Origin: an uncultured Bacteroidales bacterium
GTDB lineage: Bacteria; Bacteroidota; Bacteroidia; Bacteroidales; Paludibacteraceae
Assembly (NCBI GenBank): GCA_900319105.1
Contig: ONND01000008.1
Location: 17,173 to 81,172 of the forward strand
Length of the DNA stretch: 64,000 bases
Reading direction: 5' to 3'
In this document: piece by piece, positions 1 through 64,000 of the stretch
Layout of the letters: every line of letters starts with the position of its first letter
How positions within the stretch are numbered: the stretch's first letter is position 1
Program-made: the position numbers and the translations under genes
The notes under the pieces: generated by a model
Told to the model about the DNA's origin: nothing
Databases searched by the model: none
The model's input: the letters and a program-made list of their open reading frames with translations, nothing else

Positions 1-69
1 TCAAACACCAAAAATCGCAAATTGCTCAATATCAGCAGTTTGCGATTTTCATTTTTCAAACATATTTTC

Positions 70-100
70 TTGCAGGATTCAAAAAAAAGCAGTAATTTTG
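70..100 (+). promoter_or_regulatory. Bacteroidetes sigma-A type promoter (-33 TTG / -7 TAATTTTG)
   Basis: TTG at 70-72, 20-nt spacer, TAATTTTG at 93-100. This matches the TTTG/TAnnTTTG consensus. ATG of the next gene is at 127. Confidence 0.7.
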
Positions 101-126
101 CACCGGATTTCAAAATTCGTGTGATT

Positions 127-1746
127 ATGAAAAAGTTATTCGTTACATTATTCCTCATTGGAATGGCTATGGTGGTATATAGCCAAGACTATTACTGGTA
201 CAGGGGGAACAAGATTCCTTTGGAGAAAGGATGTCGGAAGTACATCATCTATGAAGATGATAAACTAAACGAATCCGACAAGTCACATATTACACATAGC
301 GAAGATGTCTTCTATGATGAGATTCCCAACTTGAAATGGGGAACAACTACTGCGCACGCAATTATTGAAGACACTGCGCATGTGCACTATAGTACTATTT
401 CATATAGAAAGGATGGTGATTATTATGACAATATGTTTGTCACTCATCGTTTCTATGTAAAATTAAAGAATCAAGAAGACTCACTGCGCTTGCAAGAATT
501 AGCAGAACGATACAGCGCAGAAATAGTACACAAAGCGGCATTAGTAAATGAAGAAGGTGCTTTTCCTGCATGGTATATCTTGCGCTGTAAGTTAGATGCG
601 CCTAAGAATGCTTTGGAATTGGCGAATTTGTTTTATGAAACAACAGATTTGTTTAGTGCTACAGAACCGGAAATGATTAATATCTTCCTCCCAGAATTTC
701 CTAAGGCCATCAAAACCCTTTGTGACGAGTGGAATGTATTGCGACGATCTCCGTTGTACATGGGATATCCAGCCAATGAATACTACACGCAACACTACCG
801 GTTAACATCGGACACCGTTATTAACGGACAACATTATAAAAAACTTTATCAGGAAAATAGTTATTCCGGTGCCATGCGCGAAGGAACAAACCGCGACATC
901 TATTATGTTCCGGCTAATAGCACCCATGAGTATCTGCTGTATGCCTTCAATGCCCAAGTGGGAGATACGTTAAGTAATCTATGGGTAGAAGGCTATCCGC
1001 AGGAGGCGTTTATGGAAACATATGCTAACGGTTGGACTATGATTGTTAGAGAAATCCAAGAAACCACACCACGCACTTATGTACTGAATTATACTGTTTC
1101 AGTTGGGTCTTATCCGTATTACAATAAATCAATAGTGTGGTTAGAAGGAGTAGGATATCAGGCAGGCCCAATAGGAAGCGATACTCCCTTTGATTTTGAA
1201 ATTTTTACGCCTCAACTGCTTTGTGCCTACAATAACGGCGAGCAAGTCTATGTGTCTGAAATGGGCGAGCAATACGGGTGCGAGTACAATTATAATCCCG
1301 ATTCTACTCCTACAGACACGATTCCTCTCTTTATTAAGGACGGACCGGGATCGTCAACCGTTGAACCCGTGGATCCGAATTTGATTTATGCAACCTTGAG
1401 CAAAGATATACTTTCCATCTATGTATTGAGGGATCTGGAAATCAACATGGTTCTTTACAAAGCGCCGTCAGCTAACCATGCACCGGCACTCAAACGCACG
1501 ATAAAAGCCACCACTTTCACGGATTCGATCTCAACAATCCTCACAGAGTCCGGCACTTATACGCTGGAGCTGACGAATCCTGCATGGGACTATACTATCG
1601 TCGGCACATTTGAGTATCAGGTCCCGCAGGCTATAGAAAATACGCCGGCTAATACTCCGTCTGCAACCAAAATCCTGAAAGACGGCCGGCTCTTCCTCCG
1701 TTACAAAGGACAGATGTACAACGTACAAGGCCAACAGCTACAATAA
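127..1746 (+). CDS. secreted hypothetical protein with a short C-terminal sorting-like tag
   Basis: ORF 22..1746 trimmed to ATG 127. N-terminus MKKLFVTLFLIGMAMVVYSQ looks like a signal peptide. C-terminus VPQAIE...KILKDGRLFLRYKGQMYNVQGQQLQ resembles the tail of the C10 protease at 53475..55094. No recognisable catalytic motif. Confidence 0.6.
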   Translation: MKKLFVTLFLIGMAMVVYSQDYYWYRGNKIPLEKGCRKYIIYEDDKLNESDKSHITHSEDVFYDEIPNLKWGTTTAHAIIEDTAHVHYSTISYRKDGDYYDNMFVTHRFYVKLKNQEDSLRLQELAERYSAEIVHKAALVNEEGAFPAWYILRCKLDAPKNALELANLFYETTDLFSATEPEMINIFLPEFPKAIKTLCDEWNVLRRSPLYMGYPANEYYTQHYRLTSDTVINGQHYKKLYQENSYSGAMREGTNRDIYYVPANSTHEYLLYAFNAQVGDTLSNLWVEGYPQEAFMETYANGWTMIVREIQETTPRTYVLNYTVSVGSYPYYNKSIVWLEGVGYQAGPIGSDTPFDFEIFTPQLLCAYNNGEQVYVSEMGEQYGCEYNYNPDSTPTDTIPLFIKDGPGSSTVEPVDPNLIYATLSKDILSIYVLRDLEINMVLYKAPSANHAPALKRTIKATTFTDSISTILTESGTYTLELTNPAWDYTIVGTFEYQVPQAIENTPANTPSATKILKDGRLFLRYKGQMYNVQGQQLQ

Positions 1747-1761
1747 CCCGCAAATTAGCAC

Positions 1762-1793
1762 GCCGCTACGCACACCGCGTAGCGGCTTTTTTT
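1762..1793 (+). terminator. rho-independent terminator
   Basis: Stem GCCGCTACGC (1762-1771) pairs with GCGTAGCGGC (1777-1786). A T7 run follows, 16 nt after the stop codon. Confidence 0.8.
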
Positions 1794-1933
1794 AAGCCAT
1801 TGCACCCTCGTTGCCCTCGGGATGCCTCCGAGATTACACCGAGATGCCCCTTACATCATGTTCAGAAAGTGCTTATTTTCTGATATTTATGTATCGGTAT
1901 TTTGAGGGGATTTTCGACAGGCGTATAACGACA

Positions 1934-3067
1934 TTATCGTCCTTTATACATCTCTTCGTAGTATTTCTCGTAATCGCCGGAGGTGATGTTGTCGAGCCAT
2001 TCTTGGTTGTCCAGATACCAACGTACGGTCTTCTCGATGCCTTCCTCGAACTGCAGGGAGGGTTCCCAGCCCAGTTCGCGTTGCAGTTTGGTGGAATCAA
2101 TCGCATAGCGCATATCGTGCCCTGCGCGGTCGGTAACATAGGTGATGAGGTCGAGGTCTGCGCCTTCGGGACGGCCTAAGAGACGGTCCACGGTCTTGAT
2201 GATCGTCTTGATGATATCAATATTCTTCCACTCGTTGAAGCCGCCGATATTATAGGTCTCTGCAATCTTGCCCTTATGGAAAATCAGGTCTATCGCGCGT
2301 GCGTGATCCACTACATAAAGCCAGTCGCGTACGTTCTCCCCTTTGCCATAGACGGGCAGCGGTTTGCGATGACGGATATTATTGATGAACAGCGGAATAA
2401 GCTTCTCCGGGAACTGATAGGGTCCGTAGTTATTGGAGCAGTTGGTGACGATGGTCGGCATGCCGTACGTGTCATGGAAAGCACGGACGAAATGGTCGGA
2501 CGATGCTTTCGACGCCGAATAGGGCGAATGCGGATTGTACTTCGTTGTCTCATAGAAGAAATCCTCTCCGTACGCCAGATGATGTTCTGCCGAAGAAGCT
2601 GTGGTCGTGAACGGCGGCTCAATACCTTCGGGATGGGTCATCTGCAAAGCGCCATAGACCTCATCGGTCGAGATATGATAGAAACGCTTTCCTTCGTATT
2701 TCTCCGGCAGGGACTCCCAATACAGTTTGGCCGCCTGCAGCATAGAGAGGGTACCCATCACATTCGTGCGGGCAAAAGTGAACGGGTCTTTGATAGAGCG
2801 GTCCACGTGGCTCTCAGCCGCCAGATGGATGACGCCGGTGACGTGCTCTTCTTTCATCAAGGCAAAGATGGTGTCAAAATCGCAGATGTCGGCACGCACG
2901 AAGCGATAGTTAGGCTTATCCTCGATGTCCTTGAGGTTCGCCAGATTCCCTGCGTAGGTCAGTTTGTCCACATTGATGATGCGGTAGTCCGGATATTTAT
3001 TCACGAACAGACGCACTACATGACTTCCGATAAATCCGGCTCCGCCGGTGATGATGATGCTTTGCAT
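1934..3067 (-). CDS. rfbB: dTDP-glucose 4,6-dehydratase
   Basis: 377 aa. N-terminal Rossmann motif ITGGAGFIGSHV, and YSASKASSDHF (YxxxK catalytic motif). Typical RfbB length and sequence. Confidence 0.95.
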   Translation of the reverse strand: MQSIIITGGAGFIGSHVVRLFVNKYPDYRIINVDKLTYAGNLANLKDIEDKPNYRFVRADICDFDTIFALMKEEHVTGVIHLAAESHVDRSIKDPFTFARTNVMGTLSMLQAAKLYWESLPEKYEGKRFYHISTDEVYGALQMTHPEGIEPPFTTTASSAEHHLAYGEDFFYETTKYNPHSPYSASKASSDHFVRAFHDTYGMPTIVTNCSNNYGPYQFPEKLIPLFINNIRHRKPLPVYGKGENVRDWLYVVDHARAIDLIFHKGKIAETYNIGGFNEWKNIDIIKTIIKTVDRLLGRPEGADLDLITYVTDRAGHDMRYAIDSTKLQRELGWEPSLQFEEGIEKTVRWYLDNQEWLDNITSGDYEKYYEEMYKGR

Positions 3068-3087
3068 ATGTTAATAAATTAAAAATT

Positions 3088-3150
3088 GGTCGTTAGTCGT
3101 TAGTCGATGGTCGATAGTCAACTGGTATACTAGTCTACTAGTCAACTAGA
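3088..3150. repeat. period-7 tandem array, 9 units (RGTCGWT x5, then ACTAGTC-like units)
   Basis: ggtcgtt agtcgtt agtcgat ggtcgat agtcaac tggtata ctagtct actagtc aactaga. Lies in the intergenic gap between the birA stop and the rfbB start. Confidence 0.9.
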
Positions 3151-3152
3151 CT

Positions 3153-4013
3153 TTATATCACGTATCTCACTTGTTTGAAGTGGTATTTTCGTTCTTTACC
3201 CTGTTGGTCTTGCAGGACGATCTCTCCGTCTGGCAGGATATCTGCGATGCGGGCGAGGAAAGGTGACTTATCAAACCTCTCCCCGTCCCTCTCCTCAAGA
3301 GAGGGAGAGTAGTTCATGGTGGGCGCAAGACTCACTTCGCGCTCTATGAAGCGCCAGAAACCCTCTTTGCGGTAGAGGTGCTCGCGGTAGTACGTCCATA
3401 CCTGCTCTTCGCTCATCGCCTCTGCGGTTTCGATCTGAGTCATCAGCGCTTGCATCAAGGCATCTATATTGGTCTCTGCGCCGGTGATGAGTTTCATCGA
3501 GACGGGGTTCGGGGCGTTAGAGACGAAAGTCGTCTGGTTAACGTTCAGCCCTATGCCGGCGATAGAGTATTTCACTTCATTCCCGATAATGGCGTTCTCT
3601 ATCAGTATTCCCGCTACTTTCTTGTCCTGCCAGTATATATCGTTTGGCCACTTGATAGTTAGATCGGCTTCTTTGCCCAAGGGCACGATTAACGCTTCGC
3701 GATTTTCGCCTGACAGAGTACAGACCGGCTTTGCCTGACAGAGTACAGACTGGATCACTCTATGCACCGCCACGGAGACGAGGACGTTGAGGTAGAACAA
3801 GTCTTTTCTCGGCGGTAAGAGGATGGAGCACAGGAGGTTTTTTCCTTCCTCGCTCTCCCATCTGTTGCCGGCCTGGCCTCGTCCGGCAGTCTGGAAGCCC
3901 GTGTAAAGAAACCGCTCGCCTTCCGGCCATTCGCCTTTCGCCAACAGTTCCTTCATCAGGGTATTGGTACTCTCTGTCCTTTCAACTTTCACTTTTCCCC
4001 TTTCTCCTTGCAC
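3153..4013 (-). CDS. birA: biotin--[acetyl-CoA-carboxylase] ligase (no HTH domain)
   Basis: GRGQAGNRW (GRGRxGRxW-type motif) and KWPNDIYWQDKKVAGILIEN. The start codon at 4013 is GTG and overlaps the dacB end, so the start is uncertain. Contains a hairpin-derived segment (3277-3309). Confidence 0.8.
   Translation of the reverse strand: MQGERGKVKVERTESTNTLMKELLAKGEWPEGERFLYTGFQTAGRGQAGNRWESEEGKNLLCSILLPPRKDLFYLNVLVSVAVHRVIQSVLCQAKPVCTLSGENREALIVPLGKEADLTIKWPNDIYWQDKKVAGILIENAIIGNEVKYSIAGIGLNVNQTTFVSNAPNPVSMKLITGAETNIDALMQALMTQIETAEAMSEEQVWTYYREHLYRKEGFWRFIEREVSLAPTMNYSPSLEERDGERFDKSPFLARIADILPDGEIVLQDQQGKERKYHFKQVRYVI
3277..3309. repeat. GC-rich imperfect hairpin element inside birA
   Basis: ctctccc (3277-3283) pairs with gggagag (3303-3309), with an inner ccctctcc/gagag stem. 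Encodes SPSLEERDGERF on the minus strand. Confidence 0.7.
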
Positions 4014-5377
4014 AAGTCAAGCAAGTATTGCTGGATCACATTCTGTACATTCTTTGCTTTCCCCGGTGCCGAGTTGATGAGTACGGCAAAGACCCAAGTA
4101 TCGCCATTTGGTCTGTCAATATACCCTGCGAAATTCTTTGTTCCAGCTATTGTGCCGCTCTTCGCATGAATACGACCCTCCAATGCCGTCTTCGGGCAAA
4201 GCGATTTGAGAGTTCCGCTCTGTCCGCTGACCGGAAGGGACTCCATCCATGCTTCTTTATTGGTACTGCTCGCCATGATGGTCAAGAGTTGGACGAATGC
4301 TTTCGCACTCACCGCATCCTGCGGGGCTAAGCCGCAGCCATCCTTGATGATGGCATTCTGCACCGCTACTCCGCGACGACGCCAGAAATCACGAAGGATC
4401 TCCTGGCTGTTATGGATAGTTCCGGGTAAGGTAAAGCGGGTTCCCAGATAGCGGAAAAGCGCTTCTGCATAGAGGTTGTTGGAGTTCACATTCGTCTCCT
4501 TGATAATCTCGGAGAGCGGTTCAGAATAATGGATATATACTTCCGTGCGTGGCGGCGTAAGGGCGTAGTAATCCGGTTCATAGTTCGCTTCGTCCCTTAC
4601 TTTCACTCCAGCGTCCCGCAGTCTTTTCGTCAAATGGCGTGCCAAAAGCAAACCTGGGTTTGGCAAGTCCCCTTTAACACCGAACGTACCGAGGTTAGAG
4701 GGCACCGCTCCTGTCAAATAGCGCTCGCGGCTATACGGCAGACCGCTGACGAAAGCTCCATCGTAGGTGATCTTATCGCAGCGGATCCGGTTGATAAAAT
4801 AGATATCCTCCACTTCAGGTTCGGTCTTCACCACTTTCGCTACCGTGCCGGGTTCTCCACTCTGGAGCACAATATTCATCGTGTTCCCGTAATAATTGAG
4901 TGAGAAGATACCCGGTGCATAGTAGTTTCCTGCGTCCTCACAGAGCCAGCCCGGGTTTTGCGCTTCGCCGTCAAGCATCGTCATGTCGGCTATAACAGCC
5001 CCTTCAATACGGTTGATCCCCGCAGCTTGGACCGCCTTAACCCATTTGTCGAGAAAAGCAGTCCTTCCTTTCCATCCCAAAGAGGGATCACACCCTCCAC
5101 GAACATACAGGTTGCCACGTAGCGTACCGTTTTCTATTGAGCCGTTGTACTCCAAGACCGTCGGGAAGCGAAAACCGGGACCTAAAATCTCCAGTGCCGC
5201 TCCCGTCGTCAGAAGTTTCATGACGCTCGCCGGCGGGACGACCTTGTCTGCGCGGTACGAGTCGATCACCTCCCCTGTTGAGAGGTTCTGTACCAACACT
5301 GACATATTCGCCTGCCCGGTGATGGGATGGCTCGTCAGGAAATTGACGGAGAGCAATATACTAAGAAAGATATTCAT
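3989..5377 (-). CDS. dacB: D-alanyl-D-alanine carboxypeptidase/endopeptidase (PBP4, peptidase S13)
   Basis: SxxK motif in ASVMKLLTT and a KSG (KTG-type) box in HAKSGTIAG. Start trimmed to ATG 5377 (MNIFLSILLSV, signal-like). Overlaps the upstream gene stop by 17 nt. Confidence 0.85.
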   Translation of the reverse strand: MNIFLSILLSVNFLTSHPITGQANMSVLVQNLSTGEVIDSYRADKVVPPASVMKLLTTGAALEILGPGFRFPTVLEYNGSIENGTLRGNLYVRGGCDPSLGWKGRTAFLDKWVKAVQAAGINRIEGAVIADMTMLDGEAQNPGWLCEDAGNYYAPGIFSLNYYGNTMNIVLQSGEPGTVAKVVKTEPEVEDIYFINRIRCDKITYDGAFVSGLPYSRERYLTGAVPSNLGTFGVKGDLPNPGLLLARHLTKRLRDAGVKVRDEANYEPDYYALTPPRTEVYIHYSEPLSEIIKETNVNSNNLYAEALFRYLGTRFTLPGTIHNSQEILRDFWRRRGVAVQNAIIKDGCGLAPQDAVSAKAFVQLLTIMASSTNKEAWMESLPVSGQSGTLKSLCPKTALEGRIHAKSGTIAGTKNFAGYIDRPNGDTWVFAVLINSAPGKAKNVQNVIQQYLLDLCKEKGEK

Positions 5378-7670
5378 GCATTGCTTTGGCTGCCTTGCGG
5401 CCGTCGGACATAGCGAGGATGACTGTTGCGCCACCACGTACTATGTCTCCGCCCGCGAAGATGGTCGGTATAGCGGATTGCATCTCGTCGTTGACCACGA
5501 TCGTTCCCTTGCGGCTGATCTCCAAACCTTCGACGGACGACGGAATAAGCGGGTTGGGGCTTACGCCGACCGCTACGATCACGAGGTCCACAGGGATAGT
5601 AAGCGTTTTGCCTTCTACGGGCACCGGGCTGCGACGACCTGACTCATCGGGTTCGCCCAGTTCCATTACCTGAAGCACGGCCTCGCATACACGTCCGTTC
5701 TCGTCCGCATGGTACTCAATCGGGTTATGAAGCGTCATGAACTCGATACCTTCCTGCTTGGCATGGTGTACCTCTTCGATACGTGCCGGCATCTCTTCTT
5801 CGGAGCGGCGATAGATGATCATCGCGTGTTCGGCTCCGAGACGTTTAGCGGTACGTACAGCATCCATGGCGGTGTTACCGCCACCGATGACGGCGACGTT
5901 CTTGCCATAAAGCAGCGGCGTGTCGGTAGCGGGATTGGAGGCGTCCATGAGGTTGACGCGGGTGAGGTATTCATTGCAGGAAAGAACACCATTCAGGTTC
6001 TCACCGGGGATATTCATGAAGCGCGGCAGACCGGCTCCCGAGCCGACGAAGATACCCTTGAAGCCTTGTTCCTCCAGTTCCTTGACAGAGATCGTCTTAC
6101 CGATGATCGTGTCCGTATGGAAGTGCACGCCGAGAGCACGAAGACCGTTAATCTCCGTGTCCACGATGGAATTAGGCAAACGGAACTCCGGAATACCATA
6201 TTTAAGCACACCGCCTATCTCGTGCAGCGCCTCGAAGACATGTACTTCGTAACCATACTTAGCGGCATCTCCGGCGAAAGTCAAGCCGGCAGGACCAGAG
6301 CCGACCACGGCGATTTTCGCCGTTGTATTTGAGATTTGAGATTTGACATTTGAGATTTGGGGCTGCGCATTGGCGTAGTCGGCGCAGAAGCGCTCGAGAT
6401 AACCGATGGCGACGGGCTGGTGGCCCATCTTGAGATGGATACAGTTGGCCTCACATTGTTTCTCCTGCGGGCATACTCGACCGCACACAGCGGGCAGGGA
6501 AGAAGACTCCTTAATAACAGCCGCAGCTCCGAGGATATCACCCGTTTCAAGCTTCTTGATAAAGCCCGGGATATTGATGTTCACCGGACAGCCCTGTACG
6601 CAAGTCGGGTTCTTACAGTTGAGGCAACGATGTGATTCGGTGATGGCCTGTTCGAACGTCAGACCCTGGTTGACCTCCTCATGCAGCGATTTGACGCGCA
6701 CTTCGGGACGCAGTTCCGGCATCTGTACACGGGGAATGGCTACACGGTCCTTAGGCTTGCCGTCAAAAGGTTCAACCGGTGTTACTTCCGTCTTACAGAG
6801 GCTTTGACCGTCGTTCGACCGTCGTTCGACCGTCGTTCGACTGTCGTTTTTAGAGGCTGAATAAACCTCCATTGCCGCTGTCTCTTCCGCCTTGTAGGAT
6901 TTCATGCGTGAGAGCATCTCGTCCCAGTCCACGCCGTGGGCGTCGAACTCGGGTCCGTCCACGCAGACGAATTTGGTTTTACCGTCCACGGACACACGGC
7001 ATGCGCCGCACATTCCGGTGCCATCGACCATGATGGTATTGAGGGAGGCTTCCGTCGGGATATTATATTTGGCGGTGGTGAGCGCGACAAACTTCATCAT
7101 GATAGCCGGACCGATGGTGATACATTTATTGACGGTCTCTCGGTTGATGACTTCCTCGACGCCTACGGTTACCACTCCCTGTTTTCCCATCGAGCCATCA
7201 TCGGTCATGACGATCAGTTCGTCCGACCATCGGGACAGTTCATCCTTGAGGATGATGAGGTCTTTGTTCCGGGCAGCGAGGACGGTAATCACTTTGTTTC
7301 CGGCTTTCTTGAGTGCCTCAGCGATCGGTAACATCGGCGCAGCGCCAACCCCTCCGCAGGCACAAACGACTGTGCCGTAGTTCTCAATCCGCGTCGCCTT
7401 GCCTAGCGGGCCTACCACGTCGTGAATACAATCGCCCGGATTGAGCGCCAGCAGTTTATGCGTGGAAACGCCTATCCGCTGCACGACGAGCGTGATCGTA
7501 CCTTTTTCAATATCCGCGCCGGCGATCGTCAAGGGCACACGTTCGGATTGTGCGTCCACACGGATGATGACAAAATGTCCGGCTCTGCGGCTACGCGCAA
7601 TGAGCGGAGCTTCCACTACGAGCTCCGCTACATTGTCCGAGAAAAATCTCTTGGATAAAATTCGATTCAT
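5361..7670 (-). CDS. fused PyrK/NfnA-like ferredoxin-NADP reductase domain plus GltD/NfnB-like NADPH oxidoreductase
   Basis: 769 aa. The N-terminal ~280 aa have an FNR-like fold with a C-terminal Cys cluster (CGACRV). The C-terminal part has 4Fe-4S Cys motifs (CLNCKNPTCVQGCP, CGRVCP) and VAVVGSGPAGL and VIGGGNTAMD dinucleotide folds, typical of the glutamate synthase small chain. Confidence 0.85.
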   Translation of the reverse strand: MNRILSKRFFSDNVAELVVEAPLIARSRRAGHFVIIRVDAQSERVPLTIAGADIEKGTITLVVQRIGVSTHKLLALNPGDCIHDVVGPLGKATRIENYGTVVCACGGVGAAPMLPIAEALKKAGNKVITVLAARNKDLIILKDELSRWSDELIVMTDDGSMGKQGVVTVGVEEVINRETVNKCITIGPAIMMKFVALTTAKYNIPTEASLNTIMVDGTGMCGACRVSVDGKTKFVCVDGPEFDAHGVDWDEMLSRMKSYKAEETAAMEVYSASKNDSRTTVERRSNDGQSLCKTEVTPVEPFDGKPKDRVAIPRVQMPELRPEVRVKSLHEEVNQGLTFEQAITESHRCLNCKNPTCVQGCPVNINIPGFIKKLETGDILGAAAVIKESSSLPAVCGRVCPQEKQCEANCIHLKMGHQPVAIGYLERFCADYANAQPQISNVKSQISNTTAKIAVVGSGPAGLTFAGDAAKYGYEVHVFEALHEIGGVLKYGIPEFRLPNSIVDTEINGLRALGVHFHTDTIIGKTISVKELEEQGFKGIFVGSGAGLPRFMNIPGENLNGVLSCNEYLTRVNLMDASNPATDTPLLYGKNVAVIGGGNTAMDAVRTAKRLGAEHAMIIYRRSEEEMPARIEEVHHAKQEGIEFMTLHNPIEYHADENGRVCEAVLQVMELGEPDESGRRSPVPVEGKTLTIPVDLVIVAVGVSPNPLIPSSVEGLEISRKGTIVVNDEMQSAIPTIFAGGDIVRGGATVILAMSDGRKAAKAMHEYLS
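6326..6360. repeat. period-7 array (GATTTGA x5) in frame in the oxidoreductase
   Basis: tatttga gatttga gatttga catttga gatttgg. Encodes QISNVKSQISN just before the GSGPAG FAD fold. Confidence 0.9.
6806..6849. repeat. period-11 array (GACCGTCGTTC x4) in the interdomain linker
   Basis: Three perfect units and one near-perfect unit. Encodes ...KNDSRTTVERRSNDGQS... between the FNR-like and GltD-like halves. Confidence 0.9.
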
Positions 7671-8549
7671 TTAGAAATATTTTGTTTCTTTTCCTACGAT
7701 GGATGAGAGTAAGTTATTGGCTAATCGGGAAGCACCGAAACGGAAGGACTCGTTGTTGAGCCACTCCTCACCGAGGACCTCCTTAACCAAGGTAAAGTGT
7801 TGTACAGCCTCTTCGGTAGTCGAAACACCTCCGGCAGGTTTGTAGCCCATCTTGATACCGGTTTTCTCTTTCCAAGCCTTGATAGCCTGACACATCACGA
7901 AGGTAGCCTCCGGCGTTGCGCTGACTGCGATCTTACCGGTAGAGGTCTTGATGAAATCGCATCCGGCAGCCATCGAGAGGATCGATGCTTTCCAGATATT
8001 CTCTGCACTCTTGAGCAGACCCGTCTCGAGAATCACTTTGAGGTGTTTGTCTCCGCAAACGGCTTTGAGTTCGCTGATCTCATCGAAGCACTCCTGATAG
8101 TTGCCCTCGAGGAATTTTCCGACAGAGAGGACGATATCAATCTCGGTAGCTCCCGCCTTGATAGCCATAGCGGTCTCCGCCACCTTGACCTCCAGGAAAG
8201 TCTGCGATGCAGGGAATCCTCCGCTGACACAAGCGATATTGAATTTCGGGTCCTTCAGCGCCTTACGCACGTACTCCGCCATAGCGGGATAGACACAGAT
8301 AGCCGCAACATTCGGGATGCCCGGAAAATCTTTCTCGAAGTTATTGACTGCGTTCGCCATCTTCTCTACTTTAGCGATGGTATCGTCAGCACTAAGCGTC
8401 GTGTAGTCAATCTGATGGAGGCACTCCTTCCAAACCTCCACATTATTATTCTCAGCAAAATGTTTTGCTTCGATCTCAGCAACTTGAGCTTTTACTTGCT
8501 CATCGGTAAACGGGCAGGGGTACTGCGCAAATAATTCTTCAAAATTCAT
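7671..8549 (-). CDS. deoC: deoxyribose-phosphate aldolase (long form)
   Basis: 292 aa. DYTTL, GATEIDIV and DFIKTSTGK (Schiff-base Lys context) are typical of DeoC. The stop abuts the start of the downstream oxidoreductase. Confidence 0.85.
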   Translation of the reverse strand: MNFEELFAQYPCPFTDEQVKAQVAEIEAKHFAENNNVEVWKECLHQIDYTTLSADDTIAKVEKMANAVNNFEKDFPGIPNVAAICVYPAMAEYVRKALKDPKFNIACVSGGFPASQTFLEVKVAETAMAIKAGATEIDIVLSVGKFLEGNYQECFDEISELKAVCGDKHLKVILETGLLKSAENIWKASILSMAAGCDFIKTSTGKIAVSATPEATFVMCQAIKAWKEKTGIKMGYKPAGGVSTTEEAVQHFTLVKEVLGEEWLNNESFRFGASRLANNLLSSIVGKETKYF

Positions 8550-8559
8550 GGTGTATAGG

Positions 8560-8601
8560 AATTAGAAATTAAAAATTAACAATTAACAATTAGAAATTAC
8601 G
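8560..8601. repeat. period-7 array (AATTARN x6)
   Basis: aattaga aattaaa aattaac aattaac aattaga aattacg. Fills the psd-deoC intergenic gap and overlaps the psd stop codon. Confidence 0.9.
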
Positions 8602-9304
8602 CTTCGTTCGTATTGATCTCCGGATCATCTTGCAGACGTCCGATGACAGTTTCGTTACCACGCACGGCCTCGCCAACGGTAACGAACATCTCGGTATTGA
8701 GCGGGAGATACATGTCCACACGCGAGCCGAGTTTGATAAAACCGAGGTGGGTGTTCCGATGGGCCTGATGTCCGACCTTCGCATAAGTGACGATACGTCG
8801 AGCCATGGCTCCAGCGATCTGACGAATAGCAACCTGCACTTTCGAAGGCGTCTCGATAACCACAAGCGAACGTTCGTTCTCGGTACTTGATTTCGGCAAC
8901 CATGCGCCCATATGACGACCCTTCTGATGCTCTGAAACGAGGATATTACCCTCGATCGGATACCAGTTGGCATGGACATTGAAGGGCGACATAAAGATCG
9001 ACACTTGCAGTTTGGGTTCGTGGAAATACTCAGTTTCCTCAGTCGGCTCCACCACTACCACTCGTCCGTCCGCCGGAGCGATGATAAAATTCGGATCATC
9101 AATCTCCAACACTCGAACCGGGTTGCGGAAGAAATAAGTTACAAACACTAACAGCATGGCCGCTAAAGCTAAAGTCACGCCGAAAATCCATTGCATCTCC
9201 ATCTCCGTTGTCAGCATGTACACCGGGATGTTGATCAAAAACAGGAGCAGCACTGTACCAACAATCAGTCCGCGTCCTTCTCTGTGTATTCTTGGTCTTT
9301 TCAT
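8597..9304 (-). CDS. psd: phosphatidylserine decarboxylase
   Basis: 235 aa. N-terminal TM segments and FIKLGSRVDMYLP (the G-S cleavage/pyruvoyl motif context), typical of the short Bacteroidetes Psd. Confidence 0.88.
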   Translation of the reverse strand: MKRPRIHREGRGLIVGTVLLLFLINIPVYMLTTEMEMQWIFGVTLALAAMLLVFVTYFFRNPVRVLEIDDPNFIIAPADGRVVVVEPTEETEYFHEPKLQVSIFMSPFNVHANWYPIEGNILVSEHQKGRHMGAWLPKSSTENERSLVVIETPSKVQVAIRQIAGAMARRIVTYAKVGHQAHRNTHLGFIKLGSRVDMYLPLNTEMFVTVGEAVRGNETVIGRLQDDPEINTNEA

Positions 9305-9329
9305 ATCAGGAAAAAAAATCTATTAGTCT

Positions 9330-9761
9330 TTATTGCCACATCGCATAAGGGAACTGCGCCAGCATGTCCGCCGCCTGATCAATTCCCTGCTGGAGTTTTT
9401 TCTCCACCATAAACTTAAACATAACGGGGATGTCCGCCTTGATGGTCAGTTTGATACGTGTATCCGTCGGACTGAGGCCTTTGAGCTGGATCCACATGTT
9501 CGCGTCCATCGGAATTCCCTCGACGCCGAACTTGACGGTATCATTCTCGATACGATCGACTATAGCAATGCTGATTTTTTGCGCCAAACCGTCCACTTTG
9601 ACCCGGACACGATCCGGCTCAATCTCCATTTCCTGTACTTTGTCCTTGGGGATCAAGTCCTTCACTTTCTCCAGGCTGCTCATGTCGCTGAGCACGCGGT
9701 ACACCTGCTCAATCGGACAGGGCGAAGAGGTAATTTTGCTCTCGTACTTACTTTCTGCCAT
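9330..9761 (-). CDS. hypothetical protein (possibly an SRPBCC/START-like fold)
   Basis: ORF trimmed to ATG 9761 (MAESKYESK...), 24 nt downstream of a consensus promoter. The fold assignment is a guess from size and pattern only. Confidence 0.5.
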   Translation of the reverse strand: MAESKYESKITSSPCPIEQVYRVLSDMSSLEKVKDLIPKDKVQEMEIEPDRVRVKVDGLAQKISIAIVDRIENDTVKFGVEGIPMDANMWIQLKGLSPTDTRIKLTIKADIPVMFKFMVEKKLQQGIDQAADMLAQFPYAMWQ

Positions 9762-9784
9762 ACTTACGCATTTTAATTTTGCTG

Positions 9785-9815
9785 CAAAGGTACAACAAAA
9801 ATTGCACATATGCAA
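9785..9815 (-). promoter_or_regulatory. sigma-A type promoter (-33 TTG / -7 TACCTTTG)
   Basis: The minus strand reads cTTGcatatgtgcaatttttgttgTACCTTTGc, with a 20-nt spacer. Confidence 0.7.
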
Positions 9816-9870
9816 GCGTTCCGGCATTTTTTATCCAATAAAATAGATTTTTATCTATAGAATGGGGCGC

Positions 9871-10812
9871 TTAGGTACGTAAAGGGTAATTTTTGCGGAG
9901 TATCTCGAACTGGTCGGGACGGGCTTTGAGAGCCTTAGAAACGCGCGCCAGCCATCCCGGAGCGGAATCACCTTGGGTTGCCCGGGATGCAGGGAGTACC
10001 ATCTTGGGGAGGCGGAAGGTATCAGCAATACAGTCCAAGCACATCTGCGTGGCGTTGCGTTTGCCTTGTTCGGAATAGCCGGCGATGTGCATAGATGCCA
10101 GACGGGCATGTGCCAGCACTGCAGTATCCATATCAGGCTCGTTCTCCCATGTATCCAAGATATAGGGATGCCCGCTACGGAGGAGCGCTTGCTCGTCCAC
10201 AACGCCTCCACGCGCAGCGTTAATAATGAGTGCATCAGGCTTGCAGTTGTTCAAGAAGGCCTCGTCGCAAAGATGGTAAGTAGGAAAATCTCCATGCCGG
10301 GTGAACGGTACATGGAAGGTAACAATATCGCTATTCTTTGCGATTTCATCGAGAGAATTTCCTATTCCTTTAGGTGGGTCATTAAGCAACACACGGAAAC
10401 CTTTTCGCTCCGCCATCTTCGCTACAAGACTTCCTACATGCCCAACTCCAACAATACCTATACATAGACCGCCTTCGGCTGTAAGATATTCGTTTATCGC
10501 TTCTTCGATATAATCGCAGACGGCCTGCGCATTACAACCGGGACAGGACATCCATTGTATGCCGTTTGCCTCGCAATAAGCGGTGTCAATATGGTCGAAA
10601 CCGATGGTAGCCGTACACACCAAGCGCACCTTGGATCCTCGCAGCAAAGACTCATCCACTTTGGTTCTCGTGCGTACGACGAGCACATCCGCCTCACGCA
10701 CTGCCGAATCATCGATTTCTTCCGGTTTCATCGGAAAAATATCGACACTCTGCCATGCGTTTTGAACCGCCTCTACGAGATAAGGGATATTGGAGTCAAG
10801 TACGATGGTCAT
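9871..10812 (-). CDS. pdxB: 4-phosphoerythronate dehydrogenase (D-2-hydroxyacid dehydrogenase family)
   Basis: GIVGVGHVGS NAD fold, INAARGGVVD and HIAGYS catalytic His context. Start trimmed to ATG 10812 (MTIVLDSNIPYL). Confidence 0.8.
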   Translation of the reverse strand: MTIVLDSNIPYLVEAVQNAWQSVDIFPMKPEEIDDSAVREADVLVVRTRTKVDESLLRGSKVRLVCTATIGFDHIDTAYCEANGIQWMSCPGCNAQAVCDYIEEAINEYLTAEGGLCIGIVGVGHVGSLVAKMAERKGFRVLLNDPPKGIGNSLDEIAKNSDIVTFHVPFTRHGDFPTYHLCDEAFLNNCKPDALIINAARGGVVDEQALLRSGHPYILDTWENEPDMDTAVLAHARLASMHIAGYSEQGKRNATQMCLDCIADTFRLPKMVLPASRATQGDSAPGWLARVSKALKARPDQFEILRKNYPLRT

Positions 10813-10840
10813 AGCTGACGGATGATGTACGAAAGACGAT

Positions 10841-11701
10841 TTAGTATTTGATGTTATCAATCAGGCGCACCGGACCGCAATAGACGGTAACACAGCCGAT
10901 GGCATGATCGAACGTGCTCGTCGGGAGTAAGGTTGTCTGATCCACGATCTCGTAATACTCCACTTCGAGTCCCTCGACCGCATTAATAGTATCAATCACC
11001 CGCTGCTGCACTTGCGCTACGGTCGCACCTTCTTCTTTCGCCCATTTCAACGAAGAAAAAAGCGTTTTTGAGATTGCCAATGCTGTCTCTTTTTCTTGCG
11101 CCGAGAGACGTTCGTTACGGCTGGAGAGTGCGAGACCGGATTCTTCGCGCACAATCGGACAATCGATGATTTGCAGATTACCGAATGTACCCGCCATCGA
11201 GCTCCGCTCCACCATATGATGGATGATCGCTAATTGTTGAAAATCTTTCTCTCCGAAATAGCCTTTATCGGGCTGAACAAGGTAGAAGAGCCTGCTGACG
11301 ACCTGTACCACTCCATTGAAATGCCCGGGACGCATCTTTCCCTCCATCACTTTGTCAAGGCCGGCAAAGTCAAACTCGAAGGTTGTATTCATCTCCTCGG
11401 CGGAATACATCTCCTCGGGCGTAGGAGCAAAGACATATTGTGCGCCGATAGAACTGAGCAATTCAGCGTCGCGCTCGATATTACGGGGATACTTCGCCAG
11501 ATCCTCTTTGTTGTTAAACTGCGTAGGGTTCACGAAGACCGAAACGACACAAATATCGTTCTCTTTCACTGCTCGTTTGACGAGCGATGCGTGCCCCTGA
11601 TGCAAGGCCCCCATAGTGGGTACCAAGCCAATCGTTTTGCCTGCCTTTTTGCACTCCTGCACGGCGGCCTGCAAATCCTGTTTTGTGGTGATAATTTTCA
11701 T
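10841..11701 (-). CDS. panC: pantoate--beta-alanine ligase
   Basis: GLVPTMGALHQGHASLV (HIGH-like motif) and FGEKDFQQ. Start trimmed to ATG 11701 (MKIITTKQDL). Confidence 0.93.
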   Translation of the reverse strand: MKIITTKQDLQAAVQECKKAGKTIGLVPTMGALHQGHASLVKRAVKENDICVVSVFVNPTQFNNKEDLAKYPRNIERDAELLSSIGAQYVFAPTPEEMYSAEEMNTTFEFDFAGLDKVMEGKMRPGHFNGVVQVVSRLFYLVQPDKGYFGEKDFQQLAIIHHMVERSSMAGTFGNLQIIDCPIVREESGLALSSRNERLSAQEKETALAISKTLFSSLKWAKEEGATVAQVQQRVIDTINAVEGLEVEYYEIVDQTTLLPTSTFDHAIGCVTVYCGPVRLIDNIKY

Positions 11702-11791
11702 ATATATTTCGTTATTTTTTCGAAAAAACATGCAAAGATAGTCAAAATTCCTCGAAAAATAAAATTTTTCGTCACTTTTTTTGTATTTTTT

Positions 11792-11822
11792 TTCGATATA
11801 TCAAATTTTTTTCGTACCTTTG
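11792..11822 (+). promoter_or_regulatory. probable promoter (-7 TACCTTTG, weak -33)
   Basis: TACCTTTG at 11815-11822. The -33 position reads TTTCG rather than TTTG. ATG is at 11847. Confidence 0.5.
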
Positions 11823-11846
11823 CAATGCGAAAAAGTGTATTTACCT

Positions 11847-12683
11847 ATGAAAGAGCCGAATCGTATCCTTTTTATCTCGCAGGAGATTAATCCTTACCTG
11901 GTAGAAGAGACCCCCATTCGATTGCTTAATCGTCAGCTGCCGGAGTACTTCCAGTCTCATGGATTTGAGACTCGTACGTTCATGCCTAAATTCGGTGAGA
12001 TCAACGAACGCCGGAATCAGTTACATGAGGTTATTCGTTTATCGGGCATGAATCTGATCATTGAGGAATCCGACCATCCGCTGTTAATCAAAGTAGCGTC
12101 CATTCAATCGGCGCGTATTCAGATTTATTTCATCGACAACGATGATCTTTTCCATCGTCGCAAGGGCGTGTGTGACGAGCATGGAGCGGAATACGCGGAC
12201 AATGATGACCGCGTGATCTTCTATGCGCGGGGTGTGATAGAGACGGTGAAGAAGCTCCGTTGGACACCGAATATCATTCTGTGCTCCGGATGGATGAGTG
12301 CGCTTGCTCCATTGTACTTAAAGAAAACATACAGCGACGAGCCTTTCTTCGCTAATTCGAAGATCGTGCTGATGCTGGATGACAATGAATATACCAAAGC
12401 TTTCCCCACTGCGTTTACGGACAAGTTGCGTATCGAGGGTATCAGCAATACGGATGTCCGCTCAATAGCAGGTTTCCCAGTCGGATACGAGGAACTGATG
12501 CGATTAGCGATTGATTTCTCCGATGCGGTTGTCTATGCCGCTCCGCAGGTGAACCAGCGCTTGGTAAACTACGCAGAGACGAAGGGTATTCCCACCCTGC
12601 CCTACAAGGCAACGGAGGACATTAACGAGACATGCAAACGCCAGTGGGAATTCTACCAGACTTTATTAGAGAGCAATGAATAA
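11847..12683 (+). CDS. glycogen/starch synthase-like protein (GT5 N-terminal domain only)
   Basis: 278 aa. ILFISQEINPY...TRTFMPKFGEINERRNQLHEVIRLSG resembles the short Bacteroidetes 'glycogen synthase'. Confidence 0.75.
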   Translation: MKEPNRILFISQEINPYLVEETPIRLLNRQLPEYFQSHGFETRTFMPKFGEINERRNQLHEVIRLSGMNLIIEESDHPLLIKVASIQSARIQIYFIDNDDLFHRRKGVCDEHGAEYADNDDRVIFYARGVIETVKKLRWTPNIILCSGWMSALAPLYLKKTYSDEPFFANSKIVLMLDDNEYTKAFPTAFTDKLRIEGISNTDVRSIAGFPVGYEELMRLAIDFSDAVVYAAPQVNQRLVNYAETKGIPTLPYKATEDINETCKRQWEFYQTLLESNE

Positions 12684-14154
12684 AAAGATTGCGTTTATTG
12701 GTTTTTTAGTCACTCTTGCCTGCTGCTGGACGGCCTGCAAGAATGATGTATCCAGTGCGGGTCAAGCCGTGCTGGATGACGACGATGCAGTGGTCGTATA
12801 TGTAGATACATTTCCCCTGACCTCCGGTATTGACAGTTGTGCGGCAATTATCTCACAGGCGGACTCGTTCCTGTTAGGCGAGATTGAAACCGACTACGGC
12901 TTGCTGCGCAGCGCTATCCTGACGCAGTTAGCCTGCCCAACGGGCTATCGCTATCCGGCAAATGCCGAGGTGGACTCTATCTGCCTGTTCATGTATTACG
13001 GCTCCTGGATAGGTGATCCGAAATCGCCGCTCGCTATCAATGCGTATTTGATGGATAAAAAGACGTTTAACTACACCGGTACGTATCCCACGGATCTGAA
13101 TATCGATGATTATTTTATCGATCCGCAAAACAAAATGCCGGTGCTCGCCAACTACAGTATCGTCGTAGCCTCCGAGAAACTGGACTCTATCATGAATGAC
13201 GAGGGCGTTTATATCCCTGCGCTGCGCATGAAGGTGAATGATGATTTCCGGGATTATTTCTGGGGTATCAAATCCTTTACTGATCAAGACGATTTCAATC
13301 AGAAATTCAAGGGTCTGTTGATTGAGTCTTCGTTCGGTTCCTCCACGATGCTCAATATATCCGATATCGCGCTGGGTGTATTCTATCATTTCAAGTATGA
13401 GCGCATCCCCGGCGATCCGACATCGGATACAACGGTCCATGACATGAAAGCGTTCTACGCCAACTCAGAGGTTCGTACGGTGAACCACTTGGCTTATCCG
13501 GACAAGAAAGAATGGATCGACCGTCTCAAACAGGACTCCGACACCTATAATTATATTATCGCACCCGCGGGCGCGTACACGCGTATCTCCTTCCCGATGG
13601 GACGCATCTCGGACTCGATCATGCAGCACATGGTAGATACTTTTGCCGGCCTCGAGGTGCAGACCAAGCAGCCTTATGTCAATAAGGCGGAGGTGCGTAT
13701 CACGGTGACGAACAAATACGCGGGCTCCACCGCCAACATGACACGTAATGAATGGCTGCAGCCCTCTCAATACATGCTGCTGATCCGCGAATCGAGCATG
13801 AAGCGTTTCTTCGAGAACAAGGAGCTTCCTTCCGATACCTGCGCGCTACTCAGTCCTCTTGTGCAGACCACCGATTCCGCCGGAAATGCAATCTATTACT
13901 ACACCTTTGATATGTCGGATTTCCTGCTCAACCAGTTGCGCAACCAGTTACGCAGTGAGATGAACGGTTATGACCTGAAGATGATGCTCGTACCGGTGAG
14001 TGTGAATATCGCCTCGACCGAGGTCAGCAACTCCACCTATTCTGCCGTGAAGCAGCTTCAGACGATGTCAGCCACCCAAATCAAATCGGCGAAGAACGGG
14101 ATGAAATTCGAGATCGTCTATAGCGGGTTCTCGCTACCGTCGTTCACGGATTAG
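12676..14154 (+). CDS. lipoprotein, DUF4270-like
   Basis: Lipobox LACCWTAC. The start overlaps the upstream gene by 8 nt. I recall the position after the short glycogen synthase being typical for DUF4270, but I have not verified this. Confidence 0.55.
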   Translation: MNKKIAFIGFLVTLACCWTACKNDVSSAGQAVLDDDDAVVVYVDTFPLTSGIDSCAAIISQADSFLLGEIETDYGLLRSAILTQLACPTGYRYPANAEVDSICLFMYYGSWIGDPKSPLAINAYLMDKKTFNYTGTYPTDLNIDDYFIDPQNKMPVLANYSIVVASEKLDSIMNDEGVYIPALRMKVNDDFRDYFWGIKSFTDQDDFNQKFKGLLIESSFGSSTMLNISDIALGVFYHFKYERIPGDPTSDTTVHDMKAFYANSEVRTVNHLAYPDKKEWIDRLKQDSDTYNYIIAPAGAYTRISFPMGRISDSIMQHMVDTFAGLEVQTKQPYVNKAEVRITVTNKYAGSTANMTRNEWLQPSQYMLLIRESSMKRFFENKELPSDTCALLSPLVQTTDSAGNAIYYYTFDMSDFLLNQLRNQLRSEMNGYDLKMMLVPVSVNIASTEVSNSTYSAVKQLQTMSATQIKSAKNGMKFEIVYSGFSLPSFTD

Positions 14155-14169
14155 AAACGAACAAGATAT

Positions 14170-14198
14170 AAAAAAACGCGGCTCAAACCGCGTTTTTT
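14170..14198. terminator. bidirectional rho-independent terminator
   Basis: aaaaaaACGCGGctcaaaCCGCGTtttttt lies between the convergent DUF4270-like gene and clpX. Confidence 0.8.
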
Positions 14199-15451
14199 AA
14201 TTGTGTCAATTTCTCTATCCTGAGTTTCTCTTCTACAAAAGCTTTGGTCACGGTGAAGGTCATGGTTTTACCCACCTGCTTCTTATTGGGCAGCTCGTAC
14301 ATGATATCCGTCATGACGGTTTCCATCAATCCGCGCAAACCGCGTGCACCGAGTTTGTACTCCAGTGCTTTATCCACGATATAATCCAGCGCATCGTCAT
14401 CAAACGTGAGTGCTACATTATCCATGGCAAGCAGTTTCTTATACTGCTTCGTCAGTGCGTTCTTGGGCTCCGTAAGGATGTTACGCAATGCTTCGCGGTT
14501 AAGCGGATGGAGATAGGTGAGCACCGGCAGACGACCGATGATCTCGGGAATCAAGCCAAAGGACTTGAGATCTTGGGGCGCAATGTATTGCAGAAGGTTG
14601 TTCTTGTCCACCGATGCAGCCTGCTGCTGCGCCGCGAAACCGACCACCTGCGTATTCATGCGCTGCGATATCTTACGCTCAATGCCGTCAAAAGCCCCTC
14701 CGCAGATGAAGAGTATATTCTTGGTATCCACGTGTATATACTCCTGATCCGGATGTTTGCGCCCTCCTTGCGGCGGCACGTTGACAACGGAGCCTTCCAG
14801 CATCTTCAGCAGCGACTGCTGTACGCCTTCACCACTTACGTCACGGGTGATAGAGGGGTTCTCCGACTTACGGGCAATCTTGTCAATCTCGTCGATGAAG
14901 ACAATTCCTCTCTCGGCTTTCTTGACATCGTAGTCCGAGTCCTGAAGGAGACGGACGAGGATAGACTCCACGTCTTCTCCTACATAGCCGGCCTGGGTGA
15001 GGGAAGTGGCATCGCCGATGGCGAAAGGCACTTTGAGCATCTTGGCGATGGTACGCGCCAGAAGGGTTTTTCCCGTACCTGTCGAACCGACCAGCAGGAT
15101 ATTGCTCTTCTCTATCTCCACATCATCATTGGTAACCTCCTGGAGCACCCGTTTATAGTGGTTATACACCGCCACGGAGAGGAAGCGTTTGGCTTCGTCC
15201 TGCCCTACGACATACTGGTCAAGAAAGTCCTTCATCTGCTGAGGCGTAGGCAGTTCCTCCTTGCTCAAAGTATCCTGTGCGGCAGCCTGCGCAGCCTGTT
15301 TGGCTTTCTCCGCCTCCAGAAACGAATGACCGGTCTCGATACAATTATGACAGATCCATACCCCGTCATAATACGTACTCGAAAACAACTGGGAGAGCGG
15401 TTTCTGCTCGTTACAGAAGAGGCACAGCCCTTTATCCTTATTCTTCGCCAT
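14183..15451 (-). CDS. clpX: ATP-dependent Clp protease ATP-binding subunit ClpX
   Basis: N-terminal zinc finger CLFCN...CHNC, Walker A GSTGTGKT, Walker [10 protein letters not shown]. Confidence 0.97.
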
Positions 15452-16137
15452 TACCCTTTATGCGTATAGACCTTGTCAATCATTCCGTACTCGAGCGCCT
15501 CGGCGGCAGTCATCCAGTGGTCGCGGTCTGCGTCCTGACGGATCTGCTCCATTGATTTGCCGGATTTATCGGAGATGATCTGATAGAGTTCATCTTTGAG
15601 TTTGAGAATCTCCTTGGCCGTTATCTCGATATCACTGGCTTGGCCCTGGATACCACCAAGAGGCTGATGGATCATGACACGACTATGGGGCAGCGCAGCA
15701 CGCATTCCCTTCTCTCCGGCCACGAGCAACACCGCTCCCATCGAAGCAGCCAGGCCGGTGCAGATAGTAGCCACTTTAGCCTTGACAAACTGCATCGTGT
15801 CATAGATACCCAATCCGGCATAAACCGAACCGCCCGGCGTATTGAGATAGAGATTGATATCGCGCTCGCTATCCACCGAGTCCAGATAGAGCAGTTGAGC
15901 CTGGATCACATTGGCTGTGTAGTCGTTCACCTCTGTACCGAGGAAGATGACACGATCCATCATCAAGCGGCTGAACACATCCATCTGGGTTACGTTCAAT
16001 TGACGCTCCTCCAGAATCGTAGGCGAGATATAGCCGCCGCTCGCGCGGGTCTGATCCATACTACGAGACATTACTTTCTCGACATGCATGGAGTTCAAAC
16101 CCTGCGAAGCAGCAAATTTCAGAAAATCATTGGACAT
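15451..16137 (-). CDS. clpP: ATP-dependent Clp protease proteolytic subunit
   Basis: [12 protein letters not shown] and [11 protein letters not shown] (catalytic Ser) and MIHQPLGG (His). The track start at 16146 is TTG, so I prefer ATG 16137. The stop overlaps the clpX ATG (TAATG). Confidence 0.93.
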
Positions 16138-16165
16138 AAATGTCAAATTTCAAATCTCAAATTTC
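16138..16165. repeat. period-7 array (AAATYTC x4)
   Basis: aaatgtc aaatttc aaatctc aaatttc. Fills the secDF-clpP gap. It is the reverse-complement family of the GATTTGA array at 6326. Confidence 0.85.
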
Positions 16166-16168
16166 GAG

Positions 16169-19100
16169 TTATTTTTTCTCAGCTTTCGCTTCAGCGCGTT
16201 TTGCCTGTGACATCTGGATGTCATAAGCGATCGGCGAAGCGATGAACAGAGATGACCATGTACCTACGATCACACCCATAAGGAGTGCAAATACGAATCC
16301 CTGAATAGTCTCACCACCGAATACGAAGATCGCCAACAATACCACGAATGTGGACATAGAGGTCGAGAACGTACGGCTCAGTGTATTATTCAAGGCGTCG
16401 TTGATATTCACTTTCTTCTCGCGTTTCGGATAGAGGTTATTGTACTCACGAATGCGGTCGAAAATAACCACAGTGTCGTTGATCGAATAACCGATAACGG
16501 TCAGGATAGCCGCGATGAAGGCTTGGTCGATCTCCATGGAGAAAGGCATGATCTTCCAGAGGATCGCGTAGAGACCAAGGATGATCACTGTATCGTGCGC
16601 CAGAGCTACCAATGCACCTACCGAGTAAGCGAAGTTGCGGAAACGGATGAGGATATAGAGGAAGATCACAACAAGCGCAGCGAGCACAGCCCAGATAGCG
16701 CTGGTAGTGATATCATCAGCGATAGCCGGACCTACTTTCTGGCTGGACATGATACCTACGTTGGCATTCGACTCCGTAGAGTGGAAGTCCTCGAAGGTGA
16801 TGTCTTCGCCGAGGAACGGCTTGCATCCCTCGTAGAGCAGACCCTCGATATACTCGTCCGCCTCGGCGTTGTCCTCGTGGATACGGTAGTTGGTGGAGAT
16901 ACGAACCTGGTTGGCGTCGTTACCATAGGTGATGACATTCAGTGAGAAGGTCTCGTCGCCCTCCAGGGTAGCCTTGAAGGTATTCTCCAGACTCTCGCGT
17001 ACCTCCTGGGTATTGATGTTATTATCGAAACGAACGACATAGTTACGTCCACCGGAGAAGTCGATACCGAGGTTCAGTTTACCGAAAATATGCGGTTCCA
17101 GACCTAAAATAGCGAAGATCACCAGCGCACCGGAGAGGCAGTACGCCCACTTGCGTGCAGCCACGAAATCGAAGTGCATGTTTTGGAGGAAGTTCTTCAT
17201 CAGTTTGGTGGTGAAGCTCAGTTCCTTAGCATTCTCACGGTTAGCGTAGTCCTCAAGCAGCAGACGGGTGATGAACACAGCGGTGAGGAACGAAGAAACG
17301 ATACCGATCATGTAGGTAACAGCGAAGCCCTTAATAGGACCTGTACCGAAGATAGCCAGGATAGCACCGGTGAGGAACGAGGTTACGTTCGCATCCACAA
17401 TAGCGCTGATGGCACCCTTGAAACCATCCTCAATAGCCTTACGCATACCCTTACCGGCACGCAACTCCTCGCGGATACGCTCGTAAATCAGCACGTTACC
17501 ATCGACGGCACAACCCATCGTCAGCACGATACCGGCAATACCCGGCAGCGTCAATACGGCGCTGAACGAAGCGAGGATACCCAAGAGCAGGAAGACGTTA
17601 CAAACGAGTGCTGCATCGGCGATGAGACCCGGGATCCAGCCATAGTAGAAAATCATATAGATCAGGATGAGGCAGAAACCCAGTACGAAGGACCAGAGAC
17701 CCGACTGAATAGCCTCGCGACCCAGCGACGGACCTACTACGCTCTCCTCGATGATGCGGGCAGGAGCCGGCATCTTACCGGATTTAAGGGTGTTCGCCAA
17801 GTCTTTTGCCTCTTCTACGGTAAAGTTACCGGTGATCTGGCTGTTACCGCCTGCGATCTCGGTCTGTACGGTCGGGAAGGAATATACATATCCGTCGAGC
17901 ACGATAGCTACCGACTTACCGATATTATCTTTGGTCAGACGCTGCCAGGTCTTAGCTCCCTCGGCATTCATCGACATCGATACATTGGCGTATGCGCTGA
18001 GTTGCGAGAAATCCGCACGAGCGTCAGTGATCACATCTCCCTCAAGGGAAGCACGACCGTCACGCTGTGCCTTAAGCGCTACGAGCTGATAGTATGCACC
18101 TGCCTCGTCAATGGCTTTTACCGTCCAGTAGAAACGTGCGTCACGCGGGAGTACAGCCTTGGCGATCTGCGAGTTGAGCATAGCGTTCACTTTTGCGGTG
18201 TCCACGTAGTGAACCGTACCGATTACCGGGCCGCGGTATGCCTGACCGGCCTGATTGATGGACGGGTTGAGGATGGCAAAGAGCGGGTTGTTCTTCTTGT
18301 ACTCAGCGATCTGTGCCTCCTGGTCGGCCTCTGCCGTTGCAGCGGAATCGCCCAGCAACTCTGCAAGATCGTCGTTCTCTGCCTTCGGTGCCTCTTCTGC
18401 CTTCGGTGCCTCAGCAACCTCTGCTGCTTTTGCCTCTTCGCCAGCCTCAGCTACGTTCGTAGCAGCGAACTCACGGTTGATCTGAGCCAGCATCGGAAGA
18501 AGATCGGAAGCCTCGTACGTCTCCCAGAACTCGAGGTTAGCAGAACCCTGGAGCAGTTTACGAACACGCTCCGGCTCTTTGATACCCGGGAGCTCAATCA
18601 GAATACGCCCCGGCTGAGCAAGTTTCTGGATGTTCGGCTGAACAACACCGAAACGGTCGATACGCGTACGGAGCACGTTGAAGGAGTTCTGGATAGCGCC
18701 GTCCACCTCTTCGCGGATCACTTTCTCCACCTCGGCATTCGTCGAGTTAAGCGTCACTTTGTCCTTGAGCTCGAAAGTAGAGAAGATAGTAGCCAACTGG
18801 CCTTCGGGATCAATCTCCTTGTACGACTCGATGAAGAGCGTAACGAAATCGGCTCCGCTGGCTTTTTGTTTTTGTTTCGCTGCAGCGAGTGCTGCTTTGT
18901 AGTTCGGCGTCTCGTTGTGACCGCTGAGGGCGTCCAGAATGTCCGGAACAGAAACCTCCATCGTCACGTTCATACCGCCCTTGAGGTCCAGACCGAGGTT
19001 AATCTCTTTCTCTCGGCACTCCTTGAGGGTATAACCACACCAAACTTTCTTGGCAGCAATCGAGTCCAAATACTGATACTCTTTAACTGCATCACCTGCC

Positions 19101-19216
19101 GCATACTTTTTAGCAGCCTTGTCATAATGGCTGGTTACGAGCGAAAACGACAGGTAAAAGGCGCATACCAACGCAAGGCATGCCGCCAATGTTCTAACAA
19201 GTCCTTTGTTTTGCAT
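16169..19216 (-). CDS. secDF: protein translocase subunit SecDF (fused)
   Basis: 1015 aa. Large periplasmic domain and two 6-TM blocks. The fusion is typical of Bacteroidetes. Confidence 0.95.
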   Translation of the reverse strand: MQNKGLVRTLAACLALVCAFYLSFSLVTSHYDKAAKKYAAGDAVKEYQYLDSIAAKKVWCGYTLKECREKEINLGLDLKGGMNVTMEVSVPDILDALSGHNETPNYKAALAAAKQKQKASGADFVTLFIESYKEIDPEGQLATIFSTFELKDKVTLNSTNAEVEKVIREEVDGAIQNSFNVLRTRIDRFGVVQPNIQKLAQPGRILIELPGIKEPERVRKLLQGSANLEFWETYEASDLLPMLAQINREFAATNVAEAGEEAKAAEVAEAPKAEEAPKAENDDLAELLGDSAATAEADQEAQIAEYKKNNPLFAILNPSINQAGQAYRGPVIGTVHYVDTAKVNAMLNSQIAKAVLPRDARFYWTVKAIDEAGAYYQLVALKAQRDGRASLEGDVITDARADFSQLSAYANVSMSMNAEGAKTWQRLTKDNIGKSVAIVLDGYVYSFPTVQTEIAGGNSQITGNFTVEEAKDLANTLKSGKMPAPARIIEESVVGPSLGREAIQSGLWSFVLGFCLILIYMIFYYGWIPGLIADAALVCNVFLLLGILASFSAVLTLPGIAGIVLTMGCAVDGNVLIYERIREELRAGKGMRKAIEDGFKGAISAIVDANVTSFLTGAILAIFGTGPIKGFAVTYMIGIVSSFLTAVFITRLLLEDYANRENAKELSFTTKLMKNFLQNMHFDFVAARKWAYCLSGALVIFAILGLEPHIFGKLNLGIDFSGGRNYVVRFDNNINTQEVRESLENTFKATLEGDETFSLNVITYGNDANQVRISTNYRIHEDNAEADEYIEGLLYEGCKPFLGEDITFEDFHSTESNANVGIMSSQKVGPAIADDITTSAIWAVLAALVVIFLYILIRFRNFAYSVGALVALAHDTVIILGLYAILWKIMPFSMEIDQAFIAAILTVIGYSINDTVVIFDRIREYNNLYPKREKKVNINDALNNTLSRTFSTSMSTFVVLLAIFVFGGETIQGFVFALLMGVIVGTWSSLFIASPIAYDIQMSQAKRAEAKAEKK

Positions 19217-19309
19217 AATTGATTTTTGTTATTTGTTATTATTAATTTTATGCATGGTTTTTCGCATGTACGCATCGCCTATCTACGCGCACGACACACA
19301 AAAAGTGCG

Positions 19310-19340
19310 CAAAGGTACAAAAAAAAAATGACATGTGCAA
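19310..19340 (-). promoter_or_regulatory. sigma-A type promoter for secDF
   Basis: The minus strand reads TTG-N20-TACCTTTG, about 95 nt upstream of ATG 19216. Confidence 0.65.
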
Positions 19341-19422
19341 ATACAAATGTCACTTTTTTTCGATTTTCATACATTTCGGGCCGTTTCAGACCTGATTTAT
19401 GCTATTTTTTGCTTCTTTTCTT

Positions 19423-21216
19423 TTATTGCAAAGGCGTTAATGGATATACCACGTTGACGATGAATATATTCGCCGCAAGGATGATAATATTCATTATCAG
19501 ACCTATCCGCAGGAAATCGCTAAAGCGATATCCACCGGGTCCATAGACGAGCATATGGGTAGGAGAACCTATCGGTGTGGCAAAACTACTGCTGACAGCT
19601 ATCATCAGGGCTATCAAGAAGGGATAGGGTTCGTATCCCAGTTTGACGGCCGCCTCATACATGATAGGAAAGAACATGGCTCCCGCAGCGGTATTGGAGA
19701 TAAACTCCGTGATGAAGGTACCGGCAAAACAAACCGCCGTCATTACCACGATCGGGTTGGTGCCGCATATATCCAATATACCATTCGCCATACGTTCAGC
19801 GATACCTGTTTTCTCGATAGCCAATCCCAGGACGGCACTACAAGCGAACACCATCAATATATCCCAGTTGATGGAGCGCATCGCCTGCTCGGGAGTGCAG
19901 CAACGGAAGATAAGCATCGCCAACACCGCTAAGGTTGCGCATTTGAGCAGTGACATCACGCCAAGCGCAGAAAGCGCCACCATTGCAATCATGATGAAGG
20001 TTGAGACAAAGGTCTTCCAACCAATATTAGGCAGCTCCTCCGAGTCAAAGAAATGCAGATCACGACTTAATGCTTTTGTATCCGTCCGGAACTCGTTCAT
20101 ACTCTCAAGAAGGAGCGTGTCACCGGCTTTGAGCACCACATCCCTCGGCGACTGCTCCAGACGTTTGCCGCGACGGCTGACTGCCACCAAGGTTACTTTA
20201 TTCTCTTTCTCAAATCCGTTTGTCCCCATCGTGGAACCGATGAGATTACTTCCGAAAGTGACATACGCGGTACGCAGCATGTGAGCGTTTCGCTTCACCT
20301 CTTTAAGACTGAATACATGATGAATGGAATTGACCAGTCCATGCGTTTTCTCCAGTTCGAGCAGTTCCGCAATTTGGCCGGCATACACCAGACGATCCCC
20401 GCCCATGACGGGCTCGTCGTCCGGTACGGGTGAGATAATAGATTCTCCGTCAAAATGGCGTATTTCGATAAGACTACCTCCCGCCACCGTGCTGAGTCCG
20501 GCTTCGGCGATAGTCTTTCCTATATTGGGGTTATCCGAAGGAACCAGCATCTCTACCGTGTATTCGCCGGTATCCTCAAATTCCTCCTCAGGAGATTTTC
20601 TATTGGGCAAGAGACGCCTCATGGCGATGATTGAAAGAACGCCGACAGCCAGACAGAACAGCCCCGGAATGGTGGTAGCAAAGATATTCATAGCCTGCCC
20701 TGTTTGTTCCTCATACAGTCCGCTGATAATCAGGTTTGGCGGCGTACCAATCAGGGTACACACGCCTCCCATCCCGGAGGCATAACTAAGCGGAATCAGG
20801 AGTTTTGAAGGCGTTATGCCGAGTTTCTTCGACCACATCTTCACGATGTTCACGAACAGGGCGACAACGGTAGTGTTGCTCAAGAACGAACTCAAAGCCG
20901 CGACAGGCAGCATCAATCGTACCACCGCCTTAGGATATGTTTCCGGAGTACCAAGCAGATTTCTCACTATCCATTGCAGCACCCCCGTGTGAGTCAGTCC
21001 TGCGATAACAACGAACAGCACGCCTACGACCACCACCGAGGTCTGACTGATACCGGAGAGGGCTTCCTTGGTATCAAGGACCCCCGTGACAAACAAAACA
21101 CCTATCGCCATGAGAAAGACGATATCCGAGCGCAACTTGGTAAACAACAGAACGGAGAACATCGTCAGTACCGTTCCGATAGTTATCCAAGCATCCAATC
21201 CAAATCCCAAAAACAT
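19423..21216 (-). CDS. SLC13/DASS family permease with two central TrkA-C domains
   Basis: Multi-TM N- and C-terminal halves flank two soluble TrkA-C-like repeats. The track start at 21231 is TTG, so I prefer ATG 21216. Confidence 0.8.
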   Translation of the reverse strand: MFLGFGLDAWITIGTVLTMFSVLLFTKLRSDIVFLMAIGVLFVTGVLDTKEALSGISQTSVVVVGVLFVVIAGLTHTGVLQWIVRNLLGTPETYPKAVVRLMLPVAALSSFLSNTTVVALFVNIVKMWSKKLGITPSKLLIPLSYASGMGGVCTLIGTPPNLIISGLYEEQTGQAMNIFATTIPGLFCLAVGVLSIIAMRRLLPNRKSPEEEFEDTGEYTVEMLVPSDNPNIGKTIAEAGLSTVAGGSLIEIRHFDGESIISPVPDDEPVMGGDRLVYAGQIAELLELEKTHGLVNSIHHVFSLKEVKRNAHMLRTAYVTFGSNLIGSTMGTNGFEKENKVTLVAVSRRGKRLEQSPRDVVLKAGDTLLLESMNEFRTDTKALSRDLHFFDSEELPNIGWKTFVSTFIMIAMVALSALGVMSLLKCATLAVLAMLIFRCCTPEQAMRSINWDILMVFACSAVLGLAIEKTGIAERMANGILDICGTNPIVVMTAVCFAGTFITEFISNTAAGAMFFPIMYEAAVKLGYEPYPFLIALMIAVSSSFATPIGSPTHMLVYGPGGYRFSDFLRIGLIMNIIILAANIFIVNVVYPLTPLQ

Positions 21217-21241
21217 TATCTCTATTGACAAAAAACGGCTG

Positions 21242-21272
21242 CAAAATTACTGCTTTTTTTCGATATATGCAA
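21242..21272 (-). promoter_or_regulatory. sigma-A type promoter for the SLC13 permease
   Basis: The minus strand reads cTTGcatatatcgaaaaaaagcagTAATTTTGc. It is nearly identical to the promoter at 29654-29684. Confidence 0.7.
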
Positions 21273-21353
21273 GAAAAATCAAAGGATTTTTATACTAATG
21301 TCGAAAGACGCACACCTTGCAGGATGGTTTCGAACAGTATGCTTGCATGTATC

Positions 21354-24300
21354 TTAATCATCGAAGAATCCTAATTGGCTGATAGCGGTTAGCATCCGGT
21401 TGACATAGGCTGTATCGGGTGTGGACCAATGGAAGCCCATACGGAGGAGGACGGCGGAGGTGAAGCGGTTGTTGCGCTCGATAGCGACCGCTTTTTGTCC
21501 GTGTGTCATGTCTTGGTATGCCAAAAGGGCTGACATAAGACTGGCTTTCTTCGGGTCCTGACTGGCATCGAGGATCGCTTGCTGGAACTCCTCATCCTCC
21601 ACATAACGGATGGACTTACCGATCTTATCAAATCCCGCGAGAATATCTCCCAAGAGGTCGGTATGATTGTTAAATGGCTGGAAGACAGTCAGTTCCTTCG
21701 GTGTATGTGCAAGCAGAACAACCGCTTTGGCCGTCTCGTCCACAGGCGAGAACTCCGCCGGCGAGTCGTATTCGTCGATCGGGCAGCAGCCGAGCGTAGA
21801 GAAGACCTTCAAACGTCCCATATAACTGTTCGTCTGGAAATTCGCCTGGAACTCCCCGTCGTAGCTACGCGCCGCGAGGTTACCGACACGCATGATCTTG
21901 GCATTGAGTCCCTGACGCGCCACGGCATCGAGGATGACACGTTCTGCCAAGAACTTAGACCGCATATAGCGGTTGTCGAGGAACTGGCCGAAATAGAGCA
22001 CACGCTCGGTCAGTTCGGGTACCGCCATACCGTCGCCCCTCTCGACCCAGATCTCTCCGACCGACGTAGTGGATATATGTACCAGTCGTGCACCGGTCTT
22101 GAGACAGAACTCCACGCAGCGCTCCGCACCGCCTATATTGACCTGCTCGATATCATCGGTCTTGGAGAAATGCTTCACGTTCGCCGCACAGTTAAAGACG
22201 GTGTTGATAAGACCGCTAACGCTGACAGAGATGTCGCTTGTCACGTCGCCGTTGACGACGAAAAGGCGGGTGCCAAAGAGGTCATCAAAATGGCGGTTGA
22301 AATAATAGAATAGCAAGTTACGCAGACGTCGCTCCGCGTCATGTTGGTCTTTTCCGCGAACAAGACAGGTAATGGTCTTGGCATCGGAGTCGATCAGCTC
22401 GCGCAGAACATGGATGCCTAAGTAGCCGGTAGCTCCGGTCAGGAGGACATTATCCAGTGCACAGAGGGGCGAAGTGCTATGTACAAAGTTCTCCAGGGTG
22501 TTCTTCGCTAAGACTTCATGGATGGCTGAATAGTCGAAATCCTTTTCCTCTTGTTTTTTTTCCTTTGGGTCATTTGAGTCGCCGGACAGGAACTGTGCCA
22601 GGAGACGCGGAGTCGGGTGCGTGAAGATATCACCATAAGCAACGTGTTTGCCGGCCTTGTCCGCCTCGATAATAACGCGGGTGACCATGAGCGACGTACC
22701 GCCCAGTTCGAAGAAATTATCCGTAGCGCCTATCTTATCCTGGTTGAGAATCGAAGCGAAGATATCACAGAAGAGCTTCTCGTTGTCGTTGGACGGCGCT
22801 ACATACTCGCGGTCGGTATCCGTCAGTTGCGGTGCCGGCAGCGCACGTTTGTTCACTTTCTGGTTCTGGTTTAGAGGAATAGCGTCTATCTGCATAGTCG
22901 AAGCCGGTACCATATAAGGCGGCTTGCGGTCGCGGATAAAGGCATTGAGCGTCGGGATGGCGATCTTCACATCGCTGACGATATAGGCGGCGATGAACTT
23001 ACCTCCGTTGGGATAGTCGAAGGCCTGGACGGTAGCGTCCTTGATACCCGGGAACTCACGAATGACCGCTTCTACCTCTTTGAGTTCGATACGGAAACCG
23101 CGGATCTTGACCTGTCCGTCCTGGCGTCCGACAAACTGGATATTACCATCCGGCAGATAACGGACGATGTCGCCGGTGCGGTAGCAGCGGAGACCATTCC
23201 ATTCGATATAAGTCTCGGCGGTCTTGTCGGGACGGTTGAGGTAACCACGGCTGACCTGCGGACCGGAGACGAGCAGTTCGCCTGTCGATCCGACCGGCAC
23301 GCGATGGAGGTCCTGATCGACGATAAAGAGCCGGACGTTATCCAGCGGCTTGCCAATAGGGATGTTCTTCTCCTGCTCATGCATCGGGTACGTCGTGGTG
23401 AAGATAGTACACTCGGTCGGACCGTACGCATTATGGAGTTGGTAGTTAGCCGGCGGCGCAAGGGTCGCGAGTTTCTCTCCTCCGACAGACAAATGGCGGA
23501 GCGAATGGTTGTCGCAGTTCTGCGCGAACTGGTAGCCGACCTGCGTGGTCATGAACGAATGGGTGATACCTTCCGCCTCGAAATAATGATTCAGGTCAGG
23601 CAGGTTCAGACGGATATCCTCGCCGATAATATAGACGGCGGCACCACACGTCAGCGCCGGGTACATATCCATCATGTTCGCATCGAAGCCGTACGAAGCA
23701 TATGCCGCTACCTTGTCTCCGGCATGGAGATCGTAGTAGCGCTGGTACCAATGGCAGAACGCCACGAGATTGCGGTGCTCCAACTGGCATCCTTTGGGCA
23801 CGCCCGTCGAACCGGAGGTATAAAGCAAGATGAATAAATCTTCCGGATGTATATTGGTGATTTTTAATTTGTCATTTGTTACTTGTAATGACTCTAACTC
23901 TTTGGTGAGCAGAACCGGTCCCTCATATTTGTTGACGATAGCACGAAGGTCTTCATCCGCAATAAGGAGAGTGGCATTCGCATCCTTCATCATGAAGTTC
24001 AAACGCTCTGCCGGATAAGACGGATCGAGCGGCTGATAAGCACAGCCGGCTTTGAGAGCCGCCAAGGAAGCGACCACCATCCATTCGGAGCGGTTGATGA
24101 GGATCGATACAACCGGTTCTTTCTTATCATTACCGATGACCTCTTTGATACGCGCCGCGATCGCGTCCGTACGCGCATCCACCTCTTTATAAGTGAGTCG
24201 CGTGTCATGATAGACAACGGCGATGTTATCGGGTGTCTCAGCCGTCTGGCGACGGAAGAGAGAGACGATGGTCTGGGTGTCGTCATACGGCACTTCGGTC

Positions 24301-27248
24301 TGGTTGAAAGAATCGAGTATTGCTGTCTGCTCCTCGTTGAGGAGCGAGATAGACCGCAGAGGCGCGTTCGTGTTCGCAGCGAAAGCCTGAACTGCGTTCG
24401 CCACCGACTGAGCGAGGTTGGTGATGAGTGCATCGCTGTACCATCCATTATCGAACTCAACGGCTATACTCGGTACGCCGTCCATCGGCATGATATAGAA
24501 CGCTATCTTGAACTTCGGTACGTTCTGCTCCATGGTCTCGTCGGCGAAGACGGGTTTGCCAAAGACGGAGTAATTGCTCAACACGCCCATCTGGTAAGCG
24601 AACATGATCTCCGCCTTGAGGTCGTAGTCCGCGGATACGCGTGCAAACGGATAGTCCTCATGCGAGAGGGTCTGCTCGAAATTCTGCGCGTTCTCCTGGA
24701 TGAACTCCTCTACCGTCTGGCTCGCTATCTTAGCGGTAAGGGCGAGGGTGTTGACGAACATACCCATGGTGTTATTAACCCGCAGGTTGCTTCGTCCGTT
24801 GGAGATGGTAGTGATGCACACCTGCTCTGTGCCGGCAAAGCGGGCGAGAGCATAATAGACTGCACTGAGCAGCACCGCAGCGGGTGTCACGCCTAACTGC
24901 GCGGCATATTTCTCCGCCGTGTTCATATCGAACGGTACGCACACACGTCCGTTCTCTCCTTGCGGCAGGGCGTTGGTGAGGTCAGGTTGGATCTCAGTGA
25001 CGCTCTCTACGCCGGCGAGATGCTCTGCGAAGAAAGCCTCAGCCTTCTTGAACGCCTCCCCTTCTTGAGCCGCTTTCTGCTCCGCCACGAACTGAGGATA
25101 AGAGCACATCTCCGGCTCTATCTCACGGCCTTCGAGCAGGTCGCATAGCTCGTGAATGAAGAGGTCATAGGAGGCTCCGTCGCAAACGAGGTGGTGTATA
25201 TCGCTAAGGAGGTACACGTTCTTCATCGTGCGGACGATAGCGAAGCGGAAGAGCAGGTCTTTCGACAGATTGAACGGTCGTACGAACTCATGCTTGAAAG
25301 CGTCCATCTGCGACTCATCGAGTGTCTGTTCGGGGATATTGATATTCGCCTCGTTCATCTGTTGGGTATCGATGGTCTGGATAACATCGGCCTCTTGCGT
25401 AGCAAAATGCACAAAGAGCTCGGAATGGTTGAGCACCGCTTTGCGTACCGCCTGACGCAGGGCTTCCGTCTCCACCTCTAACGGCATCTGGGTGCAGATC
25501 GGCACGTTATAGAGCGTCGAGGTCGGGTTCTTCATACACTCGAAATAGACACCCATCTGAGCAAAAGAGAGGCCTACCCCCGTCCCCTCCCTAAAAGGAG
25601 GGGTGGTTTGTGCGTCGCTTTCTCCCTTCCCTTTAGGGGAGGGTTGGGGAGAGGCTACTAGTTCCTTCAATATCTCATTCTCAATAGCCTGCAGCGTGAT
25701 ACCTTTGGTCATCTGTTTGGCGTCGAGTTGGACTCCGAAACGCTTGAACACTTGGGTGGCTAACTTAATGGCGGCGATGGAGGAGAGACCCATATACCGC
25801 AGGTCGGTCGTGATACCAAAATCCTCCATGTTGACGATCTTCGCAATGATGTCATGCAGTTCCTGCTCCAAGACATTGAGCGGCGCCGCAGCGGCGGTTG
25901 TCTCTGCTTCGGGTTTCGGTGCTTCGGGCTTCGGCAGGGCCCGTTTATCCACTTTCTGGTTCGGATTAAGGGGTATCTTGTCTATCTGCATCGTCACGGC
26001 AGGCACCATGTAAGGCGGTTTGCTGTCGCCGATAAACGCATTGAGTTCATCAATATTGATGGTCTGGTCGCTGACGATATAGGCAGCGATGAACTTACCG
26101 CCGTCAGGATAGTCGAAGGCTTGTACCGTCGCATCTTTGATGCCGGGGAACTCACGGATGATCGCTTCCACCTCTTTGAGCTCGATACGGAAACCACGTA
26201 TCTTGACTTGTCCGTCCCGCCTGCCGACGAACTCGATATTACCGTCCTCGCGGTAGTGGACTATATCGCCGGTCCTATAACAGCGTAAGCCGTTCCACTC
26301 CACAAAGACCTCCGCGGTCTTCTCCGGCTGGTTGAGGTAACCGAGCGATACCTGCGGACCGGCTACATACAGTTCGCCGTCTGAGCCGGTAGGCACTTCC
26401 TTGCCGTCCTGACCGACGACGAAGAGTTGTGTACCGTTCGTATTGGCTTTGCCTATGGGGATGTTGGGTTCGTTCTGCGTGACAAAGAAACTGCTGACAT
26501 AAACCGTACACTCCGTCGGACCATAGCAGTTCATGAGTTGGTATTGAGGCGGGTCAAGACTAATGAGTTTCTCGCCGCCTGTTCCGAGCCATTGCAAGCC
26601 CGGTATTTCGGGATAATTGAGCACAAGCTGGGTGGCCATCTGGGTGGTCATGAAGCAGTGGGTGATGTGCTCGTCCTGGATATATTGGTTGAGTCCCTCC
26701 AGGTCAAAACGGATCTCGTCGCCCACAATACAGATCGTGGCACCAGCCTGAACGCAGGACCATAGGTCCATCTGGAAGGCATCAAAACCATACCCGGCAT
26801 AGGTGGCGTACTTGCTTTGCGGGGTCAAGCCGATGGCCTGAATATGAAAATCCAGGAATGCCATGAGGTTCGCTTCGCTCAACATGACACCTTTGGGAAC
26901 ACCGGTCGTGCCGGAGGTATAAAGCAGTACGAATGCCTCGTTACCGTCATACTTAGAAGCATCTTCGCGCATGTAGTTCAGTCGCTCTTCTGGATAGGTT
27001 CCGTCGAGCGGCATAGCGGTCAGGCCTGCCTTAGCGATCGCGAGGGGGACAAGTACCATTAGTTCATTACGGGGCACGATGAACGCTGCCACTTTGTCGC
27101 CGCAACGGGTGACGTACTGCGGATCGAGGGTGTCTGACAGACGGTCCGCCTCGGCGAAGGTAATTCGTTTGTCTCCTGCGATGCAGAAGATGTCGTTCGG
27201 CCGCTCGGCAACGTGTTTCTTGAAGTATTCGACTACGTGTTTCATCAT
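21354..27248 (-). CDS. dimodular non-ribosomal peptide synthetase, A-T-C-A-T-R (terminal thioester reductase)
   Basis: 1964 aa. A1: LLYTSGTTGVPKG, YRTGD, KIRGFRIEL. T1: YMGLSSIAA. C: HHLVCDG (about 25178-25198). A2: LLYTSGSTGVPKG, YRTGD. T2: LGGTSLM. R: LLTGATGYLG, an SDR fold running to the C-terminus. Confidence 0.95.
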   Translation of the reverse strand: MMKHVVEYFKKHVAERPNDIFCIAGDKRITFAEADRLSDTLDPQYVTRCGDKVAAFIVPRNELMVLVPLAIAKAGLTAMPLDGTYPEERLNYMREDASKYDGNEAFVLLYTSGTTGVPKGVMLSEANLMAFLDFHIQAIGLTPQSKYATYAGYGFDAFQMDLWSCVQAGATICIVGDEIRFDLEGLNQYIQDEHITHCFMTTQMATQLVLNYPEIPGLQWLGTGGEKLISLDPPQYQLMNCYGPTECTVYVSSFFVTQNEPNIPIGKANTNGTQLFVVGQDGKEVPTGSDGELYVAGPQVSLGYLNQPEKTAEVFVEWNGLRCYRTGDIVHYREDGNIEFVGRRDGQVKIRGFRIELKEVEAIIREFPGIKDATVQAFDYPDGGKFIAAYIVSDQTINIDELNAFIGDSKPPYMVPAVTMQIDKIPLNPNQKVDKRALPKPEAPKPEAETTAAAAPLNVLEQELHDIIAKIVNMEDFGITTDLRYMGLSSIAAIKLATQVFKRFGVQLDAKQMTKGITLQAIENEILKELVASPQPSPKGKGESDAQTTPPFREGTGVGLSFAQMGVYFECMKNPTSTLYNVPICTQMPLEVETEALRQAVRKAVLNHSELFVHFATQEADVIQTIDTQQMNEANINIPEQTLDESQMDAFKHEFVRPFNLSKDLLFRFAIVRTMKNVYLLSDIHHLVCDGASYDLFIHELCDLLEGREIEPEMCSYPQFVAEQKAAQEGEAFKKAEAFFAEHLAGVESVTEIQPDLTNALPQGENGRVCVPFDMNTAEKYAAQLGVTPAAVLLSAVYYALARFAGTEQVCITTISNGRSNLRVNNTMGMFVNTLALTAKIASQTVEEFIQENAQNFEQTLSHEDYPFARVSADYDLKAEIMFAYQMGVLSNYSVFGKPVFADETMEQNVPKFKIAFYIMPMDGVPSIAVEFDNGWYSDALITNLAQSVANAVQAFAANTNAPLRSISLLNEEQTAILDSFNQTEVPYDDTQTIVSLFRRQTAETPDNIAVVYHDTRLTYKEVDARTDAIAARIKEVIGNDKKEPVVSILINRSEWMVVASLAALKAGCAYQPLDPSYPAERLNFMMKDANATLLIADEDLRAIVNKYEGPVLLTKELESLQVTNDKLKITNIHPEDLFILLYTSGSTGVPKGCQLEHRNLVAFCHWYQRYYDLHAGDKVAAYASYGFDANMMDMYPALTCGAAVYIIGEDIRLNLPDLNHYFEAEGITHSFMTTQVGYQFAQNCDNHSLRHLSVGGEKLATLAPPANYQLHNAYGPTECTIFTTTYPMHEQEKNIPIGKPLDNVRLFIVDQDLHRVPVGSTGELLVSGPQVSRGYLNRPDKTAETYIEWNGLRCYRTGDIVRYLPDGNIQFVGRQDGQVKIRGFRIELKEVEAVIREFPGIKDATVQAFDYPNGGKFIAAYIVSDVKIAIPTLNAFIRDRKPPYMVPASTMQIDAIPLNQNQKVNKRALPAPQLTDTDREYVAPSNDNEKLFCDIFASILNQDKIGATDNFFELGGTSLMVTRVIIEADKAGKHVAYGDIFTHPTPRLLAQFLSGDSNDPKEKKQEEKDFDYSAIHEVLAKNTLENFVHSTSPLCALDNVLLTGATGYLGIHVLRELIDSDAKTITCLVRGKDQHDAERRLRNLLFYYFNRHFDDLFGTRLFVVNGDVTSDISVSVSGLINTVFNCAANVKHFSKTDDIEQVNIGGAERCVEFCLKTGARLVHISTTSVGEIWVERGDGMAVPELTERVLYFGQFLDNRYMRSKFLAERVILDAVARQGLNAKIMRVGNLAARSYDGEFQANFQTNSYMGRLKVFSTLGCCPIDEYDSPAEFSPVDETAKAVVLLAHTPKELTVFQPFNNHTDLLGDILAGFDKIGKSIRYVEDEEFQQAILDASQDPKKASLMSALLAYQDMTHGQKAVAIERNNRFTSAVLLRMGFHWSTPDTAYVNRMLTAISQLGFFDD
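23866..23900. repeat. AT-rich period-7/8 array inside NRPS module 2
   Basis: aatttgtc atttgtt acttgta atgactc taactc. Encodes LQVTNDKLKITNI between the A2 and A3 core motifs. Resembles the reverse complement of the AAATGACC family. Confidence 0.7.
25572..25656. repeat. pair of GC-rich hairpin elements in the NRPS T1-C linker
   Basis: cccctcc-ctaaaa-ggagggg (25584-25603) and ctcccttccc-ttta-ggggagggttggggagag (25622-25653). Encodes SPQPSPKGKGESDAQTTPPFREGTGVG. Confidence 0.85.
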
Positions 27249-27257
27249 GGGGGGGGG
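27249..27257. repeat. G9 (C9 on the coding strand) homopolymer abutting the NRPS start codon
   Basis: Positions 27249-27257 are all G. The NRPS ATG is the complement of 27246-27248. The STAS stop is at 27268-27270. Confidence 0.95.
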
Positions 27258-27267
27258 TAGGTTTGAT

Positions 27268-27570
27268 TTATTCGATGGTGAAGATGTTTTGGAAACCGCT
27301 CATGCGGAAGATGTCATTGACGTCCTCATTGAGGTGGGTGACGCGGATAGAACCGCCTTTCGCCTCGGCCTCCCGCTTGAGTTGCATGAAGAAGCGCAGG
27401 CCCGCGGAAGAGATATACTCCAGCTGGGTGCAGTCGATCTCCAGCGCTTGGTCCGTAAGCGCCAGCACTTGGTTGAGTTCATCTACTTGGTTCGTCGTCG
27501 CCGTCGTGTCCAACTCGCCGATAAGGCAAACACGCGTCTCTTGGTCATTCGGTTGAATAGTGATGTTCAT
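27268..27570 (-). CDS. STAS-domain protein (anti-sigma-factor antagonist, SpoIIAA/RsbV-like)
   Basis: 100 aa from ATG 27570. LEYISSAGLRFFMQL contains the conserved phosphorylatable Ser context. Lies 4 nt after the upstream stop. Confidence 0.85.
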   Translation of the reverse strand: MNITIQPNDQETRVCLIGELDTTATTNQVDELNQVLALTDQALEIDCTQLEYISSAGLRFFMQLKREAEAKGGSIRVTHLNEDVNDIFRMSGFQNIFTIE

Positions 27571-27574
27571 ATTT

Positions 27575-29632
27575 TTAATGATTGGTGGATTGATTAATGG
27601 TGACCAGGTTGACCTGCTTAATGGTGGAAGCGAGCGTGAGGATATTCTCCCCTTCTTTCCGATCGTAGTGCATTTCATCGACGATCTGGCGGATGAGCGA
27701 GATCCCCAGACCTCCCACTTGCCGTTCGTCGGTCGCTTTGGTATTCGGTATATGCGCTGTGGGGTCAAAGGGGATTCCATCGTCCGCGAGGGTTAGGATC
27801 AGGCATTGGCTATTGGCTATTGGCTTTTGGCTATTTTTTATTGTTAGCCCCATTTTGATTTCGGTGGCCTGCGAGTAATGAAGAATATTGACCACTGCTT
27901 CTTCCGCTGCGACCTCAAACTGCTTGAGGGCTCTTTTCTCCATGCCGGCACAAAGACCGAACGTGTGTATAGCCCGTTTCATAACCGGCCACTGATCCTC
28001 GTGGCAGGTCACACACATCGTCATCGGCTGAACAGGACTTGTCTTGCGGATGGTCATGAGGGTGATATCATCCGTAGGTTCGGCTTTGCCGATGAACCGG
28101 CGGATCGATTGGTGCAGGTCCTCGCCGGTCGCCACGATCTCCGTCCATCGCTTGAGCCCTAACATCTCCCGTGCTTCATTACGCGCCTCGGTCACGCCGT
28201 CTGTATAGAGGACAAGCGTCTCTCCTTCATCAAGCATACAACCCTGCTCTACAAAACGATACCCGCCGTCGTAGCCCAGAGGGATGTTCGGCTCCATCTG
28301 AATACTGATAACTGAATCCTGACTACTGATAATCGGTGCACAATGACCGGCATTGCAGAACAGCAGTTCCCCGGTAGGAATGTGTAAACATCCGATAAAA
28401 GCCGTCACGAACGTCAGGGAGGGATTATTCTCGCTAAGAATGGCATTCATCTCTTCCATGATTTCTTTTGGAGAAGTAGCACGCACTCCTGCTGCGCGGA
28501 AGAGGTTCACTGCGGCACTCATGAAGATAGCAGCCGGAACACCTTTGCCGCTTACATCGCCGATGATGAACCATAGCTCATCTCCTTCGCGGTGAAAATC
28601 ATATAAGTCTCCTCCCACTTCTCGCATCGGAACCAAGAGCGTTTGCAGTTCGATATCGCCGTTGCCTTGGGCTTTTTGCTTCTCGTTAGTATCTTTCAAA
28701 ATACCCATTTGGATGTCATGGGCGATCTGCAGTTCATGCGACAACACCTTTTTCTCCGTCTCCAGGCGGGCGTTCTCACGCTCGTCACGCGTCATCCTAC
28801 GAATCAACAAACCCACCACAAAGATGCCTAACACAAACACGCCAAACGACAACAAAGTGCCTAAACGGAGAGATTGAATAATATGACGTTTCGGAACGGC
28901 AGTCACCATTTTGATGTTGATTGGTTGAAGGGTCTTGCTCGTGATGATCCAACTATTGCCAAACCCGTCCGCAGGTGCTCCTTCACTCGCCGCCAAAAGG
29001 GCCCCGTTGGAACTATAGAGCATGAACACCGCCTCTTCGAAGGGCTTGAACTGATCCAGCAAGTTGTGGATCCATTTCAGACCGAAATCAATTCCTATGA
29101 CGCAAATCAGTTTTCCTTCTTCATCCCGCATGGCCTTTGAATAGGTGTAGATTGGTTCATCAAAATCATCATCCCTATAAGGCGTACTCCAATACCCCTC
29201 CGTGCTTTGTACGGCTCCTTTGTACCACTCACGCTCAAAATAATCATGCTCGGCATCACCAAAGATACCGGAGATGATCGTGTCCTTTGTGCGGTAGGAG
29301 GTCAGTTCAAACCATTTTCTGAGAGGATAATAATACGGTGGAAAAGCTACATAGCAGGAATAAAAATTCGGATAGCGGTTGAGGAGTTCGCTTGTCTTGT
29401 CGTACAATTCATCCGGGTGCTTCAGGCACTTTTTCACTTTTTCTGCTATCTGGGAACTGGCATCCAGCGCATCGTACAGTTCAAAACGTAGTTTCTCCTG
29501 CGCAATCTGCATCTCCAGATCCATCTTCTCCTGCAATCGGAACCGGGTCCTGCTATAAGAGACATACGCTTGCACTCCTAATCCGACAAGGAGAAAGAGC
29601 GCAGCGATGATATGTAACTTATATCGTCTCAC
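27575..29632 (-). CDS. membrane sensor fused to a PP2C (SpoIIE/RsbU-type) phosphatase and an RsbW-like HATPase kinase
   Basis: 685 aa, GTG start. TM1, then an extracytoplasmic Cache-like region of about 230 aa, then TM2. PP2C motifs VGGDLYDF, IGDVSGKGVPAA, LYTDGVTEA. C-terminal HATPase_c boxes EEAVVNILHY, DDGIPFDP, GGLGISLIRQI. Confidence 0.85.
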   Translation of the reverse strand: MRRYKLHIIAALFLLVGLGVQAYVSYSRTRFRLQEKMDLEMQIAQEKLRFELYDALDASSQIAEKVKKCLKHPDELYDKTSELLNRYPNFYSCYVAFPPYYYPLRKWFELTSYRTKDTIISGIFGDAEHDYFEREWYKGAVQSTEGYWSTPYRDDDFDEPIYTYSKAMRDEEGKLICVIGIDFGLKWIHNLLDQFKPFEEAVFMLYSSNGALLAASEGAPADGFGNSWIITSKTLQPINIKMVTAVPKRHIIQSLRLGTLLSFGVFVLGIFVVGLLIRRMTRDERENARLETEKKVLSHELQIAHDIQMGILKDTNEKQKAQGNGDIELQTLLVPMREVGGDLYDFHREGDELWFIIGDVSGKGVPAAIFMSAAVNLFRAAGVRATSPKEIMEEMNAILSENNPSLTFVTAFIGCLHIPTGELLFCNAGHCAPIISSQDSVISIQMEPNIPLGYDGGYRFVEQGCMLDEGETLVLYTDGVTEARNEAREMLGLKRWTEIVATGEDLHQSIRRFIGKAEPTDDITLMTIRKTSPVQPMTMCVTCHEDQWPVMKRAIHTFGLCAGMEKRALKQFEVAAEEAVVNILHYSQATEIKMGLTIKNSQKPIANSQCLILTLADDGIPFDPTAHIPNTKATDERQVGGLGISLIRQIVDEMHYDRKEGENILTLASTIKQVNLVTINQSTNH
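27804..27838. repeat. period-7 array (TATTGGC x5) in frame in the kinase domain
   Basis: cattggc tattggc tattggc ttttggc tattttt. Encodes NSQKPIANSQC between the N-box and the G1-box. Confidence 0.9.
28302..28336. repeat. period-7 array (NNACTGA x5) in frame in the PP2C domain
   Basis: atactga taactga atcctga ctactga taatcgg. Encodes PIISSQDSVISIQ. Confidence 0.85.
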
Positions 29633-29653
29633 GGATCATGGTATTTTGCGCTG

Positions 29654-29684
29654 CAAAGGTACTGCTTTTTTTCGATATATGCAA
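29654..29684 (-). promoter_or_regulatory. sigma-A type promoter for the sensor phosphatase-STAS-NRPS gene string
   Basis: The minus strand reads tTTGcatatatcgaaaaaaagcagTACCTTTGc with a 20-nt spacer. The -7 box ends 22 nt before the GTG at 29632. Confidence 0.75.
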
Positions 29685-29701
29685 ATTTTTCTTTAAAAAA
29701 T

Positions 29702-30136
29702 TCAATTTCGCACCCAAGTCTGATTGCGTCCGAGGAATCCGCGCTTGTCGAGTGAGCCGCGCAAGATAAGGGTGCCGTCCTTCGGAGTGATCTTACCGTA
29801 GTAGAACTTACCCGACTCCGGATCCAGCACCTGCCCTCCGTACAACTGGTTCTTGTCCGCATCGTACTTCATGCCGCGGATGATTACCAATCCGACCACC
29901 GGCTTGTTATGATCCGCACCTTCGCATTTGACACATTGGGCCTCTGGGTCTCCTACTAACAGTTGGGCGATCTTACCGTAATACAACCCGTCCGTTGCCT
30001 TGTAGATATGCACTACCGAACGATGTTCGCCGGTCTTGTCGTCCACGGTCTTCCAATCGCCGAGGATCTGATTCACTTGCGCCGAAACGCTTAACAGGCA
30101 CGCACTCATACATGCCAATAATACCATTCTTTTCAT
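29702..30136 (-). CDS. DUF2147 domain-containing secreted protein
   Basis: Signal peptide MKRMVLLACMSACLLSVSAQ. GDWKTVDD...G.IYDPESGK.Y-type pattern (GGQVLDPESGKFYYGKI). Confidence 0.75.
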   Translation of the reverse strand: MKRMVLLACMSACLLSVSAQVNQILGDWKTVDDKTGEHRSVVHIYKATDGLYYGKIAQLLVGDPEAQCVKCEGADHNKPVVGLVIIRGMKYDADKNQLYGGQVLDPESGKFYYGKITPKDGTLILRGSLDKRGFLGRNQTWVRN

Positions 30137-30161
30137 ATGATTTTATATTTGCTTGGCGGTG

Positions 30162-30192
30162 CAAAGGTACTGCTTTTTTCTCGTATTTACAA
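30162..30192 (-). promoter_or_regulatory. sigma-A type promoter for the DUF2147 gene
   Basis: The minus strand reads cTTGtaaatacgagaaaaaagcagTACCTTTGc. Confidence 0.7.
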
Positions 30193-30220
30193 GTTTTTCT
30201 GCATTTTTATTGCCAAATTA

Positions 30221-30252
30221 TTTGCATATATCAGAAAAAAGCAGTAATTTTG
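30221..30252 (+). promoter_or_regulatory. sigma-A type promoter for tRNA-Leu
   Basis: TTTG (30221-30224), N20, TAATTTTG (30245-30252). Divergent from the DUF2147 promoter. Confidence 0.7.
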
Positions 30253-30301
30253 CAGCCGATTTGAAAAAATCGAGTCTATGGAGCGCGGAGGTGTCCGGCT
30301 C

Positions 30302-30387
30302 GCCGCGATGGTGGAATAGGTAGACACGAAGGACTTAAAATCCTTTGGCCAGTGATGGCTGTGCCGGTTCGACCCCGGCTCGCGGTA
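30302..30387 (+). tRNA. tRNA-Leu (anticodon UAA), type II with a long variable arm
   Basis: Acceptor GCCGCGA/TCGCGGT (G1-U72 wobble). D arm GTGGAATAGGTAGACAC. Anticodon stem AAGGA/TCCTT with loop CTTAAAA. Variable arm GGCCAGTGATGGCT. T arm GCCGG-TTCGACC-CCGGC. Confidence 0.9.
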
Positions 30388-30400
30388 CTAACTACACACA

Positions 30401-30428
30401 GAACATGAGCAATCATGTTCTTTTTTTT
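30401..30428 (+). terminator. rho-independent terminator after tRNA-Leu
   Basis: GAACATGA-gcaa-TCATGTTC followed by T8. Confidence 0.85.
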
Positions 30429-30447
30429 GTATTTTTTTTATAAAAAC

Positions 30448-30478
30448 TTGCATATATGCAATTTTTGTTGTAACTTTG
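30448..30478 (+). promoter_or_regulatory. sigma-A type promoter (yhcH-like/glgB unit)
   Basis: cTTGcatatatgcaatttttgttgTAACTTTGc with a 20-nt spacer. Confidence 0.7.
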
Positions 30479-30532
30479 CACCCAAATTGCACAAAATGCC
30501 AAATATGGTTATGTATAAACACTAAAAATAAC

Positions 30533-30988
30533 ATGATCCTCGACAAATTAGAGAACGCCGATTGGTACTACGATAGTGTACCCGGCTTGAAAGAATTCAT
30601 GAAATTCTACACGGACAACGACCTGGAAGAAATGCCCGCTTGCAAAATCTTCCTCGACGGAAAAGATCTTTTCGTTAACATCCTCGATTTCAAAGGCAAA
30701 GAGGAAGCCAAATGCCGTATGGAGGCACACCGAGACTACCTCGACATCCAGATCCCCCTCGGCGACGACGAGATCATGGGATGGAAAGCACAGGTCGATT
30801 GCGAAGAAGTAACCCAGGAGTACGACGAAGGAAAAGACGTGGAGTTCTACGGGGATAAAGCAACCGCTAAGTTCACCGTGCCTGCCGGACATTTCGCTGT
30901 TTTCTTCCCATCCGATGCACACCAACCGGGGATCGCTCCGGGAAAAGAGTACCGCAAACTCATCGTCAAGGCTAAAGTAAACCAATAA
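30533..30988 (+). CDS. YhcH/YjgK/YiaL (DUF386) family protein
   Basis: 151 aa from ATG 30533. HRDYLDIQIPL and FFPSDAHQP are typical of this beta-sandwich family. Confidence 0.75.
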   Translation: MILDKLENADWYYDSVPGLKEFMKFYTDNDLEEMPACKIFLDGKDLFVNILDFKGKEEAKCRMEAHRDYLDIQIPLGDDEIMGWKAQVDCEEVTQEYDEGKDVEFYGDKATAKFTVPAGHFAVFFPSDAHQPGIAPGKEYRKLIVKAKVNQ

Positions 30989-31002
30989 ACACATTACTCA
31001 CC

Positions 31003-33081
31003 ATGACAAAGACACAAAACCACCTGACGATCGTAGAGCGCGACCCTTATCTGCAACCTTATGAGAGCGCACTCCAGGGACGCGCTGACTATGCGCGCTA
31101 TAAAGAAGCCGAACTGACCGGCGGTGCCAAACTCGCAGACTGGGCTTCCGGATACCTCTATTTCGGACTACACCATGACCGCAAGAACAAACAGTGGATC
31201 ATGCGCGAATGGGCACCCAACGCCACCGCTATCTATATCAAAGGAGATATGAACGGATGGCAGAAAGACGAAGCATACCGACTCCAACCCATCGGCAACG
31301 GCGTATGGGAAGCCAAGCTGCCGGAAGACGCTATCCAGCATGAGCAGCTCTACAAACTGCTCGTCGAATGGCAGGGCGGCTATGGAGAACGCATCCCTTC
31401 GTATGTGCGAAGAGTCGTGCAGGACGAGCAGACCAAGATCTTCTCCGCACAAGTATGGGACGAACCCGAATACGAGTGGAAGAACCGCAAGCCAAAAGCC
31501 AAAAGCCAAAAGCCAAAAGCCGGCGAAGCGCTTTTCATCTACGAGTGCCACATCGGTATGTCCTCCGAGCAGGAGAAAGTAAATTCCTACGAGGAGTTCC
31601 GACGCGATGTACTGCCGCGTATCGCCAAACTGGGCTATAACTGCGTGCAGATCATGGCGATACAGGAGCACCCCTATTACGGCTCCTTCGGATACCACGT
31701 GTCCAATTTCTTCGCCGCCTCCAGCCGCTTCGGCACGCCTAACGAACTCAAAGCCCTCATCGATGATATACACGGCAGAGGAATGAAGGTCATCATGGAC
31801 CTCGTACACAGCCACGCCGTGAAGAACGAACTCGAGGGACTCGGTAATTTCGATGGCACTCCCTACCAGTATTTCCATGACGGCGCGCGGCGCGAGCACC
31901 CGGCATGGGACAGCCTCTGCTTCAACTACGGCAAGAACGAAGTGCTCCATTTCCTGCTCTCCAACTGTAAGTTCTGGATCGACGAGTATGACTTCGACGG
32001 TTTCCGCTTCGATGGCGTGACCTCGATGATCTACCGCTCACATGGTCTGGGAGAGGATTTCAACGGCTATCCCTCTTATTTCAACGGCAACGAAGATGGC
32101 GATGCACTCATGTACCTCACCCTCGCGAACAAGGTCATCCATGAGGTCAAACCCGACGCCATCACCATCGCCGAAGAGATGTCCGGCATGCCCGGACTCG
32201 CCGCGCCTATCGAGGACGGCGGTGTCGGCTTCGACTATCGTCTGGCGATGGGTATCCCCGATTTCTGGATCAAGTATATCAAGGAGGTCAAGGACGAGGA
32301 CTGGAAAGCCGGACACATCCTCTTTGAGATGACCAACCGCCGAGAGGACGAGAAGACCATCTCCTATGCCGAGAGCCATGACCAGGCGCTCGTCGGGGAC
32401 AAGACCATCATCTTCCGGCTCGTGGACTCCGACATGTACTGGCATTTCGAGCATGGCCATTCTACCTATATGGCCGACCGCGGTATTGCGTTGCATAAAA
32501 TGATCCGCCTCGTGACGGCAAGTACCATCAATGGTGGCTACCTCACCTTCATGGGCAATGAGTTCGGACATCCCGAGTGGATCGATTTCCCGCGTGAGGG
32601 CAACGGATGGAGTTATAAGTACGCACGACGCCAGTGGAGTCTCGTCGATAACCCCAACTATTTCTTCGCGGACCTCAACCGCTTCGACGAAGCCATGGTA
32701 CATCTGCTCAAGGAACACCTGCTGATGCAAAAACCGACGGCAGAGGAGAAGAAATACCACGTTTCCAAACATCTGCCGTGGGTCATGAAATGGTGGGACA
32801 ACGAAGGCGATCAGGTGGTGGCTTACTCACGCGGTAACCTCCTCTTTATCTTCAACTGGAACGGACAGAAATCCTTCTCGGACTATGGCATGCTCGTTCC
32901 CGAAGGCAAATACAAAGTGGTTCTCAATACAGACGCCAAGGAGTTCGCCGGCTTCGGACTTAGCGATGACTCCGTCGAGCATTTCACCCAGCACGACGAA
33001 CTCTACGCCAAGGACGGTAAGGGTTGGCTCAAGATGTACCTTCCCGCCCGCTCCGCAGTCGTTCTAAAGAGAGAAAACTAA
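31003..33081 (+). CDS. glgB: 1,4-alpha-glucan branching enzyme (GH13, eukaryote-like subfamily)
   Basis: 692 aa. GH13 conserved regions DLVHSHA, GFRFDGVTSM, IAEEMSG and YAESHDQ. Confidence 0.92.
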   Translation: MTKTQNHLTIVERDPYLQPYESALQGRADYARYKEAELTGGAKLADWASGYLYFGLHHDRKNKQWIMREWAPNATAIYIKGDMNGWQKDEAYRLQPIGNGVWEAKLPEDAIQHEQLYKLLVEWQGGYGERIPSYVRRVVQDEQTKIFSAQVWDEPEYEWKNRKPKAKSQKPKAGEALFIYECHIGMSSEQEKVNSYEEFRRDVLPRIAKLGYNCVQIMAIQEHPYYGSFGYHVSNFFAASSRFGTPNELKALIDDIHGRGMKVIMDLVHSHAVKNELEGLGNFDGTPYQYFHDGARREHPAWDSLCFNYGKNEVLHFLLSNCKFWIDEYDFDGFRFDGVTSMIYRSHGLGEDFNGYPSYFNGNEDGDALMYLTLANKVIHEVKPDAITIAEEMSGMPGLAAPIEDGGVGFDYRLAMGIPDFWIKYIKEVKDEDWKAGHILFEMTNRREDEKTISYAESHDQALVGDKTIIFRLVDSDMYWHFEHGHSTYMADRGIALHKMIRLVTASTINGGYLTFMGNEFGHPEWIDFPREGNGWSYKYARRQWSLVDNPNYFFADLNRFDEAMVHLLKEHLLMQKPTAEEKKYHVSKHLPWVMKWWDNEGDQVVAYSRGNLLFIFNWNGQKSFSDYGMLVPEGKYKVVLNTDAKEFAGFGLSDDSVEHFTQHDELYAKDGKGWLKMYLPARSAVVLKREN
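31491..31521. repeat. period-7 array (GCCAAAA x4) in frame in glgB
   Basis: gccaaaa x4, then gccggcg. Encodes KPKAKSQKPKAG between the N-terminal domain and the catalytic barrel. Confidence 0.9.
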
Positions 33082-33122
33082 ACTAGTTATACTAGTTATA
33101 CTAGTTCCACTAGTTGACTACA
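33079..33122. repeat. period-9 array (ACTAGTT x4)
   Basis: ACTAGTT at 33082, 33091, 33100 and 33109. Immediately 3' of the glgB stop. Related to the ACTAGTC units at 3130-3150. Confidence 0.9.
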
Positions 33123-33138
33123 AAAAAACCTCACAGCA

Positions 33139-33684
33139 ATGAAAAAGAGTATTTATTATTCCTTTGTACTTTGTACATTGTCCCTTTGTACCTTATTGAC
33201 GGCCTGCGCCAAGAAACCCGCTCAGCAGAACGAGCAACAAGAACAACCGCAGGAAAATGAACAAATGGTAAATGACCAAACGGTCAATTACCAGGACATC
33301 ACCGCCCTCACGCCAGACGGCGCTGAACTGTCGCTCAGCGACCTCATCGGACAAACGGACTATGTCCTACTCGATTTCTGGGCGTCCTGGTGCGGACCCT
33401 GCCGACGATTCGTGCCCGTACTCAAGGAGATATACGCTTCGCAACCTGCCGGACATCTGCAGATTCTCAGCTGCTCCGTTGATCAGGATATCATGGCGTG
33501 GCAAGTAGCCCTCAACGAGGAACAGATGCCTTGGCCGCAGATGCGCGAGGACGCAGAACACCCCTGCTCCGATAAGTACAACGTCCAGTTCATCCCTCAT
33601 ACCGTCCTCTTCGACCGCGAGGGAAAAATCGTGGCCGTCAACCCCGAAGAACCCGATCTCGAAGAGATCCTCCTCGGCGAATAA
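33139..33684 (+). CDS. TlpA-like thioredoxin-fold lipoprotein (thiol:disulfide oxidoreductase)
   Basis: Lipobox LLTAC and FWASWCGPCRRFVP (CxxC active site). Confidence 0.85.
   Translation: MKKSIYYSFVLCTLSLCTLLTACAKKPAQQNEQQEQPQENEQMVNDQTVNYQDITALTPDGAELSLSDLIGQTDYVLLDFWASWCGPCRRFVPVLKEIYASQPAGHLQILSCSVDQDIMAWQVALNEEQMPWPQMREDAEHPCSDKYNVQFIPHTVLFDREGKIVAVNPEEPDLEEILLGE
33161..33193. repeat. period-7/8 array (CTTTGTA family) encoding the signal-peptide core
   Basis: cctttgta ctttgta cattgtc cctttgta cc. Translates to FVLCTLSLCTLL. The same family occurs at 55549-55585. Confidence 0.85.
33255..33293. repeat. AAATGACC/AAACGGT family array, in frame
   Basis: aaatgaac aaatggt aaatgacc aaacggt caattacc. 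Encodes ENEQMVNDQTVNYQ in the lipoprotein linker. Confidence 0.85.
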
Positions 33685-33730
33685 ATGACTAAATAAATGG
33701 TAAATTGTAAATGAACAAATAGTAAATGAA
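33683..33730. repeat. AAATGAMY family array, intergenic
   Basis: aaatgact aaat aaatggt aaattgt aaatgaac aaatagt aaatgaa. Fills the gap between the tlpA-like gene and nagB. Confidence 0.85.
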
Positions 33731-33733
33731 TTT

Positions 33734-34543
33734 ATGCGAGTAATTATCGAACCTTCGTATGACCTGCTCAGTCAGTGGGCTGCGAACTATGTAGCTAAAA
33801 AAATCAATGAGTTTGACCCCAAAGAGAGCAAACCCTTCGTCTTAGGCCTCCCTACCGGCTCGTCACCGTTGGGCATGTACAAAGCCCTGATCGAACTCAA
33901 CAAAGCCGGCAAAGTGTCCTTCCGCAATGTGGTCACTTTCAACATGGATGAGTACGTGAACCTGCCCGAAGAGCACCCCGAGAGCTATCATAGCTTCATG
34001 TGGAATAATTTCTTCTCACATATCGACATCCGTAAGGAGAACGTCAATATCCTCAACGGTAATGCACCCGACCTCGTGGCAGAGTGTGCCCGTTATGAGC
34101 AGAAGATCAAAGATATCGGTGGCATACACCTCTTCCTCGGTGGTATCGGCCCCGATGGACACATCGCCTTCAACGAACCCGGCTCGTCGCTCACCAGCCG
34201 CACGCGTAAGAAAGAACTGACCACCGATACCATCATCGCCAACAGCCGTTTCTTCGATAACGACGTCAACCTGGTACCCAAAACAGCACTCACCGTCGGC
34301 GTAGGAACCGTCATGGATGCCCAAGAGGTACTCATCATGGTTAACGGACATAACAAAGCACGTGCCCTCCAGCACGCGATCGAGGAGCCGATCAGTCATA
34401 TGTGGACTGTCTCCATGCTACAGATGCACCAACATGGTATCATCGTCTGCGACGAGGCGGCTTGCGAGGAACTCAAGGTAGGCACCTTCAACTATTTCAA
34501 GGACATCGAGAAGAACAACCTCGATCCCCAGACCTTGCTGTAA
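33734..34543 (+). CDS. nagB: glucosamine-6-phosphate deaminase
   Basis: 269 aa. [19 protein letters not shown] and [16 protein letters not shown] are diagnostic. Confidence 0.95.
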
Positions 34544-34551
34544 TATACCGG

Positions 34552-34623
34552 GTATCGTTATTCTTTGGAGTGTCGGTATTAATTGGAGTATCGTTATTCC
34601 CTGGAGTGTCGTTATTCTTTAAT
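34552..34623. repeat. 18-nt tandem repeat x4
   Basis: gtatcgttattctttgga / gtgtcggtattaattgga / gtatcgttattccctgga / gtgtcgttattctttaat. Starts 9 nt after the nagB stop. Confidence 0.9.
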
Positions 34624-34629
34624 GGACGA

Positions 34630-34665
34630 GTGGGCGTACGTACGAGCGTACGCCCACGCTCTTTT
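34630..34665 (+). terminator. strong GC hairpin with a short T-run (possible nagB terminator)
   Basis: GTGGGCGTACG-tacgag-CGTACGCCCAC, then gctcTTTTg. Confidence 0.55.
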
Positions 34666-34936
34666 GTCCATTTCCCGGCATGCTATGCCGGCATATATAC
34701 CTCTGTGCATTTTTGTCGCATCCTTGCGACAACGGTGAAGGGCTTTGCCCGATCGAGCGTCCTGTGGACGGTCGTAGAACAAAACGGGTGGGGCTCCCCT
34801 CCTCCCACACTTATAAAACCATAAGATTGCCCAACCATTACCGAAGGATTACCCAAGGATAAAACCCCAAAAAGTGCATTTAGGCGCTTTTACTGTATAT
34901 ATACATAGTATATATACACTTTTTACCCTTCCCACA

Positions 34937-34957
34937 CCTAATCCCCTAACCCCTAAT
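34937..34957. repeat. period-7 array CCCTAAY x3
   Basis: cctaatc ccctaac ccctaat. Confidence 0.8.
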
Positions 34958-34986
34958 TCGAATGTTTTTAGGTTTTTTTCCTCTCA

Positions 34987-35000
34987 AACGACTAACGACC
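34987..35000. repeat. AACGACY x2 (reverse complement of the RGTCGTT family at 3088)
   Basis: aacgact aacgacc is the reverse complement of ggtcgtt agtcgtt. Confidence 0.75.
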
Positions 35001-35057
35001 ATTTTTGCCAACCACATTGCACAAAAAGTGATTTTTTTGTTTTTTTGGGAGAAAAAC

Positions 35058-35088
35058 TTGCATATTTTAGAAAAATGTAGTACCTTTG
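35058..35088 (+). promoter_or_regulatory. sigma-A type promoter for the giant surface-protein gene
   Basis: cTTGcatattttagaaaaatgtagTACCTTTGt with a 20-nt spacer. Implies a leader of about 165 nt before ATG 35257. Confidence 0.7.
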
Positions 35089-35256
35089 TGACGTATTTGT
35101 AAGGGTATATAGAATTACCACCCCCATAAACAGCTGATTTATAGCTGCTTAAACACTTAACTAAAGGCCACGAACACGGTCTGTTATAGGTGTATTTATA
35201 GTATAGGGGAAAAGAAACAAAAGGTAACTAAACATTGTAAATTTAAGGTAAAAAAG

Positions 35257-38200
35257 ATGAAGATAGGTAAAGGCAATTTTACAACCGTATTCAAAGGGTT
35301 GTGTTTTTCGGTAGTTATTTTTATGCTCGCGGGTATATCCGTACGCGCGTACAGCGATGATACGCCCGGAGGCGGCGCAAAGGCGCCGACGGCGGGCGGT
35401 TATGTGGATGACCCGACGGCTAACGTACCGACCAATGCGTATGTGACGTTCTCCACGCTGTATAATGGTCATCGTTATTATCTGGGTGTAGATACGGTTC
35501 TTGCCAAGTCCGGCAAAGATACCGTCACTTACTACGAGGGAGCCAACTACGCGACTATGTGGATCGCCGGACCGATGTGGAGTCCGACGGGTAATGTATT
35601 ACCGACCAAGGATTATACCCGTACCGTCCAGAGCGTTTGGCTGAAAGAGAAAGTCGGCCGTAATAAATATCTGGCGCTCGGTACCGGTTCCGGTACGTAT
35701 AACACCTTGCGTCTGTTGGAGACCGGAACGATGTGGCACACGGAGAAAGACGACCGCGAGCCGAGCAAGTATATCAACGGTTTCCTGTATTATTACTCCG
35801 ATGCTACGGGTGTGGACGTATATCGCTATTTGCGGTATGACCCTGTCTACGGCTTCAGCCGTTTGTACGAGACCAAGCCTGCTAACTCGCAGCGTATCTC
35901 CGTATGGGACCGCAAGACGGGCAGCGACCTGATCTTCGACGTCCAGCCGAGAACACTGACTGCGGGTTATGAGACCAACAATCATGACACGACCAAGTAT
36001 CCTATTACCTCAAGGGTGATCTACTACGAGAACGTCGATCGTTTCCGCAGCCGTTTCGACCATACGGATGTCTATGCCGCGCAGAGTACGCCTATCACCG
36101 ATCAGAGAGTCTTAGCCGATCCGGACGGAGCCTATAAGCTCTTCGGCTACTACGAGTGGCAGTCGAACCCGACAGTCAATTCGGAGAATATCCCTGCCTA
36201 CAACGGCAAGTCCTGCATGAAAGTATGGAAGCCTGTTTTGCAACTCATAGACGGCGGCGATCCCGAGGACCCCGAGGACTACGAGGTGGTGGAGCAGTGG
36301 GGCGATTCGACCATGTTCTACGTGAGCGAGACCCGTTTCAAACTGGACGAGGCGACCAATATATGGCACGACACGGTGTATGCCATCGGAAGCGCGCCGA
36401 TTGACAGGACGGAGTGCCATTTCCTGCGCAAGCGAGGCGAGGGCGCACCGACGGCAGGCGACTACGCCAACCACAACGACTGGCTGTACGTGAAGTTCCA
36501 ATGCAAGGGCGTACACTACGTGGACTCGATCATGGTCTCCCGTCACACCTTCCACAACGCGCCGTTCACGACCATGACGATGAACAGCACCCCGAGCGAC
36601 CATACTTTCCCTTACACCCATAATAATACATTAGTAGGCGGAACAGCTATCAGCACAACCGACACCGCTAAAGTCTTCACCATCCGAGCAAGTTACAAAT
36701 CCGGTAACACGGTTTATAATGCCGTGAATGCCCCTGTGGACCGCTATATAGGTGAGAATGTGCCGGACATGAACCTCACCAAATACAGCGGACACGAGGA
36801 GGAGGGCGTATGGTACGACTCGCTGCAGGTGACAGCCGTTCTGCCGGACGGTACTCCGGCTATCGTAGGAGCCGAAGGAGCCGGGGAGGGAGCATGGATT
36901 GAGTCCGTGCGCCTGACCGCAAAAGACAAGATATGCGTCAAGGTATCGCAGTCCGCCCCGGAGGTGAACGCTAACCGCGTAGCACAGATAACCTACACAT
37001 ACCGCTACTGGCACTCCTCGGCAGAGGGAGACCAAGTGACCGCTAATAATAGCATTTGGGTTGTACAAGAGTGGAGTGGCGCACATGATGACGAACTATA
37101 CTCTTTCTACCATAAGGACAGCACCGATAACCTGCAAGGCGTGCATGAGCGCAAACGGACCATCTATATCACCCCGGGCGATGAACTCGCACTGCGTCTG
37201 CACCGTGACCACTGGGGCTACTACCGGTGGTATGACTATGATAATGACCGAGACATAGAGAACGACGGAGCATGGAGTTACGAGGTGGAACCCAAGAACC
37301 ATAAAGGTGACAAGTTCATGCCCATCAATATCACCACCTCCCCCACCTCGCGCGGAAGATGGGACATCAATATAGACAACCACTTCACGCTCAACACCGC
37401 TACACCCGAGCCGGTGATCAAGAACGAAAATCCCGCTACGCAATCCATCAAGGTAGCGTGCGACGTGAGCGCGTATAAAAATATAAAACATGAGGGCGAG
37501 ATAGGCGTCTCGTTGACATCTGTAACCGAACCGACGCTCTCTTACCGCCAGGTTTTTGATATCCAGCCCGCCAAGACGCAGGCGGACAAGATGGCTAACT
37601 GCCGCGGCGACGGCAGCGGGGCCAACTGGTTTGAGCAACGTACCATCATTGCTCCTATCAACAGGGAGCTGACTTTCACACCGAGCTACCCGATTGCAGC
37701 GGGCGTTTCCTCTGATATCGAACCGATGTACGAGGAGGACGAGTTGCAGTATATCTACTATTTCAACACTTCTAACATGGGAGTAATCCAAGGGGAAGGA
37801 AAAAATGATAAAGCCGAATACTTCAGTCGGATAGGTACTAAACGCAAAGTAGGTTCCAAACACCTTCAATTACTGACTTACGACTATATAAAGGACAATC
37901 TGGAAGATAATAAGAACTATACTGTCCTATTAGTAAACCCTCGGGCTAATCAAGGTTATGCACTCGGCTATAAATACAATGGTTTTAACTATTCACAATG
38001 GGCGGCTGAAGACAATCAAGAAGCATTGAAAGCATGGCTGACTGACAATACGATGAATCAATCGGCATATCAACTTACCATGCAAAAAAATGGAAATCAC
38101 ATGACCCTTGCGCGTGGTTCTAATGTTTTAACAGTAAACCGTGCTTCTGCTTTTTCTGACTACTGGGATATGGAATGGGGACAGAGTCACTTATGGGCAG

Positions 38201-41200
38201 CCGGAACAGAGATCACCTATTCTGCATACAATCCTTCTACTTCATTAAATGCTTCCGGATATGAGGGGGCAATGGTAAGATTATATATGGAGTATACTAA
38301 AAAGTTCTTAGGAATGGGAGCTACAGTAAAAGGATATTTACATGCCAAGAACGCCGAGGGAACTTCAAATAATTTCCATATTGTGGACAACATGCGTTTA
38401 GATGGAGATGAGATAAATGATGCATGGGTGTTCTATCTAATTGTAGATGACGGAGAAACATTTTACGAGACCCCGGCGTGGTACATGAGTACGGATAACA
38501 GCTCGTGGACCAAAGTGTCGCATTGGGACTATTCCAAGAATGCAAGCGTGACCGATGTTGCCGGCTATTCGATGCGTCCGGACGGCTCGCTTGTTATCGC
38601 GGACAGCAAACTGGGCACTGCCGATCAGACTATTTACTACCAACTCCGTACCGAGCATTTCCAGTTGGCTAAGATTACCCTTCTCACCAGGGACCCGAAT
38701 AAAGAAGGTCCTAAGGCGGGTGCCGGTTCCATTATCTCCGAGGACGAGATAGAGAACCACTACACCGTCCTCTACGACTTAGGAATGAGCACTTGGACGG
38801 CTCCCAACACCACGGAGATCAAGGCATACTACCACCATTTCCCGTGGAACTTCACGGAGTTCAGTTACCACTACCCGCTCTCTGTCATTAACAGTACCTA
38901 CCGCGACTCGGTAACCGAGATGCCGATGAAAGGCGAATACGCGTTCCTCAATAAGTTCAAAGTGCCGCACGGCGGTAAGAACACCGGTAATCCCGATGCG
39001 GAGTTTGAAGCCCTCGCCGGCGCAAAGAACGGTTACATGCTCTGTCTCAATGCCGACAACAAACGCTCTACTATCATGCGTTTCGAGTACCCAGCGCTGA
39101 CCTGTTCGAGCCAGAAGATTTACTTGGTAGCGGACCTCTGCAACCCCGTCAAGAACTCTTTCTCCCCGCAGATTACTGCTGACTTGGAGGGAACGAAAGA
39201 CGGCGGTGAAACATGGGAGACGATCTACCGCTTCAAGACCGGTAAGATCCCCTATGACGAGGAGCATGTGTGGTACCAGTTTGCGCTGCCTATCGATCGC
39301 GAACATGTCAAGGGGTATGACTATTTCCGCTGCACGGCGATGTTGGACGGAGCAACGAACAAGAACGCGCACCTGCTCATCGACCGCCTGCGGTTCATCG
39401 AGAAGTCGCGTACCTTCAATGTCTTCCAGAACAAGATCGAGTGCGTGCAGACCGATAGTGTGACCGCACTCATCCGTCTGAACTACAAAGCCGACACAGA
39501 TCTCTATAAACCGGGTATGCTCGTAGCGTACCAGTTCCAGAGATGGGACGCCTCTGCCAATGATGGCGCAGGCGGCTATGTGCCCATGAATAGCAGTACC
39601 GGTAAAAACGATTCGGTGCAACCGGGATATATCAAAGATGCCTTCACCGTACGGGAAGGTATGACGCACCTTAAAACCTCTGCCGGCTATGACTACGGCT
39701 ATGTCATGGTGCCGGAGGCGGATTATGATCCGAGCCTGAGCAATAACACGGGGAAACAGTCCGTTAAGCGAGGCGAACTGATAGATGCCGCTTTAGAGAA
39801 ACTGGGTATAACCGGCGATGAGGCAAACACGCGTAAAACACAATTCCTGAACGAGAAAGGAAACGTAAGTACCATTGATGAGATTATCAGCGGCGGTTCT
39901 ATTGATTTCGGTACCGCCTCCACACCGCATATCAAGTTCTTCGTCAAGGAAGGGAATGACTGGGTTATCTACCTTGCCTGCCGCCTGCCTATAGCGGCTA
40001 CGGCTAACAAAACCTTCCGCATCGGTATGACGATGATGGACAACCTGGACGATACACCTACCTTCACGGAGAGTTCGTGCGCTACCTTCCATATCCTGAA
40101 AATCAAGAATGCCACTACCTTGAAAGTCGATGGCGAGGATTGGACCAACCACTCACGCGACGAGATCAACGCCGATAATGAGCGCGGCGACGCGCTCAAG
40201 CCCCTTGCCGCCAACGAGACCTACCGCGCATCAGTGACCTTCGATCCGAACGTCCCGGGTGCGACGAACATACACTGCCGCTTTGACCTGCTGCGTGTGG
40301 ATGAGGGTGAACGTGGCCAAGCCGCTACCGATAAGTGGTGGACGGATAACTACGGCTGCACCCGTGCGCAGTTCTTCGATATGATGACGACCTTCCGTAT
40401 AGATGACGAGGACAACCCTATGCGTAATGTCACCAACTGGAACGATGTCAAGCCCTCCGATTTTGAATGGTCAGGACGTACGCCGGAGATTGCCCGTAAG
40501 ATATACAACACGCTCAACAAACTGATCGTCACCGACCGCAAATTAGAGATCGGTCTGGAGTACCGCGATATCTATCTGGGCAATGCGCAAGACGGCTATT
40601 TCTACCTCATCCCCATGCCCGCGAGCGGCACGTATTCGCACGACGGAAAAAGTTTTAACGCCACCGTCTGCAACAACCCCTTGTGGCTGGAGCTGCATAC
40701 CGGCACTTCGGCTTATTCGCTGCGCTTCGGCTATGACAGCAAGGTGGGCGATAGTTATATCGTGCCCGTCATCCGTGCCTCCAAGACCGATGCCAACAAC
40801 CACCTGAAAGTGCGCATCGCCGATATCACGCATGCGGCTACCGCCGGCGTGGTAATCGGTTGGGACTCCACGTATGTCATTGAGTCCAACGACCCGGGAT
40901 GGAATAGCACCAAGACCTTCCGCTACCACCAGGACCGTATTGTACAGGACGACCTCTATGATAACTACTACAAAGTACCGGCTGAGGGCGAAGCGGATAT
41001 GGATAACCACTATATCACCTTCACTCCGGTCAATGCCACCTATATCGCCCGCCTCACCAATACCGACTGCAACTGCTACGACTACGACCCCGCCGGTACG
41101 GTATATAACTACAATAAGTCCAACAAGGAATTCACCGACAACGCTGCCGGCGTATTCAAGACCCCGACAACACCGACTGAGGGTTGCAACGAATGGCTCG

Positions 41201-43338
41201 TCAAGCCGGGTACTCACGACGATCACCCCACGCCGGGATACCAGACGCCGAACAACTATGAGTTGAAAGCCGGCTATTGGTATAAGTTCAAGACGGCGTT
41301 CTTCTCCGTCTCCGGAGGTAACAAAGTACTCTCCAACGCCGGCGGTGACGGTGAGTGTCACGGACACGCCGAGTTCATCGTAGCCGTCGCTCCGGACACG
41401 GTACGCTGGACCCCGAGCCACCCCGATGCAGCTAACTTCTGGAACGATGATGACAACTGGACTGCCGTCGTCAACAAAGCCGACTACCACGGTGCCATTG
41501 CAACCGTGCCGATGGGCGACACCCGCGTCATCATCCCCGAGACCGAAGAGGGACTGCTGCCGATCGTAGCCGATGTGGTAGAGGCGCAGAAAGACGCCCT
41601 CCACTACGGCTACGCCAAGAACACCTGCAAGGATATCCTCTTCAAGAAGAACGCACAGCTGCTCGGTCAGGAGAAACTGGACTACACCAAAGCCCTGGTG
41701 GACGTCAAACTGACCTCCGGCACATGGCAAACCTTCACGCCCGCGCTCGATCATATTTATTCGGGCGACATGTACATCCCCGCGAACCCCGAGACCAGCG
41801 ATGCTTCCCTTTTTGCGCCGGGTGCCTTCAGCCAGGGTGAAGGAGATTCCTGGACTGAAAACCCGCGCGAGTGGCCGTACGTCGTTTATCAGGGTTTCTA
41901 CAACTCCTCTGTGCCCGTTGCGTTCTACAACACCGACGAGGAGGGTAATCCTGTCACGTACACCTACGCCCAATCCAAGAACTCCGTCGATTGGGTACAG
42001 ACCAATGTACTCGACAGGGCTTACATCCCGGGTAAGGCATGCGTGCTGAACACCTACGGACCGAGTGATAAGGACGGCGAGGAGATCATCGTCCGCCTGC
42101 CTAAGCAGGAGACCGCCTACCGCGGGTATGGCAGGAACCCGAGCGGTTCGGACTATATCGCCGGAGACGCAATCACGATGGAGGGCAAACCTGCCTTCGA
42201 TGCTTTGACCCACAATCTGGCGTACGACAAGACCGCCCTTGGTGCAAACGACTACAAGGACTATACCCTGACCAACGAGATCAGCTCGGATATCTTCTTC
42301 TTCGGTAACCCGACGATGGCGCTGATTGATGTTTATCAACTCTGTCTGGATAATGCGGATGTACTAAAGCATGAGGATGGTACCTACCATTTCACAGCCT
42401 ACCATCTGATTGACGGTACGAACTATACCGTCCGCGACATTACCGGTCCCGGCCAGTATTTCATCGCTCCGCAGCGCGCCGTGGGTCTGATCGCTGATAC
42501 CGAAGGAAAGTCCCTTACTATCAAGCTGGAACCGGACGCTCTGGTGGCACTGACGAGCGAGGGAACGATTGTCAATGATGCCTCTATCCGCGGAGGAGGA
42601 GCCGGTGCGCCGGTCAGACGCGCAGCCAAAGCCGCGGCACCCGCAACCCGCAACTACCTCTACATATCCGCGGCTAACGAGACCACCGATGAGTGGGGAA
42701 ACACCGTCAACAGCAAAGCGTACCTCACGCTCGGCGAGAGTGAGAACGCAACGCGCGGATACAAGCCGGGCGAAGATGCACTCAATATCTCCTCCGGTCT
42801 GAACTACTACAGCGACGGCTCGTTCTCCACGCCGATCAGTATGTACACCATCGCCGACAACCGCGCACTCATGTACGACATGCGCGACTCGATGAACATG
42901 GTACCGCTCGCGTTCACAACCCTGGATAGCCGGTACAGTATATCCAACTACACCCTGCTCTCCTTCGCTACCGAGGGTGATTGGAGTAAGCCGCTCTACC
43001 TCTACGACGCGCTCACGGGGGACAGCTTGCTGATCGTCAACGGTCTGAAAGTAAGCGTGGAAACGCCGCTGAACGACCAGATCCGTTATTATATCAACGG
43101 CGGTCATCGCACCGTCAGCCCCGAAGCCGTAGATCCAGGTATCGCGACCGGCATTGAGCTCATCAACGAAGAGCAAAATGACCAAACGGTAAATGACCAA
43201 ATGGTAAATATCTATGACGTCTTAGGACGCAAAGTAGCAACCTTACAAGAACACGACCTGATTTCTAATACCGTTTTGCCGACCGGAGTATATATCATCT
43301 CCCGCGGCGATAAAACGGAAAGGATGGTGATAAAATGA
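35257..43338 (+). CDS. giant (2693 aa) secreted/cell-surface protein with a T9SS type-A-like C-terminal domain, function unknown
   Basis: N-terminal signal-like KGLCFSVVIFMLAGISVRAYS. C-terminus VNIYDVLGRKVATLQ...LPTGVYIISRGDKTERMVIK matches the T9SS CTD pattern. Rich in Tyr/Trp/Asn/Asp/Thr. No tandem domain repeats visible by eye. Confidence 0.85.
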   Translation: MKIGKGNFTTVFKGLCFSVVIFMLAGISVRAYSDDTPGGGAKAPTAGGYVDDPTANVPTNAYVTFSTLYNGHRYYLGVDTVLAKSGKDTVTYYEGANYATMWIAGPMWSPTGNVLPTKDYTRTVQSVWLKEKVGRNKYLALGTGSGTYNTLRLLETGTMWHTEKDDREPSKYINGFLYYYSDATGVDVYRYLRYDPVYGFSRLYETKPANSQRISVWDRKTGSDLIFDVQPRTLTAGYETNNHDTTKYPITSRVIYYENVDRFRSRFDHTDVYAAQSTPITDQRVLADPDGAYKLFGYYEWQSNPTVNSENIPAYNGKSCMKVWKPVLQLIDGGDPEDPEDYEVVEQWGDSTMFYVSETRFKLDEATNIWHDTVYAIGSAPIDRTECHFLRKRGEGAPTAGDYANHNDWLYVKFQCKGVHYVDSIMVSRHTFHNAPFTTMTMNSTPSDHTFPYTHNNTLVGGTAISTTDTAKVFTIRASYKSGNTVYNAVNAPVDRYIGENVPDMNLTKYSGHEEEGVWYDSLQVTAVLPDGTPAIVGAEGAGEGAWIESVRLTAKDKICVKVSQSAPEVNANRVAQITYTYRYWHSSAEGDQVTANNSIWVVQEWSGAHDDELYSFYHKDSTDNLQGVHERKRTIYITPGDELALRLHRDHWGYYRWYDYDNDRDIENDGAWSYEVEPKNHKGDKFMPINITTSPTSRGRWDINIDNHFTLNTATPEPVIKNENPATQSIKVACDVSAYKNIKHEGEIGVSLTSVTEPTLSYRQVFDIQPAKTQADKMANCRGDGSGANWFEQRTIIAPINRELTFTPSYPIAAGVSSDIEPMYEEDELQYIYYFNTSNMGVIQGEGKNDKAEYFSRIGTKRKVGSKHLQLLTYDYIKDNLEDNKNYTVLLVNPRANQGYALGYKYNGFNYSQWAAEDNQEALKAWLTDNTMNQSAYQLTMQKNGNHMTLARGSNVLTVNRASAFSDYWDMEWGQSHLWAAGTEITYSAYNPSTSLNASGYEGAMVRLYMEYTKKFLGMGATVKGYLHAKNAEGTSNNFHIVDNMRLDGDEINDAWVFYLIVDDGETFYETPAWYMSTDNSSWTKVSHWDYSKNASVTDVAGYSMRPDGSLVIADSKLGTADQTIYYQLRTEHFQLAKITLLTRDPNKEGPKAGAGSIISEDEIENHYTVLYDLGMSTWTAPNTTEIKAYYHHFPWNFTEFSYHYPLSVINSTYRDSVTEMPMKGEYAFLNKFKVPHGGKNTGNPDAEFEALAGAKNGYMLCLNADNKRSTIMRFEYPALTCSSQKIYLVADLCNPVKNSFSPQITADLEGTKDGGETWETIYRFKTGKIPYDEEHVWYQFALPIDREHVKGYDYFRCTAMLDGATNKNAHLLIDRLRFIEKSRTFNVFQNKIECVQTDSVTALIRLNYKADTDLYKPGMLVAYQFQRWDASANDGAGGYVPMNSSTGKNDSVQPGYIKDAFTVREGMTHLKTSAGYDYGYVMVPEADYDPSLSNNTGKQSVKRGELIDAALEKLGITGDEANTRKTQFLNEKGNVSTIDEIISGGSIDFGTASTPHIKFFVKEGNDWVIYLACRLPIAATANKTFRIGMTMMDNLDDTPTFTESSCATFHILKIKNATTLKVDGEDWTNHSRDEINADNERGDALKPLAANETYRASVTFDPNVPGATNIHCRFDLLRVDEGERGQAATDKWWTDNYGCTRAQFFDMMTTFRIDDEDNPMRNVTNWNDVKPSDFEWSGRTPEIARKIYNTLNKLIVTDRKLEIGLEYRDIYLGNAQDGYFYLIPMPASGTYSHDGKSFNATVCNNPLWLELHTGTSAYSLRFGYDSKVGDSYIVPVIRASKTDANNHLKVRIADITHAATAGVVIGWDSTYVIESNDPGWNSTKTFRYHQDRIVQDDLYDNYYKVPAEGEADMDNHYITFTPVNATYIARLTNTDCNCYDYDPAGTVYNYNKSNKEFTDNAAGVFKTPTTPTEGCNEWLVKPGTHDDHPTPGYQTPNNYELKAGYWYKFKTAFFSVSGGNKVLSNAGGDGECHGHAEFIVAVAPDTVRWTPSHPDAANFWNDDDNWTAVVNKADYHGAIATVPMGDTRVIIPETEEGLLPIVADVVEAQKDALHYGYAKNTCKDILFKKNAQLLGQEKLDYTKALVDVKLTSGTWQTFTPALDHIYSGDMYIPANPETSDASLFAPGAFSQGEGDSWTENPREWPYVVYQGFYNSSVPVAFYNTDEEGNPVTYTYAQSKNSVDWVQTNVLDRAYIPGKACVLNTYGPSDKDGEEIIVRLPKQETAYRGYGRNPSGSDYIAGDAITMEGKPAFDALTHNLAYDKTALGANDYKDYTLTNEISSDIFFFGNPTMALIDVYQLCLDNADVLKHEDGTYHFTAYHLIDGTNYTVRDITGPGQYFIAPQRAVGLIADTEGKSLTIKLEPDALVALTSEGTIVNDASIRGGGAGAPVRRAAKAAAPATRNYLYISAANETTDEWGNTVNSKAYLTLGESENATRGYKPGEDALNISSGLNYYSDGSFSTPISMYTIADNRALMYDMRDSMNMVPLAFTTLDSRYSISNYTLLSFATEGDWSKPLYLYDALTGDSLLIVNGLKVSVETPLNDQIRYYINGGHRTVSPEAVDPGIATGIELINEEQNDQTVNDQMVNIYDVLGRKVATLQEHDLISNTVLPTGVYIISRGDKTERMVIK
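43176..43210. repeat. AAATGACC/AAACGGT family array in frame just before the CTD
   Basis: aaatgacc aaacggt aaatgacc aaatggt aaata. Encodes QNDQTVNDQMVNI. Near-identical to 33255-33293. Confidence 0.9.
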
Positions 43339-43742
43339 GAAGATTATTAGGTATTGTAGTTTGTTTATGGATTGTGGAGCGACTGTTAGCCGTGGAATAC
43401 CGGCCGATAGGATTTAGCTCTACTTCTGCATACGCCGGCTCGCAGCGAAGCGAACAAATGGCGATGATGCCCCCTAGCCGCGTGCAGACATACGGCTCCA
43501 TGAGCGCCATCAGCGCCGCGAACTTCACCGCCCTCAACAGCGAGGGAGGCGCATGCTATACCCCTACGGATATGGAGCGCCCGAAAGGCAATGTCCGCAA
43601 AGGGCGTAGTGGAGGGAATGGTACCGGTATGTATGATTTCCACTCCCCCGTCGGCGCTACGCCGTGCCTCTTCTTGGCGCTCCTTGCTGCCCTGTACGTG
43701 GTTTATAAAAGACCACGTTCACGGGCCAGCTCGAGCAAATAA
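43335..43742 (+). CDS. small hypothetical protein with an N-terminal hydrophobic segment and a C-terminal TM plus basic tail
   Basis: 135 aa. The ATG overlaps the giant gene's stop (ATGA). C-terminus PVGATPCLFLALLAALYVVYKRPRSR. The last 40 nt overlap the convergent cca-like gene. Coding status unproven. Confidence 0.45.
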   Translation: MRRLLGIVVCLWIVERLLAVEYRPIGFSSTSAYAGSQRSEQMAMMPPSRVQTYGSMSAISAANFTALNSEGGACYTPTDMERPKGNVRKGRSGGNGTGMYDFHSPVGATPCLFLALLAALYVVYKRPRSRASSSK

Positions 43743-45241
43743 GCTTTAGCTGGTTCGTATTCGTTGGGGATGATACCATCGAGTATGGCATCCTTGATGG
43801 CGGATTTCAATTCGCCTACTATAGAACAAGGTTCGAGATGCAGGATCTCCATGATCTCATCGCCTTTAACCGGCGGTTGGAAATTACGGATCCGGTCTCG
43901 CTCCTCCAATTCGACCATCTTCTGTCGAACGAGCTGATAGTTCCGATGAAATCGGGCTTTTTTCTCTTCATTACGGCTGGTGATGTCTGCATCGCATAGC
44001 ACCATCAGATCCTCTATATCATCGCCTGCCTCAAAGAGCAGACGACGTACAGCGCTGTCCGTAACGGTGTCTTCAATCAGGTTGATTGGCCGCATATGCA
44101 GGTCCACCATCTTCTTCACGTACTCCATCTTCTCGTTCAGCGGTAGTTTCATCTTCGCGAAGATCTTCGGTACCATCTTGGCGCCCAGATAATTATGGTT
44201 GCGGAAAGTCCATCCCGCCTGCGGATCCCAGGCCTTGCTACGCGGCTTGCCTATATCGTGCAGCAGCGCCGCCCATCTCAACCAAAGCTTGGTATCTCGG
44301 TCTGTCAGCGTAGCGGTCTGTGTTCTGTCAGCAAGGCGGTCTGTGTTCTGTAACTCCGCTACATTATCCAGCACCTTCAGGGTGTGCAGGAAGACATCTT
44401 TATGCCCCCGACCCTCTTTGACCTCGATGCCCTTGAGGGCGGCCAACTCAGGGAAGATAAGCGGTAAAAGCCCGGTTTTATCGAGCAAAAGCCATCCCTC
44501 CGAGGGCTTGCGCGAGAGCATGATTTTATTCAACTCTTCCGCAATACGCTCTTTGGTAATAATATGAATACGTTCTTTATTGCGCGCGATAGCATCGAAA
44601 GTTTCGCCATCAAGATTGAATCCTAACTGCGTTGCGAAGCGTATTGCCCTCATCATACGCAACGGATCGTCCGAGAACGTGATATCCGGATCAAGCGGCG
44701 TACGGATGATACAACGCTCTAAATCCCCGATTCCATCGAAAGGATCGAGCAGTTCGCCGTACCGGTCCTGATTGAGACAGATAGCCATGGCGTTGATCGT
44801 AAAATCCCGCCGGTTCTGGTCCTCCTCCAGCGTACCATCCTCCACAATCGGATTGCGGCTGTCGTGCTGGTAACTCTCTCTCCGTGCGCCTACGAACTCC
44901 AATTCTAATTCCGTCCTACTATGGGGTTTCCCCCCTCCACGGGGGGGCCGAAGGGGGGCTTTGACTTGCGCCGTGCCGTAGGTTTTGAAGACCGACAGAT
45001 GAGCACCCTTGCCCAGCCGTTTGGCTACAGCTTCTGCCAACAGGATTCCTACGCCGGAGCGTTGGGTATCTCGGTCTGTATTCGGATTAACCGCCACGAT
45101 GTCGATATCATCCGAAGGACGATGTAGGAACAGGTCCCGTACCCAGCCGCCGATGACGTAACACTCCAAGCCCAAACGATCGGCCTCTTCGCCGACCAAA
45201 TGAAGGATGGGATTATCTATTTTCGGGTCCGTAATTTGCAT
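43703..45241 (-). CDS. CCA-adding enzyme / poly(A) polymerase family nucleotidyltransferase with an HD domain
   Basis: 512 aa. GGWVRDLFL...DDIDIV (NTase motif), RRDFTINAM and LLHDIGKP (HD). Carries two repeat-derived inserts (44297-44352 and 44923-44963). Confidence 0.85.
   Translation of the reverse strand: MQITDPKIDNPILHLVGEEADRLGLECYVIGGWVRDLFLHRPSDDIDIVAVNPNTDRDTQRSGVGILLAEAVAKRLGKGAHLSVFKTYGTAQVKAPLRPPRGGGKPHSRTELELEFVGARRESYQHDSRNPIVEDGTLEEDQNRRDFTINAMAICLNQDRYGELLDPFDGIGDLERCIIRTPLDPDITFSDDPLRMMRAIRFATQLGFNLDGETFDAIARNKERIHIITKERIAEELNKIMLSRKPSEGWLLLDKTGLLPLIFPELAALKGIEVKEGRGHKDVFLHTLKVLDNVAELQNTDRLADRTQTATLTDRDTKLWLRWAALLHDIGKPRSKAWDPQAGWTFRNHNYLGAKMVPKIFAKMKLPLNEKMEYVKKMVDLHMRPINLIEDTVTDSAVRRLLFEAGDDIEDLMVLCDADITSRNEEKKARFHRNYQLVRQKMVELEERDRIRNFQPPVKGDEIMEILHLEPCSIVGELKSAIKDAILDGIIPNEYEPAKAYLLELARERGLL
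44297..44352. repeat. imperfect direct repeats (CGGTCTGTGTTCTGT..) in frame in the cca-like gene
   Basis: cggtctgtcagcgtag / cggtctgtgttctgtcagcaagg / cggtctgtgttctgtaac. Encodes NTDRLADRTQTATLTDR. Confidence 0.85.
44923..44963. repeat. GC-rich hairpin element in frame in the cca-like gene
   Basis: ggggtttcccccctccacgggggggccgaaggggggctttg. Contains C7 and G7 runs. Encodes KAPLRPPRGGGKPH. Confidence 0.85.
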
Positions 45242-45261
45242 AATCTGTCAATTTCGGGTGC

Positions 45262-45291
45262 AAAATTACAAAAAATAAATGAAAAAAGCAA
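45262..45291 (-). promoter_or_regulatory. sigma-A type promoter for the cca-like gene
   Basis: The minus strand reads cTTG-N19-TAATTTTGc. Divergent from the rpsP promoter. Confidence 0.6.
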
Positions 45292-45297
45292 GAAAAA

Positions 45298-45329
45298 TTT
45301 GCGTAATTCAGATTTTTGTCGTACCTTTG
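45298..45329 (+). promoter_or_regulatory. sigma-A type promoter for rpsP
   Basis: TTTG (45298-45301), N20, TACCTTTG (45322-45329). Confidence 0.7.
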
Positions 45330-45418
45330 CACGCTTTTTCGTGTAAAAAGTACGTCATTATTATTAACCCGGGCGTAGAACTCGCGCAGTTCAAGGCCCA
45401 CAAAAACAACAAAAACAA

Positions 45419-45994
45419 ATGGCAACAAAGATTCGTTTGGCTCGTCATGGTCACAAAGACTACGCTTTCTACCACATCGTAGTAGCAGACAGCCGCTCGC
45501 CGCGTGACGGCAAAATTATCGAACGTATCGGTTCGTTCAACCCTAACACCAACCCCGCAGCTGTAATCCTTAATTTCGATCGCGCGCTGTACTGGGTAGG
45601 CGTAGGTGCACAGCCGACTGACACCGTACGTACCATCCTCTCCAACGAGGGCGTTATGCTGATGAAGCACTTGAACGGCGGTGTAGCTAAAGGTGCATTT
45701 AGTGCAGAAGAGGCTCAGAAGCGTTTCGACGCTTGGAAGGCTCAGAAAGATGCAAAAGCCGGTAAGATCAGCCAGGCAGAGGCAGACAAGAAAGCTGCTG
45801 CTGCAAAGGCTCTCCTCGCTCAAGAGGTAGAGACCAACAAGGCTATCGCAGCCAAGATCGCAGAGAAACGTGCCGCAGCCGCTGCTGAGCTCGCTGCTGC
45901 TGCTCAAGAGGCTGCACAGGAAGCTGCTGCCGCTGAGGCAGAGGCTAACGGCGAAGCTCCCGCTGAGGAGCCCGCTGCTGAGGCTGAAGCTTAA
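45419..45994 (+). CDS. rpsP: 30S ribosomal protein S16 with an Ala/Glu/Lys-rich C-terminal extension
   Basis: [32 protein letters not shown] is canonical S16. The C-terminal ~100 aa are low complexity. Confidence 0.95.
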
Positions 45995-46043
45995 TCGGAA
46001 TATCGATATCACGATATATCGAAATACCGAAGAAAAAAGAAGT

Positions 46044-46070
46044 CCAAAACGCAAGTTTTGGGCTTTTTTT
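46044..46070 (+). terminator. rho-independent terminator after rpsP
   Basis: CCAAAAC-gcaa-GTTTTGG, then gc and T7. Confidence 0.8.
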
Positions 46071-46111
46071 ATGCCTTTTCGCTCCATATTTCGCTAAACT
46101 TTCAACTTTTA

Positions 46112-46143
46112 TTTGCATATATGCAAAAATTGTTGTACCTTTG
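46112..46143 (+). promoter_or_regulatory. sigma-A type promoter for the glycan locus
   Basis: TTTGcatatatgcaaaaattgttgTACCTTTG. The -7 box ends 9 nt before ATG 46153, so the leader is very short. Confidence 0.7.
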
Positions 46144-46152
46144 CACGCTTTT

Positions 46153-47400
46153 ATGTTGTGTAAACTACGCGTTATATGGAATAACAACACTAAAGTGGTC
46201 GAGAACTATGCATTCATGACCATTTTGCAGGTATTGAATATCTGCTTTTATCTGTTGATTTATCCTTTCCTAATTCGCGTATTAGGAGCGGAAAGTTACG
46301 GAATGTATGCATATGCCCTCGCGGTCGTCACACTCTTCATCACCTTTGTCTCGTTTGGATTTGATCTGCCTGCCGCTAAAAAAATTGCAGAAAACGCAGA
46401 GAACAAAGAGGTGATGTCTCGGGTATTATCAGAAGTTACAACAACAAAGATTTTCTTGGAGATAATATCCCTAATCATTTTTGCCGCTTTGTTTATGGTA
46501 TCCGGCAAGATGCGGAACAACGCCTTGCTCTTCATTATTGTTTTTGCCCAAACGATTACTAATATCGTTTTCCCTCAATGGTATTTCCAGGGAGTGCAAC
46601 GAATGCGTGTAGTGACCTATATCCAGGTGGCGTTCAAGGTATGCTCTCTTGTCTTCATCTTTTGGTTCCTTCATTCTCCAGAAGACAATTGGATATATGC
46701 TCTTATCGTGACGATATCATCTGTAGCGGGAGGAGTAGTAGCATTGCTGATCATTATGTTCAAAGATGGTCTTCAGATCAGCTTCGTCCCCTTTTCACAT
46801 GTTTTGAACTCTATCCGGGATGCAGTACCATTTTTCCTCAGCAATGTTACGGGAGTTATAAAAGAGCAGGGTGTGATTTTATTAATCGGGCAGTTCCTGG
46901 GCATGAATGAGGTCGCTGTTTACGACTTGGCGAACAAGATTATTATTATCCCGCGTACTATTTTCAGCAAACTGAATGATGCATTGTATCCAAAGATGAT
47001 GGCTCAGCCAAGTCAGACACGGCGCAGGAAGATATTGATAGGAGAAATCGTTATTGGATTAGTCTCCATCGCTATCATTGCCGCTTTGGGGTATTGGGCA
47101 GTTCTGATATTGGGCGGCAAAGCGATGATAGCATCTTATCCGGTAAGTGTCATTTTGAGCATCACTATTCTTACATGGCTTGTGGCCGGGGCATTGATTG
47201 ATTTTTATATTATTCCGTCCGGTAAGACTTTTTATATTACCTGGAACCAATTGATCGCTATGCTAACGACTTTTGCCTTTGCCGGTATAGGATTATTCTT
47301 CACGCGCAGTGTGTACTTGTTAGCTGTCAGTTTGGCACTTTCAGGACTGATGGAGATTGTGTTTTGTTCCATTGTTATCCACTATAAATTGAAGCCATGA
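46153..47400 (+). CDS. wzx: oligosaccharide flippase (Wzx, MOP superfamily)
   Basis: About 12 TM segments. N-terminal N..ENYAFMTILQVLN...PFLIRVLGAESYG pattern. The track TTG start at 46141 lies inside the promoter, so ATG 46153 is used. ATG 46216 is an alternative. Confidence 0.8.
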   Translation: MLCKLRVIWNNNTKVVENYAFMTILQVLNICFYLLIYPFLIRVLGAESYGMYAYALAVVTLFITFVSFGFDLPAAKKIAENAENKEVMSRVLSEVTTTKIFLEIISLIIFAALFMVSGKMRNNALLFIIVFAQTITNIVFPQWYFQGVQRMRVVTYIQVAFKVCSLVFIFWFLHSPEDNWIYALIVTISSVAGGVVALLIIMFKDGLQISFVPFSHVLNSIRDAVPFFLSNVTGVIKEQGVILLIGQFLGMNEVAVYDLANKIIIIPRTIFSKLNDALYPKMMAQPSQTRRRKILIGEIVIGLVSIAIIAALGYWAVLILGGKAMIASYPVSVILSITILTWLVAGALIDFYIIPSGKTFYITWNQLIAMLTTFAFAGIGLFFTRSVYLLAVSLALSGLMEIVFCSIVIHYKLKP

Positions 47401-48377
47401 AATTGAGTGTAATAGTGCCTGTTTATGGCGTGGAGAAATATATAGCGAGATGTGCAAAGTCCGTTTTGGAACAGACGTATGCAGATACCGAACTGATCTT
47501 TGTAGATGATGCTTCCCCTGATTCATCTATTCCGGTTCTTCGGGAGGAATTGAGGCGCTATCCTCATCAACAAGCCGTTATTCTTCGCCATGCGACAAAC
47601 CGCGGTCTTGCTGCTGCGCGCAAGACTGGAATTGAGGCGGCTACCGGAGAGTATATCGTCAGTTTGGACGGGGATGACTACTTAGAACCGGGAGCGTTGG
47701 ACTTATTGGCTGCGGAGGTACAAAAGACCAATGCAGATATAGTAGGAATGGATTGTTATTTTGAGTGGAATGACAAACGTAGCTATTATCATGGCTCATG
47801 GTCTTCCGACCCGAAGGAATACAGCCGTTTTTTGCTTAGCGGAAAGAGTCTTCCGGGAGTGTGTCTGCATATGATACGTAAGGACTTGTATACCCGAAGC
47901 GGAATCATGCCGATAGAAGGGCTGAATAGCGGAGAAGACTACGTGACTACACCGCGTCTATGCTGGTATGCACGCAGCATCGCTCATGTAGATAAGCCGC
48001 TTTATCATTACATCCAGACGAATACATCATCCATTGCTCACTCCCTCTCGCATCATCATATTACCCAACTTGTCCGTGTAGTAGAGACCTTAACAGCCTT
48101 TTTTGAGGATAAGCCGGAGTGCATGGATGCTTTGCGTGCCGGGCAATGGCTAAAGAAGACTGATATTATGATGCGGGCGGTTAAAACAGACTATAAATTG
48201 GTGGACACAATGCCTGCTTTTTTGCCGGTTAATACGACATCGATGAATGTATTTCAGCGTATGGCAGCGCCGTTGATAGCACACAGGCAATGGGTTCTGC
48301 TATGGCTGTACAGCAGGAGTTATCAAGTGGCATTAGAAATCGTTCAAATCTTAAAAGGAAGAAGAAAGAAATGCTGA
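47397..48377 (+). CDS. glycosyltransferase family 2
   Basis: SVIVPVYGVEKYI...FVDDASPDSS and the DGDD (DxD) motif. ATGA overlap with wzx. Confidence 0.88.
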   Translation: MKLSVIVPVYGVEKYIARCAKSVLEQTYADTELIFVDDASPDSSIPVLREELRRYPHQQAVILRHATNRGLAAARKTGIEAATGEYIVSLDGDDYLEPGALDLLAAEVQKTNADIVGMDCYFEWNDKRSYYHGSWSSDPKEYSRFLLSGKSLPGVCLHMIRKDLYTRSGIMPIEGLNSGEDYVTTPRLCWYARSIAHVDKPLYHYIQTNTSSIAHSLSHHHITQLVRVVETLTAFFEDKPECMDALRAGQWLKKTDIMMRAVKTDYKLVDTMPAFLPVNTTSMNVFQRMAAPLIAHRQWVLLWLYSRSYQVALEIVQILKGRRKKC

Positions 48378-49768
48378 CCTATCTGTTCAATATTGCCTTT
48401 ACCATCGCGGCTACGGTGCTGTATATTAAGGCGCCGTGGACCTATAGTTACGACTACTGCGCGTGGCTGATGGGGCTTTATGTTGCGCAGAATGTACTCT
48501 TTTTTGCTACCAATAAACGACAAAACTGGCTGGGCTTTGAGTTCTTTTTTGCCTTGAGTTTCTTTTTGGTTAATTTCGTTTATCCCGTTTTCTATGCTCC
48601 TACGGAACGCATCTACTGGTCGTTCTTCTCTTTCTCATTTAATGACAACTATGTCACACGCGCTACTGCGTTAGCCTATTTCGCCTATGCTTGGTATATG
48701 TTAGGAGCTACACGCCTCTTGCAACTGAGACGGATTGAACCCATGGAACTGACCTTTACGATCTCCATGCGCCAGTATATTTGGTTCTTCGGTATTACGA
48801 TAGTTGCATGGATCTTGTACGTCGCAACAGGCGGTTTGGCTGCGCTACAGAGCGTGTATGCCGACGGAGAAAACTTACGCGATGTGGGCATTTATAGTTA
48901 TTTCAATAATATCTTCACCATCGGCTGCTACTTGATGGCGATATTTATCTTCCGTCTTCCTAAACAAAAATGGTGGTTCTATCTGTTAGTCATCATTAGT
49001 TTCATGCTTATTTTGCTTTCTACCGGAAGTCGCCAGTTAGCCGTTTCGTTAGCGCTCATTCTTATTGTGGGCTTCAGTATGTATGTCTATCACCTTCGCT
49101 GGTGGCAAGTAGCAACATTGGTGGCCGGAGGTTCGGTGTTGCTGTTTTTAGTAATGATACTGCGGAAAGACGGTTTAGATGCTGTGGCATGGCAAACCAG
49201 GTTGGCGCATACGAAATTAGAGTACTTCTGGGATATCTACGAGGATTTGATCATCAACGACGTCAACCTGTTTGCGCTCTTCGGCTGGGCACAGACACAT
49301 GAACCTACATGGTTCACTGGCATGTCGCTTGATCTAAGTTCGCCAATCCCAGGTCTTGCTGGATATATCGTTTCACACTCCGACTTGCCGCCACAGATGT
49401 TGCATGGCGGAGATTTGCCTTCTTATCTGTTATTAGGTCCGAAAGCTACGTGGGGCACAGGAACAAACATGGTAGGCGAAGCGTACCGATCGTTCGGTAT
49501 TGTCGGTACAGCTTTCTCGATGTTTTTAATAGGTCTTTGGGTGAAAGAGAGTTACTACCGTGCCTATAATAGCGTCTATTGGTATTTGATGTATTTTCTT
49601 TTAGTAGGTCACGCCTTGATTTACCCGCGTGCACCGTTGCTCTTCGACCCCCGTTTGGTAACTTGGAGTCTTCTGCTTTTACTCATTGTGATGACTATCA
49701 CGAGTCATCAGAACGAGATTGCAAAATGGCTGAATGAGCTTTTTAGAAGAAAGGAGGAACAGAAATGA
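48371..49768 (+). CDS. wzy: O-antigen polymerase-like (Wzy) membrane protein
   Basis: 465 aa from ATG 48371. At least 10 TM segments and LSTGSRQ (Wzy_C-like motif). Overlaps both neighbours. Confidence 0.7.
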   Translation: MLTYLFNIAFTIAATVLYIKAPWTYSYDYCAWLMGLYVAQNVLFFATNKRQNWLGFEFFFALSFFLVNFVYPVFYAPTERIYWSFFSFSFNDNYVTRATALAYFAYAWYMLGATRLLQLRRIEPMELTFTISMRQYIWFFGITIVAWILYVATGGLAALQSVYADGENLRDVGIYSYFNNIFTIGCYLMAIFIFRLPKQKWWFYLLVIISFMLILLSTGSRQLAVSLALILIVGFSMYVYHLRWWQVATLVAGGSVLLFLVMILRKDGLDAVAWQTRLAHTKLEYFWDIYEDLIINDVNLFALFGWAQTHEPTWFTGMSLDLSSPIPGLAGYIVSHSDLPPQMLHGGDLPSYLLLGPKATWGTGTNMVGEAYRSFGIVGTAFSMFLIGLWVKESYYRAYNSVYWYLMYFLLVGHALIYPRAPLLFDPRLVTWSLLLLLIVMTITSHQNEIAKWLNELFRRKEEQK

Positions 49769-50913
49769 AGATCCTTTATTGCATTCCTCATTTGTACAAT
49801 TCCGGCGGGATGGAGCGTGTACTGACTCAAAAGGTTAATTGGCTGGCTGTACACACGAAGCATGAGTTTACGATACTGACTACAGAAAAGACTCCTGAAG
49901 GACAGCCGGATTGTTATTTCCCATTGAACAAGCGCGTAAAGGTAGTCCATCTGGATATAGATTTTAATGCGGACTATCATAAACCGCTATTCGCCAAATG
50001 GTGGGGACACATGCTTCGTATGCGTACTTACGAGCGAGCTCTACGTGCGTATATACAGCAGAATAGTATAGAATTATGTATCTCCCTATGCGGTAAAGAG
50101 ATTGCATTCTTGCGTCATCTGCCCTGCAAGACTATAGCAGAATTACATTTCTCAAAGAACCAACGTCAACAATTGTTAGAAGCGAACCATACCGGTCTTT
50201 TTTGGTCTTTATTAGGTCGTATTCGTACATGGCAGTTAGTGCGGGCAGTGAAGCCTTTAAAGCGACTTGTCGTGCTCACCAAAGCAGATCAAGAGGACTG
50301 GCAAAAAGAGGGCTGTACGAATGTGACCGTCATCCCAAACATTTGTAGCCTTTATGGAATGAAAATACCGATGAAATCGCGAAAAAAAAGCGTTTTGGCA
50401 GCGGGACGACTTCATGAGCAGAAAGGCTTTGATCTCTTGCTCCAAGCTTGGAAAGTCATCGAGCAGAAACATCCTGAATGGACTTTACGCATAGTCGGTG
50501 AAGGTCCTAAGCACATGGAGTTGGAAAAGCAGGTTATAAATCTCGGGTTAAAACACGTGTGTATCGCTGGACGGATAGAGAATATGGTAAAAGAATACGC
50601 AGAGGCATCGATCTTTGTGCTCTCATCACGATATGAGGGTTTCTCCTTGGTATTGGCAGAAGCCATGTGGTGTGGTACTCCATGCGTGTCTTTTGACTGC
50701 CCGCACGGCCCTGCAGAGTTATTGGCAGACGATCGGGGATGGCTCGTCCCTAATGGAGACATAGAGGCGCTCACGGCACAAATTGAATATGTCATTGCGC
50801 ATCCCGAGGAAGCTGATTTAAAAGCAAAGAAAGCGCAAACCTATGCGCAGAACACATATAGCGAAGAGGCTATTATGCCCCGTTGGATTAAAGAAATAGA
50901 GGTATGCAGGTAA
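49765..50913 (+). CDS. glycosyltransferase family 4 (GT-B)
   Basis: C-terminal GRLHEQKGFDLL...SRYEGFSLVLAEAMWCGTPCVS (EX7E motif). Confidence 0.88.
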   Translation: MKILYCIPHLYNSGGMERVLTQKVNWLAVHTKHEFTILTTEKTPEGQPDCYFPLNKRVKVVHLDIDFNADYHKPLFAKWWGHMLRMRTYERALRAYIQQNSIELCISLCGKEIAFLRHLPCKTIAELHFSKNQRQQLLEANHTGLFWSLLGRIRTWQLVRAVKPLKRLVVLTKADQEDWQKEGCTNVTVIPNICSLYGMKIPMKSRKKSVLAAGRLHEQKGFDLLLQAWKVIEQKHPEWTLRIVGEGPKHMELEKQVINLGLKHVCIAGRIENMVKEYAEASIFVLSSRYEGFSLVLAEAMWCGTPCVSFDCPHGPAELLADDRGWLVPNGDIEALTAQIEYVIAHPEEADLKAKKAQTYAQNTYSEEAIMPRWIKEIEVCR

Positions 50914-51881
50914 CATTTGATAATATCATTTATTCGTTGCAACGAGTAGGCGGTATTTCCGTAGTATGGTCGGAAATGCTTAAACGTGCTTGTGTCGATC
51001 CGGAATTGTCGGTACAGATGCTGGAATACCCGTCGAATAATGTGCTACGTGAGCATATACAGATACCTCAAGACATGATCGTACCTAAGTCCTTACGTTG
51101 CTTAGAACGGTATAGAGAACCGGAATATAATCCGATGAAACCGACTATTTTTCACTCTTCCTATTTCCGCATCTGTCAAAATCCGAATGTTCGTAATGTA
51201 ACTACTGTACATGATTTGACGTATCATTTTTATCGTAAAGGTTTACCCAAGGCTGTGCATTTGTGGGAAGAGAAAAAAGCATTGAAACATAGCGAGGCGG
51301 TCATTTGTATCAGCGAAAACACAAAGCGGGATCTGTTGCATTTCTATCCGTGGATTCCCGAAGAACGGATTCATGTTATCTATAATGGAGTAAGCGATGC
51401 TTTTTACCCGATGCCTAATGTAGAGAAGAAGGGCTATTTGCTGTATGTGGGTAATACCTCGGTGGAGTACAAGCGGTATGAAGTGGCGCAAGAAGTGGCT
51501 AAGAGAACCGGAATAGAGTTAGTAACCGTTTGCAACGTGACATCAGAACAACTGAATAGGTATTATAATGAAGCCTTGTGTTTGCTCTATCCATCCGACT
51601 ATGAGGGATTCGGTATTCCTGTTATTGAGGCGCAAAAAGCCGGATGTCCTGTCGTCGCACAAGAATCTTCTTCTATTCCGGAGATCATAGGCAGTAAAGG
51701 ATTGATGGTAAAACATGCAAGTGGTGAAGAAATGGCTGCCGAGATGTCCGAGATGGTGTTGGAGTTGAAGTCCCGCGCGGTGAATGATATTATAGAAGCA
51801 GGTATTGAGAACGCTAAGCGTTTCAGTTGGGACAAGACATATGAACAAGTAAAAAATGTATATCGGCAGATCATTCTATAG
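50904..51881 (+). CDS. glycosyltransferase family 4 (GT-B)
   Basis: YPSDYEGFGIPVIEAQKAGCPVVA (EX7E). Confidence 0.85.
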   Translation: MQVTFDNIIYSLQRVGGISVVWSEMLKRACVDPELSVQMLEYPSNNVLREHIQIPQDMIVPKSLRCLERYREPEYNPMKPTIFHSSYFRICQNPNVRNVTTVHDLTYHFYRKGLPKAVHLWEEKKALKHSEAVICISENTKRDLLHFYPWIPEERIHVIYNGVSDAFYPMPNVEKKGYLLYVGNTSVEYKRYEVAQEVAKRTGIELVTVCNVTSEQLNRYYNEALCLLYPSDYEGFGIPVIEAQKAGCPVVAQESSSIPEIIGSKGLMVKHASGEEMAAEMSEMVLELKSRAVNDIIEAGIENAKRFSWDKTYEQVKNVYRQIIL

Positions 51882-51882
51882 T

Positions 51883-52629
51883 ATGAAAATATCTATTATA
51901 ACTATTACGTACAACAGTGCGAAGACTTTGCAACATACGCTGGAGAGCGTGCAAAGCCAGACCTATCCGGATATCGAGCACGTCATCGTGGATGGCGCTT
52001 CTACCGATTGGACCAAAGACTTAATCGAGAACTATGCCAAGCAGCATAGTAACGTCCACTGGATCTCGGAGAAAGACAATGGTATTTACAATGCCTTAAA
52101 CAAAGGTATCTCGATGGCGACAGGAGATATTATCGGTTTCCTGCACTCTGACGATGTGTTCTTTTCTGCCCATTCCATCGAACAAATCGCCGATGCGTTC
52201 AAGGACCCAACGATCGATGTGGTCTATGGAGATCTGCAATATTGCCGGGAAGGTAAGATTATACGCAGGTGGAAGAGCAATGATTTCAATCCCCATGCGC
52301 TCAAATACGGATGGATGCCGCCCCACCCGACCATGTATGTCCGTAAGGAAGTCTATCAGCAGGTCGGTGAATACGATGAGTGGTTCCATATTGCTGCGGA
52401 TTACGATATGATGCTACGTATCTTTAAAAGTGGCTTTCGCTCGCAATATATCCCCGAAGTACTCGTGCGTATGGAAACTGGCGGGGCAAGCAATAAGAAC
52501 ACCAAGGCACGCTTGTCTAAAACGCAGGAAGACTATATTGCTCTCAAGAAAAATCATGTAGGAGCCGGCTACCTGACCGTTGCCTGCAAACAACTCCGCA
52601 AACTACGTCAGTTCCTGAGAAAGAGTTAA
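51883..52629 (+). CDS. glycosyltransferase family 2
   Basis: ISIITITYNSAKTL...VDGASTDWT and HSDD (DxD). Start trimmed to ATG 51883. Confidence 0.88.
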   Translation: MKISIITITYNSAKTLQHTLESVQSQTYPDIEHVIVDGASTDWTKDLIENYAKQHSNVHWISEKDNGIYNALNKGISMATGDIIGFLHSDDVFFSAHSIEQIADAFKDPTIDVVYGDLQYCREGKIIRRWKSNDFNPHALKYGWMPPHPTMYVRKEVYQQVGEYDEWFHIAADYDMMLRIFKSGFRSQYIPEVLVRMETGGASNKNTKARLSKTQEDYIALKKNHVGAGYLTVACKQLRKLRQFLRKS

Positions 52630-52681
52630 ATCAACCATTTCAAACAACTTCAAACAAGGCGAAGCCTGAAACCCTCAAACC

Positions 52682-53491
52682 ATGTTAAATATATCCATCG
52701 TCTTATATCATCCGCAATGGGAACAGGAGGTTATTCCTCTTGTGACCGAACTGCTACGCGTGAAATGCCTGCGGAAGATTTACCTGTTGGATAATAGCGG
52801 GGAGAAGGGAACCCCTCCAAGCCTCCCCTCAAGGGAGGATACCAAAGGCAAACTGCGCTACATGGCGATGCCAGCAAACCTCGGTTACGGTCGGGCGCAT
52901 AATATCGCGCTGCGGGAGAGCGCCTATTACCGGACAGAACTGCATCTGGTGATGAACAGCGATATACAAGTCAAGGCGGAGGATATAGATGCCATGCACG
53001 ACTGGATGATCTCCCATCCCGAGGTGGGACAACTCATGCCCCGGGTAGTGAACCCCGATGGTACGCAGCAGTACCTCGCCAAAAGGCTTCCTTCGCCTCT
53101 TGACGTCTTCGGTCGCCGTTTCTTACCGGCATGGCTGATGGCTCGGCGTAACAAACGCTATGAGCTACGCGATCTCGATCTGACACGACCGGTTAACGCA
53201 CCCTACCTCAGCGGCTGCTTCATGCTCCTGCGCACTACTGCAGCAGTGGAAGCAGGTCTGTTCGACGAGCGCTATTTCATGTACCCGGAGGACATAGACC
53301 TCACGCGTACGATCCATCGTAACTGGCTCACGCTCTATTATCCCCAATGGACTATCACGCACGCACACGCGCGCTCTTCCTATAATAATAAACACATGCT
53401 CTGGATTCATATCCGGAACATGTGTCGCTATTTCAATAAATGGGGCTGGCTCTTCGATAGAGAGCGGCGCCGCTTTAATCGCTCACTTTAA
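52682..53491 (+). CDS. glycosyltransferase family 2 (rhamnosyltransferase-like)
   Basis: ISIVLYHP...NLGYGRAHN and YPEDIDL. GC is host-like, unlike the upstream locus. Contains a hairpin insert at 52810-52840. Confidence 0.8.
   Translation: MLNISIVLYHPQWEQEVIPLVTELLRVKCLRKIYLLDNSGEKGTPPSLPSREDTKGKLRYMAMPANLGYGRAHNIALRESAYYRTELHLVMNSDIQVKAEDIDAMHDWMISHPEVGQLMPRVVNPDGTQQYLAKRLPSPLDVFGRRFLPAWLMARRNKRYELRDLDLTRPVNAPYLSGCFMLLRTTAAVEAGLFDERYFMYPEDIDLTRTIHRNWLTLYYPQWTITHAHARSSYNNKHMLWIHIRNMCRYFNKWGWLFDRERRRFNRSL
52810..52840. repeat. GC-rich hairpin element in frame in GT2
   Basis: cctccc-ctcaa-gggagg (52822-52838). Encodes GTPPSLPSREDTK. Confidence 0.8.
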
Positions 53492-55094
53492 CGCCCTGTA
53501 AGGTGTATGTCTCTCCTTCGCGACGGATATAAAGCACTCCGTTCCGAAGGATTTTTTGTACCTTGGGTTGTACCTGGGACTCCGCCGTCTCAATAGCCTG
53601 CGGCACATAAGGAGGCTTTTGATTGAGGAAGATAGAATCGTTAGTGATCGTCATAGAACATCTCCATTCTCCTACTCCACGGCAGTACAGGGGAACATAA
53701 GCCTCCTCATCGTCCGCCGAGCGGATAGACATAACTATCTCATATTCTCCCGGAGGATAAGAGATAACTGCATTATAGCTTCGGGAATAATAGACCGTCC
53801 ACGATTTCATTTGCAGGTTGCTGGAGATACTACGTGTCTTGTACAGTTGACCGTTTTGGTATATATACAAACGCAGGTTGCCTTTCCATATACCATACCC
53901 TCTATTCCTGAGCGTATCTACTACGAATTTAACCGTATCTTCCCGGGACAGTTTGTCTTCCCGTATTCGCACGTTCTCACATATGAGGTGAAGAGCATAG
54001 TCTCCTCCAGCATCCGGACGGATGCCTGTAAATATCTGTACGTTCTCCGTGTAGGCTTTATTAGAAGACGATCCGCCTATTCCCTGGCTGGACGGAGCCA
54101 AGGCGGAGAGACGGAAATAGCCGTCGCTCTTACCACCCCATCCCCAGTTGATATGTACCAAGCCGTCGGCATCGATACCGTCGCATACAAAAGCATGGCC
54201 TTCGTCATTGACCGTTCTGCCCCTCATCAACACCGGACGTCCGGCTAAGAGATCCGCCTGAATAGCCGATAAGAGGACTTCCTCTCCGGCATAATCCTTA
54301 TATAACGGACGCAGACTCTTGTCATAGGAGAAGGTGTTGATCAGTTCACGAGCCATCGTAGAGGTCGTAGCAGAACTGCTTTTACCATATTTCATATTAC
54401 ACGATACACCACATTGATACATGAGGGTCGCCACCGCGTCCTTCTGCGTTTGGGTAGCAGTACTGCTGTAGGTATTGAGCATGTTCGCCCAATCGTACGT
54501 AGTGCTCGCAAAATCCGCACTTAGGGTGACCGTATCGCCGTTCTCATTCACCCATTTATAACTATGCGAGCCTACACCATGAGCAGGGTAAGCATGGTAT
54601 TTCATGATCTGTGCCGCTGCAGTGGCAACACATCCCGTAGCGGCATGACCGGTCTGGTAAGAAGGGCATAAGTCATTATAGGGCGTTTTCTGATTCCATT
54701 GCGTCTTGCAGATCGGTGCAACCGGCGTATAAGCCGCAGTGCTGGCGTTCTGCGCCATATAATCAGATAGCTGGTCCAATGACTCTAAGTCTGACTTGTA
54801 CCCGTCCAGCCATGCGCGTAAGTTATCCGGCATTTCGTTCTCGTCCCAACGGCCGCTATCCGAATAGCCCAAAATGGTATAGGCGCGATCATCGGCAGAG
54901 ACGATCACAAAGCCCTGACCGTCCGGCTTATTAAATACATAGAAAGCCGACTGTCCGTCCGGCTGCACTGCCGTATAGGCATGCTGGAGATTAGTAAGAT
55001 GCGACACGGCACGACGAGCCTGCCGGATATTCCGCGGAGCTGCCGATACCATCATACTCAGCAGCAGAAGAGTAAGTATAGTTATTTTTTTCAT
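53475..55094 (-). CDS. peptidase C10 (streptopain/SpeB-like cysteine protease) with a C-terminal sorting-like tag
   Basis: Signal MKKITILTLLLLSMMVSA. WNQKTPYNDLCP...TGCVATAAAQIM (catalytic Cys) and GHAFVCDG...INWGWGG (His). C-terminus VPQAIE...KILRNGVLYIRREGETYTLQGVKV. Start trimmed to ATG 55094. Confidence 0.88.
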   Translation of the reverse strand: MKKITILTLLLLSMMVSAAPRNIRQARRAVSHLTNLQHAYTAVQPDGQSAFYVFNKPDGQGFVIVSADDRAYTILGYSDSGRWDENEMPDNLRAWLDGYKSDLESLDQLSDYMAQNASTAAYTPVAPICKTQWNQKTPYNDLCPSYQTGHAATGCVATAAAQIMKYHAYPAHGVGSHSYKWVNENGDTVTLSADFASTTYDWANMLNTYSSTATQTQKDAVATLMYQCGVSCNMKYGKSSSATTSTMARELINTFSYDKSLRPLYKDYAGEEVLLSAIQADLLAGRPVLMRGRTVNDEGHAFVCDGIDADGLVHINWGWGGKSDGYFRLSALAPSSQGIGGSSSNKAYTENVQIFTGIRPDAGGDYALHLICENVRIREDKLSREDTVKFVVDTLRNRGYGIWKGNLRLYIYQNGQLYKTRSISSNLQMKSWTVYYSRSYNAVISYPPGEYEIVMSIRSADDEEAYVPLYCRGVGEWRCSMTITNDSIFLNQKPPYVPQAIETAESQVQPKVQKILRNGVLYIRREGETYTLQGVKVSD

Positions 55095-56095
55095 AATGTC
55101 ATCAGTCGATAGGTGAGGTATGCGATATATACGAGCAGTAACAAACCACCCGCCCAACGCTGGATCTCCCGTTCATGATTGGTTTTAACCGCCATCCATA
55201 CAATGATACTACCCAGCGCGGCTACACAGGCGTCGAGCTCGATGCCCTCGTACGCCGGTAGCGGACGCAAGGTGGCACTGGTCCCCAAAACAAAGAACAC
55301 ATTGAAGATATTCGAGCCGATCACATTACCTAATGCGATATCGGAGTTATGCTTGAAGGCAGCGATGACGGAGGTCGCCAGTTCGGGCAAAGAGGTACCC
55401 AAGGCAACGATGGTCAATCCTACTACCGCTTCGCTCACTCCCATGCGGGTCGCTAAATCCACAGCACTCTTGACGATCAACTCTCCGCCTACTACCAATC
55501 CCACTAATCCGCCTAAAATCAATGCGATTGCTCGTCTGACAGGTATTTCCTTTGTACTTTGTACATTATCCCCTTGCCCTTCCTCCGGGTGCTCCTTCGT
55601 ATGGCGGAACATATTATACAGGAAATAGACGAAAAGGAGCAACAGGATGATGCCGCCCATTCGGCCGATCCCTTTCTCCGTCTCGCCGAAAGGTAACTGT
55701 ACTGTCACAAAAATGAGTACCAGAACACCGGCGATGATAGACATCGGGATATCGAAATCGCGGCTGCGCTTCTGGGAGGCTACGGGATAGACCAGCGCCG
55801 TCAGACCCAAGATCACCAACGTATTGATGATATTAGAGCCTAAGATATTCGTGATCGCCAAATCAGTCGAACCCTCAGCTACAGAGACCATGTTCACCAC
55901 GAACTCCGGCATTGAGGTACCAAAAGCCACCACGGTCAGACCAATCACCAGATCGCTGATACCAAAACGCTTGGCTATCGCACTCGAACCGTCCACCAGG
56001 AAATCAGCTCCTTTGACAAGCACGACAAATCCCACGACGATCAGTACCACCGCCACCCACCATCCGTAGGCTAATAAGTTATTTATAATATCCAT
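55091..56095 (-). CDS. calcium/sodium antiporter (CaCA, YrbG-type)
   Basis: Two alpha-repeats, GTSMPEF and GTSLPELATS. 10-11 TM segments. Confidence 0.9.
   Translation of the reverse strand: MDIINNLLAYGWWVAVVLIVVGFVVLVKGADFLVDGSSAIAKRFGISDLVIGLTVVAFGTSMPEFVVNMVSVAEGSTDLAITNILGSNIINTLVILGLTALVYPVASQKRSRDFDIPMSIIAGVLVLIFVTVQLPFGETEKGIGRMGGIILLLLFVYFLYNMFRHTKEHPEEGQGDNVQSTKEIPVRRAIALILGGLVGLVVGGELIVKSAVDLATRMGVSEAVVGLTIVALGTSLPELATSVIAAFKHNSDIALGNVIGSNIFNVFFVLGTSATLRPLPAYEGIELDACVAALGSIIVWMAVKTNHEREIQRWAGGLLLLVYIAYLTYRLMTL
55549..55585. repeat. CTTTGTA family array in frame in the antiporter's central loop
   Basis: cctttgta ctttgta cattatc cccttgcc cttcc. Read on the minus strand it encodes EEGQGDNVQSTKE. 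Confidence 0.85.
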
Positions 56096-56111
56096 AATTC
56101 TTCTTTTTTTT

Positions 56112-56145
56112 CTCTCCCCCTCTGCGGGGGAGCCGGAGGGGGCTA
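56112..56145. repeat. GC-rich hairpin element, intergenic
   Basis: ctccccc-tctgc-gggggag followed by ccggaggggg. Lies between the ychF stop and the antiporter start. Confidence 0.8.
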
Positions 56146-57249
56146 TACATTAAACAAGAAATGCATTATATCGCCATCCTGGACAAGGTAATCCTTGCCT
56201 TCGATACCGAGTTTACCTGCAGCACGGCATTGCGCCTCGCCTCCGAGAGCCACGAAATCGTCGTATTTGATCACCTCCGCGCGGATGAAACCACGCTCGA
56301 AATCCGTATGAATCACTCCCGCGCATTGCGGCGCTTTCATGCCTTCGCGGAAAGTCCATGCACGTACCTCATCCGAACCCGCCGTCAGGAACGTACGGAG
56401 TTTCAACAGCGCATAGGCGGCTTTGATCAGCCGGTTCACTCCGGACTCCTCCAATCCCAATTCGCCAAGGAACATCTGCCGTTCCTCGTAAGTCTCCAAC
56501 TCTGCTATCTCACTCTCTATCTTCGCCGCCAAAACGAGCACTTCTGCATCTTCATCTTTGACCGCTTCGCGAACCTGCTCCACGTATGCGTTACCGGATA
56601 CAGCCGCAGCCTCATCAACGTTGCATACGTACATAACAGGTTTGTTGGTCAGCAGGAAGAAGTCTTTCGCTGCGGCTTCCTGCTCTTTGTTCTCGAGTTC
56701 TACCGTGCGGGCGTTCTTGCCTTGCGACAGCGCCTCGCGGTACTTGACAAGTACTTCAAGTTGCAGCTTGGCATTCTTGTCTCCACCCGCCTTAGCGGCC
56801 TTCTCGCATTTCTGAATACGCGCTTCGACGGTCTCGAGGTCCTTGAGTTGCAACTCGGCATCGATGATCTCTTTGTCACGGACAGGATTAACCGAACCAT
56901 CCACGTGTACGACGTTCTCATCGTCGAAACAACGAAGCACATGAATGATAGCATCCGTCTCTCGGATATTGGCGAGGAACTTGTTACCGAGTCCTTCTCC
57001 TTTGCTGGCGCCCTTAACCAATCCTGCTATATCGACTATCTCCACGGTCGTAGGGATCACGCCGCGCTCCGGATGACAGATCTCGCCGAGTTTGATGAGT
57101 CGCTCGTCCGGCACCGTAATGACTCCTACGTTCGGCTCTATCGTACAGAACGGGAAATTGGCGCTCTGCGCCTTGGCGTTACTCAAACAATTAAACAGGG
57201 TACTCTTGCCCACATTCGGCAACCCCACTATACCACATTGTAATGACAT
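56143..57249 (-). CDS. ychF: redox-regulated ATPase YchF
   Basis: [15 protein letters not shown] (G1) and the C-terminal TGS domain [11 protein letters not shown]. Confidence 0.96.
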
Positions 57250-57253
57250 ATTC

Positions 57254-57288
57254 TCTAAACTTTAAACTTTAAACTATCAACTATCACT
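57254..57288. repeat. period-7 array (TTTAAAC/TATCAAC x5)
   Basis: tctaaac tttaaac tttaaac tatcaac tatcact. Fills the C69-ychF gap. Confidence 0.9.
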
Positions 57289-58975
57289 CATGCGTGATCT
57301 CCGGTGCTACCATCTTGAGGAAATTCTCCGGAAGCGGCAGACGGTTCGGACCGCAACTGTTACCATATTTATTACGTGTGAATTGGCCATTCTCCTCTTT
57401 GCGTTCCTGTCCGTCGATGAACTTGGTAATGAGGTAGATATACAGTCTCTGCCAATCGGCTACGAGGTTCTCCGCCTGCGAGCACGAATAGGACGTAAGG
57501 AAGGATTTGGCATCTTCATCATTCAAAGCCGCAGCTTGGGCATCTACACCTTCTATCTGGGTGTTGAATTTATCATCCCATGCCTGCTGCATTTCGCGGA
57601 TATGCGGATACATACGGCTGTACTTGGTGTATGCCCAGTTGGCGACCATGTTAAAGGTCCACCAGGCACTAGTAGGACTGAAGGTATAGCTGTCGCCGTT
57701 CCCTTCTGCAAAACACTCCGGCACATGATTGATGCAGCAATACATCGGCGTATAGCAACTGCATGCCGCGTCATCCACGCCGAACCAGAAGATACCTTTT
57801 TTGCCGCTGCGCATCTGCGCCACAAAAGACCAAGCCGTCTGCTGCGTAGCCGTCGGACGCTCGTACCAGTACTGAAGGGTATCGGTGCCGTTTACCGCGC
57901 ACTTGAAGCCCAGACCGCCATAACGCAGTTTGCTGTTCCATGGACCGGCATCCGTTCCCTGCGTAATATCCAGCGCCGTGCCTTTGTACTCATCGCGCAT
58001 GCACTCTTTCATATCCTGTACCGATACTTTGCGGTTCGGAGTGATCCAGAGCGGCATATGTTCGCCGGCGTCCTTGCCGTTGGACTCGCGGAAGGTCTTA
58101 CCCGTAGCATAGTCAAAATAACGATCCATCTCGTTGGAGAAATGACGGAAGAACGACCATACACGCGCCTCGCATACGTACAAACCGCTAAAATCGAAGG
58201 GGTTATACGCTGCCTGGAACGAGAAATCCTTGTCTGCTCCGCTGAAATAGCCTTTCTCGCGGGCAAAAGTAATAAGGTCCTTGTCCCACATCCAGTCGCC
58301 GTGGCATACGCAGTTGAGTTTTTTCTGTAACTTTTTCTGCTCCTTGGTCAGTTTGGCTTTGCCTTGCGGCAAGGTCGTGATACGCGCTTGGTTGGCGTGT
58401 GCAGCAATGGCGTCGTCCGGAATACGGACAGCTACCCAGTTAGCGCCTTTCTTACCAGGTCCTTTACCGATCAGATCCATGATCCATACCTCGTTCGGGT
58501 CGCCGAAAGAGAAAGACTCGCCTTCGGAGGCATACCCGTATTCGTTCACGAGGGTGATGAACCATTCGATGGCTTCGCGGGCTGTCTTGGAGCGCTCCAG
58601 AGCGATGTAGATAAGTGATCCGTAGTCGATGCCGACGGTGTCCCATAATGCTTCGCGGCCGCCCCAGGTCGTCTCTCCGATCGCTACCTGGTTCTCATTC
58701 ATATTACCGACTACTGTGTAGGTGTGCGCCACTTGAGGGATGAAGCCCTGAGGACGGCCGGTGTCCCAGTCCTTCACTTCGCGCATCGCTCCTTCGGGAT
58801 AATCCGTGGCAGGCGAATAATGCAGGAAACCGAACATACCGTACGAATCAGCCGCATAGGATATCATCGTGCTGCCGTCCGCTGAGGCATTCTTACCTAC
58901 AATAAAATTGGTACATGCGAGTACCGTCACCGGCAGTAACAACGCCACTATAATGGCTACAATAGTTTTTCTCAT
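57284..58975 (-). CDS. C69 family dipeptidase
   Basis: Signal peptide, then the nucleophile Cys in LACTNFIVGKNASADGS. Length of about 560 aa is typical. Confidence 0.88.
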   Translation of the reverse strand: MRKTIVAIIVALLLPVTVLACTNFIVGKNASADGSTMISYAADSYGMFGFLHYSPATDYPEGAMREVKDWDTGRPQGFIPQVAHTYTVVGNMNENQVAIGETTWGGREALWDTVGIDYGSLIYIALERSKTAREAIEWFITLVNEYGYASEGESFSFGDPNEVWIMDLIGKGPGKKGANWVAVRIPDDAIAAHANQARITTLPQGKAKLTKEQKKLQKKLNCVCHGDWMWDKDLITFAREKGYFSGADKDFSFQAAYNPFDFSGLYVCEARVWSFFRHFSNEMDRYFDYATGKTFRESNGKDAGEHMPLWITPNRKVSVQDMKECMRDEYKGTALDITQGTDAGPWNSKLRYGGLGFKCAVNGTDTLQYWYERPTATQQTAWSFVAQMRSGKKGIFWFGVDDAACSCYTPMYCCINHVPECFAEGNGDSYTFSPTSAWWTFNMVANWAYTKYSRMYPHIREMQQAWDDKFNTQIEGVDAQAAALNDEDAKSFLTSYSCSQAENLVADWQRLYIYLITKFIDGQERKEENGQFTRNKYGNSCGPNRLPLPENFLKMVAPEITHE

Positions 58976-60483
58976 AATAATGTGGGGTTTTGGATTTTAT
59001 ACAATCGTTGATCTCTTTTGTTGAGAGCTATTTCATATGCTTTGCGATAGTATTGGAAGAACGATTTCCATTCCGCTTTCTTGGCGATCGCGGCTGCCTG
59101 TTTGCGAGCCTGGATAGTCTCCTCGGGCGTATAACGCAGGAAATGCAGCAAAGTATCCGAGATATTCTCCGCCACCTCGTCAAAATTGCTGTCGTTACGC
59201 TCGATGACGGTCACGCCGCCTTTCTCTTTCTGCTGCGAGGCCCAAGCTCCGAAGCCGGCGAGAGAGGTGGTGATCGTCGGTACATGGAAGGCACAGGACT
59301 CCAACGGCGTGTAGCCCCATGGCTCGTAGTAGGACGGGAAGACCGTGATGTCCATACCGATGAGCAGGTCATAGTACGTCATACCATAGAGAGGATCCGT
59401 TCCGTCGAGGTAGTACGGCGCAAAGACGGCGCTTACCTTACCCTTACGGGCTGTTGCGCGATCCAGATAAGGGATCATGACGAAAGCAACCACCTCACGG
59501 TCCGTCAGACCGATACGATGCATCTTCTGCGCCAGTTTATCCATCGCATAGGCAAACACATCAATCCCTTTGTTCTTGATCTCCAGACGACCGGATATAC
59601 ATACGAACATCGCGTCCTCCGGTACAACACCGCCTAACTGCTGACCGGCTACACGACGCAATGCTTCGCGAGCCTCCGCACGCTTCTTGTCAAACGCTTT
59701 GCCTTTGGGTACGAACGTTGGCTCGAAGCCGTTCGGCGTGACGATATCTACAGGCTTGTCTAACAACTGCTTGCACTCGCGAGCCGTTATATCGCTGACG
59801 GTCGTGAAGCAATCCGCCCAATGAGCCGCCTGTTTCTCTACCGAATGTTTGGATACCATATTCAGTTCGTACGCCATCTGGTCCCCGTTATACGCCTCGA
59901 AATAATCGTAGAGCGGTTTGCCGTTTCCGGCGATGGAGCGACCGATACCCGTAGCATGGGTCGTGAAGAGGGTAGCGATTGCCGGGCAATGCTCCTGAAG
60001 ATAGAATATCGTAAAGGCCGTTTGCCATTCGTTCGCGTGCATGCACACATTTCCATTAGGCAGGAAATGATAGAGGCTCTCCATGACCATACCTGCCGCA
60101 TAACCGAAGAGGCACGACTCATCGTAGTCGCCGTAGGCGGCGTGGCTCTGAACATGGTATTTATCCCATGCCCAACCATATATCTCATCTTTTTTCTCCC
60201 ATAGAGCATCCGCTTTCAGCAGAATAGCAATCGGCTCACCCGGCACAGCCCAACGGCCTACCCGAACAGGGATAGACTCCGGCGCGGACCATCCTTTCAA
60301 GAGCGAACGGTCTTCGCGAAAATAGATATCACTGTGTGCTCCGAAATCGGGTCCGAAGAAAAACACTTTGTCTGGATGCTCCGCCTGCATGGACGCAGCG
60401 CGGGTACTGAGGACGGCGTAGATACCGCCGACACGGTTACATACCTCCCAGGAGGTCTCAAAAATATAATCTGGTTGTTTCAT
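58972..60483 (-). CDS. glycogen synthase, GT3 (eukaryote-like) family
   Basis: FETSWEVCNRVGGIYAVLSTRA matches the GT3 glycogen synthase N-terminus. GT-B C-terminal PSYYEPWGYTPLES. Confidence 0.85.
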   Translation of the reverse strand: MKQPDYIFETSWEVCNRVGGIYAVLSTRAASMQAEHPDKVFFFGPDFGAHSDIYFREDRSLLKGWSAPESIPVRVGRWAVPGEPIAILLKADALWEKKDEIYGWAWDKYHVQSHAAYGDYDESCLFGYAAGMVMESLYHFLPNGNVCMHANEWQTAFTIFYLQEHCPAIATLFTTHATGIGRSIAGNGKPLYDYFEAYNGDQMAYELNMVSKHSVEKQAAHWADCFTTVSDITARECKQLLDKPVDIVTPNGFEPTFVPKGKAFDKKRAEAREALRRVAGQQLGGVVPEDAMFVCISGRLEIKNKGIDVFAYAMDKLAQKMHRIGLTDREVVAFVMIPYLDRATARKGKVSAVFAPYYLDGTDPLYGMTYYDLLIGMDITVFPSYYEPWGYTPLESCAFHVPTITTSLAGFGAWASQQKEKGGVTVIERNDSNFDEVAENISDTLLHFLRYTPEETIQARKQAAAIAKKAEWKSFFQYYRKAYEIALNKRDQRLYKIQNPTLL

Positions 60484-61523
60484 TTAGGGTCCGCATCTGC
60501 GGCAATTTTAGTTACGTTTTTCATTTCATTCAACTGGACGGGAACAGTAATAAACTTATTGTTCTCCGACCCGACAAACGGCATATACCATACGCCTTTT
60601 TCATTGGCCCAGTAGATACGGTTATCCTTGGTATCCAGCGTCATCGCGTTACATGCCATCGAATCGATCTGAACGTTATGGGCGCCATCGAGATAAGCCA
60701 CCCATAATCCGTTCGCACGATAGTATATCTTCCTGCTCGCGATATGAAAACCCACAATACCCGGGAAGATCGGAGAGAGGTCTTCTATCGTAAATACATA
60801 ATTATTATACCGCTGGGTGGTATCTTGTTCTTGGTTCAGTAACGCGTTGGGTTCGGCCAGCTTTTTTGCCGGTTCGGCTCTATCTCCGAAGATACGCTGA
60901 CGATAATCCCCCTCCTCCGTACGCAGCAGCACCGAACGGGTCGTACGATCGGATACGTCATACCTCTTCTCGATATCGGTCAGCACACCGTTCAGGGTGA
61001 CTCGCAGACCTATCCTGGCCTCGCTTATGGGACGCGTGAAATAGAGGTGCAGCGTACTCATATTCATCGCCGTATCGGTAATGATGCAATAAGGCGGGAT
61101 GAACTCCGTCGGATCGGTCGGAAGATACCATTCGTATTTCACGTCGTAGTTATAGGGATTGTACACGACGGCCTTGAACGTATAATCGGTATAAATAGTG
61201 AAATCCGTTTCCTCACAGGTGAACGTAGGGATCGTATCATAGATAATGATCTCTTTGGTCGCCGTACGGGACGATTTCTTGTCCACCTTCAGCGTTACAC
61301 GGTAGGTTCCGGGTTGCTTATAGGTGTAAGTAGGCGATTTCAGAGTCGAGGTGGCACCGCTGCCAAAGATCCACTCCCATTCCTCGCCGGAAGAAGAGTG
61401 ATTGGCAAAATAAACCGGTTCTCCGGCACGGGGAGCCGCAGGACTATACGTGAAATCCACATTAATGTGCTTGCACGCCATCAGCGCCAAGCCAAGCATC
61501 GATAAGAGTACTATTTTTCTCAT
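60480..61523 (-). CDS. PKD-domain lipoprotein
   Basis: Lipobox LALMAC and a PKD-like segment FTYSP...VYFANHS...WIFGSG...YTYKQPGTYRVTLKV. The start (ATG 61523) overlaps the miaA 3' end. Confidence 0.7.
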   Translation of the reverse strand: MRKIVLLSMLGLALMACKHINVDFTYSPAAPRAGEPVYFANHSSSGEEWEWIFGSGATSTLKSPTYTYKQPGTYRVTLKVDKKSSRTATKEIIIYDTIPTFTCEETDFTIYTDYTFKAVVYNPYNYDVKYEWYLPTDPTEFIPPYCIITDTAMNMSTLHLYFTRPISEARIGLRVTLNGVLTDIEKRYDVSDRTTRSVLLRTEEGDYRQRIFGDRAEPAKKLAEPNALLNQEQDTTQRYNNYVFTIEDLSPIFPGIVGFHIASRKIYYRANGLWVAYLDGAHNVQIDSMACNAMTLDTKDNRIYWANEKGVWYMPFVGSENNKFITVPVQLNEMKNVTKIAADADPK

Positions 61524-62394
61524 ATGTATCATGGGCATTCAACCATTGTATTTCTTTATCTTTTCTAAACCAGGTCATCTGCCGTTTGGCATAATGACGC
61601 GTGTTTTGCTGGATCAGTTCGATCGCGCGATCCAGATCGTATTGGCCATCGAAATAATCGAATAGTTCGCGGTAACCGACCGTCTGCAGGCTGTTCAGAC
61701 TCCGTTTGGGATAGACCTTCCGCGCTTCTTCCACCATCCCGTCCGCTATCATCTGCTTCACGCGCTCGTTAATACGCGCGTATAGCTCGCCGCGCTCGCG
61801 CGTAATACCTATTTTGAGGATGCGGAACGGACGCTCTTTGCGGCTCCTCGTGCGCAGCGAGGAATAGGGCTGACCGACGGTAAGACTCAACTCCACACAA
61901 TGCGCCAGACGCGCAGGGTTGTGCTGATCCACTTCCTCCCAATAAGCGGGATCTAACCGTTGCACCTCGGCTTGCAACCACGCTATGCCGTGCGCCTCGT
62001 ATTGCGCCTTCACATAAGCGCGGATATCCGATGGAACCGAAGGAAGATCGTCCAATCCATGACAAACGGCATCGGCGTAGAGCATCGATCCGCCTACCAT
62101 TACTACCACCTCGTGAGTCTTGAATAACTCTTCCAACAACGCTAATGCGTCCCGTTCATACTCGCCGGCATTATAGTCCTCTTCCAACGAACGTGTTCCG
62201 ATGAAATAGTGCTTCACGCGCGCTTGCTCTTCCGCCGTCGGCGCAGCCGTACCAATCGGGATCTCACGGTAGATCTGCCGACTGTCGCAACTCACGATTG
62301 GTGCCTTGTAGCGCTCCGCTATGCGCAACGACAACTCGGTCTTACCGACGCCCGTCGGACCGACTATTAAAAGCAATGTTTTCACTTTAGCCAT
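61462..62394 (-). CDS. miaA: tRNA dimethylallyltransferase
   Basis: IVGPTGVGKTELS P-loop and SCDSRQIYREIPIGTA. Confidence 0.93.
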   Translation of the reverse strand: MAKVKTLLLIVGPTGVGKTELSLRIAERYKAPIVSCDSRQIYREIPIGTAAPTAEEQARVKHYFIGTRSLEEDYNAGEYERDALALLEELFKTHEVVVMVGGSMLYADAVCHGLDDLPSVPSDIRAYVKAQYEAHGIAWLQAEVQRLDPAYWEEVDQHNPARLAHCVELSLTVGQPYSSLRTRSRKERPFRILKIGITRERGELYARINERVKQMIADGMVEEARKVYPKRSLNSLQTVGYRELFDYFDGQYDLDRAIELIQQNTRHYAKRQMTWFRKDKEIQWLNAHDTYEKNSTLIDAWLGADGVQAH

Positions 62395-62423
62395 TAGCCA
62401 TTAGCCGTTAGCCAATAGCCGCC
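62386..62423. repeat. period-7 array (ATTAGCC x5)
   Basis: tttagcc attagcc attagcc gttagcc aatagcc gcc. Spans the miaA start codon and the upstream gap. Confidence 0.9.
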
Positions 62424-62974
62424 TAAAACATCGTTCCATCGTCAAACGAGAGGTCCTGGAATCCCTCCATGTCGATGTCGTTCAGGTCATACTCGTCCTT
62501 GAACTCGTCGTCGAACATGAAATCGTCATCGCCTTTCTTGCCGCTGATACCCGCTAACGGATCTTCGCTCTTGAGCTGTTTCGGCGCCTTGCCTTTGCTC
62601 TCCACGCATTCCACTCCATTCATGCTTCCCGGCTTGATCTCTTTCAGACTACCGAAGAAATAACGCTCGAACATCGGATCGAAGATATAGATCAAACGCT
62701 GACCCTGCTCCTCAATCAAATCGCTCAACTTCGTCTCATTCATCACCATGTTGTCATACTCGAAATTCGAGCCCATCTCGACCAGCGTCACTTCCTGGCC
62801 TTTTTCCCAATCCTCGTTACACAGGAAGAACGACGTCATCTGGTCGTCCGGGTAACCGACACTCTTGAGAATAGCCTGGTGAAGATCCAAAAAGGTAGCA
62901 TCTGCATCGGCTTCAAACACGCGGCGGAAAGCGGGATCACCTTCCTCGCACGAAAAAGTAAATCTATATATCAT
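62423..62974 (-). CDS. pRiA4b ORF-3-like family protein (hypothetical)
   Basis: 183 aa from ATG 62974. IYRFTF...FLDLHQAILKSVGYPDDQMTSFFL resembles the PRiA4_ORF3 pattern. Acidic C-terminus. Family assignment is from memory. Confidence 0.55.
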   Translation of the reverse strand: MIYRFTFSCEEGDPAFRRVFEADADATFLDLHQAILKSVGYPDDQMTSFFLCNEDWEKGQEVTLVEMGSNFEYDNMVMNETKLSDLIEEQGQRLIYIFDPMFERYFFGSLKEIKPGSMNGVECVESKGKAPKQLKSEDPLAGISGKKGDDDFMFDDEFKDEYDLNDIDMEGFQDLSFDDGTMF

Positions 62975-63079
62975 ATACGTTAAATTTTGTTCCTTTTCCA
63001 AATCGGGCGCAAAGATACGAAATAATCTGCATACAAATGTGGAAAAATTGACGGAAATGAAAAGAAAACGCCTGCGGAC

Positions 63080-63110
63080 TTGCGTATTTCGTTTTTTTTT
63101 ATTACCTTTG
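63080..63110 (+). promoter_or_regulatory. sigma-A type promoter for uxaB
   Basis: TTG (63080-63082), N20, TACCTTTG (63103-63110). Confidence 0.7.
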
Positions 63111-63161
63111 CAGCGCAAAGTATGGGCAAATCATATAATTTCATTTAATACTTAAACAATT

Positions 63162-64000
63162 ATGGTAAAAAAAGCATTGAACAAGTGGACCGCTCCGAAG
63201 AGCGTAGCTCCCGAGAAAATCATCCAGTTTGGTGAGGGTAATTTCCTTCGCGCTTTCGTAGATTGGATCGTATGGAACATGAACGCAAAAACGAACTTCA
63301 ACGGTTCGGTAGCGGTCGTTCAGCCGATCGAAAAAGGTATGGTAGAATGGCTCAACGGTCAGGACTGCTTGTATCACGTTAACCTGCAGGGTCGTCTCAA
63401 AGGCGAGGCCGTCAACAGCCTCGAGCGTATCGACGTCATCAGCCGTGCGCTGAACCCGTACACCCAGAACTGGGCATTCATGGCTCTCGCTGAGCAGCCG
63501 GAGATCCGTTTCGTCATCTCCAACACCACAGAGGCCGGTATCACGTTTGATCCCGCATGTAAGTTCACCGATGCACCGGCAAGTTCGTATCCCGGTAAGC
63601 TCGTCCAGCTCCTCTTCCGTCGTTATAAGACCTTCAACGGCGATCCTACCAAGGGTCTCATCTTCATGCCGTGTGAGCTCATCTTCCTCAATGGTCACCA
63701 CCTCAAAGATTGCATCCGCAAGTATATTGAGTTGTGGAAAGACGATTTCGGAGCAGACTATGCAGGCTTCAAAGAGTGGTTTGAGAAATACAACTATGTT
63801 TGCGCTACTCTCGTGGACCGTATCGTTCCGGGCTTCCCGCGCAAAGATATCGCTGCTATCCAGGAGAAAGTAGGCTACAACGACAACCTCGTTGTTCAGG
63901 CTGAGATTTTCCACCTCTGGGTAATCGAAAAACCGGAGAACATGTCTATCGCTGAGCTCGAGGCTGAGTTTCCGGCTAACAAGGCAGGTCTGAACGTCCT
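63162..64000 (+). CDS. uxaB: tagaturonate reductase (altronate oxidoreductase), 5' part; runs off the window
   Basis: Hand translation from ATG 63162 gives MVKKALNKWTAPKSVAPEKIIQFGEGNFLRAFVDWIVWNMN..., matching the UxaB N-terminus IIQFGEGNFLRAFVDW. It is absent from the ORF track because there is no stop in the window. Confidence 0.85.
   Translation, partial: MVKKALNKWTAPKSVAPEKIIQFGEGNFLRAFVDWIVWNMNAKTNFNGSVAVVQPIEKGMVEWLNGQDCLYHVNLQGRLKGEAVNSLERIDVISRALNPYTQNWAFMALAEQPEIRFVISNTTEAGITFDPACKFTDAPASSYPGKLVQLLFRRYKTFNGDPTKGLIFMPCELIFLNGHHLKDCIRKYIELWKDDFGADYAGFKEWFEKYNYVCATLVDRIVPGFPRKDIAAIQEKVGYNDNLVVQAEIFHLWVIEKPENMSIAELEAEFPANKAGLNV

Follow-up and report, generated by a model that had tools for sequence, protein, structure and literature searches.

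Dispersed heptanucleotide tandem arrays between and within the genes of rumen Paludibacteraceae

Introduction

Records of tandem repeats dominated by 7-nt units in scattered bacteria go back to 1990, with more systematic accounts from 2007 onwards, and no mechanism has gained acceptance. They include the STRR (short tandemly repeated repetitive sequences) of heterocystous cyanobacteria, the heptameric SSRs found in Nostoc and in Xanthomonas (Rehm et al. 2015, PMC4692102) and the LSSR5-11 of Mrazek, Guo and Shah (2007), which, as summarised in PMC4679880 and PMC4692102, have 5-11-nt units with heptamers commonest, were interpreted as a slippage-driven expansion tendency and not as a selected function, and were reported mainly for large genomes, to which the later summary adds high G+C. 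Geobacter metallireducens carries blocks of four tandem GGGACCG units at 49 sites and of five MTYCTGA units at 15, between and within genes, which have been read as regulatory elements (Aklujkar et al. 2009, PMC2700814). TAACTGA repeats occur in Beggiatoaceae, cyanobacteria and five Bacteroidetes, among them Paludibacter propionicigenes, which has two sets only (MacGregor 2015, PMC4679880). Tandem repeats have also been described in Borg elements (Schoelmerich et al. 2023, PMC9879509).

Here we analyze a 64-kb stretch of a rumen Bacteroidales genome (Paludibacteraceae; GCA_900319105.1, contig ONND01000008.1), hereafter the window, together with a comparison set of 80 related species (rumen Paludibacteraceae MAGs, 1.44 Mb in total). 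A first-pass annotation had read its repeats as microsatellite-like period-7 arrays that belong to a few families, lie both in intergenic regions and in frame within genes, and have STRR as their nearest analogue, and all four parts of this reading hold. Its remark that no equivalent had been described for the Bacteroidales needs softening in view of the five Bacteroidetes with TAACTGA repeats (PMC4679880); a full-text literature search for tandem repeats in Paludibacteraceae found no paper, and the literature searched gave no description of such heptamer arrays for this lineage.

With these arrays the Bacteroidales have their own version of the dispersed tandem heptanucleotides already represented by STRR, LSSR5-11 and the Geobacter four-heptamer elements, which adds a new lineage to a known phenomenon. 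Both they and STRR consist of tandem heptamers of a few families at many loci. Like the Nostoc and Xanthomonas repeats, they are over-represented between co-directional ORFs and near stop codons, vary in length and sequence among close relatives and prefer about four units. In contrast, STRR belong to heterocystous cyanobacteria, a different phylum, whereas the nearest genomes here are all Paludibacteraceae/Bacteroidales MAGs (the closest 80 matches being rumen or gut Paludibacteraceae or "uncultured Bacteroidales" MAGs). Furthermore, the units here are A-tract-rich and not G-rich, and the G-quadruplex account of four units therefore does not apply; and about a third to half of the arrays lie inside coding regions, where the Xanthomonas and Nostoc repeats are under-represented. 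As in LSSR5-11, 5-11-nt units exceed chance, heptamers are commonest and lengths vary in the manner of slipped strands; compared with the published summaries of that class, the present arrays differ in occurring in rumen MAGs of about 50% G+C and in having a second discrete period of 11, an upper limit of about 5 units and identical arrays at dispersed sites. The Geobacter elements share architecture and copy number with them, although the main Geobacter family is GC-rich and the many families here are mostly A-rich; GGGACCG is not among the unit families found, and a CTGA-type unit at 28298-28336 resembles both MTYCTGA and TAACTGA. The TAACTGA repeats, too, are direct heptamer repeats of 2-6 copies, which lie immediately before start codons or across stop codons and can, when reversed, fall inside ORFs and encode LSVISYQ-like peptides, yet those genomes have essentially one unit and this lineage has dozens of unit families. 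Borg units are longer, and those within ORFs always have a length divisible by three, in contrast with the 7-nt units read here in all three frames.

Results

Arrays in the window

About 25 short tandem arrays were found in the window, most with period 7 or 8, and none in dinucleotide shuffles. Our periodicity scan returned seven arrays of period 7, four of period 14, two of period 21 and 0-2 at each remaining period, against 0.0 in 20 dinucleotide shuffles. TRF gave 57 rows for the 64-kb window and 8 rows, one a weak period-7 row, for a 50-kb E. coli control. The first-pass annotation had listed at least 20 arrays: TRF recovers 18 of 20 positions, with agreeing units. At score 30, TRF does not report 23866-23900, where degenerate heptamers are recognizable by eye only; 55549-55585 shrinks to 55550-55564 (2.1 copies, score 30); and 34937-34957 is reported, yet weak (2.8 copies). 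TRF adds arrays at 3978-4013, 18378-18412, 25905-25934 and 34825-34860. Every listed coding-region array is in frame, as had been claimed, and Pfam bears out the host gene names with one exception, the "GltD-like" protein, which proves to be a fused NfnA-NfnB-type oxidoreductase. The arrays are identical across independent assemblies of the same strain and are therefore not assembly artefacts; the dispersed heptamer arrays are confirmed as real.

Coordinates below are from TRF unless indicated, and domains from Pfam. Between genes, two abutting arrays, GTCGWTA (4.4 copies) and TAGTCAAC (4.4 copies), occupy the whole gap between two minus-strand genes (3089..3149; TRF and sequence). CCTTTCA (5.1 copies, AAAGGTG family) marks the junction of an S13 peptidase gene and a lipoate-ligase-like gene (3978..4013), an AATTAAA-type array (5.7 copies) separates co-directional neighbours (8556..8599), and AAATNTC (4 copies) lies immediately downstream of the SecDF gene, with both neighbours on the minus strand (16138..16165). 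On the plus strand, ACTAGTTAT (3.8 copies, 33082..33115) begins at the GlgB stop codon, and an array of the TAAATGG / 15-mer family (33694..33730) occupies the gap up to the next start codon. The 18-mer TCGTTATTCATTGGAGTG (3.5 copies, 34555..34617) lies downstream of the glucosamine-6-P isomerase gene, and the 11-mer GATTACCCAAG (3.3 copies, 34825..34860) in the long intergenic region upstream of a giant gene; there are also a weak CCTAATCC array (2.8 copies, 34937..34957) and a short run of CGACTAA (1.5 copies, 34988..34998) that was absent from the earlier list and emerged from strain alignment. Arrays of TAAACTT / AACTATC (57256..57286, co-directional neighbours) and TTAGCCA (4.9 copies, 62387..62420) each occupy an intergenic gap.

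Within minus-strand genes, the fused oxidoreductase carries ATTTGAG (4.7 copies, in frame as PQISNVKSQISNT) in the loop preceding its FAD-binding domain (6327..6359; TRF and PDB alignment) and, in frame, the 11-mer GACCGTCGTTC (3.9 copies) in the linker between its NfnA-like and NfnB-like halves (6806..6848). SecDF has an 18-mer (1.9 copies) between the P1 N-terminal and head subdomains (18378..18412). In the NRPS, strain alignment places an ATTTGTC-like degenerate heptamer run in the adenylation domain (23866..23900), a site at which strains L088, L089 and L094 have another, longer repeat, and GCTTCGG (4 copies) lies in the linker following AMP-binding_C (25905..25934). The SpoIIE/PP2C protein contains ATTGGCT (4.4 copies, in frame as KNSQKPIANSQC) in its HATPase domain (27805..27835) and CTGAWWM (4.6 copies), degenerate TAACTGA-type in reverse orientation (PIISSQDSVISI), in its SpoIIE domain (28298..28336). 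The cca-like nucleotidyltransferase has a 23-mer (2.2 copies), in frame, in the loop of its HD domain (44301..44351), and there is a short, weak GTACAAA-family run (2.1 copies, NVQSTK) in the central loop between two Na_Ca_ex repeats (55550..55585).

Among plus-strand genes, GlgB has a perfect AAGCCAA array (4.7 copies, in frame as KPKAKSQKPKA) in a surface loop, identified as a hot-spot site from its orthologues (31489..31521); like the array at 27805..27835, it belongs to the AGCCAA family. The thioredoxin-like protein has CTTTGTA (4.1 copies, in frame as SFVLCTLSLCTL) in the hydrophobic core of its lipoprotein signal peptide (33162..33191), 15-18 nt above the short allele of other species, and, in frame in the linker past the signal peptide, the 15-mer AAATGAMCAAAYGGT (2.6 copies, 33255..33293), a member of a dispersed family. 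The 15-mer AAATGACCAAAYGGT (2.3 copies, in frame as QNDQTVNDQMVNI) lies about 43 residues from the C-terminus of a 2693-aa protein (43176..43209).

The STRR units CCCCAGT, TTGGTCA and CAACAGT had no match in the window as two tandem copies with up to 2 mismatches. TAACTGA had one degenerate match (28302-28315, 2 mismatches), and 36 of 100 shuffles contained one as good.

Period, borders and location across related species

The period spectrum of the 80 species comprises 148 arrays of period 7, 47 of period 11, 29 of period 8 and 0-2 at periods 2-6, and TRF counts in the clade are 342, 108 and 107 for periods 7, 11 and 8; the heptamer is thus the commonest unit length, in the order 7 >> 11 > 8, with periods 2-6 almost empty. 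Shuffled sequence (1.5 Mb) gave no array beyond 3 copies and none at 3.5 or more. In both TRF and an independent scan, copy number has its mode at 3.5-5 units (about 30-34 nt) and drops steeply above 5.5, the low-copy end of this distribution being partly detection-limited. A typical array consists of AAAKnnn repeated about 4 times and a closing A-tract, roughly 30-34 nt in all. Read on the A-rich strand, arrays start with an A-tract and stop shortly beyond one; 145 period-7 arrays contain an A-run, and 102 of these have their start at phase 3-5, where the A-run begins, and 96 their end 1-2 bases past an A-run. The arrays are 62-68% A+T in hosts of about 50% G+C.

Of the period-7 arrays, 51% are intergenic, compared with about 12% of the DNA, as are 55 of 59 period-11 arrays. 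Intergenic arrays lie mainly between co-directional genes, at a median of 6.5 nt from the upstream stop codon versus 18.5 nt to the downstream start; about 37% fall within 10 nt of the downstream start, as placed by crude start-codon calls. Their sense strand is A-rich in 128 cases vs 78. Inside called ORFs there are 150 period-7 arrays, with the 7-nt units read in all three frames; the coding share is inflated, because gene calls were crude (first ATG) and of 178 "coding" arrays 78 begin or lie within the initial 20% of the ORF. Coding arrays occupy loops, linkers and signal peptides in conserved proteins, the hosts being housekeeping genes (GlgB, SecDF, NfnAB-like, cca-like), and their peptides are enriched in S, Q, K and N. 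They are A-rich (S/Q/K/N) in hydrophilic settings and T-rich in hydrophobic ones, with the frame kept and stop codons avoided.

Variation among strains and species

Whole-unit copy-number differences between strains were found at two sites. The array downstream of GlgB has exactly one additional 9-nt unit in strain L088 (+9 nt at 33092), and CGACTAA at 34988 has 1.5 units in the window vs 2.5-3.5 in other strains. The array at 33694..33730 is strongly divergent in L002, its flanks being almost identical. In comparisons of strains that differ by 3-10%, arrays have a 4-9 times greater density of indels and a 1.5-3 times higher level of substitutions. Arrays in 3088-8601 showed no length change among strains at least 99.3% identical, and none of the coding-region arrays inspected had a frameshifted allele among strains.

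The coding segments had also been taken for lineage-specific insertions, which is correct for GlgB and the cca-like protein; some arrays overwrite an existing loop without lengthening it. The GlgB array adds 7 aa relative to human GBE1, in a loop that is hypervariable in 78 orthologues and is built, depending on species or strain, from AAGCCAA, AAGTCAA, AAATCAA/C, AAATCGA or AAATCGT; alignment of these units shows that they evolve in concert at the orthologous site. The cca-like HD loop (44301..44351) is 54 nt longer than the short allele, five sister species having a 4-residue loop, and comparison of L018 with L025 shows the filled allele to be unrelated to the short one. The 6326-6360 array, in contrast, aligns almost gap-free (one gap position) to PDB 4ylf_B, with loop length nearly unchanged. 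A second protein (ELKAH..IIGVIG) also has short and filled alleles at the same codon positions, including five alleles of exactly 72 nt (exactly +36 nt) from at least 3 unit families, whereas inserts at the GlgB and cca-like sites range from +9 to +66 nt. An array is present at a particular orthologous junction in only 40-55% of species, with differing units.

GC-rich palindromic inserts also occupy array hot-spot sites, one of them within a heptamer array.

Recurrence and dispersal of unit families

Recurring unit families, as had been proposed, are evident already in the window, where the 15-mer AAATGACCAAACGGT has 10 matches at up to 3 mismatches vs 1.55 expected. Same-unit pairs number 400 vs 73 under a composition null; the excess is 5-10-fold under composition and stop-codon nulls and still 2-fold, with about half of it gone, under a null preserving A-tract and positional preferences. 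Sharing of identical units is 3 times commoner within than between genomes, and arrays of one family favour a common strand in a ratio of 29:6; inside coding regions the same families occur in both orientations. Exact 30-nt two-unit matches to AAATGACCAAAYGGT were found in at least 72 unrelated flank contexts in metagenome contigs, with sharp ends. The (AAATGACCAAATGGT)2.3 block has a perfect core of 35-37 nt in 57 of 82 cases and a fixed phase (start in 76 of 82, end in 66 of 82), and its flanks show no decaying periodicity.

Discussion

The best reading of these data, to which we assign a probability of roughly 0.55, is A-tract-mediated slippage combined with a dispersal step, filtered by selection and mostly neutral. 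Slipped-strand mispairing would create and resize the arrays, the A-tract serving as microhomology. A 7-nt loop would exceed the reach of MutS-type mismatch repair. Arrays occur as blocks, at permissive hot spots whose counterparts in sister species are short. Since unit families from a restricted set turn up again and again at unrelated sites, a second step that copies array sequence between sites would be needed, for which template switching and ectopic conversion are candidates. Selection would then set the survivors, as their locations directly imply: spacers of co-directional genes, which they span from the stop codon almost as far as the following start, and protein loops, linkers and signal-peptide cores. 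Most arrays would be neutral or selfish filler and not regulators. Slippage with dispersal accounts neither for the secondary period of 11 nor for the ceiling near 5 units.

Periods 7 and 11, about 4.6 units and A-tract borders are regularities that any mechanism must meet, and the clade is an unusually good natural experiment, with hundreds of sister species and strains sequenced from rumen metagenomes and, in well-understood proteins, hot-spot sites at which both short and filled alleles occur. The arrays generate strain-specific low-complexity loops in conserved enzymes, confuse start-codon calling and could act as strain markers in rumen metagenomics.

A rather improbable alternative treats the arrays as discrete miniature cassettes, either mobile or templated. 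Blocks of about 35 nt, of defined sequence and phase, would be written into permissive sites by a dedicated enzyme, such as a transposase-like protein, a primase-polymerase or a reverse transcriptase on a short RNA template, and slippage would only modify them later. The (AAATGACCAAATGGT)2.3 block, in at least 72 unrelated contexts with largely fixed phases, a 35-37-nt core peak and flanks free of decaying periodicity, is in keeping with such an enzyme, as are the five +36-nt alleles from at least 3 unit families at one site, the threefold within-genome excess of identical units, the 29:6 strand bias of same-family arrays, and the GC-rich palindromic inserts at the same hot-spot sites. However, an associated gene was not found, target-site duplication was not demonstrated, and A-tract ends are equally predicted by microhomology slippage; moreover, the +9 to +66 nt range at the GlgB and cca-like sites does not suggest a fixed block, and units at one site form a one-step mutational series, as in-place evolution predicts. 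It is similarly doubtful that one conserved templated or transposition-like process writes such defined-phase heptamer cassettes of about 35 nt in this clade, Geobacter, Beggiatoaceae, Xanthomonas, cyanobacteria and some phages (CTGA-type and GGTGATT-type families). Were cassettes indeed written, the arrays would represent a new class of miniature mobile repeat, able to land in frame in essential proteins.

Somewhat less probable again is pure in-place slippage from chance local seeds, with no site-to-site transfer and with recurrence reflecting composition, A-tracts and coding constraints. Whole-unit polymorphism, concerted evolution and A-tract borders are all expected from it, as is the loss of about half of the recurrence excess under the A-tract/positional null, and polymerase-footprint slippage was proposed for the predominance of heptamers (Mrazek 2007, as summarised in PMC4679880 and PMC4692102). 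Yet the residual identical-unit excess is 2-fold (5-10-fold under composition and stop-codon nulls), and three window sites strongly suggest identical arrays of at least 30 nt at many non-homologous sites of one genome. Slippage on local seeds could not yield a 15-mer array of the AAATGACCAAAYGGT type in at least 72 unrelated contexts, nor filled alleles that share nothing with the short allele.

That the arrays are functional cis-elements, acting as translation-initiation leaders or as sites for RNA- or DNA-binding proteins, as proposed for the Beggiatoaceae TAACTGA repeats, appears unlikely. Initiation in Bacteroidetes is generally not led by Shine-Dalgarno sequences, and A-rich unstructured leaders are favoured. 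Many arrays reach or enter the start codon, as several species show upstream of the isomerase gene, the intergenic sense strand is A-rich (128 vs 78) and most neighbours are co-directional. Against such a role, orthologous junctions have an array in only 40-55% of species and with differing units, RNA folding predictions give no consistent picture (z-scores between +0.5 and -4.5), the same families occur in coding regions in both orientations, and intergenic arrays lie nearer the upstream stop (median 6.5 nt) than the downstream start (median 18.5 nt).

Finally, phase-variation (contingency) loci, in which 7-nt frameshifts or changes in promoter spacing would switch genes, are a very improbable explanation: although units that are not multiples of 3 would shift the frame with each one-unit change and arrays mutate faster than their flanks, the 3088-8601 arrays are stable in length in near-identical strains (at least 99.3%) and are therefore not such loci, the coding-region arrays inspected showed no frameshifted allele among strains, arrays have just 4-5 units, and their hosts are housekeeping genes and not surface or antigen genes.

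Detection and anatomy of the arrays

The first-pass annotation had listed 20 array positions in the window, 18 of which were recovered with their units using Tandem Repeats Finder (TRF). Among the other stretches claimed as arrays, the run of heptamers at 23866-23900 is degenerate and goes unreported by TRF, and 55549-55585 is given by TRF as 2.1 copies only. The TRF output for the 64-kb window comprised 57 rows, including arrays beyond that list at 3978-4013, 18378-18412, 25905-25934 and 34825-34860, and strain alignment added a short one at 34988-34998. For comparison, TRF yielded 8 rows in 50 kb of E. coli, with a single weak period-7 match. A periodicity scan of the window, independent of TRF, detected seven arrays of period 7, four of period 14 and two of period 21, with 0-2 at other periods. 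The corresponding count in twenty dinucleotide-preserving shuffles was 0.0, compared to the seven at period 7, confirming an excess over shuffled sequence. The orientation of the arrays in the window tracks gene sense rather than GC skew, which is uniformly negative there. Scanning of the window with Rfam and a tRNA search identified tRNA-Leu alone, and no array in it matched a known RNA family at the gathering threshold.

The length distribution of period-7 arrays has its mode at 30-34 nt (3.5-5 units) and drops sharply above 5.5 units, both by TRF and by a scan without the TRF threshold, and period-11 arrays likewise peak near 3.5-4.5 units. When 145 period-7 arrays were each turned to their A-rich strand, the array start coincided with the start of an A-run in 102 cases, and its end fell 1-2 bases past an A-run in 96. 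The typical array can therefore be described as about four (AAAKnnn) units closed by a further AAAK. A-runs of at least three bases occur in 98/207 units, compared to 63/207 after shuffling, and the base following the A-run is seldom C. A+T accounts for 62-68% of array sequence in this ~50% G+C genome, and A alone for ~38% of the sense strand of the arrays.

Distribution in the lineage

Several ENA metagenome contigs encode a GlgB identical to that of the window. A scan of relatives, taking one genome per species, provided 80 GlgB-anchored loci (1.44 Mb), all of them from rumen or gut MAGs labelled Paludibacteraceae or uncultured Bacteroidales, with GlgB identities of 77-93%. The period spectrum of these loci is very sharp and is led by period 7 (n=148), followed by periods 14 (n=101), 11 (n=47), 21 and 22 (n=35 each) and 8 (n=29), with 0-2 arrays at periods 2-6. 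A further 525 kb of metagenome contigs presented the same spectrum, so that the arrays characterize the lineage and are not particular to the window. The density of period-7/8 arrays peaks in the closest relatives, at 29.7 per 100 kb for GlgB identities of at least 87%, compared to 13-15 per 100 kb in more distant relatives (<87%).

Placement between and inside genes

In agreement with the intergenic placement initially proposed, half of the period-7 arrays are intergenic, compared to ~12% of the DNA, as are 55 of the 59 period-11 arrays. The genes flanking intergenic arrays are mostly co-directional; the arrays lie at a median of 6.5 nt from the upstream stop codon, which they overlap in 63 of 210 cases, and of 18.5 nt from the downstream start. 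The coding-region arrays listed for the window are in frame without exception, and coding-region arrays translate into S/Q/K/N-rich segments. In the window they occupy linkers and loops, namely the NfnA-NfnB junction, the GlgB loop, the HD-domain loop of the cca-like enzyme and the loop at the center of the CaCA antiporter, and also the signal peptide of a lipoprotein. Stop trinucleotides are depleted in coding-region consensus units (27%, compared to 46% expected) and mildly enriched in intergenic ones, with the proviso that gene calls start at the first ATG, so that some "coding" arrays near ORF starts may be intergenic.

Pfam agrees with the host genes that had been named, with the correction that the supposed "GltD-like" host joins an NfnA-like half to an NfnB-like half. 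This oxidoreductase (5361-7670) is a single chain composed of NfnA-like residues 1-270 and NfnB-like residues 315-769, parts that form two distinct subunits in solved structures (4ylf and 5jca), and the linker of the fusion is an 11-mer tandem array.

Short and filled alleles at orthologous sites

Orthologue alignments of GlgB and the cca-like protein bear out the suggestion that arrays inside conserved genes can be lineage-specific insertions. The loop at window 31489-31521 is hypervariable across 78 GlgB orthologues whose remaining sequence is ~90% identical: many species present the short form NKGKKFKEK, and filled forms contain AAGCCAA, GTCAAAA, ACAAAGG, AAATCAC or CGAAAAT arrays, or a 14-mer. 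Many of these units are one step apart, indicative of concerted evolution. The window loop exceeds that of human GBE1 by 7 residues. The cca-like enzyme of the window is likewise 54 nt longer than the short form, a 4-residue loop in a 45-nt region found in five species, and other species have 57-111 nt at the same position, occupied either by a GC-rich palindrome or by repeats of four unrelated types. In a third protein, five alleles with at least three unit families are exactly 72 nt long, and the short form is 36 nt. A constant insert size was rejected as a general rule: the third protein gains exactly 36 nt in all five alleles, but the GlgB and cca-like sites gain 9 to 66 nt. Conserved gene junctions carry an array in 40-55% of species, with unlike units. 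For SpoIIE/PP2C, synteny is lost in the 80 loci, and they provided only distant paralogues.

Variation among strains

Across ten contigs with 90-100% identity to the window, array-bearing proteins differ in length, whereas adjoining genes are constant. Copy-number polymorphism was observed as a gain of exactly one unit (9 nt) at 33092 in one strain, and as 1.5-3.5 units of CGACTAA at 34988 among strains. Furthermore, the GlgB loop presents three unrelated alleles of equal length. Inside arrays, the density of indels is raised 4-9-fold and that of substitutions 1.5-3-fold, and strains at least 99.3% identical show no change in array length over 3088-8601. The strain comparison thus reveals arrays that are fast-evolving yet not hypermutable, and the constancy of array length over 3088-8601 led us to reject phase variation.

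The strain alignments also revealed a G run at window 27249-27257, which reads as poly-C on the strand of the NRPS gene, where it immediately precedes the ATG. The run ranges from 5 to 9 nt among strains and resembles a homopolymer tract located in a promoter or leader. One otherwise near-identical strain (L100) carries a 56-nt deletion at the position of window 10615 that breaks the 2-hydroxyacid dehydrogenase gene into two ORFs.

Recurring unit families

With orthologous contexts collapsed, identical-unit pairs numbered 400, compared to 73 under composition nulls, which upholds the earlier claim of recurring families. Separate treatment of coding-region and intergenic arrays, with stop-codon constraints in the null, gave a 5-10-fold excess, and a null that keeps A-tract and positional preferences still left a 2-fold excess. 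Units are shared three times as much within genomes as between them, mostly on the same strand.

The 15-mer AAATGACCAAAYGGT occupies three window sites (33255-33293, 33694-33730 and 43176-43209), as well as unrelated sites in other species. An exact two-unit search matched more than 120 metagenome contigs, and the 82 occurrences fetched present at least 72 flank contexts. The perfect core of these arrays peaks at 35-37 nt with sharply fixed start and end phases, and no periodic decay was found in the flanks of the 82 occurrences; 48 of them lie in long open frames in sense orientation, encoding NDQMVNDQMVN. A search of viral contigs did not find this family.

Separately, (AATCACC)3, whose unit is common in this clade, occurs in 12 IMG/VR viral contigs (L104-L115) with G+C contents of 45-74%, mostly in arrays of 3.4-5.6 units. 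Some heptamer families are therefore common to very different genomes; these matches establish that the unit is widespread and say nothing on hosts.

Comparison with known repeats and possible origin

Among long simple sequence repeats, heptamers were reported to be the most frequent unit in many bacteria, with polymerase slippage as the proposed cause (Mrazek 2007, as summarized in PMC4679880 and PMC4692102). Xanthomonas and Nostoc harbor dispersed heptamer repeats between co-directional ORFs, with a preference for four units (PMC4692102), and the Geobacter metallireducens genome contains elements of tandem heptamers, four units long at 49 sites and five units long at 15, located both intergenically and inside genes (PMC2700814). 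TAACTGA repeats have been reported in Beggiatoaceae, cyanobacteria and five Bacteroidetes, including Paludibacter (PMC4679880). The window array at 28298-28336 is in frame and composed of the CTGA-type units ATACTGA, TAACTGA, ATCCTGA and CTACTGA. It is similar to the Beggiatoaceae TAACTGA repeats and also to the Geobacter elements of five MTYCTGA heptamers, and its reverse orientation codes for a peptide similar to the published LSVISYQ. Borg repeats (PMC9879509) are A-enriched like the arrays and also give rise to low-complexity protein segments, but the Borg repeats inside ORFs have exclusively units divisible by three, unlike the arrays described here. A literature search combining Paludibacteraceae with "tandem repeat" found no paper. 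This comparison therefore places the arrays among already known heptamer repeats, of which they are a new, unusually rich case.

Microhomology-mediated slippage would make and resize such arrays, and it predicts the A-tract borders, fractional extra unit, whole-unit polymorphism and concerted evolution observed. Loops of 7 nt generally escape MutS-type repair, and those formed by these arrays would do so too. A dispersal step would have to be added on top of slippage, because slippage alone leaves unexplained both the identical arrays at dozens of unrelated sites and the filled alleles unrelated to short ones. It is possible that a dedicated cassette-writing process makes the arrays. A regulatory role is unlikely as a general explanation, given that array presence is patchy, that RNA folding predictions gave no consistent structure (nine intergenic stretches were folded, of which seven were arrays plus short flanks, and they had no structural property in common) and that arrays of the same families are found in both orientations within coding regions.

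GC-rich palindromes and a tRNA-Leu insert

A second class of filler consists of small GC-rich palindromic inserts (CCCCTCCC..GGGGAGG..GGGG), located at window 25575-25655, 34785-34810 and 56100-56140 and, in strain contigs L092 and L085, at the position of window 33112. They lie inside an NRPS linker and in intergenic DNA, and a strain-specific palindrome of 37-41 nt sits in the middle of a heptamer array. GC-rich palindromes also fill the GlgB and cca-like loops of other species, encoding P/S/G/R-rich peptides. A strict C-rich/G-rich hairpin search returned 4 elements, with a pattern too strict to define the class.

The tRNA-Leu(UAA) gene of the window (30302-30388) is without an intron. Related strain contigs L086 (5858-6630), L092 and L085 carry a 686-nt insertion in this gene, exactly between anticodon positions U34 and A35, which we take to be the classic site of cyanobacterial and plastid tRNA-Leu(UAA) introns. 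The insert contains a 164-aa ORF with a weak HNH match and scores 28.6 bits (E 5.8e-5) against the Rfam group I intron, below the gathering score; it looks like a putative strain-polymorphic group I intron with a homing endonuclease in a rumen Bacteroidales bacterium.

Follow-up and report, generated by a model that had tools for sequence, protein, structure and literature searches.

A partner-switching module conserved beside AusA-like nonribosomal peptide synthetase genes in Bacteroidales, a putative built-in regulator

In the SypE/SypA system of Vibrio fischeri, encoded in the syp polysaccharide locus, one protein carrying an RsbW-like kinase and a PP2C phosphatase acts on a single-domain STAS protein (at Ser56). 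Its output is not a sigma factor and lies below the level of transcription, and its target is unknown (PMC8256260, PMC4517449). The same pairing of one such fusion protein with a STAS protein was found in the window, which is the whole 64,000-nucleotide stretch of DNA analysed here, from an uncultured Bacteroidales bacterium. The window trio consists of a sensor phosphatase/kinase fusion, a STAS protein and a nonribosomal peptide synthetase (NRPS), and it also shares with SypE/SypA the encoding of the switch pair inside a biosynthetic locus. However, SypE is cytoplasmic with a REC input, while the window sensor has a periplasmic dCache domain between two transmembrane (TM) helices and no REC domain; a REC::PP2C variant does occur in a related locus, L161. 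In addition, its domain order is PP2C then kinase, unlike that of SypE, and the pathway is that of an NRPS in the phylum Bacteroidota rather than of a polysaccharide. By analogy, the window sensor may work like SypE, while standing outside the SypE family, whose cytoplasmic REC character it does not share.

The RsbU/RsbV/RsbW and SpoIIE/SpoIIAA/SpoIIAB switches of Bacillus have the same three activities and the same position of the phosphorylated serine in the STAS protein. In contrast to them, the window has no sigma factor in or near the operon, its phosphatase and kinase are fused and membrane-anchored, and the conserved partner is an NRPS. Rv1364c of Mycobacterium tuberculosis (3ke6) also has PP2C and RsbW-like kinase domains in one polypeptide. 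Rv1364c is cytoplasmic, with a PAS input, a STAS domain of its own and no NRPS context. Precedents for an enzyme-level output are SiaABCD of Pseudomonas aeruginosa and HenR/All4160 of Anabaena, in which the unphosphorylated STAS-like component acts directly on the diguanylate cyclase SiaD (PMC8457831) and on a glycosyltransferase (PMC13555669), respectively. Their target enzymes differ from the NRPS proposed as the target here, and the STAS domain of All4160 is fused to the enzyme, while the window STAS protein is free-standing. Against the SiaA model, the window phosphatase scores just 27 bits (cut-off 700), a weak match. In Vogesella indigofera, TciK/TciR includes an RsbW-like-domain protein regulating the NRPS-made pigment indigoidine (PMC12826045). 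However, TciR is a REC and RsbW-like protein for which no PP2C or Cache domain has been described, V. indigofera lacks an RsbV/STAS homologue, and TciR came to light through transposon genetics rather than through conservation in a cluster. Partner switches with non-sigma outputs are already known, and this kind of system is itself not new. It had been supposed in the original prediction that partner switching wired to an NRPS was not previously known; the literature searched, which did not include the cluster diagrams of Guo et al. 2017 (Cell), describes no NRPS cluster with a partner switch wired to it.

In the window, the three genes lie on the minus strand in the order promoter, sensor fusion, STAS and NRPS. 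The gaps, read directly off the sequence, are 4 nt between the sensor and STAS genes (TAA-AAAT-ATG) and 19 nt between the STAS and NRPS genes. A Bacteroidetes-type promoter (29654-29685, minus strand; -33 TTTG and -7 TACCTTTG) lies about 20 nt 5′ of the sensor start codon and fits the -33/-7 consensus as TTTG-N19-TAccTTTG. It is one of five full matches to TTTG-N17-23-TAnnTTTG in the 64 kb (0.81 expected by chance), and a sigma-70 promoter scan of the window showed no excess. No TAnnTTTG was found on the minus strand from 21250 to 29259, and therefore no -7 box precedes the STAS or NRPS gene. In related loci, a -7 box is found 5′ of the sensor gene in 12 of 26, and 5′ of the NRPS gene in only 3 of 42. 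The operon-like packing is thus shown, as are the ORF sizes and domain make-up, the two gaps and the single consensus promoter claimed originally. The co-transcription claimed with them is compatible with the sequence, but one transcript is still an inference without expression data.

A 23-nt exact promoter repeat flanks the cassette on both sides. An insertion scar was considered as its origin. A third copy precedes a tRNA-Leu gene and other promoters of the window resemble the repeat; it more probably reflects the strong promoter consensus of this genome. A plasmid origin was also considered, and a plasmid collection gave no match. Among the flanking ORFs, Pfam matches include SecDF, ClpP, ClpX, an SLC13/CitMHS transporter, DUF2147, DUF386, glycogen branching enzyme and a thioredoxin-like protein. 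Neither a sigma factor nor a transcription factor was recognised by Pfam in the ORFs flanking the trio, out to about 8 kb in each direction, and the claim that none is encoded nearby held at this range. Thus, no sigma factor, the classical target, is encoded with the module within about 8 kb, although a target elsewhere in the genome is not excluded. Downstream of the NRPS gene is an SLC13/CitMHS-TrkA_C transporter gene (19423-21231, minus strand; Pfam) with a promoter-like site of its own (21242-21273). Its homologues (82-84% identity) were found in three other contexts where the NRPS and sensor are absent, and the transporter is likely a neighbour rather than a cassette member. Via these homologues, whose contexts are unrelated, no orthologous empty site was recovered; they show only that the transporter occurs independently of the NRPS. 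A similar transporter does sit within the NRPS cluster of L161.

The sensor fusion gene (27575-29632, minus strand; ORF call and Pfam) encodes 685 residues: TM1, dCache, TM2, a PP2C domain of the SpoIIE family and an RsbW-like GHKL serine kinase. Its start codon is GTG, supported because the N-terminal TM helix is conserved in homologues having ATG at the same place. In the hydropathy scan, two hydrophobic segments bracket the Cache domain: TM helix 1 (residues ~4-26; 29555-29623), which is kept in homologues, and, in the segment of residues ~251-280, TM helix 2 (residues ~256-279; 28796-28867). The periplasmic ectodomain between them (residues ~27-255; 28868-29554), probably of the dCache fold, was assigned by Pfam and by alignment with Tlp3 (4xmq). 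The PP2C/SpoIIE domain (residues 350-529; 28046-28585; Pfam SpoIIE E=2.5e-42) meets the first criterion for a partner switch, a PP2C-family serine phosphatase with conserved metal-binding Asp motifs (VGGD 339-342, GDVSGKG 358-364, YTDG 476-479 and DD 521-522). The second criterion, an RsbW/SpoIIAB-type GHKL serine kinase with N, G1 and G2 boxes, is met by the HATPase_c_2 domain (residues 550-667; 27632-27985; Pfam E=2.4e-15), whose boxes are EE577-578..N582, D618xG620 and GGxG 640-643, respectively. The kinase domain also matches NCBIfam RsbA_anti_sig weakly, and the nearest solved relative of the fusion is Rv1364c (E=7e-15). Across 37 NRPS-linked homologues, every PP2C and kinase motif is either invariant or conserved in at least 95%.

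The STAS gene (27268-27570, minus strand) encodes an anti-sigma-antagonist-type protein of 100 residues (Pfam STAS E=1e-13) that exceeds the TIGR00377 cut-off (63.2 bits against 53.45). The third criterion, a single-domain STAS protein with a phosphorylatable Ser/Thr at the RsbV/SpoIIAA position, is met by Ser55 (codon 27406-27408), the second Ser of ISSAGL, which aligns with the phosphorylated serine of RsbV in 6m36 and is present in all 42 NRPS-linked STAS proteins compared. This invariance and the at least 95% conservation of the PP2C and kinase motifs indicate purifying selection and are taken as support. The phosphorylatable ISSAGL serine of the original prediction held at the level of position, while phosphorylation itself is inferred. 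Likewise, phosphorylation and dephosphorylation of the STAS protein and phospho-dependent partner exchange are inferred from the criteria met, without biochemistry. An MlaB-type STAS protein was considered and rejected (28 bits with the mlaB model, cut-off 90).

The NRPS gene (21354-27248, minus strand) encodes a dimodular A1-T1-C-A2-T2-R protein of 1964 residues (Pfam AMP-binding twice, PP-binding twice, Condensation and NAD_binding_4). It consists of adenylation domain 1 (residues ~1-432; 25953-27248; nine pocket-code positions DAMFGGCVY), thiolation domain 1 (approximately 455-530; 25659-25886; the second PP-binding stretch, with the GLSS motif), the condensation domain (560-976; 24321-25571; Pfam E=1.5e-59), adenylation domain 2 (~998-1470; 22839-24257; DAMFSGAIF), thiolation domain 2 (1493-1554; 22587-22772) and the terminal reductase domain (1603-1964; 21357-22442; NAD_binding_4 E=9e-33), the adenylation domains and thiolation domain 2 being Pfam assignments. 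The core motifs are intact: LYTSG(T/S)TGVPKG at 109 and 1142, GLSS at 487, HHLVCDG at 685, GGTS at 1516, GATGYLG at 1605 and YxxxK at 1761. The reductase family motif NCAANVKHF at 1686 is common to all relatives. The order A-T-C-A-T-R with reductive release is shared with AusA, the aureusimine synthetase, and with the dipeptide-aldehyde NRPS family of gut commensals, whose chemistry is summarised in PMC8210680. With its intact core motifs and terminal SDR reductase, the window NRPS meets the AusA-type criterion on architecture. AusA is also its best NCBIfam match (NF047350, 1136.8 bits), but the score falls far short of the equivalog cut-off of 2500; thus, it belongs to the AusA architecture class and is not an AusA orthologue. 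The further criterion of an adjacent Sfp-type PPTase (ausB-like) is not met, as no PPTase homologue was found in the 64-kb window, and NRPS activity therefore depends on a gene elsewhere. Known AusA-type families have been described with a PPTase (ausB) and without a partner switch, and many relatives of the window NRPS add a starter C domain. From the architecture only, with no substrates assigned, the reductase is expected to free the product as an aldehyde, and the product would be a dipeptide aldehyde able to cyclise to a pyrazinone.

Is the association limited to this genome? Metagenomes were searched with the NRPS reductase domain, and a locus counted as informative when 2.5 kb or more of sequence was available upstream (n=43). 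It was found that 39 of the 43 NRPS loci, from gut and rumen Bacteroidales, have partner-switch genes directly upstream on the same strand, with both sensor and STAS genes in 37. The module is absent at four (L101, L126, L131 and L132). These counts do not represent independent events, since many of the 43 are relatives of one another. In one homologous cassette, the sensor, STAS and NRPS proteins are 80, 90 and 89% identical and the trio is kept, while the flanks differ; across NRPS-linked loci, the outer flanks are unrelated while the cassette retains its three genes. The sensor-STAS gap has a median of 21 nt, and the STAS-NRPS gap ranges from 1 to 132 nt, or is about 1.4 kb where a porin-like gene intervenes. 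A fuller cluster reads sensor-STAS-porin-NRPS-MatE-PPTase. In related loci, a MatE gene follows the NRPS gene in 31, SNF symporters recur in 11 and a PPTase gene is found in 12 clusters. No sigma or transcription factor was found near the related cassettes examined.

A genome scan centred on the sensor informs on distant contexts only. Of 80 distant-relative loci, 6 are NRPS-linked, and gene order or domain fusion differs in each. Most distant sensor-STAS pairs adjoin other genes (e.g., RelA_SpoT synthetase, APH and HD_4) and lack an NRPS; the module is therefore a generic one whose output may depend on factors not linked to it. In L083, the NRPS gene is followed by a Cache-PP2C gene overlapping the NRPS stop codon by 4 nt, then by STAS and PPTase genes. 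The NRPS gene precedes the sensor gene in L012, the orientation is divergent in L061, and L096, L097, L114 and L149 have a free-standing kinase with a STAS protein. MatE::kinase fusions are found in L059 and L155, while L161 has STAS, kinase and REC::PP2C genes and L051 is a Firmicutes example of the association. The association thus survives changes of order, orientation and domain fusion. The linkage is deeply conserved in searches from both sides and is more than an accident of one genome. The co-occurrence beyond chance proposed originally held from the NRPS side and the sensor side, and adjacency in this genome only, which would have refuted the proposal, is ruled out by the recurring cassette with changed flanks.

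The ligand question rests on the ectodomain. Pfam places MCP-like_PDC_1/dCache at residues 80-216 (MCP-like_PDC_1, 62.4 bits, above the cut-off of 27; dCache_1, 37.7 bits, below the cut-off of 45), and the PDB sequence matches are dCache sensors. The ectodomain aligns with the dCache_1 domains of Tlp3 (Campylobacter jejuni) and PctA (P. aeruginosa), with R/K-x-W, Y-x-D and D in register, though similarity is low (E=2e-4 and E=0.5, respectively). These chemoreceptors signal through an MCP domain, while the window protein has the PP2C/kinase pair instead. The window residues R134-x-W136, Y152-x-D154 and D182 correspond to the ligand contacts K149, W151, Y167, D169 and D196 of Tlp3 (4xmq), the residue pattern of amino-acid binders; the PctA signature residues are listed in PMC9540692. 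The full pattern is conserved in the window-type clade only, and the R-x-W half is absent from the larger clade. Among NRPS-linked homologues, the Cache domain drifts to 17-24% identity while the PP2C and kinase motifs stay conserved. An amino acid or close analogue as the ligand is inferred without binding data, and the case for it does not quite outweigh the doubts.

It is proposed that, in this compact cassette, the partner switch is a built-in regulator of the AusA-like NRPS. The periplasmic dCache domain would bind a small ligand, as the amino-acid-binding pattern of the window-type clade pocket may allow. The ligand state would cross the membrane and tip the balance between the fused PP2C phosphatase and RsbW-like kinase, which would set the phosphorylation state of Ser55 in the STAS protein. 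Either the unphosphorylated STAS protein or the kinase domain, which that protein would free or occupy, may then act on a non-sigma target of the cluster. For this role the NRPS is the leading candidate, though a direct target is unproven and its identity is inferred without interaction data. Production of the dipeptide aldehyde, which can cyclise to a pyrazinone, would thereby be gated. That the module functionally serves the NRPS pathway is likely. The full chain is favoured by a modest margin only, and post-translational action on the NRPS falls a little short of being the better bet. STAS phosphorylation as the control point and post-translational control, both suggested originally, remain inferences.

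The rival that survives best is a transcriptional route, which remains possible. The RsbW-like domain may sequester a sigma factor or other transcription regulator encoded elsewhere, and dephosphorylated STAS protein would free it to activate the cassette promoter, in positive autoregulation, and possibly further genes, so that the NRPS is controlled via mRNA level only. This follows the canonical RsbU/V/W and SpoIIE/AA/AB logic. The STAS protein passes the anti-sigma-antagonist model, the family adjoins many unrelated genes, which would fit a trans-acting output, and a Zn-ribbon/HTH-like ORF lies upstream in the L096 cluster (weak Pfam matches). Against it, neither the window cassette nor the related cassettes have a sigma or transcription factor nearby, and Bacteroidales are not known to have sigma-B/F-type factors. 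Regulators made only once the operon is transcribed are an awkward on-switch, and the linkage has persisted despite many rearrangements, one of which puts the module between the NRPS and PPTase genes.

In a second rival, export or self-protection, the switch would gate a transporter (MatE, SNF, SLC13 or porin) for the product or precursors and not the synthetase. The MatE::kinase fusions and the recurrence of MatE and SNF genes speak for it, and STAS domains regulate transporters in the SulP/SLC26 and MlaB systems (PMC8256260). However, the window-type cassette lacks MatE, porin and SNF genes, the SLC13 transporter has its own promoter and homologues without NRPS linkage, and the NRPS is the only partner always present. 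This rival is unlikely. So is autoinduction, in which the Cache domain senses the pyrazinone or dipeptide aldehyde of the cluster, or AI-2, as in a quorum-sensing-like synthase-receptor pair. Sensor and synthase are encoded in one apparent operon, a layout found in many autoinducer systems, an AI-2 receptor role has been proposed for rumen dCache_1 serine phosphatases that share the five-residue signature (PMC9540692), and divergence of the Cache domain follows that of the NRPS (r=0.60). In a partial Mantel analysis, Cache distance correlated with the A-domain code given PP2C and kinase distance (r=0.31, p=0.0005). However, the code follows R-domain distance more closely (r=0.55), and with that distance controlled the partial r is about -0.02 (hand calculation); thus, there is no specific support for product sensing. 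Moreover, the pocket pattern is that of alpha-amino-acid binders, while a dipeptide aldehyde or pyrazinone lacks a free carboxylate. Coincidental adjacency of a general stress-signalling pair, for which the wide distribution of the family mostly without NRPS neighbours could be cited, is very unlikely and contradicted by synteny: the module is kept at the great majority of NRPS loci despite differing flanks and through the rearrangements, and chance would place about 0.5 of some 46 Bacteroidales sensor loci within 10 kb of an NRPS (a rough upper-bound estimate assuming one randomly placed NRPS per genome) against 5 observed. Sensor identities down to 25-30% argue against a single recently spread element.

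A bolder form of the built-in-regulator reading is possible. This may be the first partner switch with an NRPS assembly line as its physiological output, in a large family of rumen and gut Bacteroidales clusters with no earlier description in the literature searched. Possibly, the STAS protein or the kinase domain binds the NRPS directly, loosely like a phospho-regulated MbtH-like accessory protein, and dipeptide-aldehyde/pyrazinone synthesis might be switched without new transcription.

NRPS clusters abound in gut and rumen Bacteroidales, with 934 reported in rumen Bacteroidaceae (PMC8241843), and nothing was found in the literature searched on when gut or rumen Bacteroidales NRPS clusters switch on. 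Inhibition of host proteases is known for related dipeptide aldehydes of gut commensals, as PMC8210680 summarises. A conserved sensor embedded in the cluster offers a handle, namely a candidate ligand class and Ser55 for locking the pathway on or off, and may be a route to activating NRPS clusters for product discovery. The natural fusions and rearrangements (free kinase, MatE::kinase and REC::PP2C) form a comparative series for finding the long-sought STAS target. With the cassette, non-sigma partner switching would extend to a new class of output and to another phylum, and the recurrence of the trio in about 90% of related synthetase clusters points to an undescribed control of a microbiome natural product.

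In this window, an NRPS gene (21354-27248, 1964 aa) is packed in an operon-like manner with the genes of a partner switch. All three genes lie on the minus strand, headed by a 685-aa sensor gene with a GTG start (27575-29632) and a 100-aa STAS gene (27268-27570). By sequence reading, the sensor/STAS junction is TAA-AAAT-ATG, leaving a 4-nt gap, and the STAS/NRPS junction is TAA-N19-ATG, leaving a 19-nt gap. In Pfam searches, the sensor has an MCP-like_PDC_1/dCache domain (residues 80-216), a SpoIIE-type PP2C domain (350-529, E=2.5e-42), and an HATPase_c_2 domain (550-667, E=2.4e-15), while the second protein matches STAS. The Cache domain lies between two hydrophobic segments (residues ~4-26 and ~251-280). 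The NRPS has the Pfam order A-T-C-A-T-R, NAD_binding_4 being the terminal reductase, and its core motifs are intact (both A3 motifs, HHLVCDG, both carrier-protein serines, GATGYLG, and YxxxK). The C-terminal parts of its two adenylation domains (22836-23271 and 25932-26367, spaced by 3096 nt) share 79-80% DNA identity, which suggests that a module was duplicated or that gene conversion took place within the NRPS. No homologue of the PPTase, the MatE exporter, or the porin of related clusters was found in window positions 1-64000. The window holds the minimal three-gene form of the cluster, and the NRPS must depend on a PPTase encoded elsewhere.

A Bacteroidetes -33/-7 consensus promoter lies ahead of the sensor gene (29654-29685); the window has five full matches, this one included, against 0.81 expected. 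On the minus strand, not even the -7 box alone occurs between 21250 and 29259, and a sigma-70 scan of the window gave no excess of matches. Among related loci, a strict -7 box was seen in the 160 nt ahead of the sensor gene in 12 of 26 cases, compared with only 3 of 42 for the 200 nt ahead of the NRPS. An exact 23-nt string, GCATATATCGAAAAAAAGCAGTA, is shared by the sensor-operon promoter (29660-29682, minus strand) and the promoter of the downstream SLC13 transporter gene (21248-21270, minus strand), and a copy with two mismatches (30224-30246, plus strand) drives tRNA-Leu. This repeat could reflect the strong promoter consensus of the genome, could indicate co-regulation, or could have been duplicated when the cassette inserted. 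The genes on either side of tRNA-Leu (anticodon TAA, 30302-30388, plus strand) are those for DUF2147 and DUF386, and a terminator-like hairpin (30400-30421) follows the tRNA. The cassette neighbors are of a housekeeping kind: SecDF, ClpP, ClpX, the SLC13 transporter, DUF2147, tRNA-Leu, DUF386, glycogen branching enzyme, and a thioredoxin-like protein. For ClpX and ClpP, the protein clusters at 90% identity are named Paludibacteraceae. A 2693-aa ORF (35257-43338, plus strand) matched nothing in Pfam at E<=0.001. By Pfam, no sigma factor or transcription factor is encoded among the flanking genes in the window. The original prediction had placed the three minus-strand ORFs at the same positions and had claimed that no such factor is encoded nearby; the placement held, and the claim held for the neighboring genes.

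Is the linkage found beyond one genome? Metagenomes were queried with the reductase domain, which gave 80 loci at 57-93% identity, from ruminant and other gut assemblies as judged by sample names only. For 43 of them, 2.5 kb or more of sequence is available ahead of the NRPS start; of these informative loci, 37 have both the sensor and the STAS gene there, one has only STAS, one has only the sensor, and four have neither. The original prediction asked whether the pair co-occurs with the NRPS, and it does; the locus counts are not independent evolutionary events. The upstream genes of the four module-less loci encode an SNF symporter, or RelA/SpoT and an arabinofuranosidase. All genes of the cluster lie on one strand, and the median sensor-to-STAS gap is 21 nt. 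Between STAS and NRPS there are 1-132 nt in 22 loci; in 20 loci, the distance is ~1.4 kb and includes an Alginate_exp-like porin gene. The fullest form is sensor-STAS-porin-NRPS(C-A-T-C-A-T-R)-MatE-PPTase. Genes beyond the core cluster are unrelated between loci, which serves as an internal control against simple inherited synteny.

Among close relatives, a 93%-identical sensor has the same context as in the window. Around an 80%-identical sensor (STAS 90%, NRPS 89%), the trio is kept, while both flanks differ and the upstream DNA is variable. A sensor-centered scan with one genome per species covered distant relatives only. Most of these sensor-STAS pairs (25-36% identity) lack any NRPS within 10 kb. 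An AusA-like NRPS was found at no fewer than six loci, each arranged differently: sensor-STAS-porin-NRPS (L011); NRPS-sensor-STAS (L012); NRPS divergent from sensor-STAS (L061); NRPS, Cache-PP2C with a 4-nt overlap onto the NRPS stop, STAS, and PPTase (L083); NRPSs, a MatE::kinase fusion, and Cache-PP2C (L059); and, in Firmicutes, TM-PP2C-kinase and STAS with the NRPS on the opposite strand (L051). The association is deeply conserved in both directions, through rearrangements and domain shuffling. In a rough neighbor-joining tree, NRPS-linked sensors fall in two main Bacteroidales clades plus the Firmicutes case, and the nearest neighbor is also NRPS-linked for 42 of 45. This identity-distance tree is crude, and its deep branches are unreliable.

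Several variant architectures were observed. The kinase is free-standing beside STAS in L096, L097, L114, and L149, and STAS precedes a MatE::kinase gene in L155. L161 (204-12950; NRPS-MatE-SLC13/CitMHS-STAS-kinase-REC::PP2C) is an unfused, response-regulator-driven version, and its SLC13/CitMHS belongs to the same family as the transporter downstream in the window. MatE efflux transporters with a C-terminal RsbW-like HATPase_c_2 kinase occur inside the NRPS clusters of L059 (7278-9071) and L155 (340-2112), and similar-length proteins of Firmicutes loci L044 and L062 cluster with them. SNF-family (sodium:neurotransmitter/amino-acid) symporter genes recur in L001, L086, L096, L097, L101, L102, L108, and L126; in L001, there is a 4-nt overlap between a 135-aa SNF fragment (9597-10004) and the sensor start codon. 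L152 (1-3774) has McrBC-type restriction genes at the usual sensor position, with STAS still preceding the NRPS, and L164 (2-3757) has tandem reductase-terminated NRPS genes with STAS and porin genes between them.

The partner-switch triad is complete, and its catalytic motifs are intact. The closest solved relative of the sensor is Rv1364c, a PP2C-kinase fusion. Across 15 full-length relatives, with identities as low as 27%, no variation was seen in the PP2C metal-site motifs or in the kinase N, G1, and G2 boxes, and among 37 NRPS-linked homologues these motifs and boxes show at least 95% conservation. The STAS protein passes the anti-sigma-antagonist model TIGR00377. Its Ser55 aligns with the RsbV phospho-serine (6m36) and is invariant in 42/42 NRPS-linked STAS proteins, within LEYI[AS]S[SA]GLR; phosphorylation of Ser55 itself is inferred. 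In distant members, the Cache domain has drifted to 17-24% identity while the PP2C domain retains 37-44%, as would be expected if the Cache domain is an input that binds a ligand.

The ectodomain (residues ~27-255) can be aligned to Tlp3 (4xmq), a receptor for isoleucine, and more weakly to PctA. Sensor residues R134-x-W136, Y152-x-D154, and D182 fall on K149/W151/Y167/D169/D196, ligand-contact residues of Tlp3, at a constant chain-index offset of 36. The equivalent PctA signature is R126, W128, Y144, D146, and D173 (PMC9540692). The full pattern is present throughout the clade grouping with the window sensor (the window, L001, L005, L086-L091, L112, L116, and L123), while the larger clade lacks the R-x-W half. 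Because the pocket residues align with those of Tlp3 and persist across the window-type clade, an amino-acid-like ligand is tentatively favored for the window protein, by inference from sequence alone and without binding data.

The NRPS is of the same architecture class as AusA, the aureusimine synthetase, but, scoring 1137 bits where the cut-off is 2500, is not its orthologue. The regulatory module is built from RsbU/V/W parts and works like SypE/SypA; it falls outside the classical RsbU/V/W-type definition on one point only, because no sigma target is linked. In the literature searched (Guo et al. 2017 was outside coverage), SpoIIE, STAS, or partner switching tied to a Bacteroidota NRPS cluster is unreported; neither a rumen biosynthetic-cluster survey (PMC8241843) nor a review of STAS-only proteins (PMC8256260) mentions such a link. 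On the functional side, the closest hints come from TciR, which is REC-RsbW-like and regulates indigoidine (PMC12826045), and from hcyA-D of Nostoc (PMC9127174).

It is inferred that the three genes would be co-transcribed, that Ser55 may be the control point, and that the switch may act on a target that belongs to the cluster and is not a sigma factor. The NRPS is tentatively ranked first as this target because it is the only partner always present, without interaction data; SiaC-SiaD (PMC8457831), HenR/All4160 (PMC13555669), and SypE/SypA (PMC8256260) are precedents. The rival that survives best, a trans-encoded sigma or transcription factor with autoregulation, is unlikely; no such factor is linked to the cassette. 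Control of export is suggested by the MatE::kinase fusions, is much less credible still, and would concern an exporter that the window lacks. It is equally improbable that the sensor detects the cluster product or AI-2. In favor of AI-2, PMC9540692 relies on the PctA signature to assign such receptors among the dCache_1 serine phosphatases of the rumen; the Cache domain and the A-domain code gave no specific co-variation signal once NRPS divergence was controlled. Coincidental sensor-NRPS adjacency is essentially excluded by the synteny data.

NRPS-less distant pairs repeatedly adjoin genes for a RelA_SpoT small alarmone synthetase, an APH-like phosphotransferase, and an HD_4 hydrolase (L008 12329-14813; also L009, L010, L015-L018, L024, L037, and L064). 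These neighbors hint that the sensor-STAS family may also act on (p)ppGpp metabolism, which would be its second output of the enzyme type. For the NRPS, with the mechanism not proven and the ligand and target inferred, control by partner switching is likely and is a well-supported lead.
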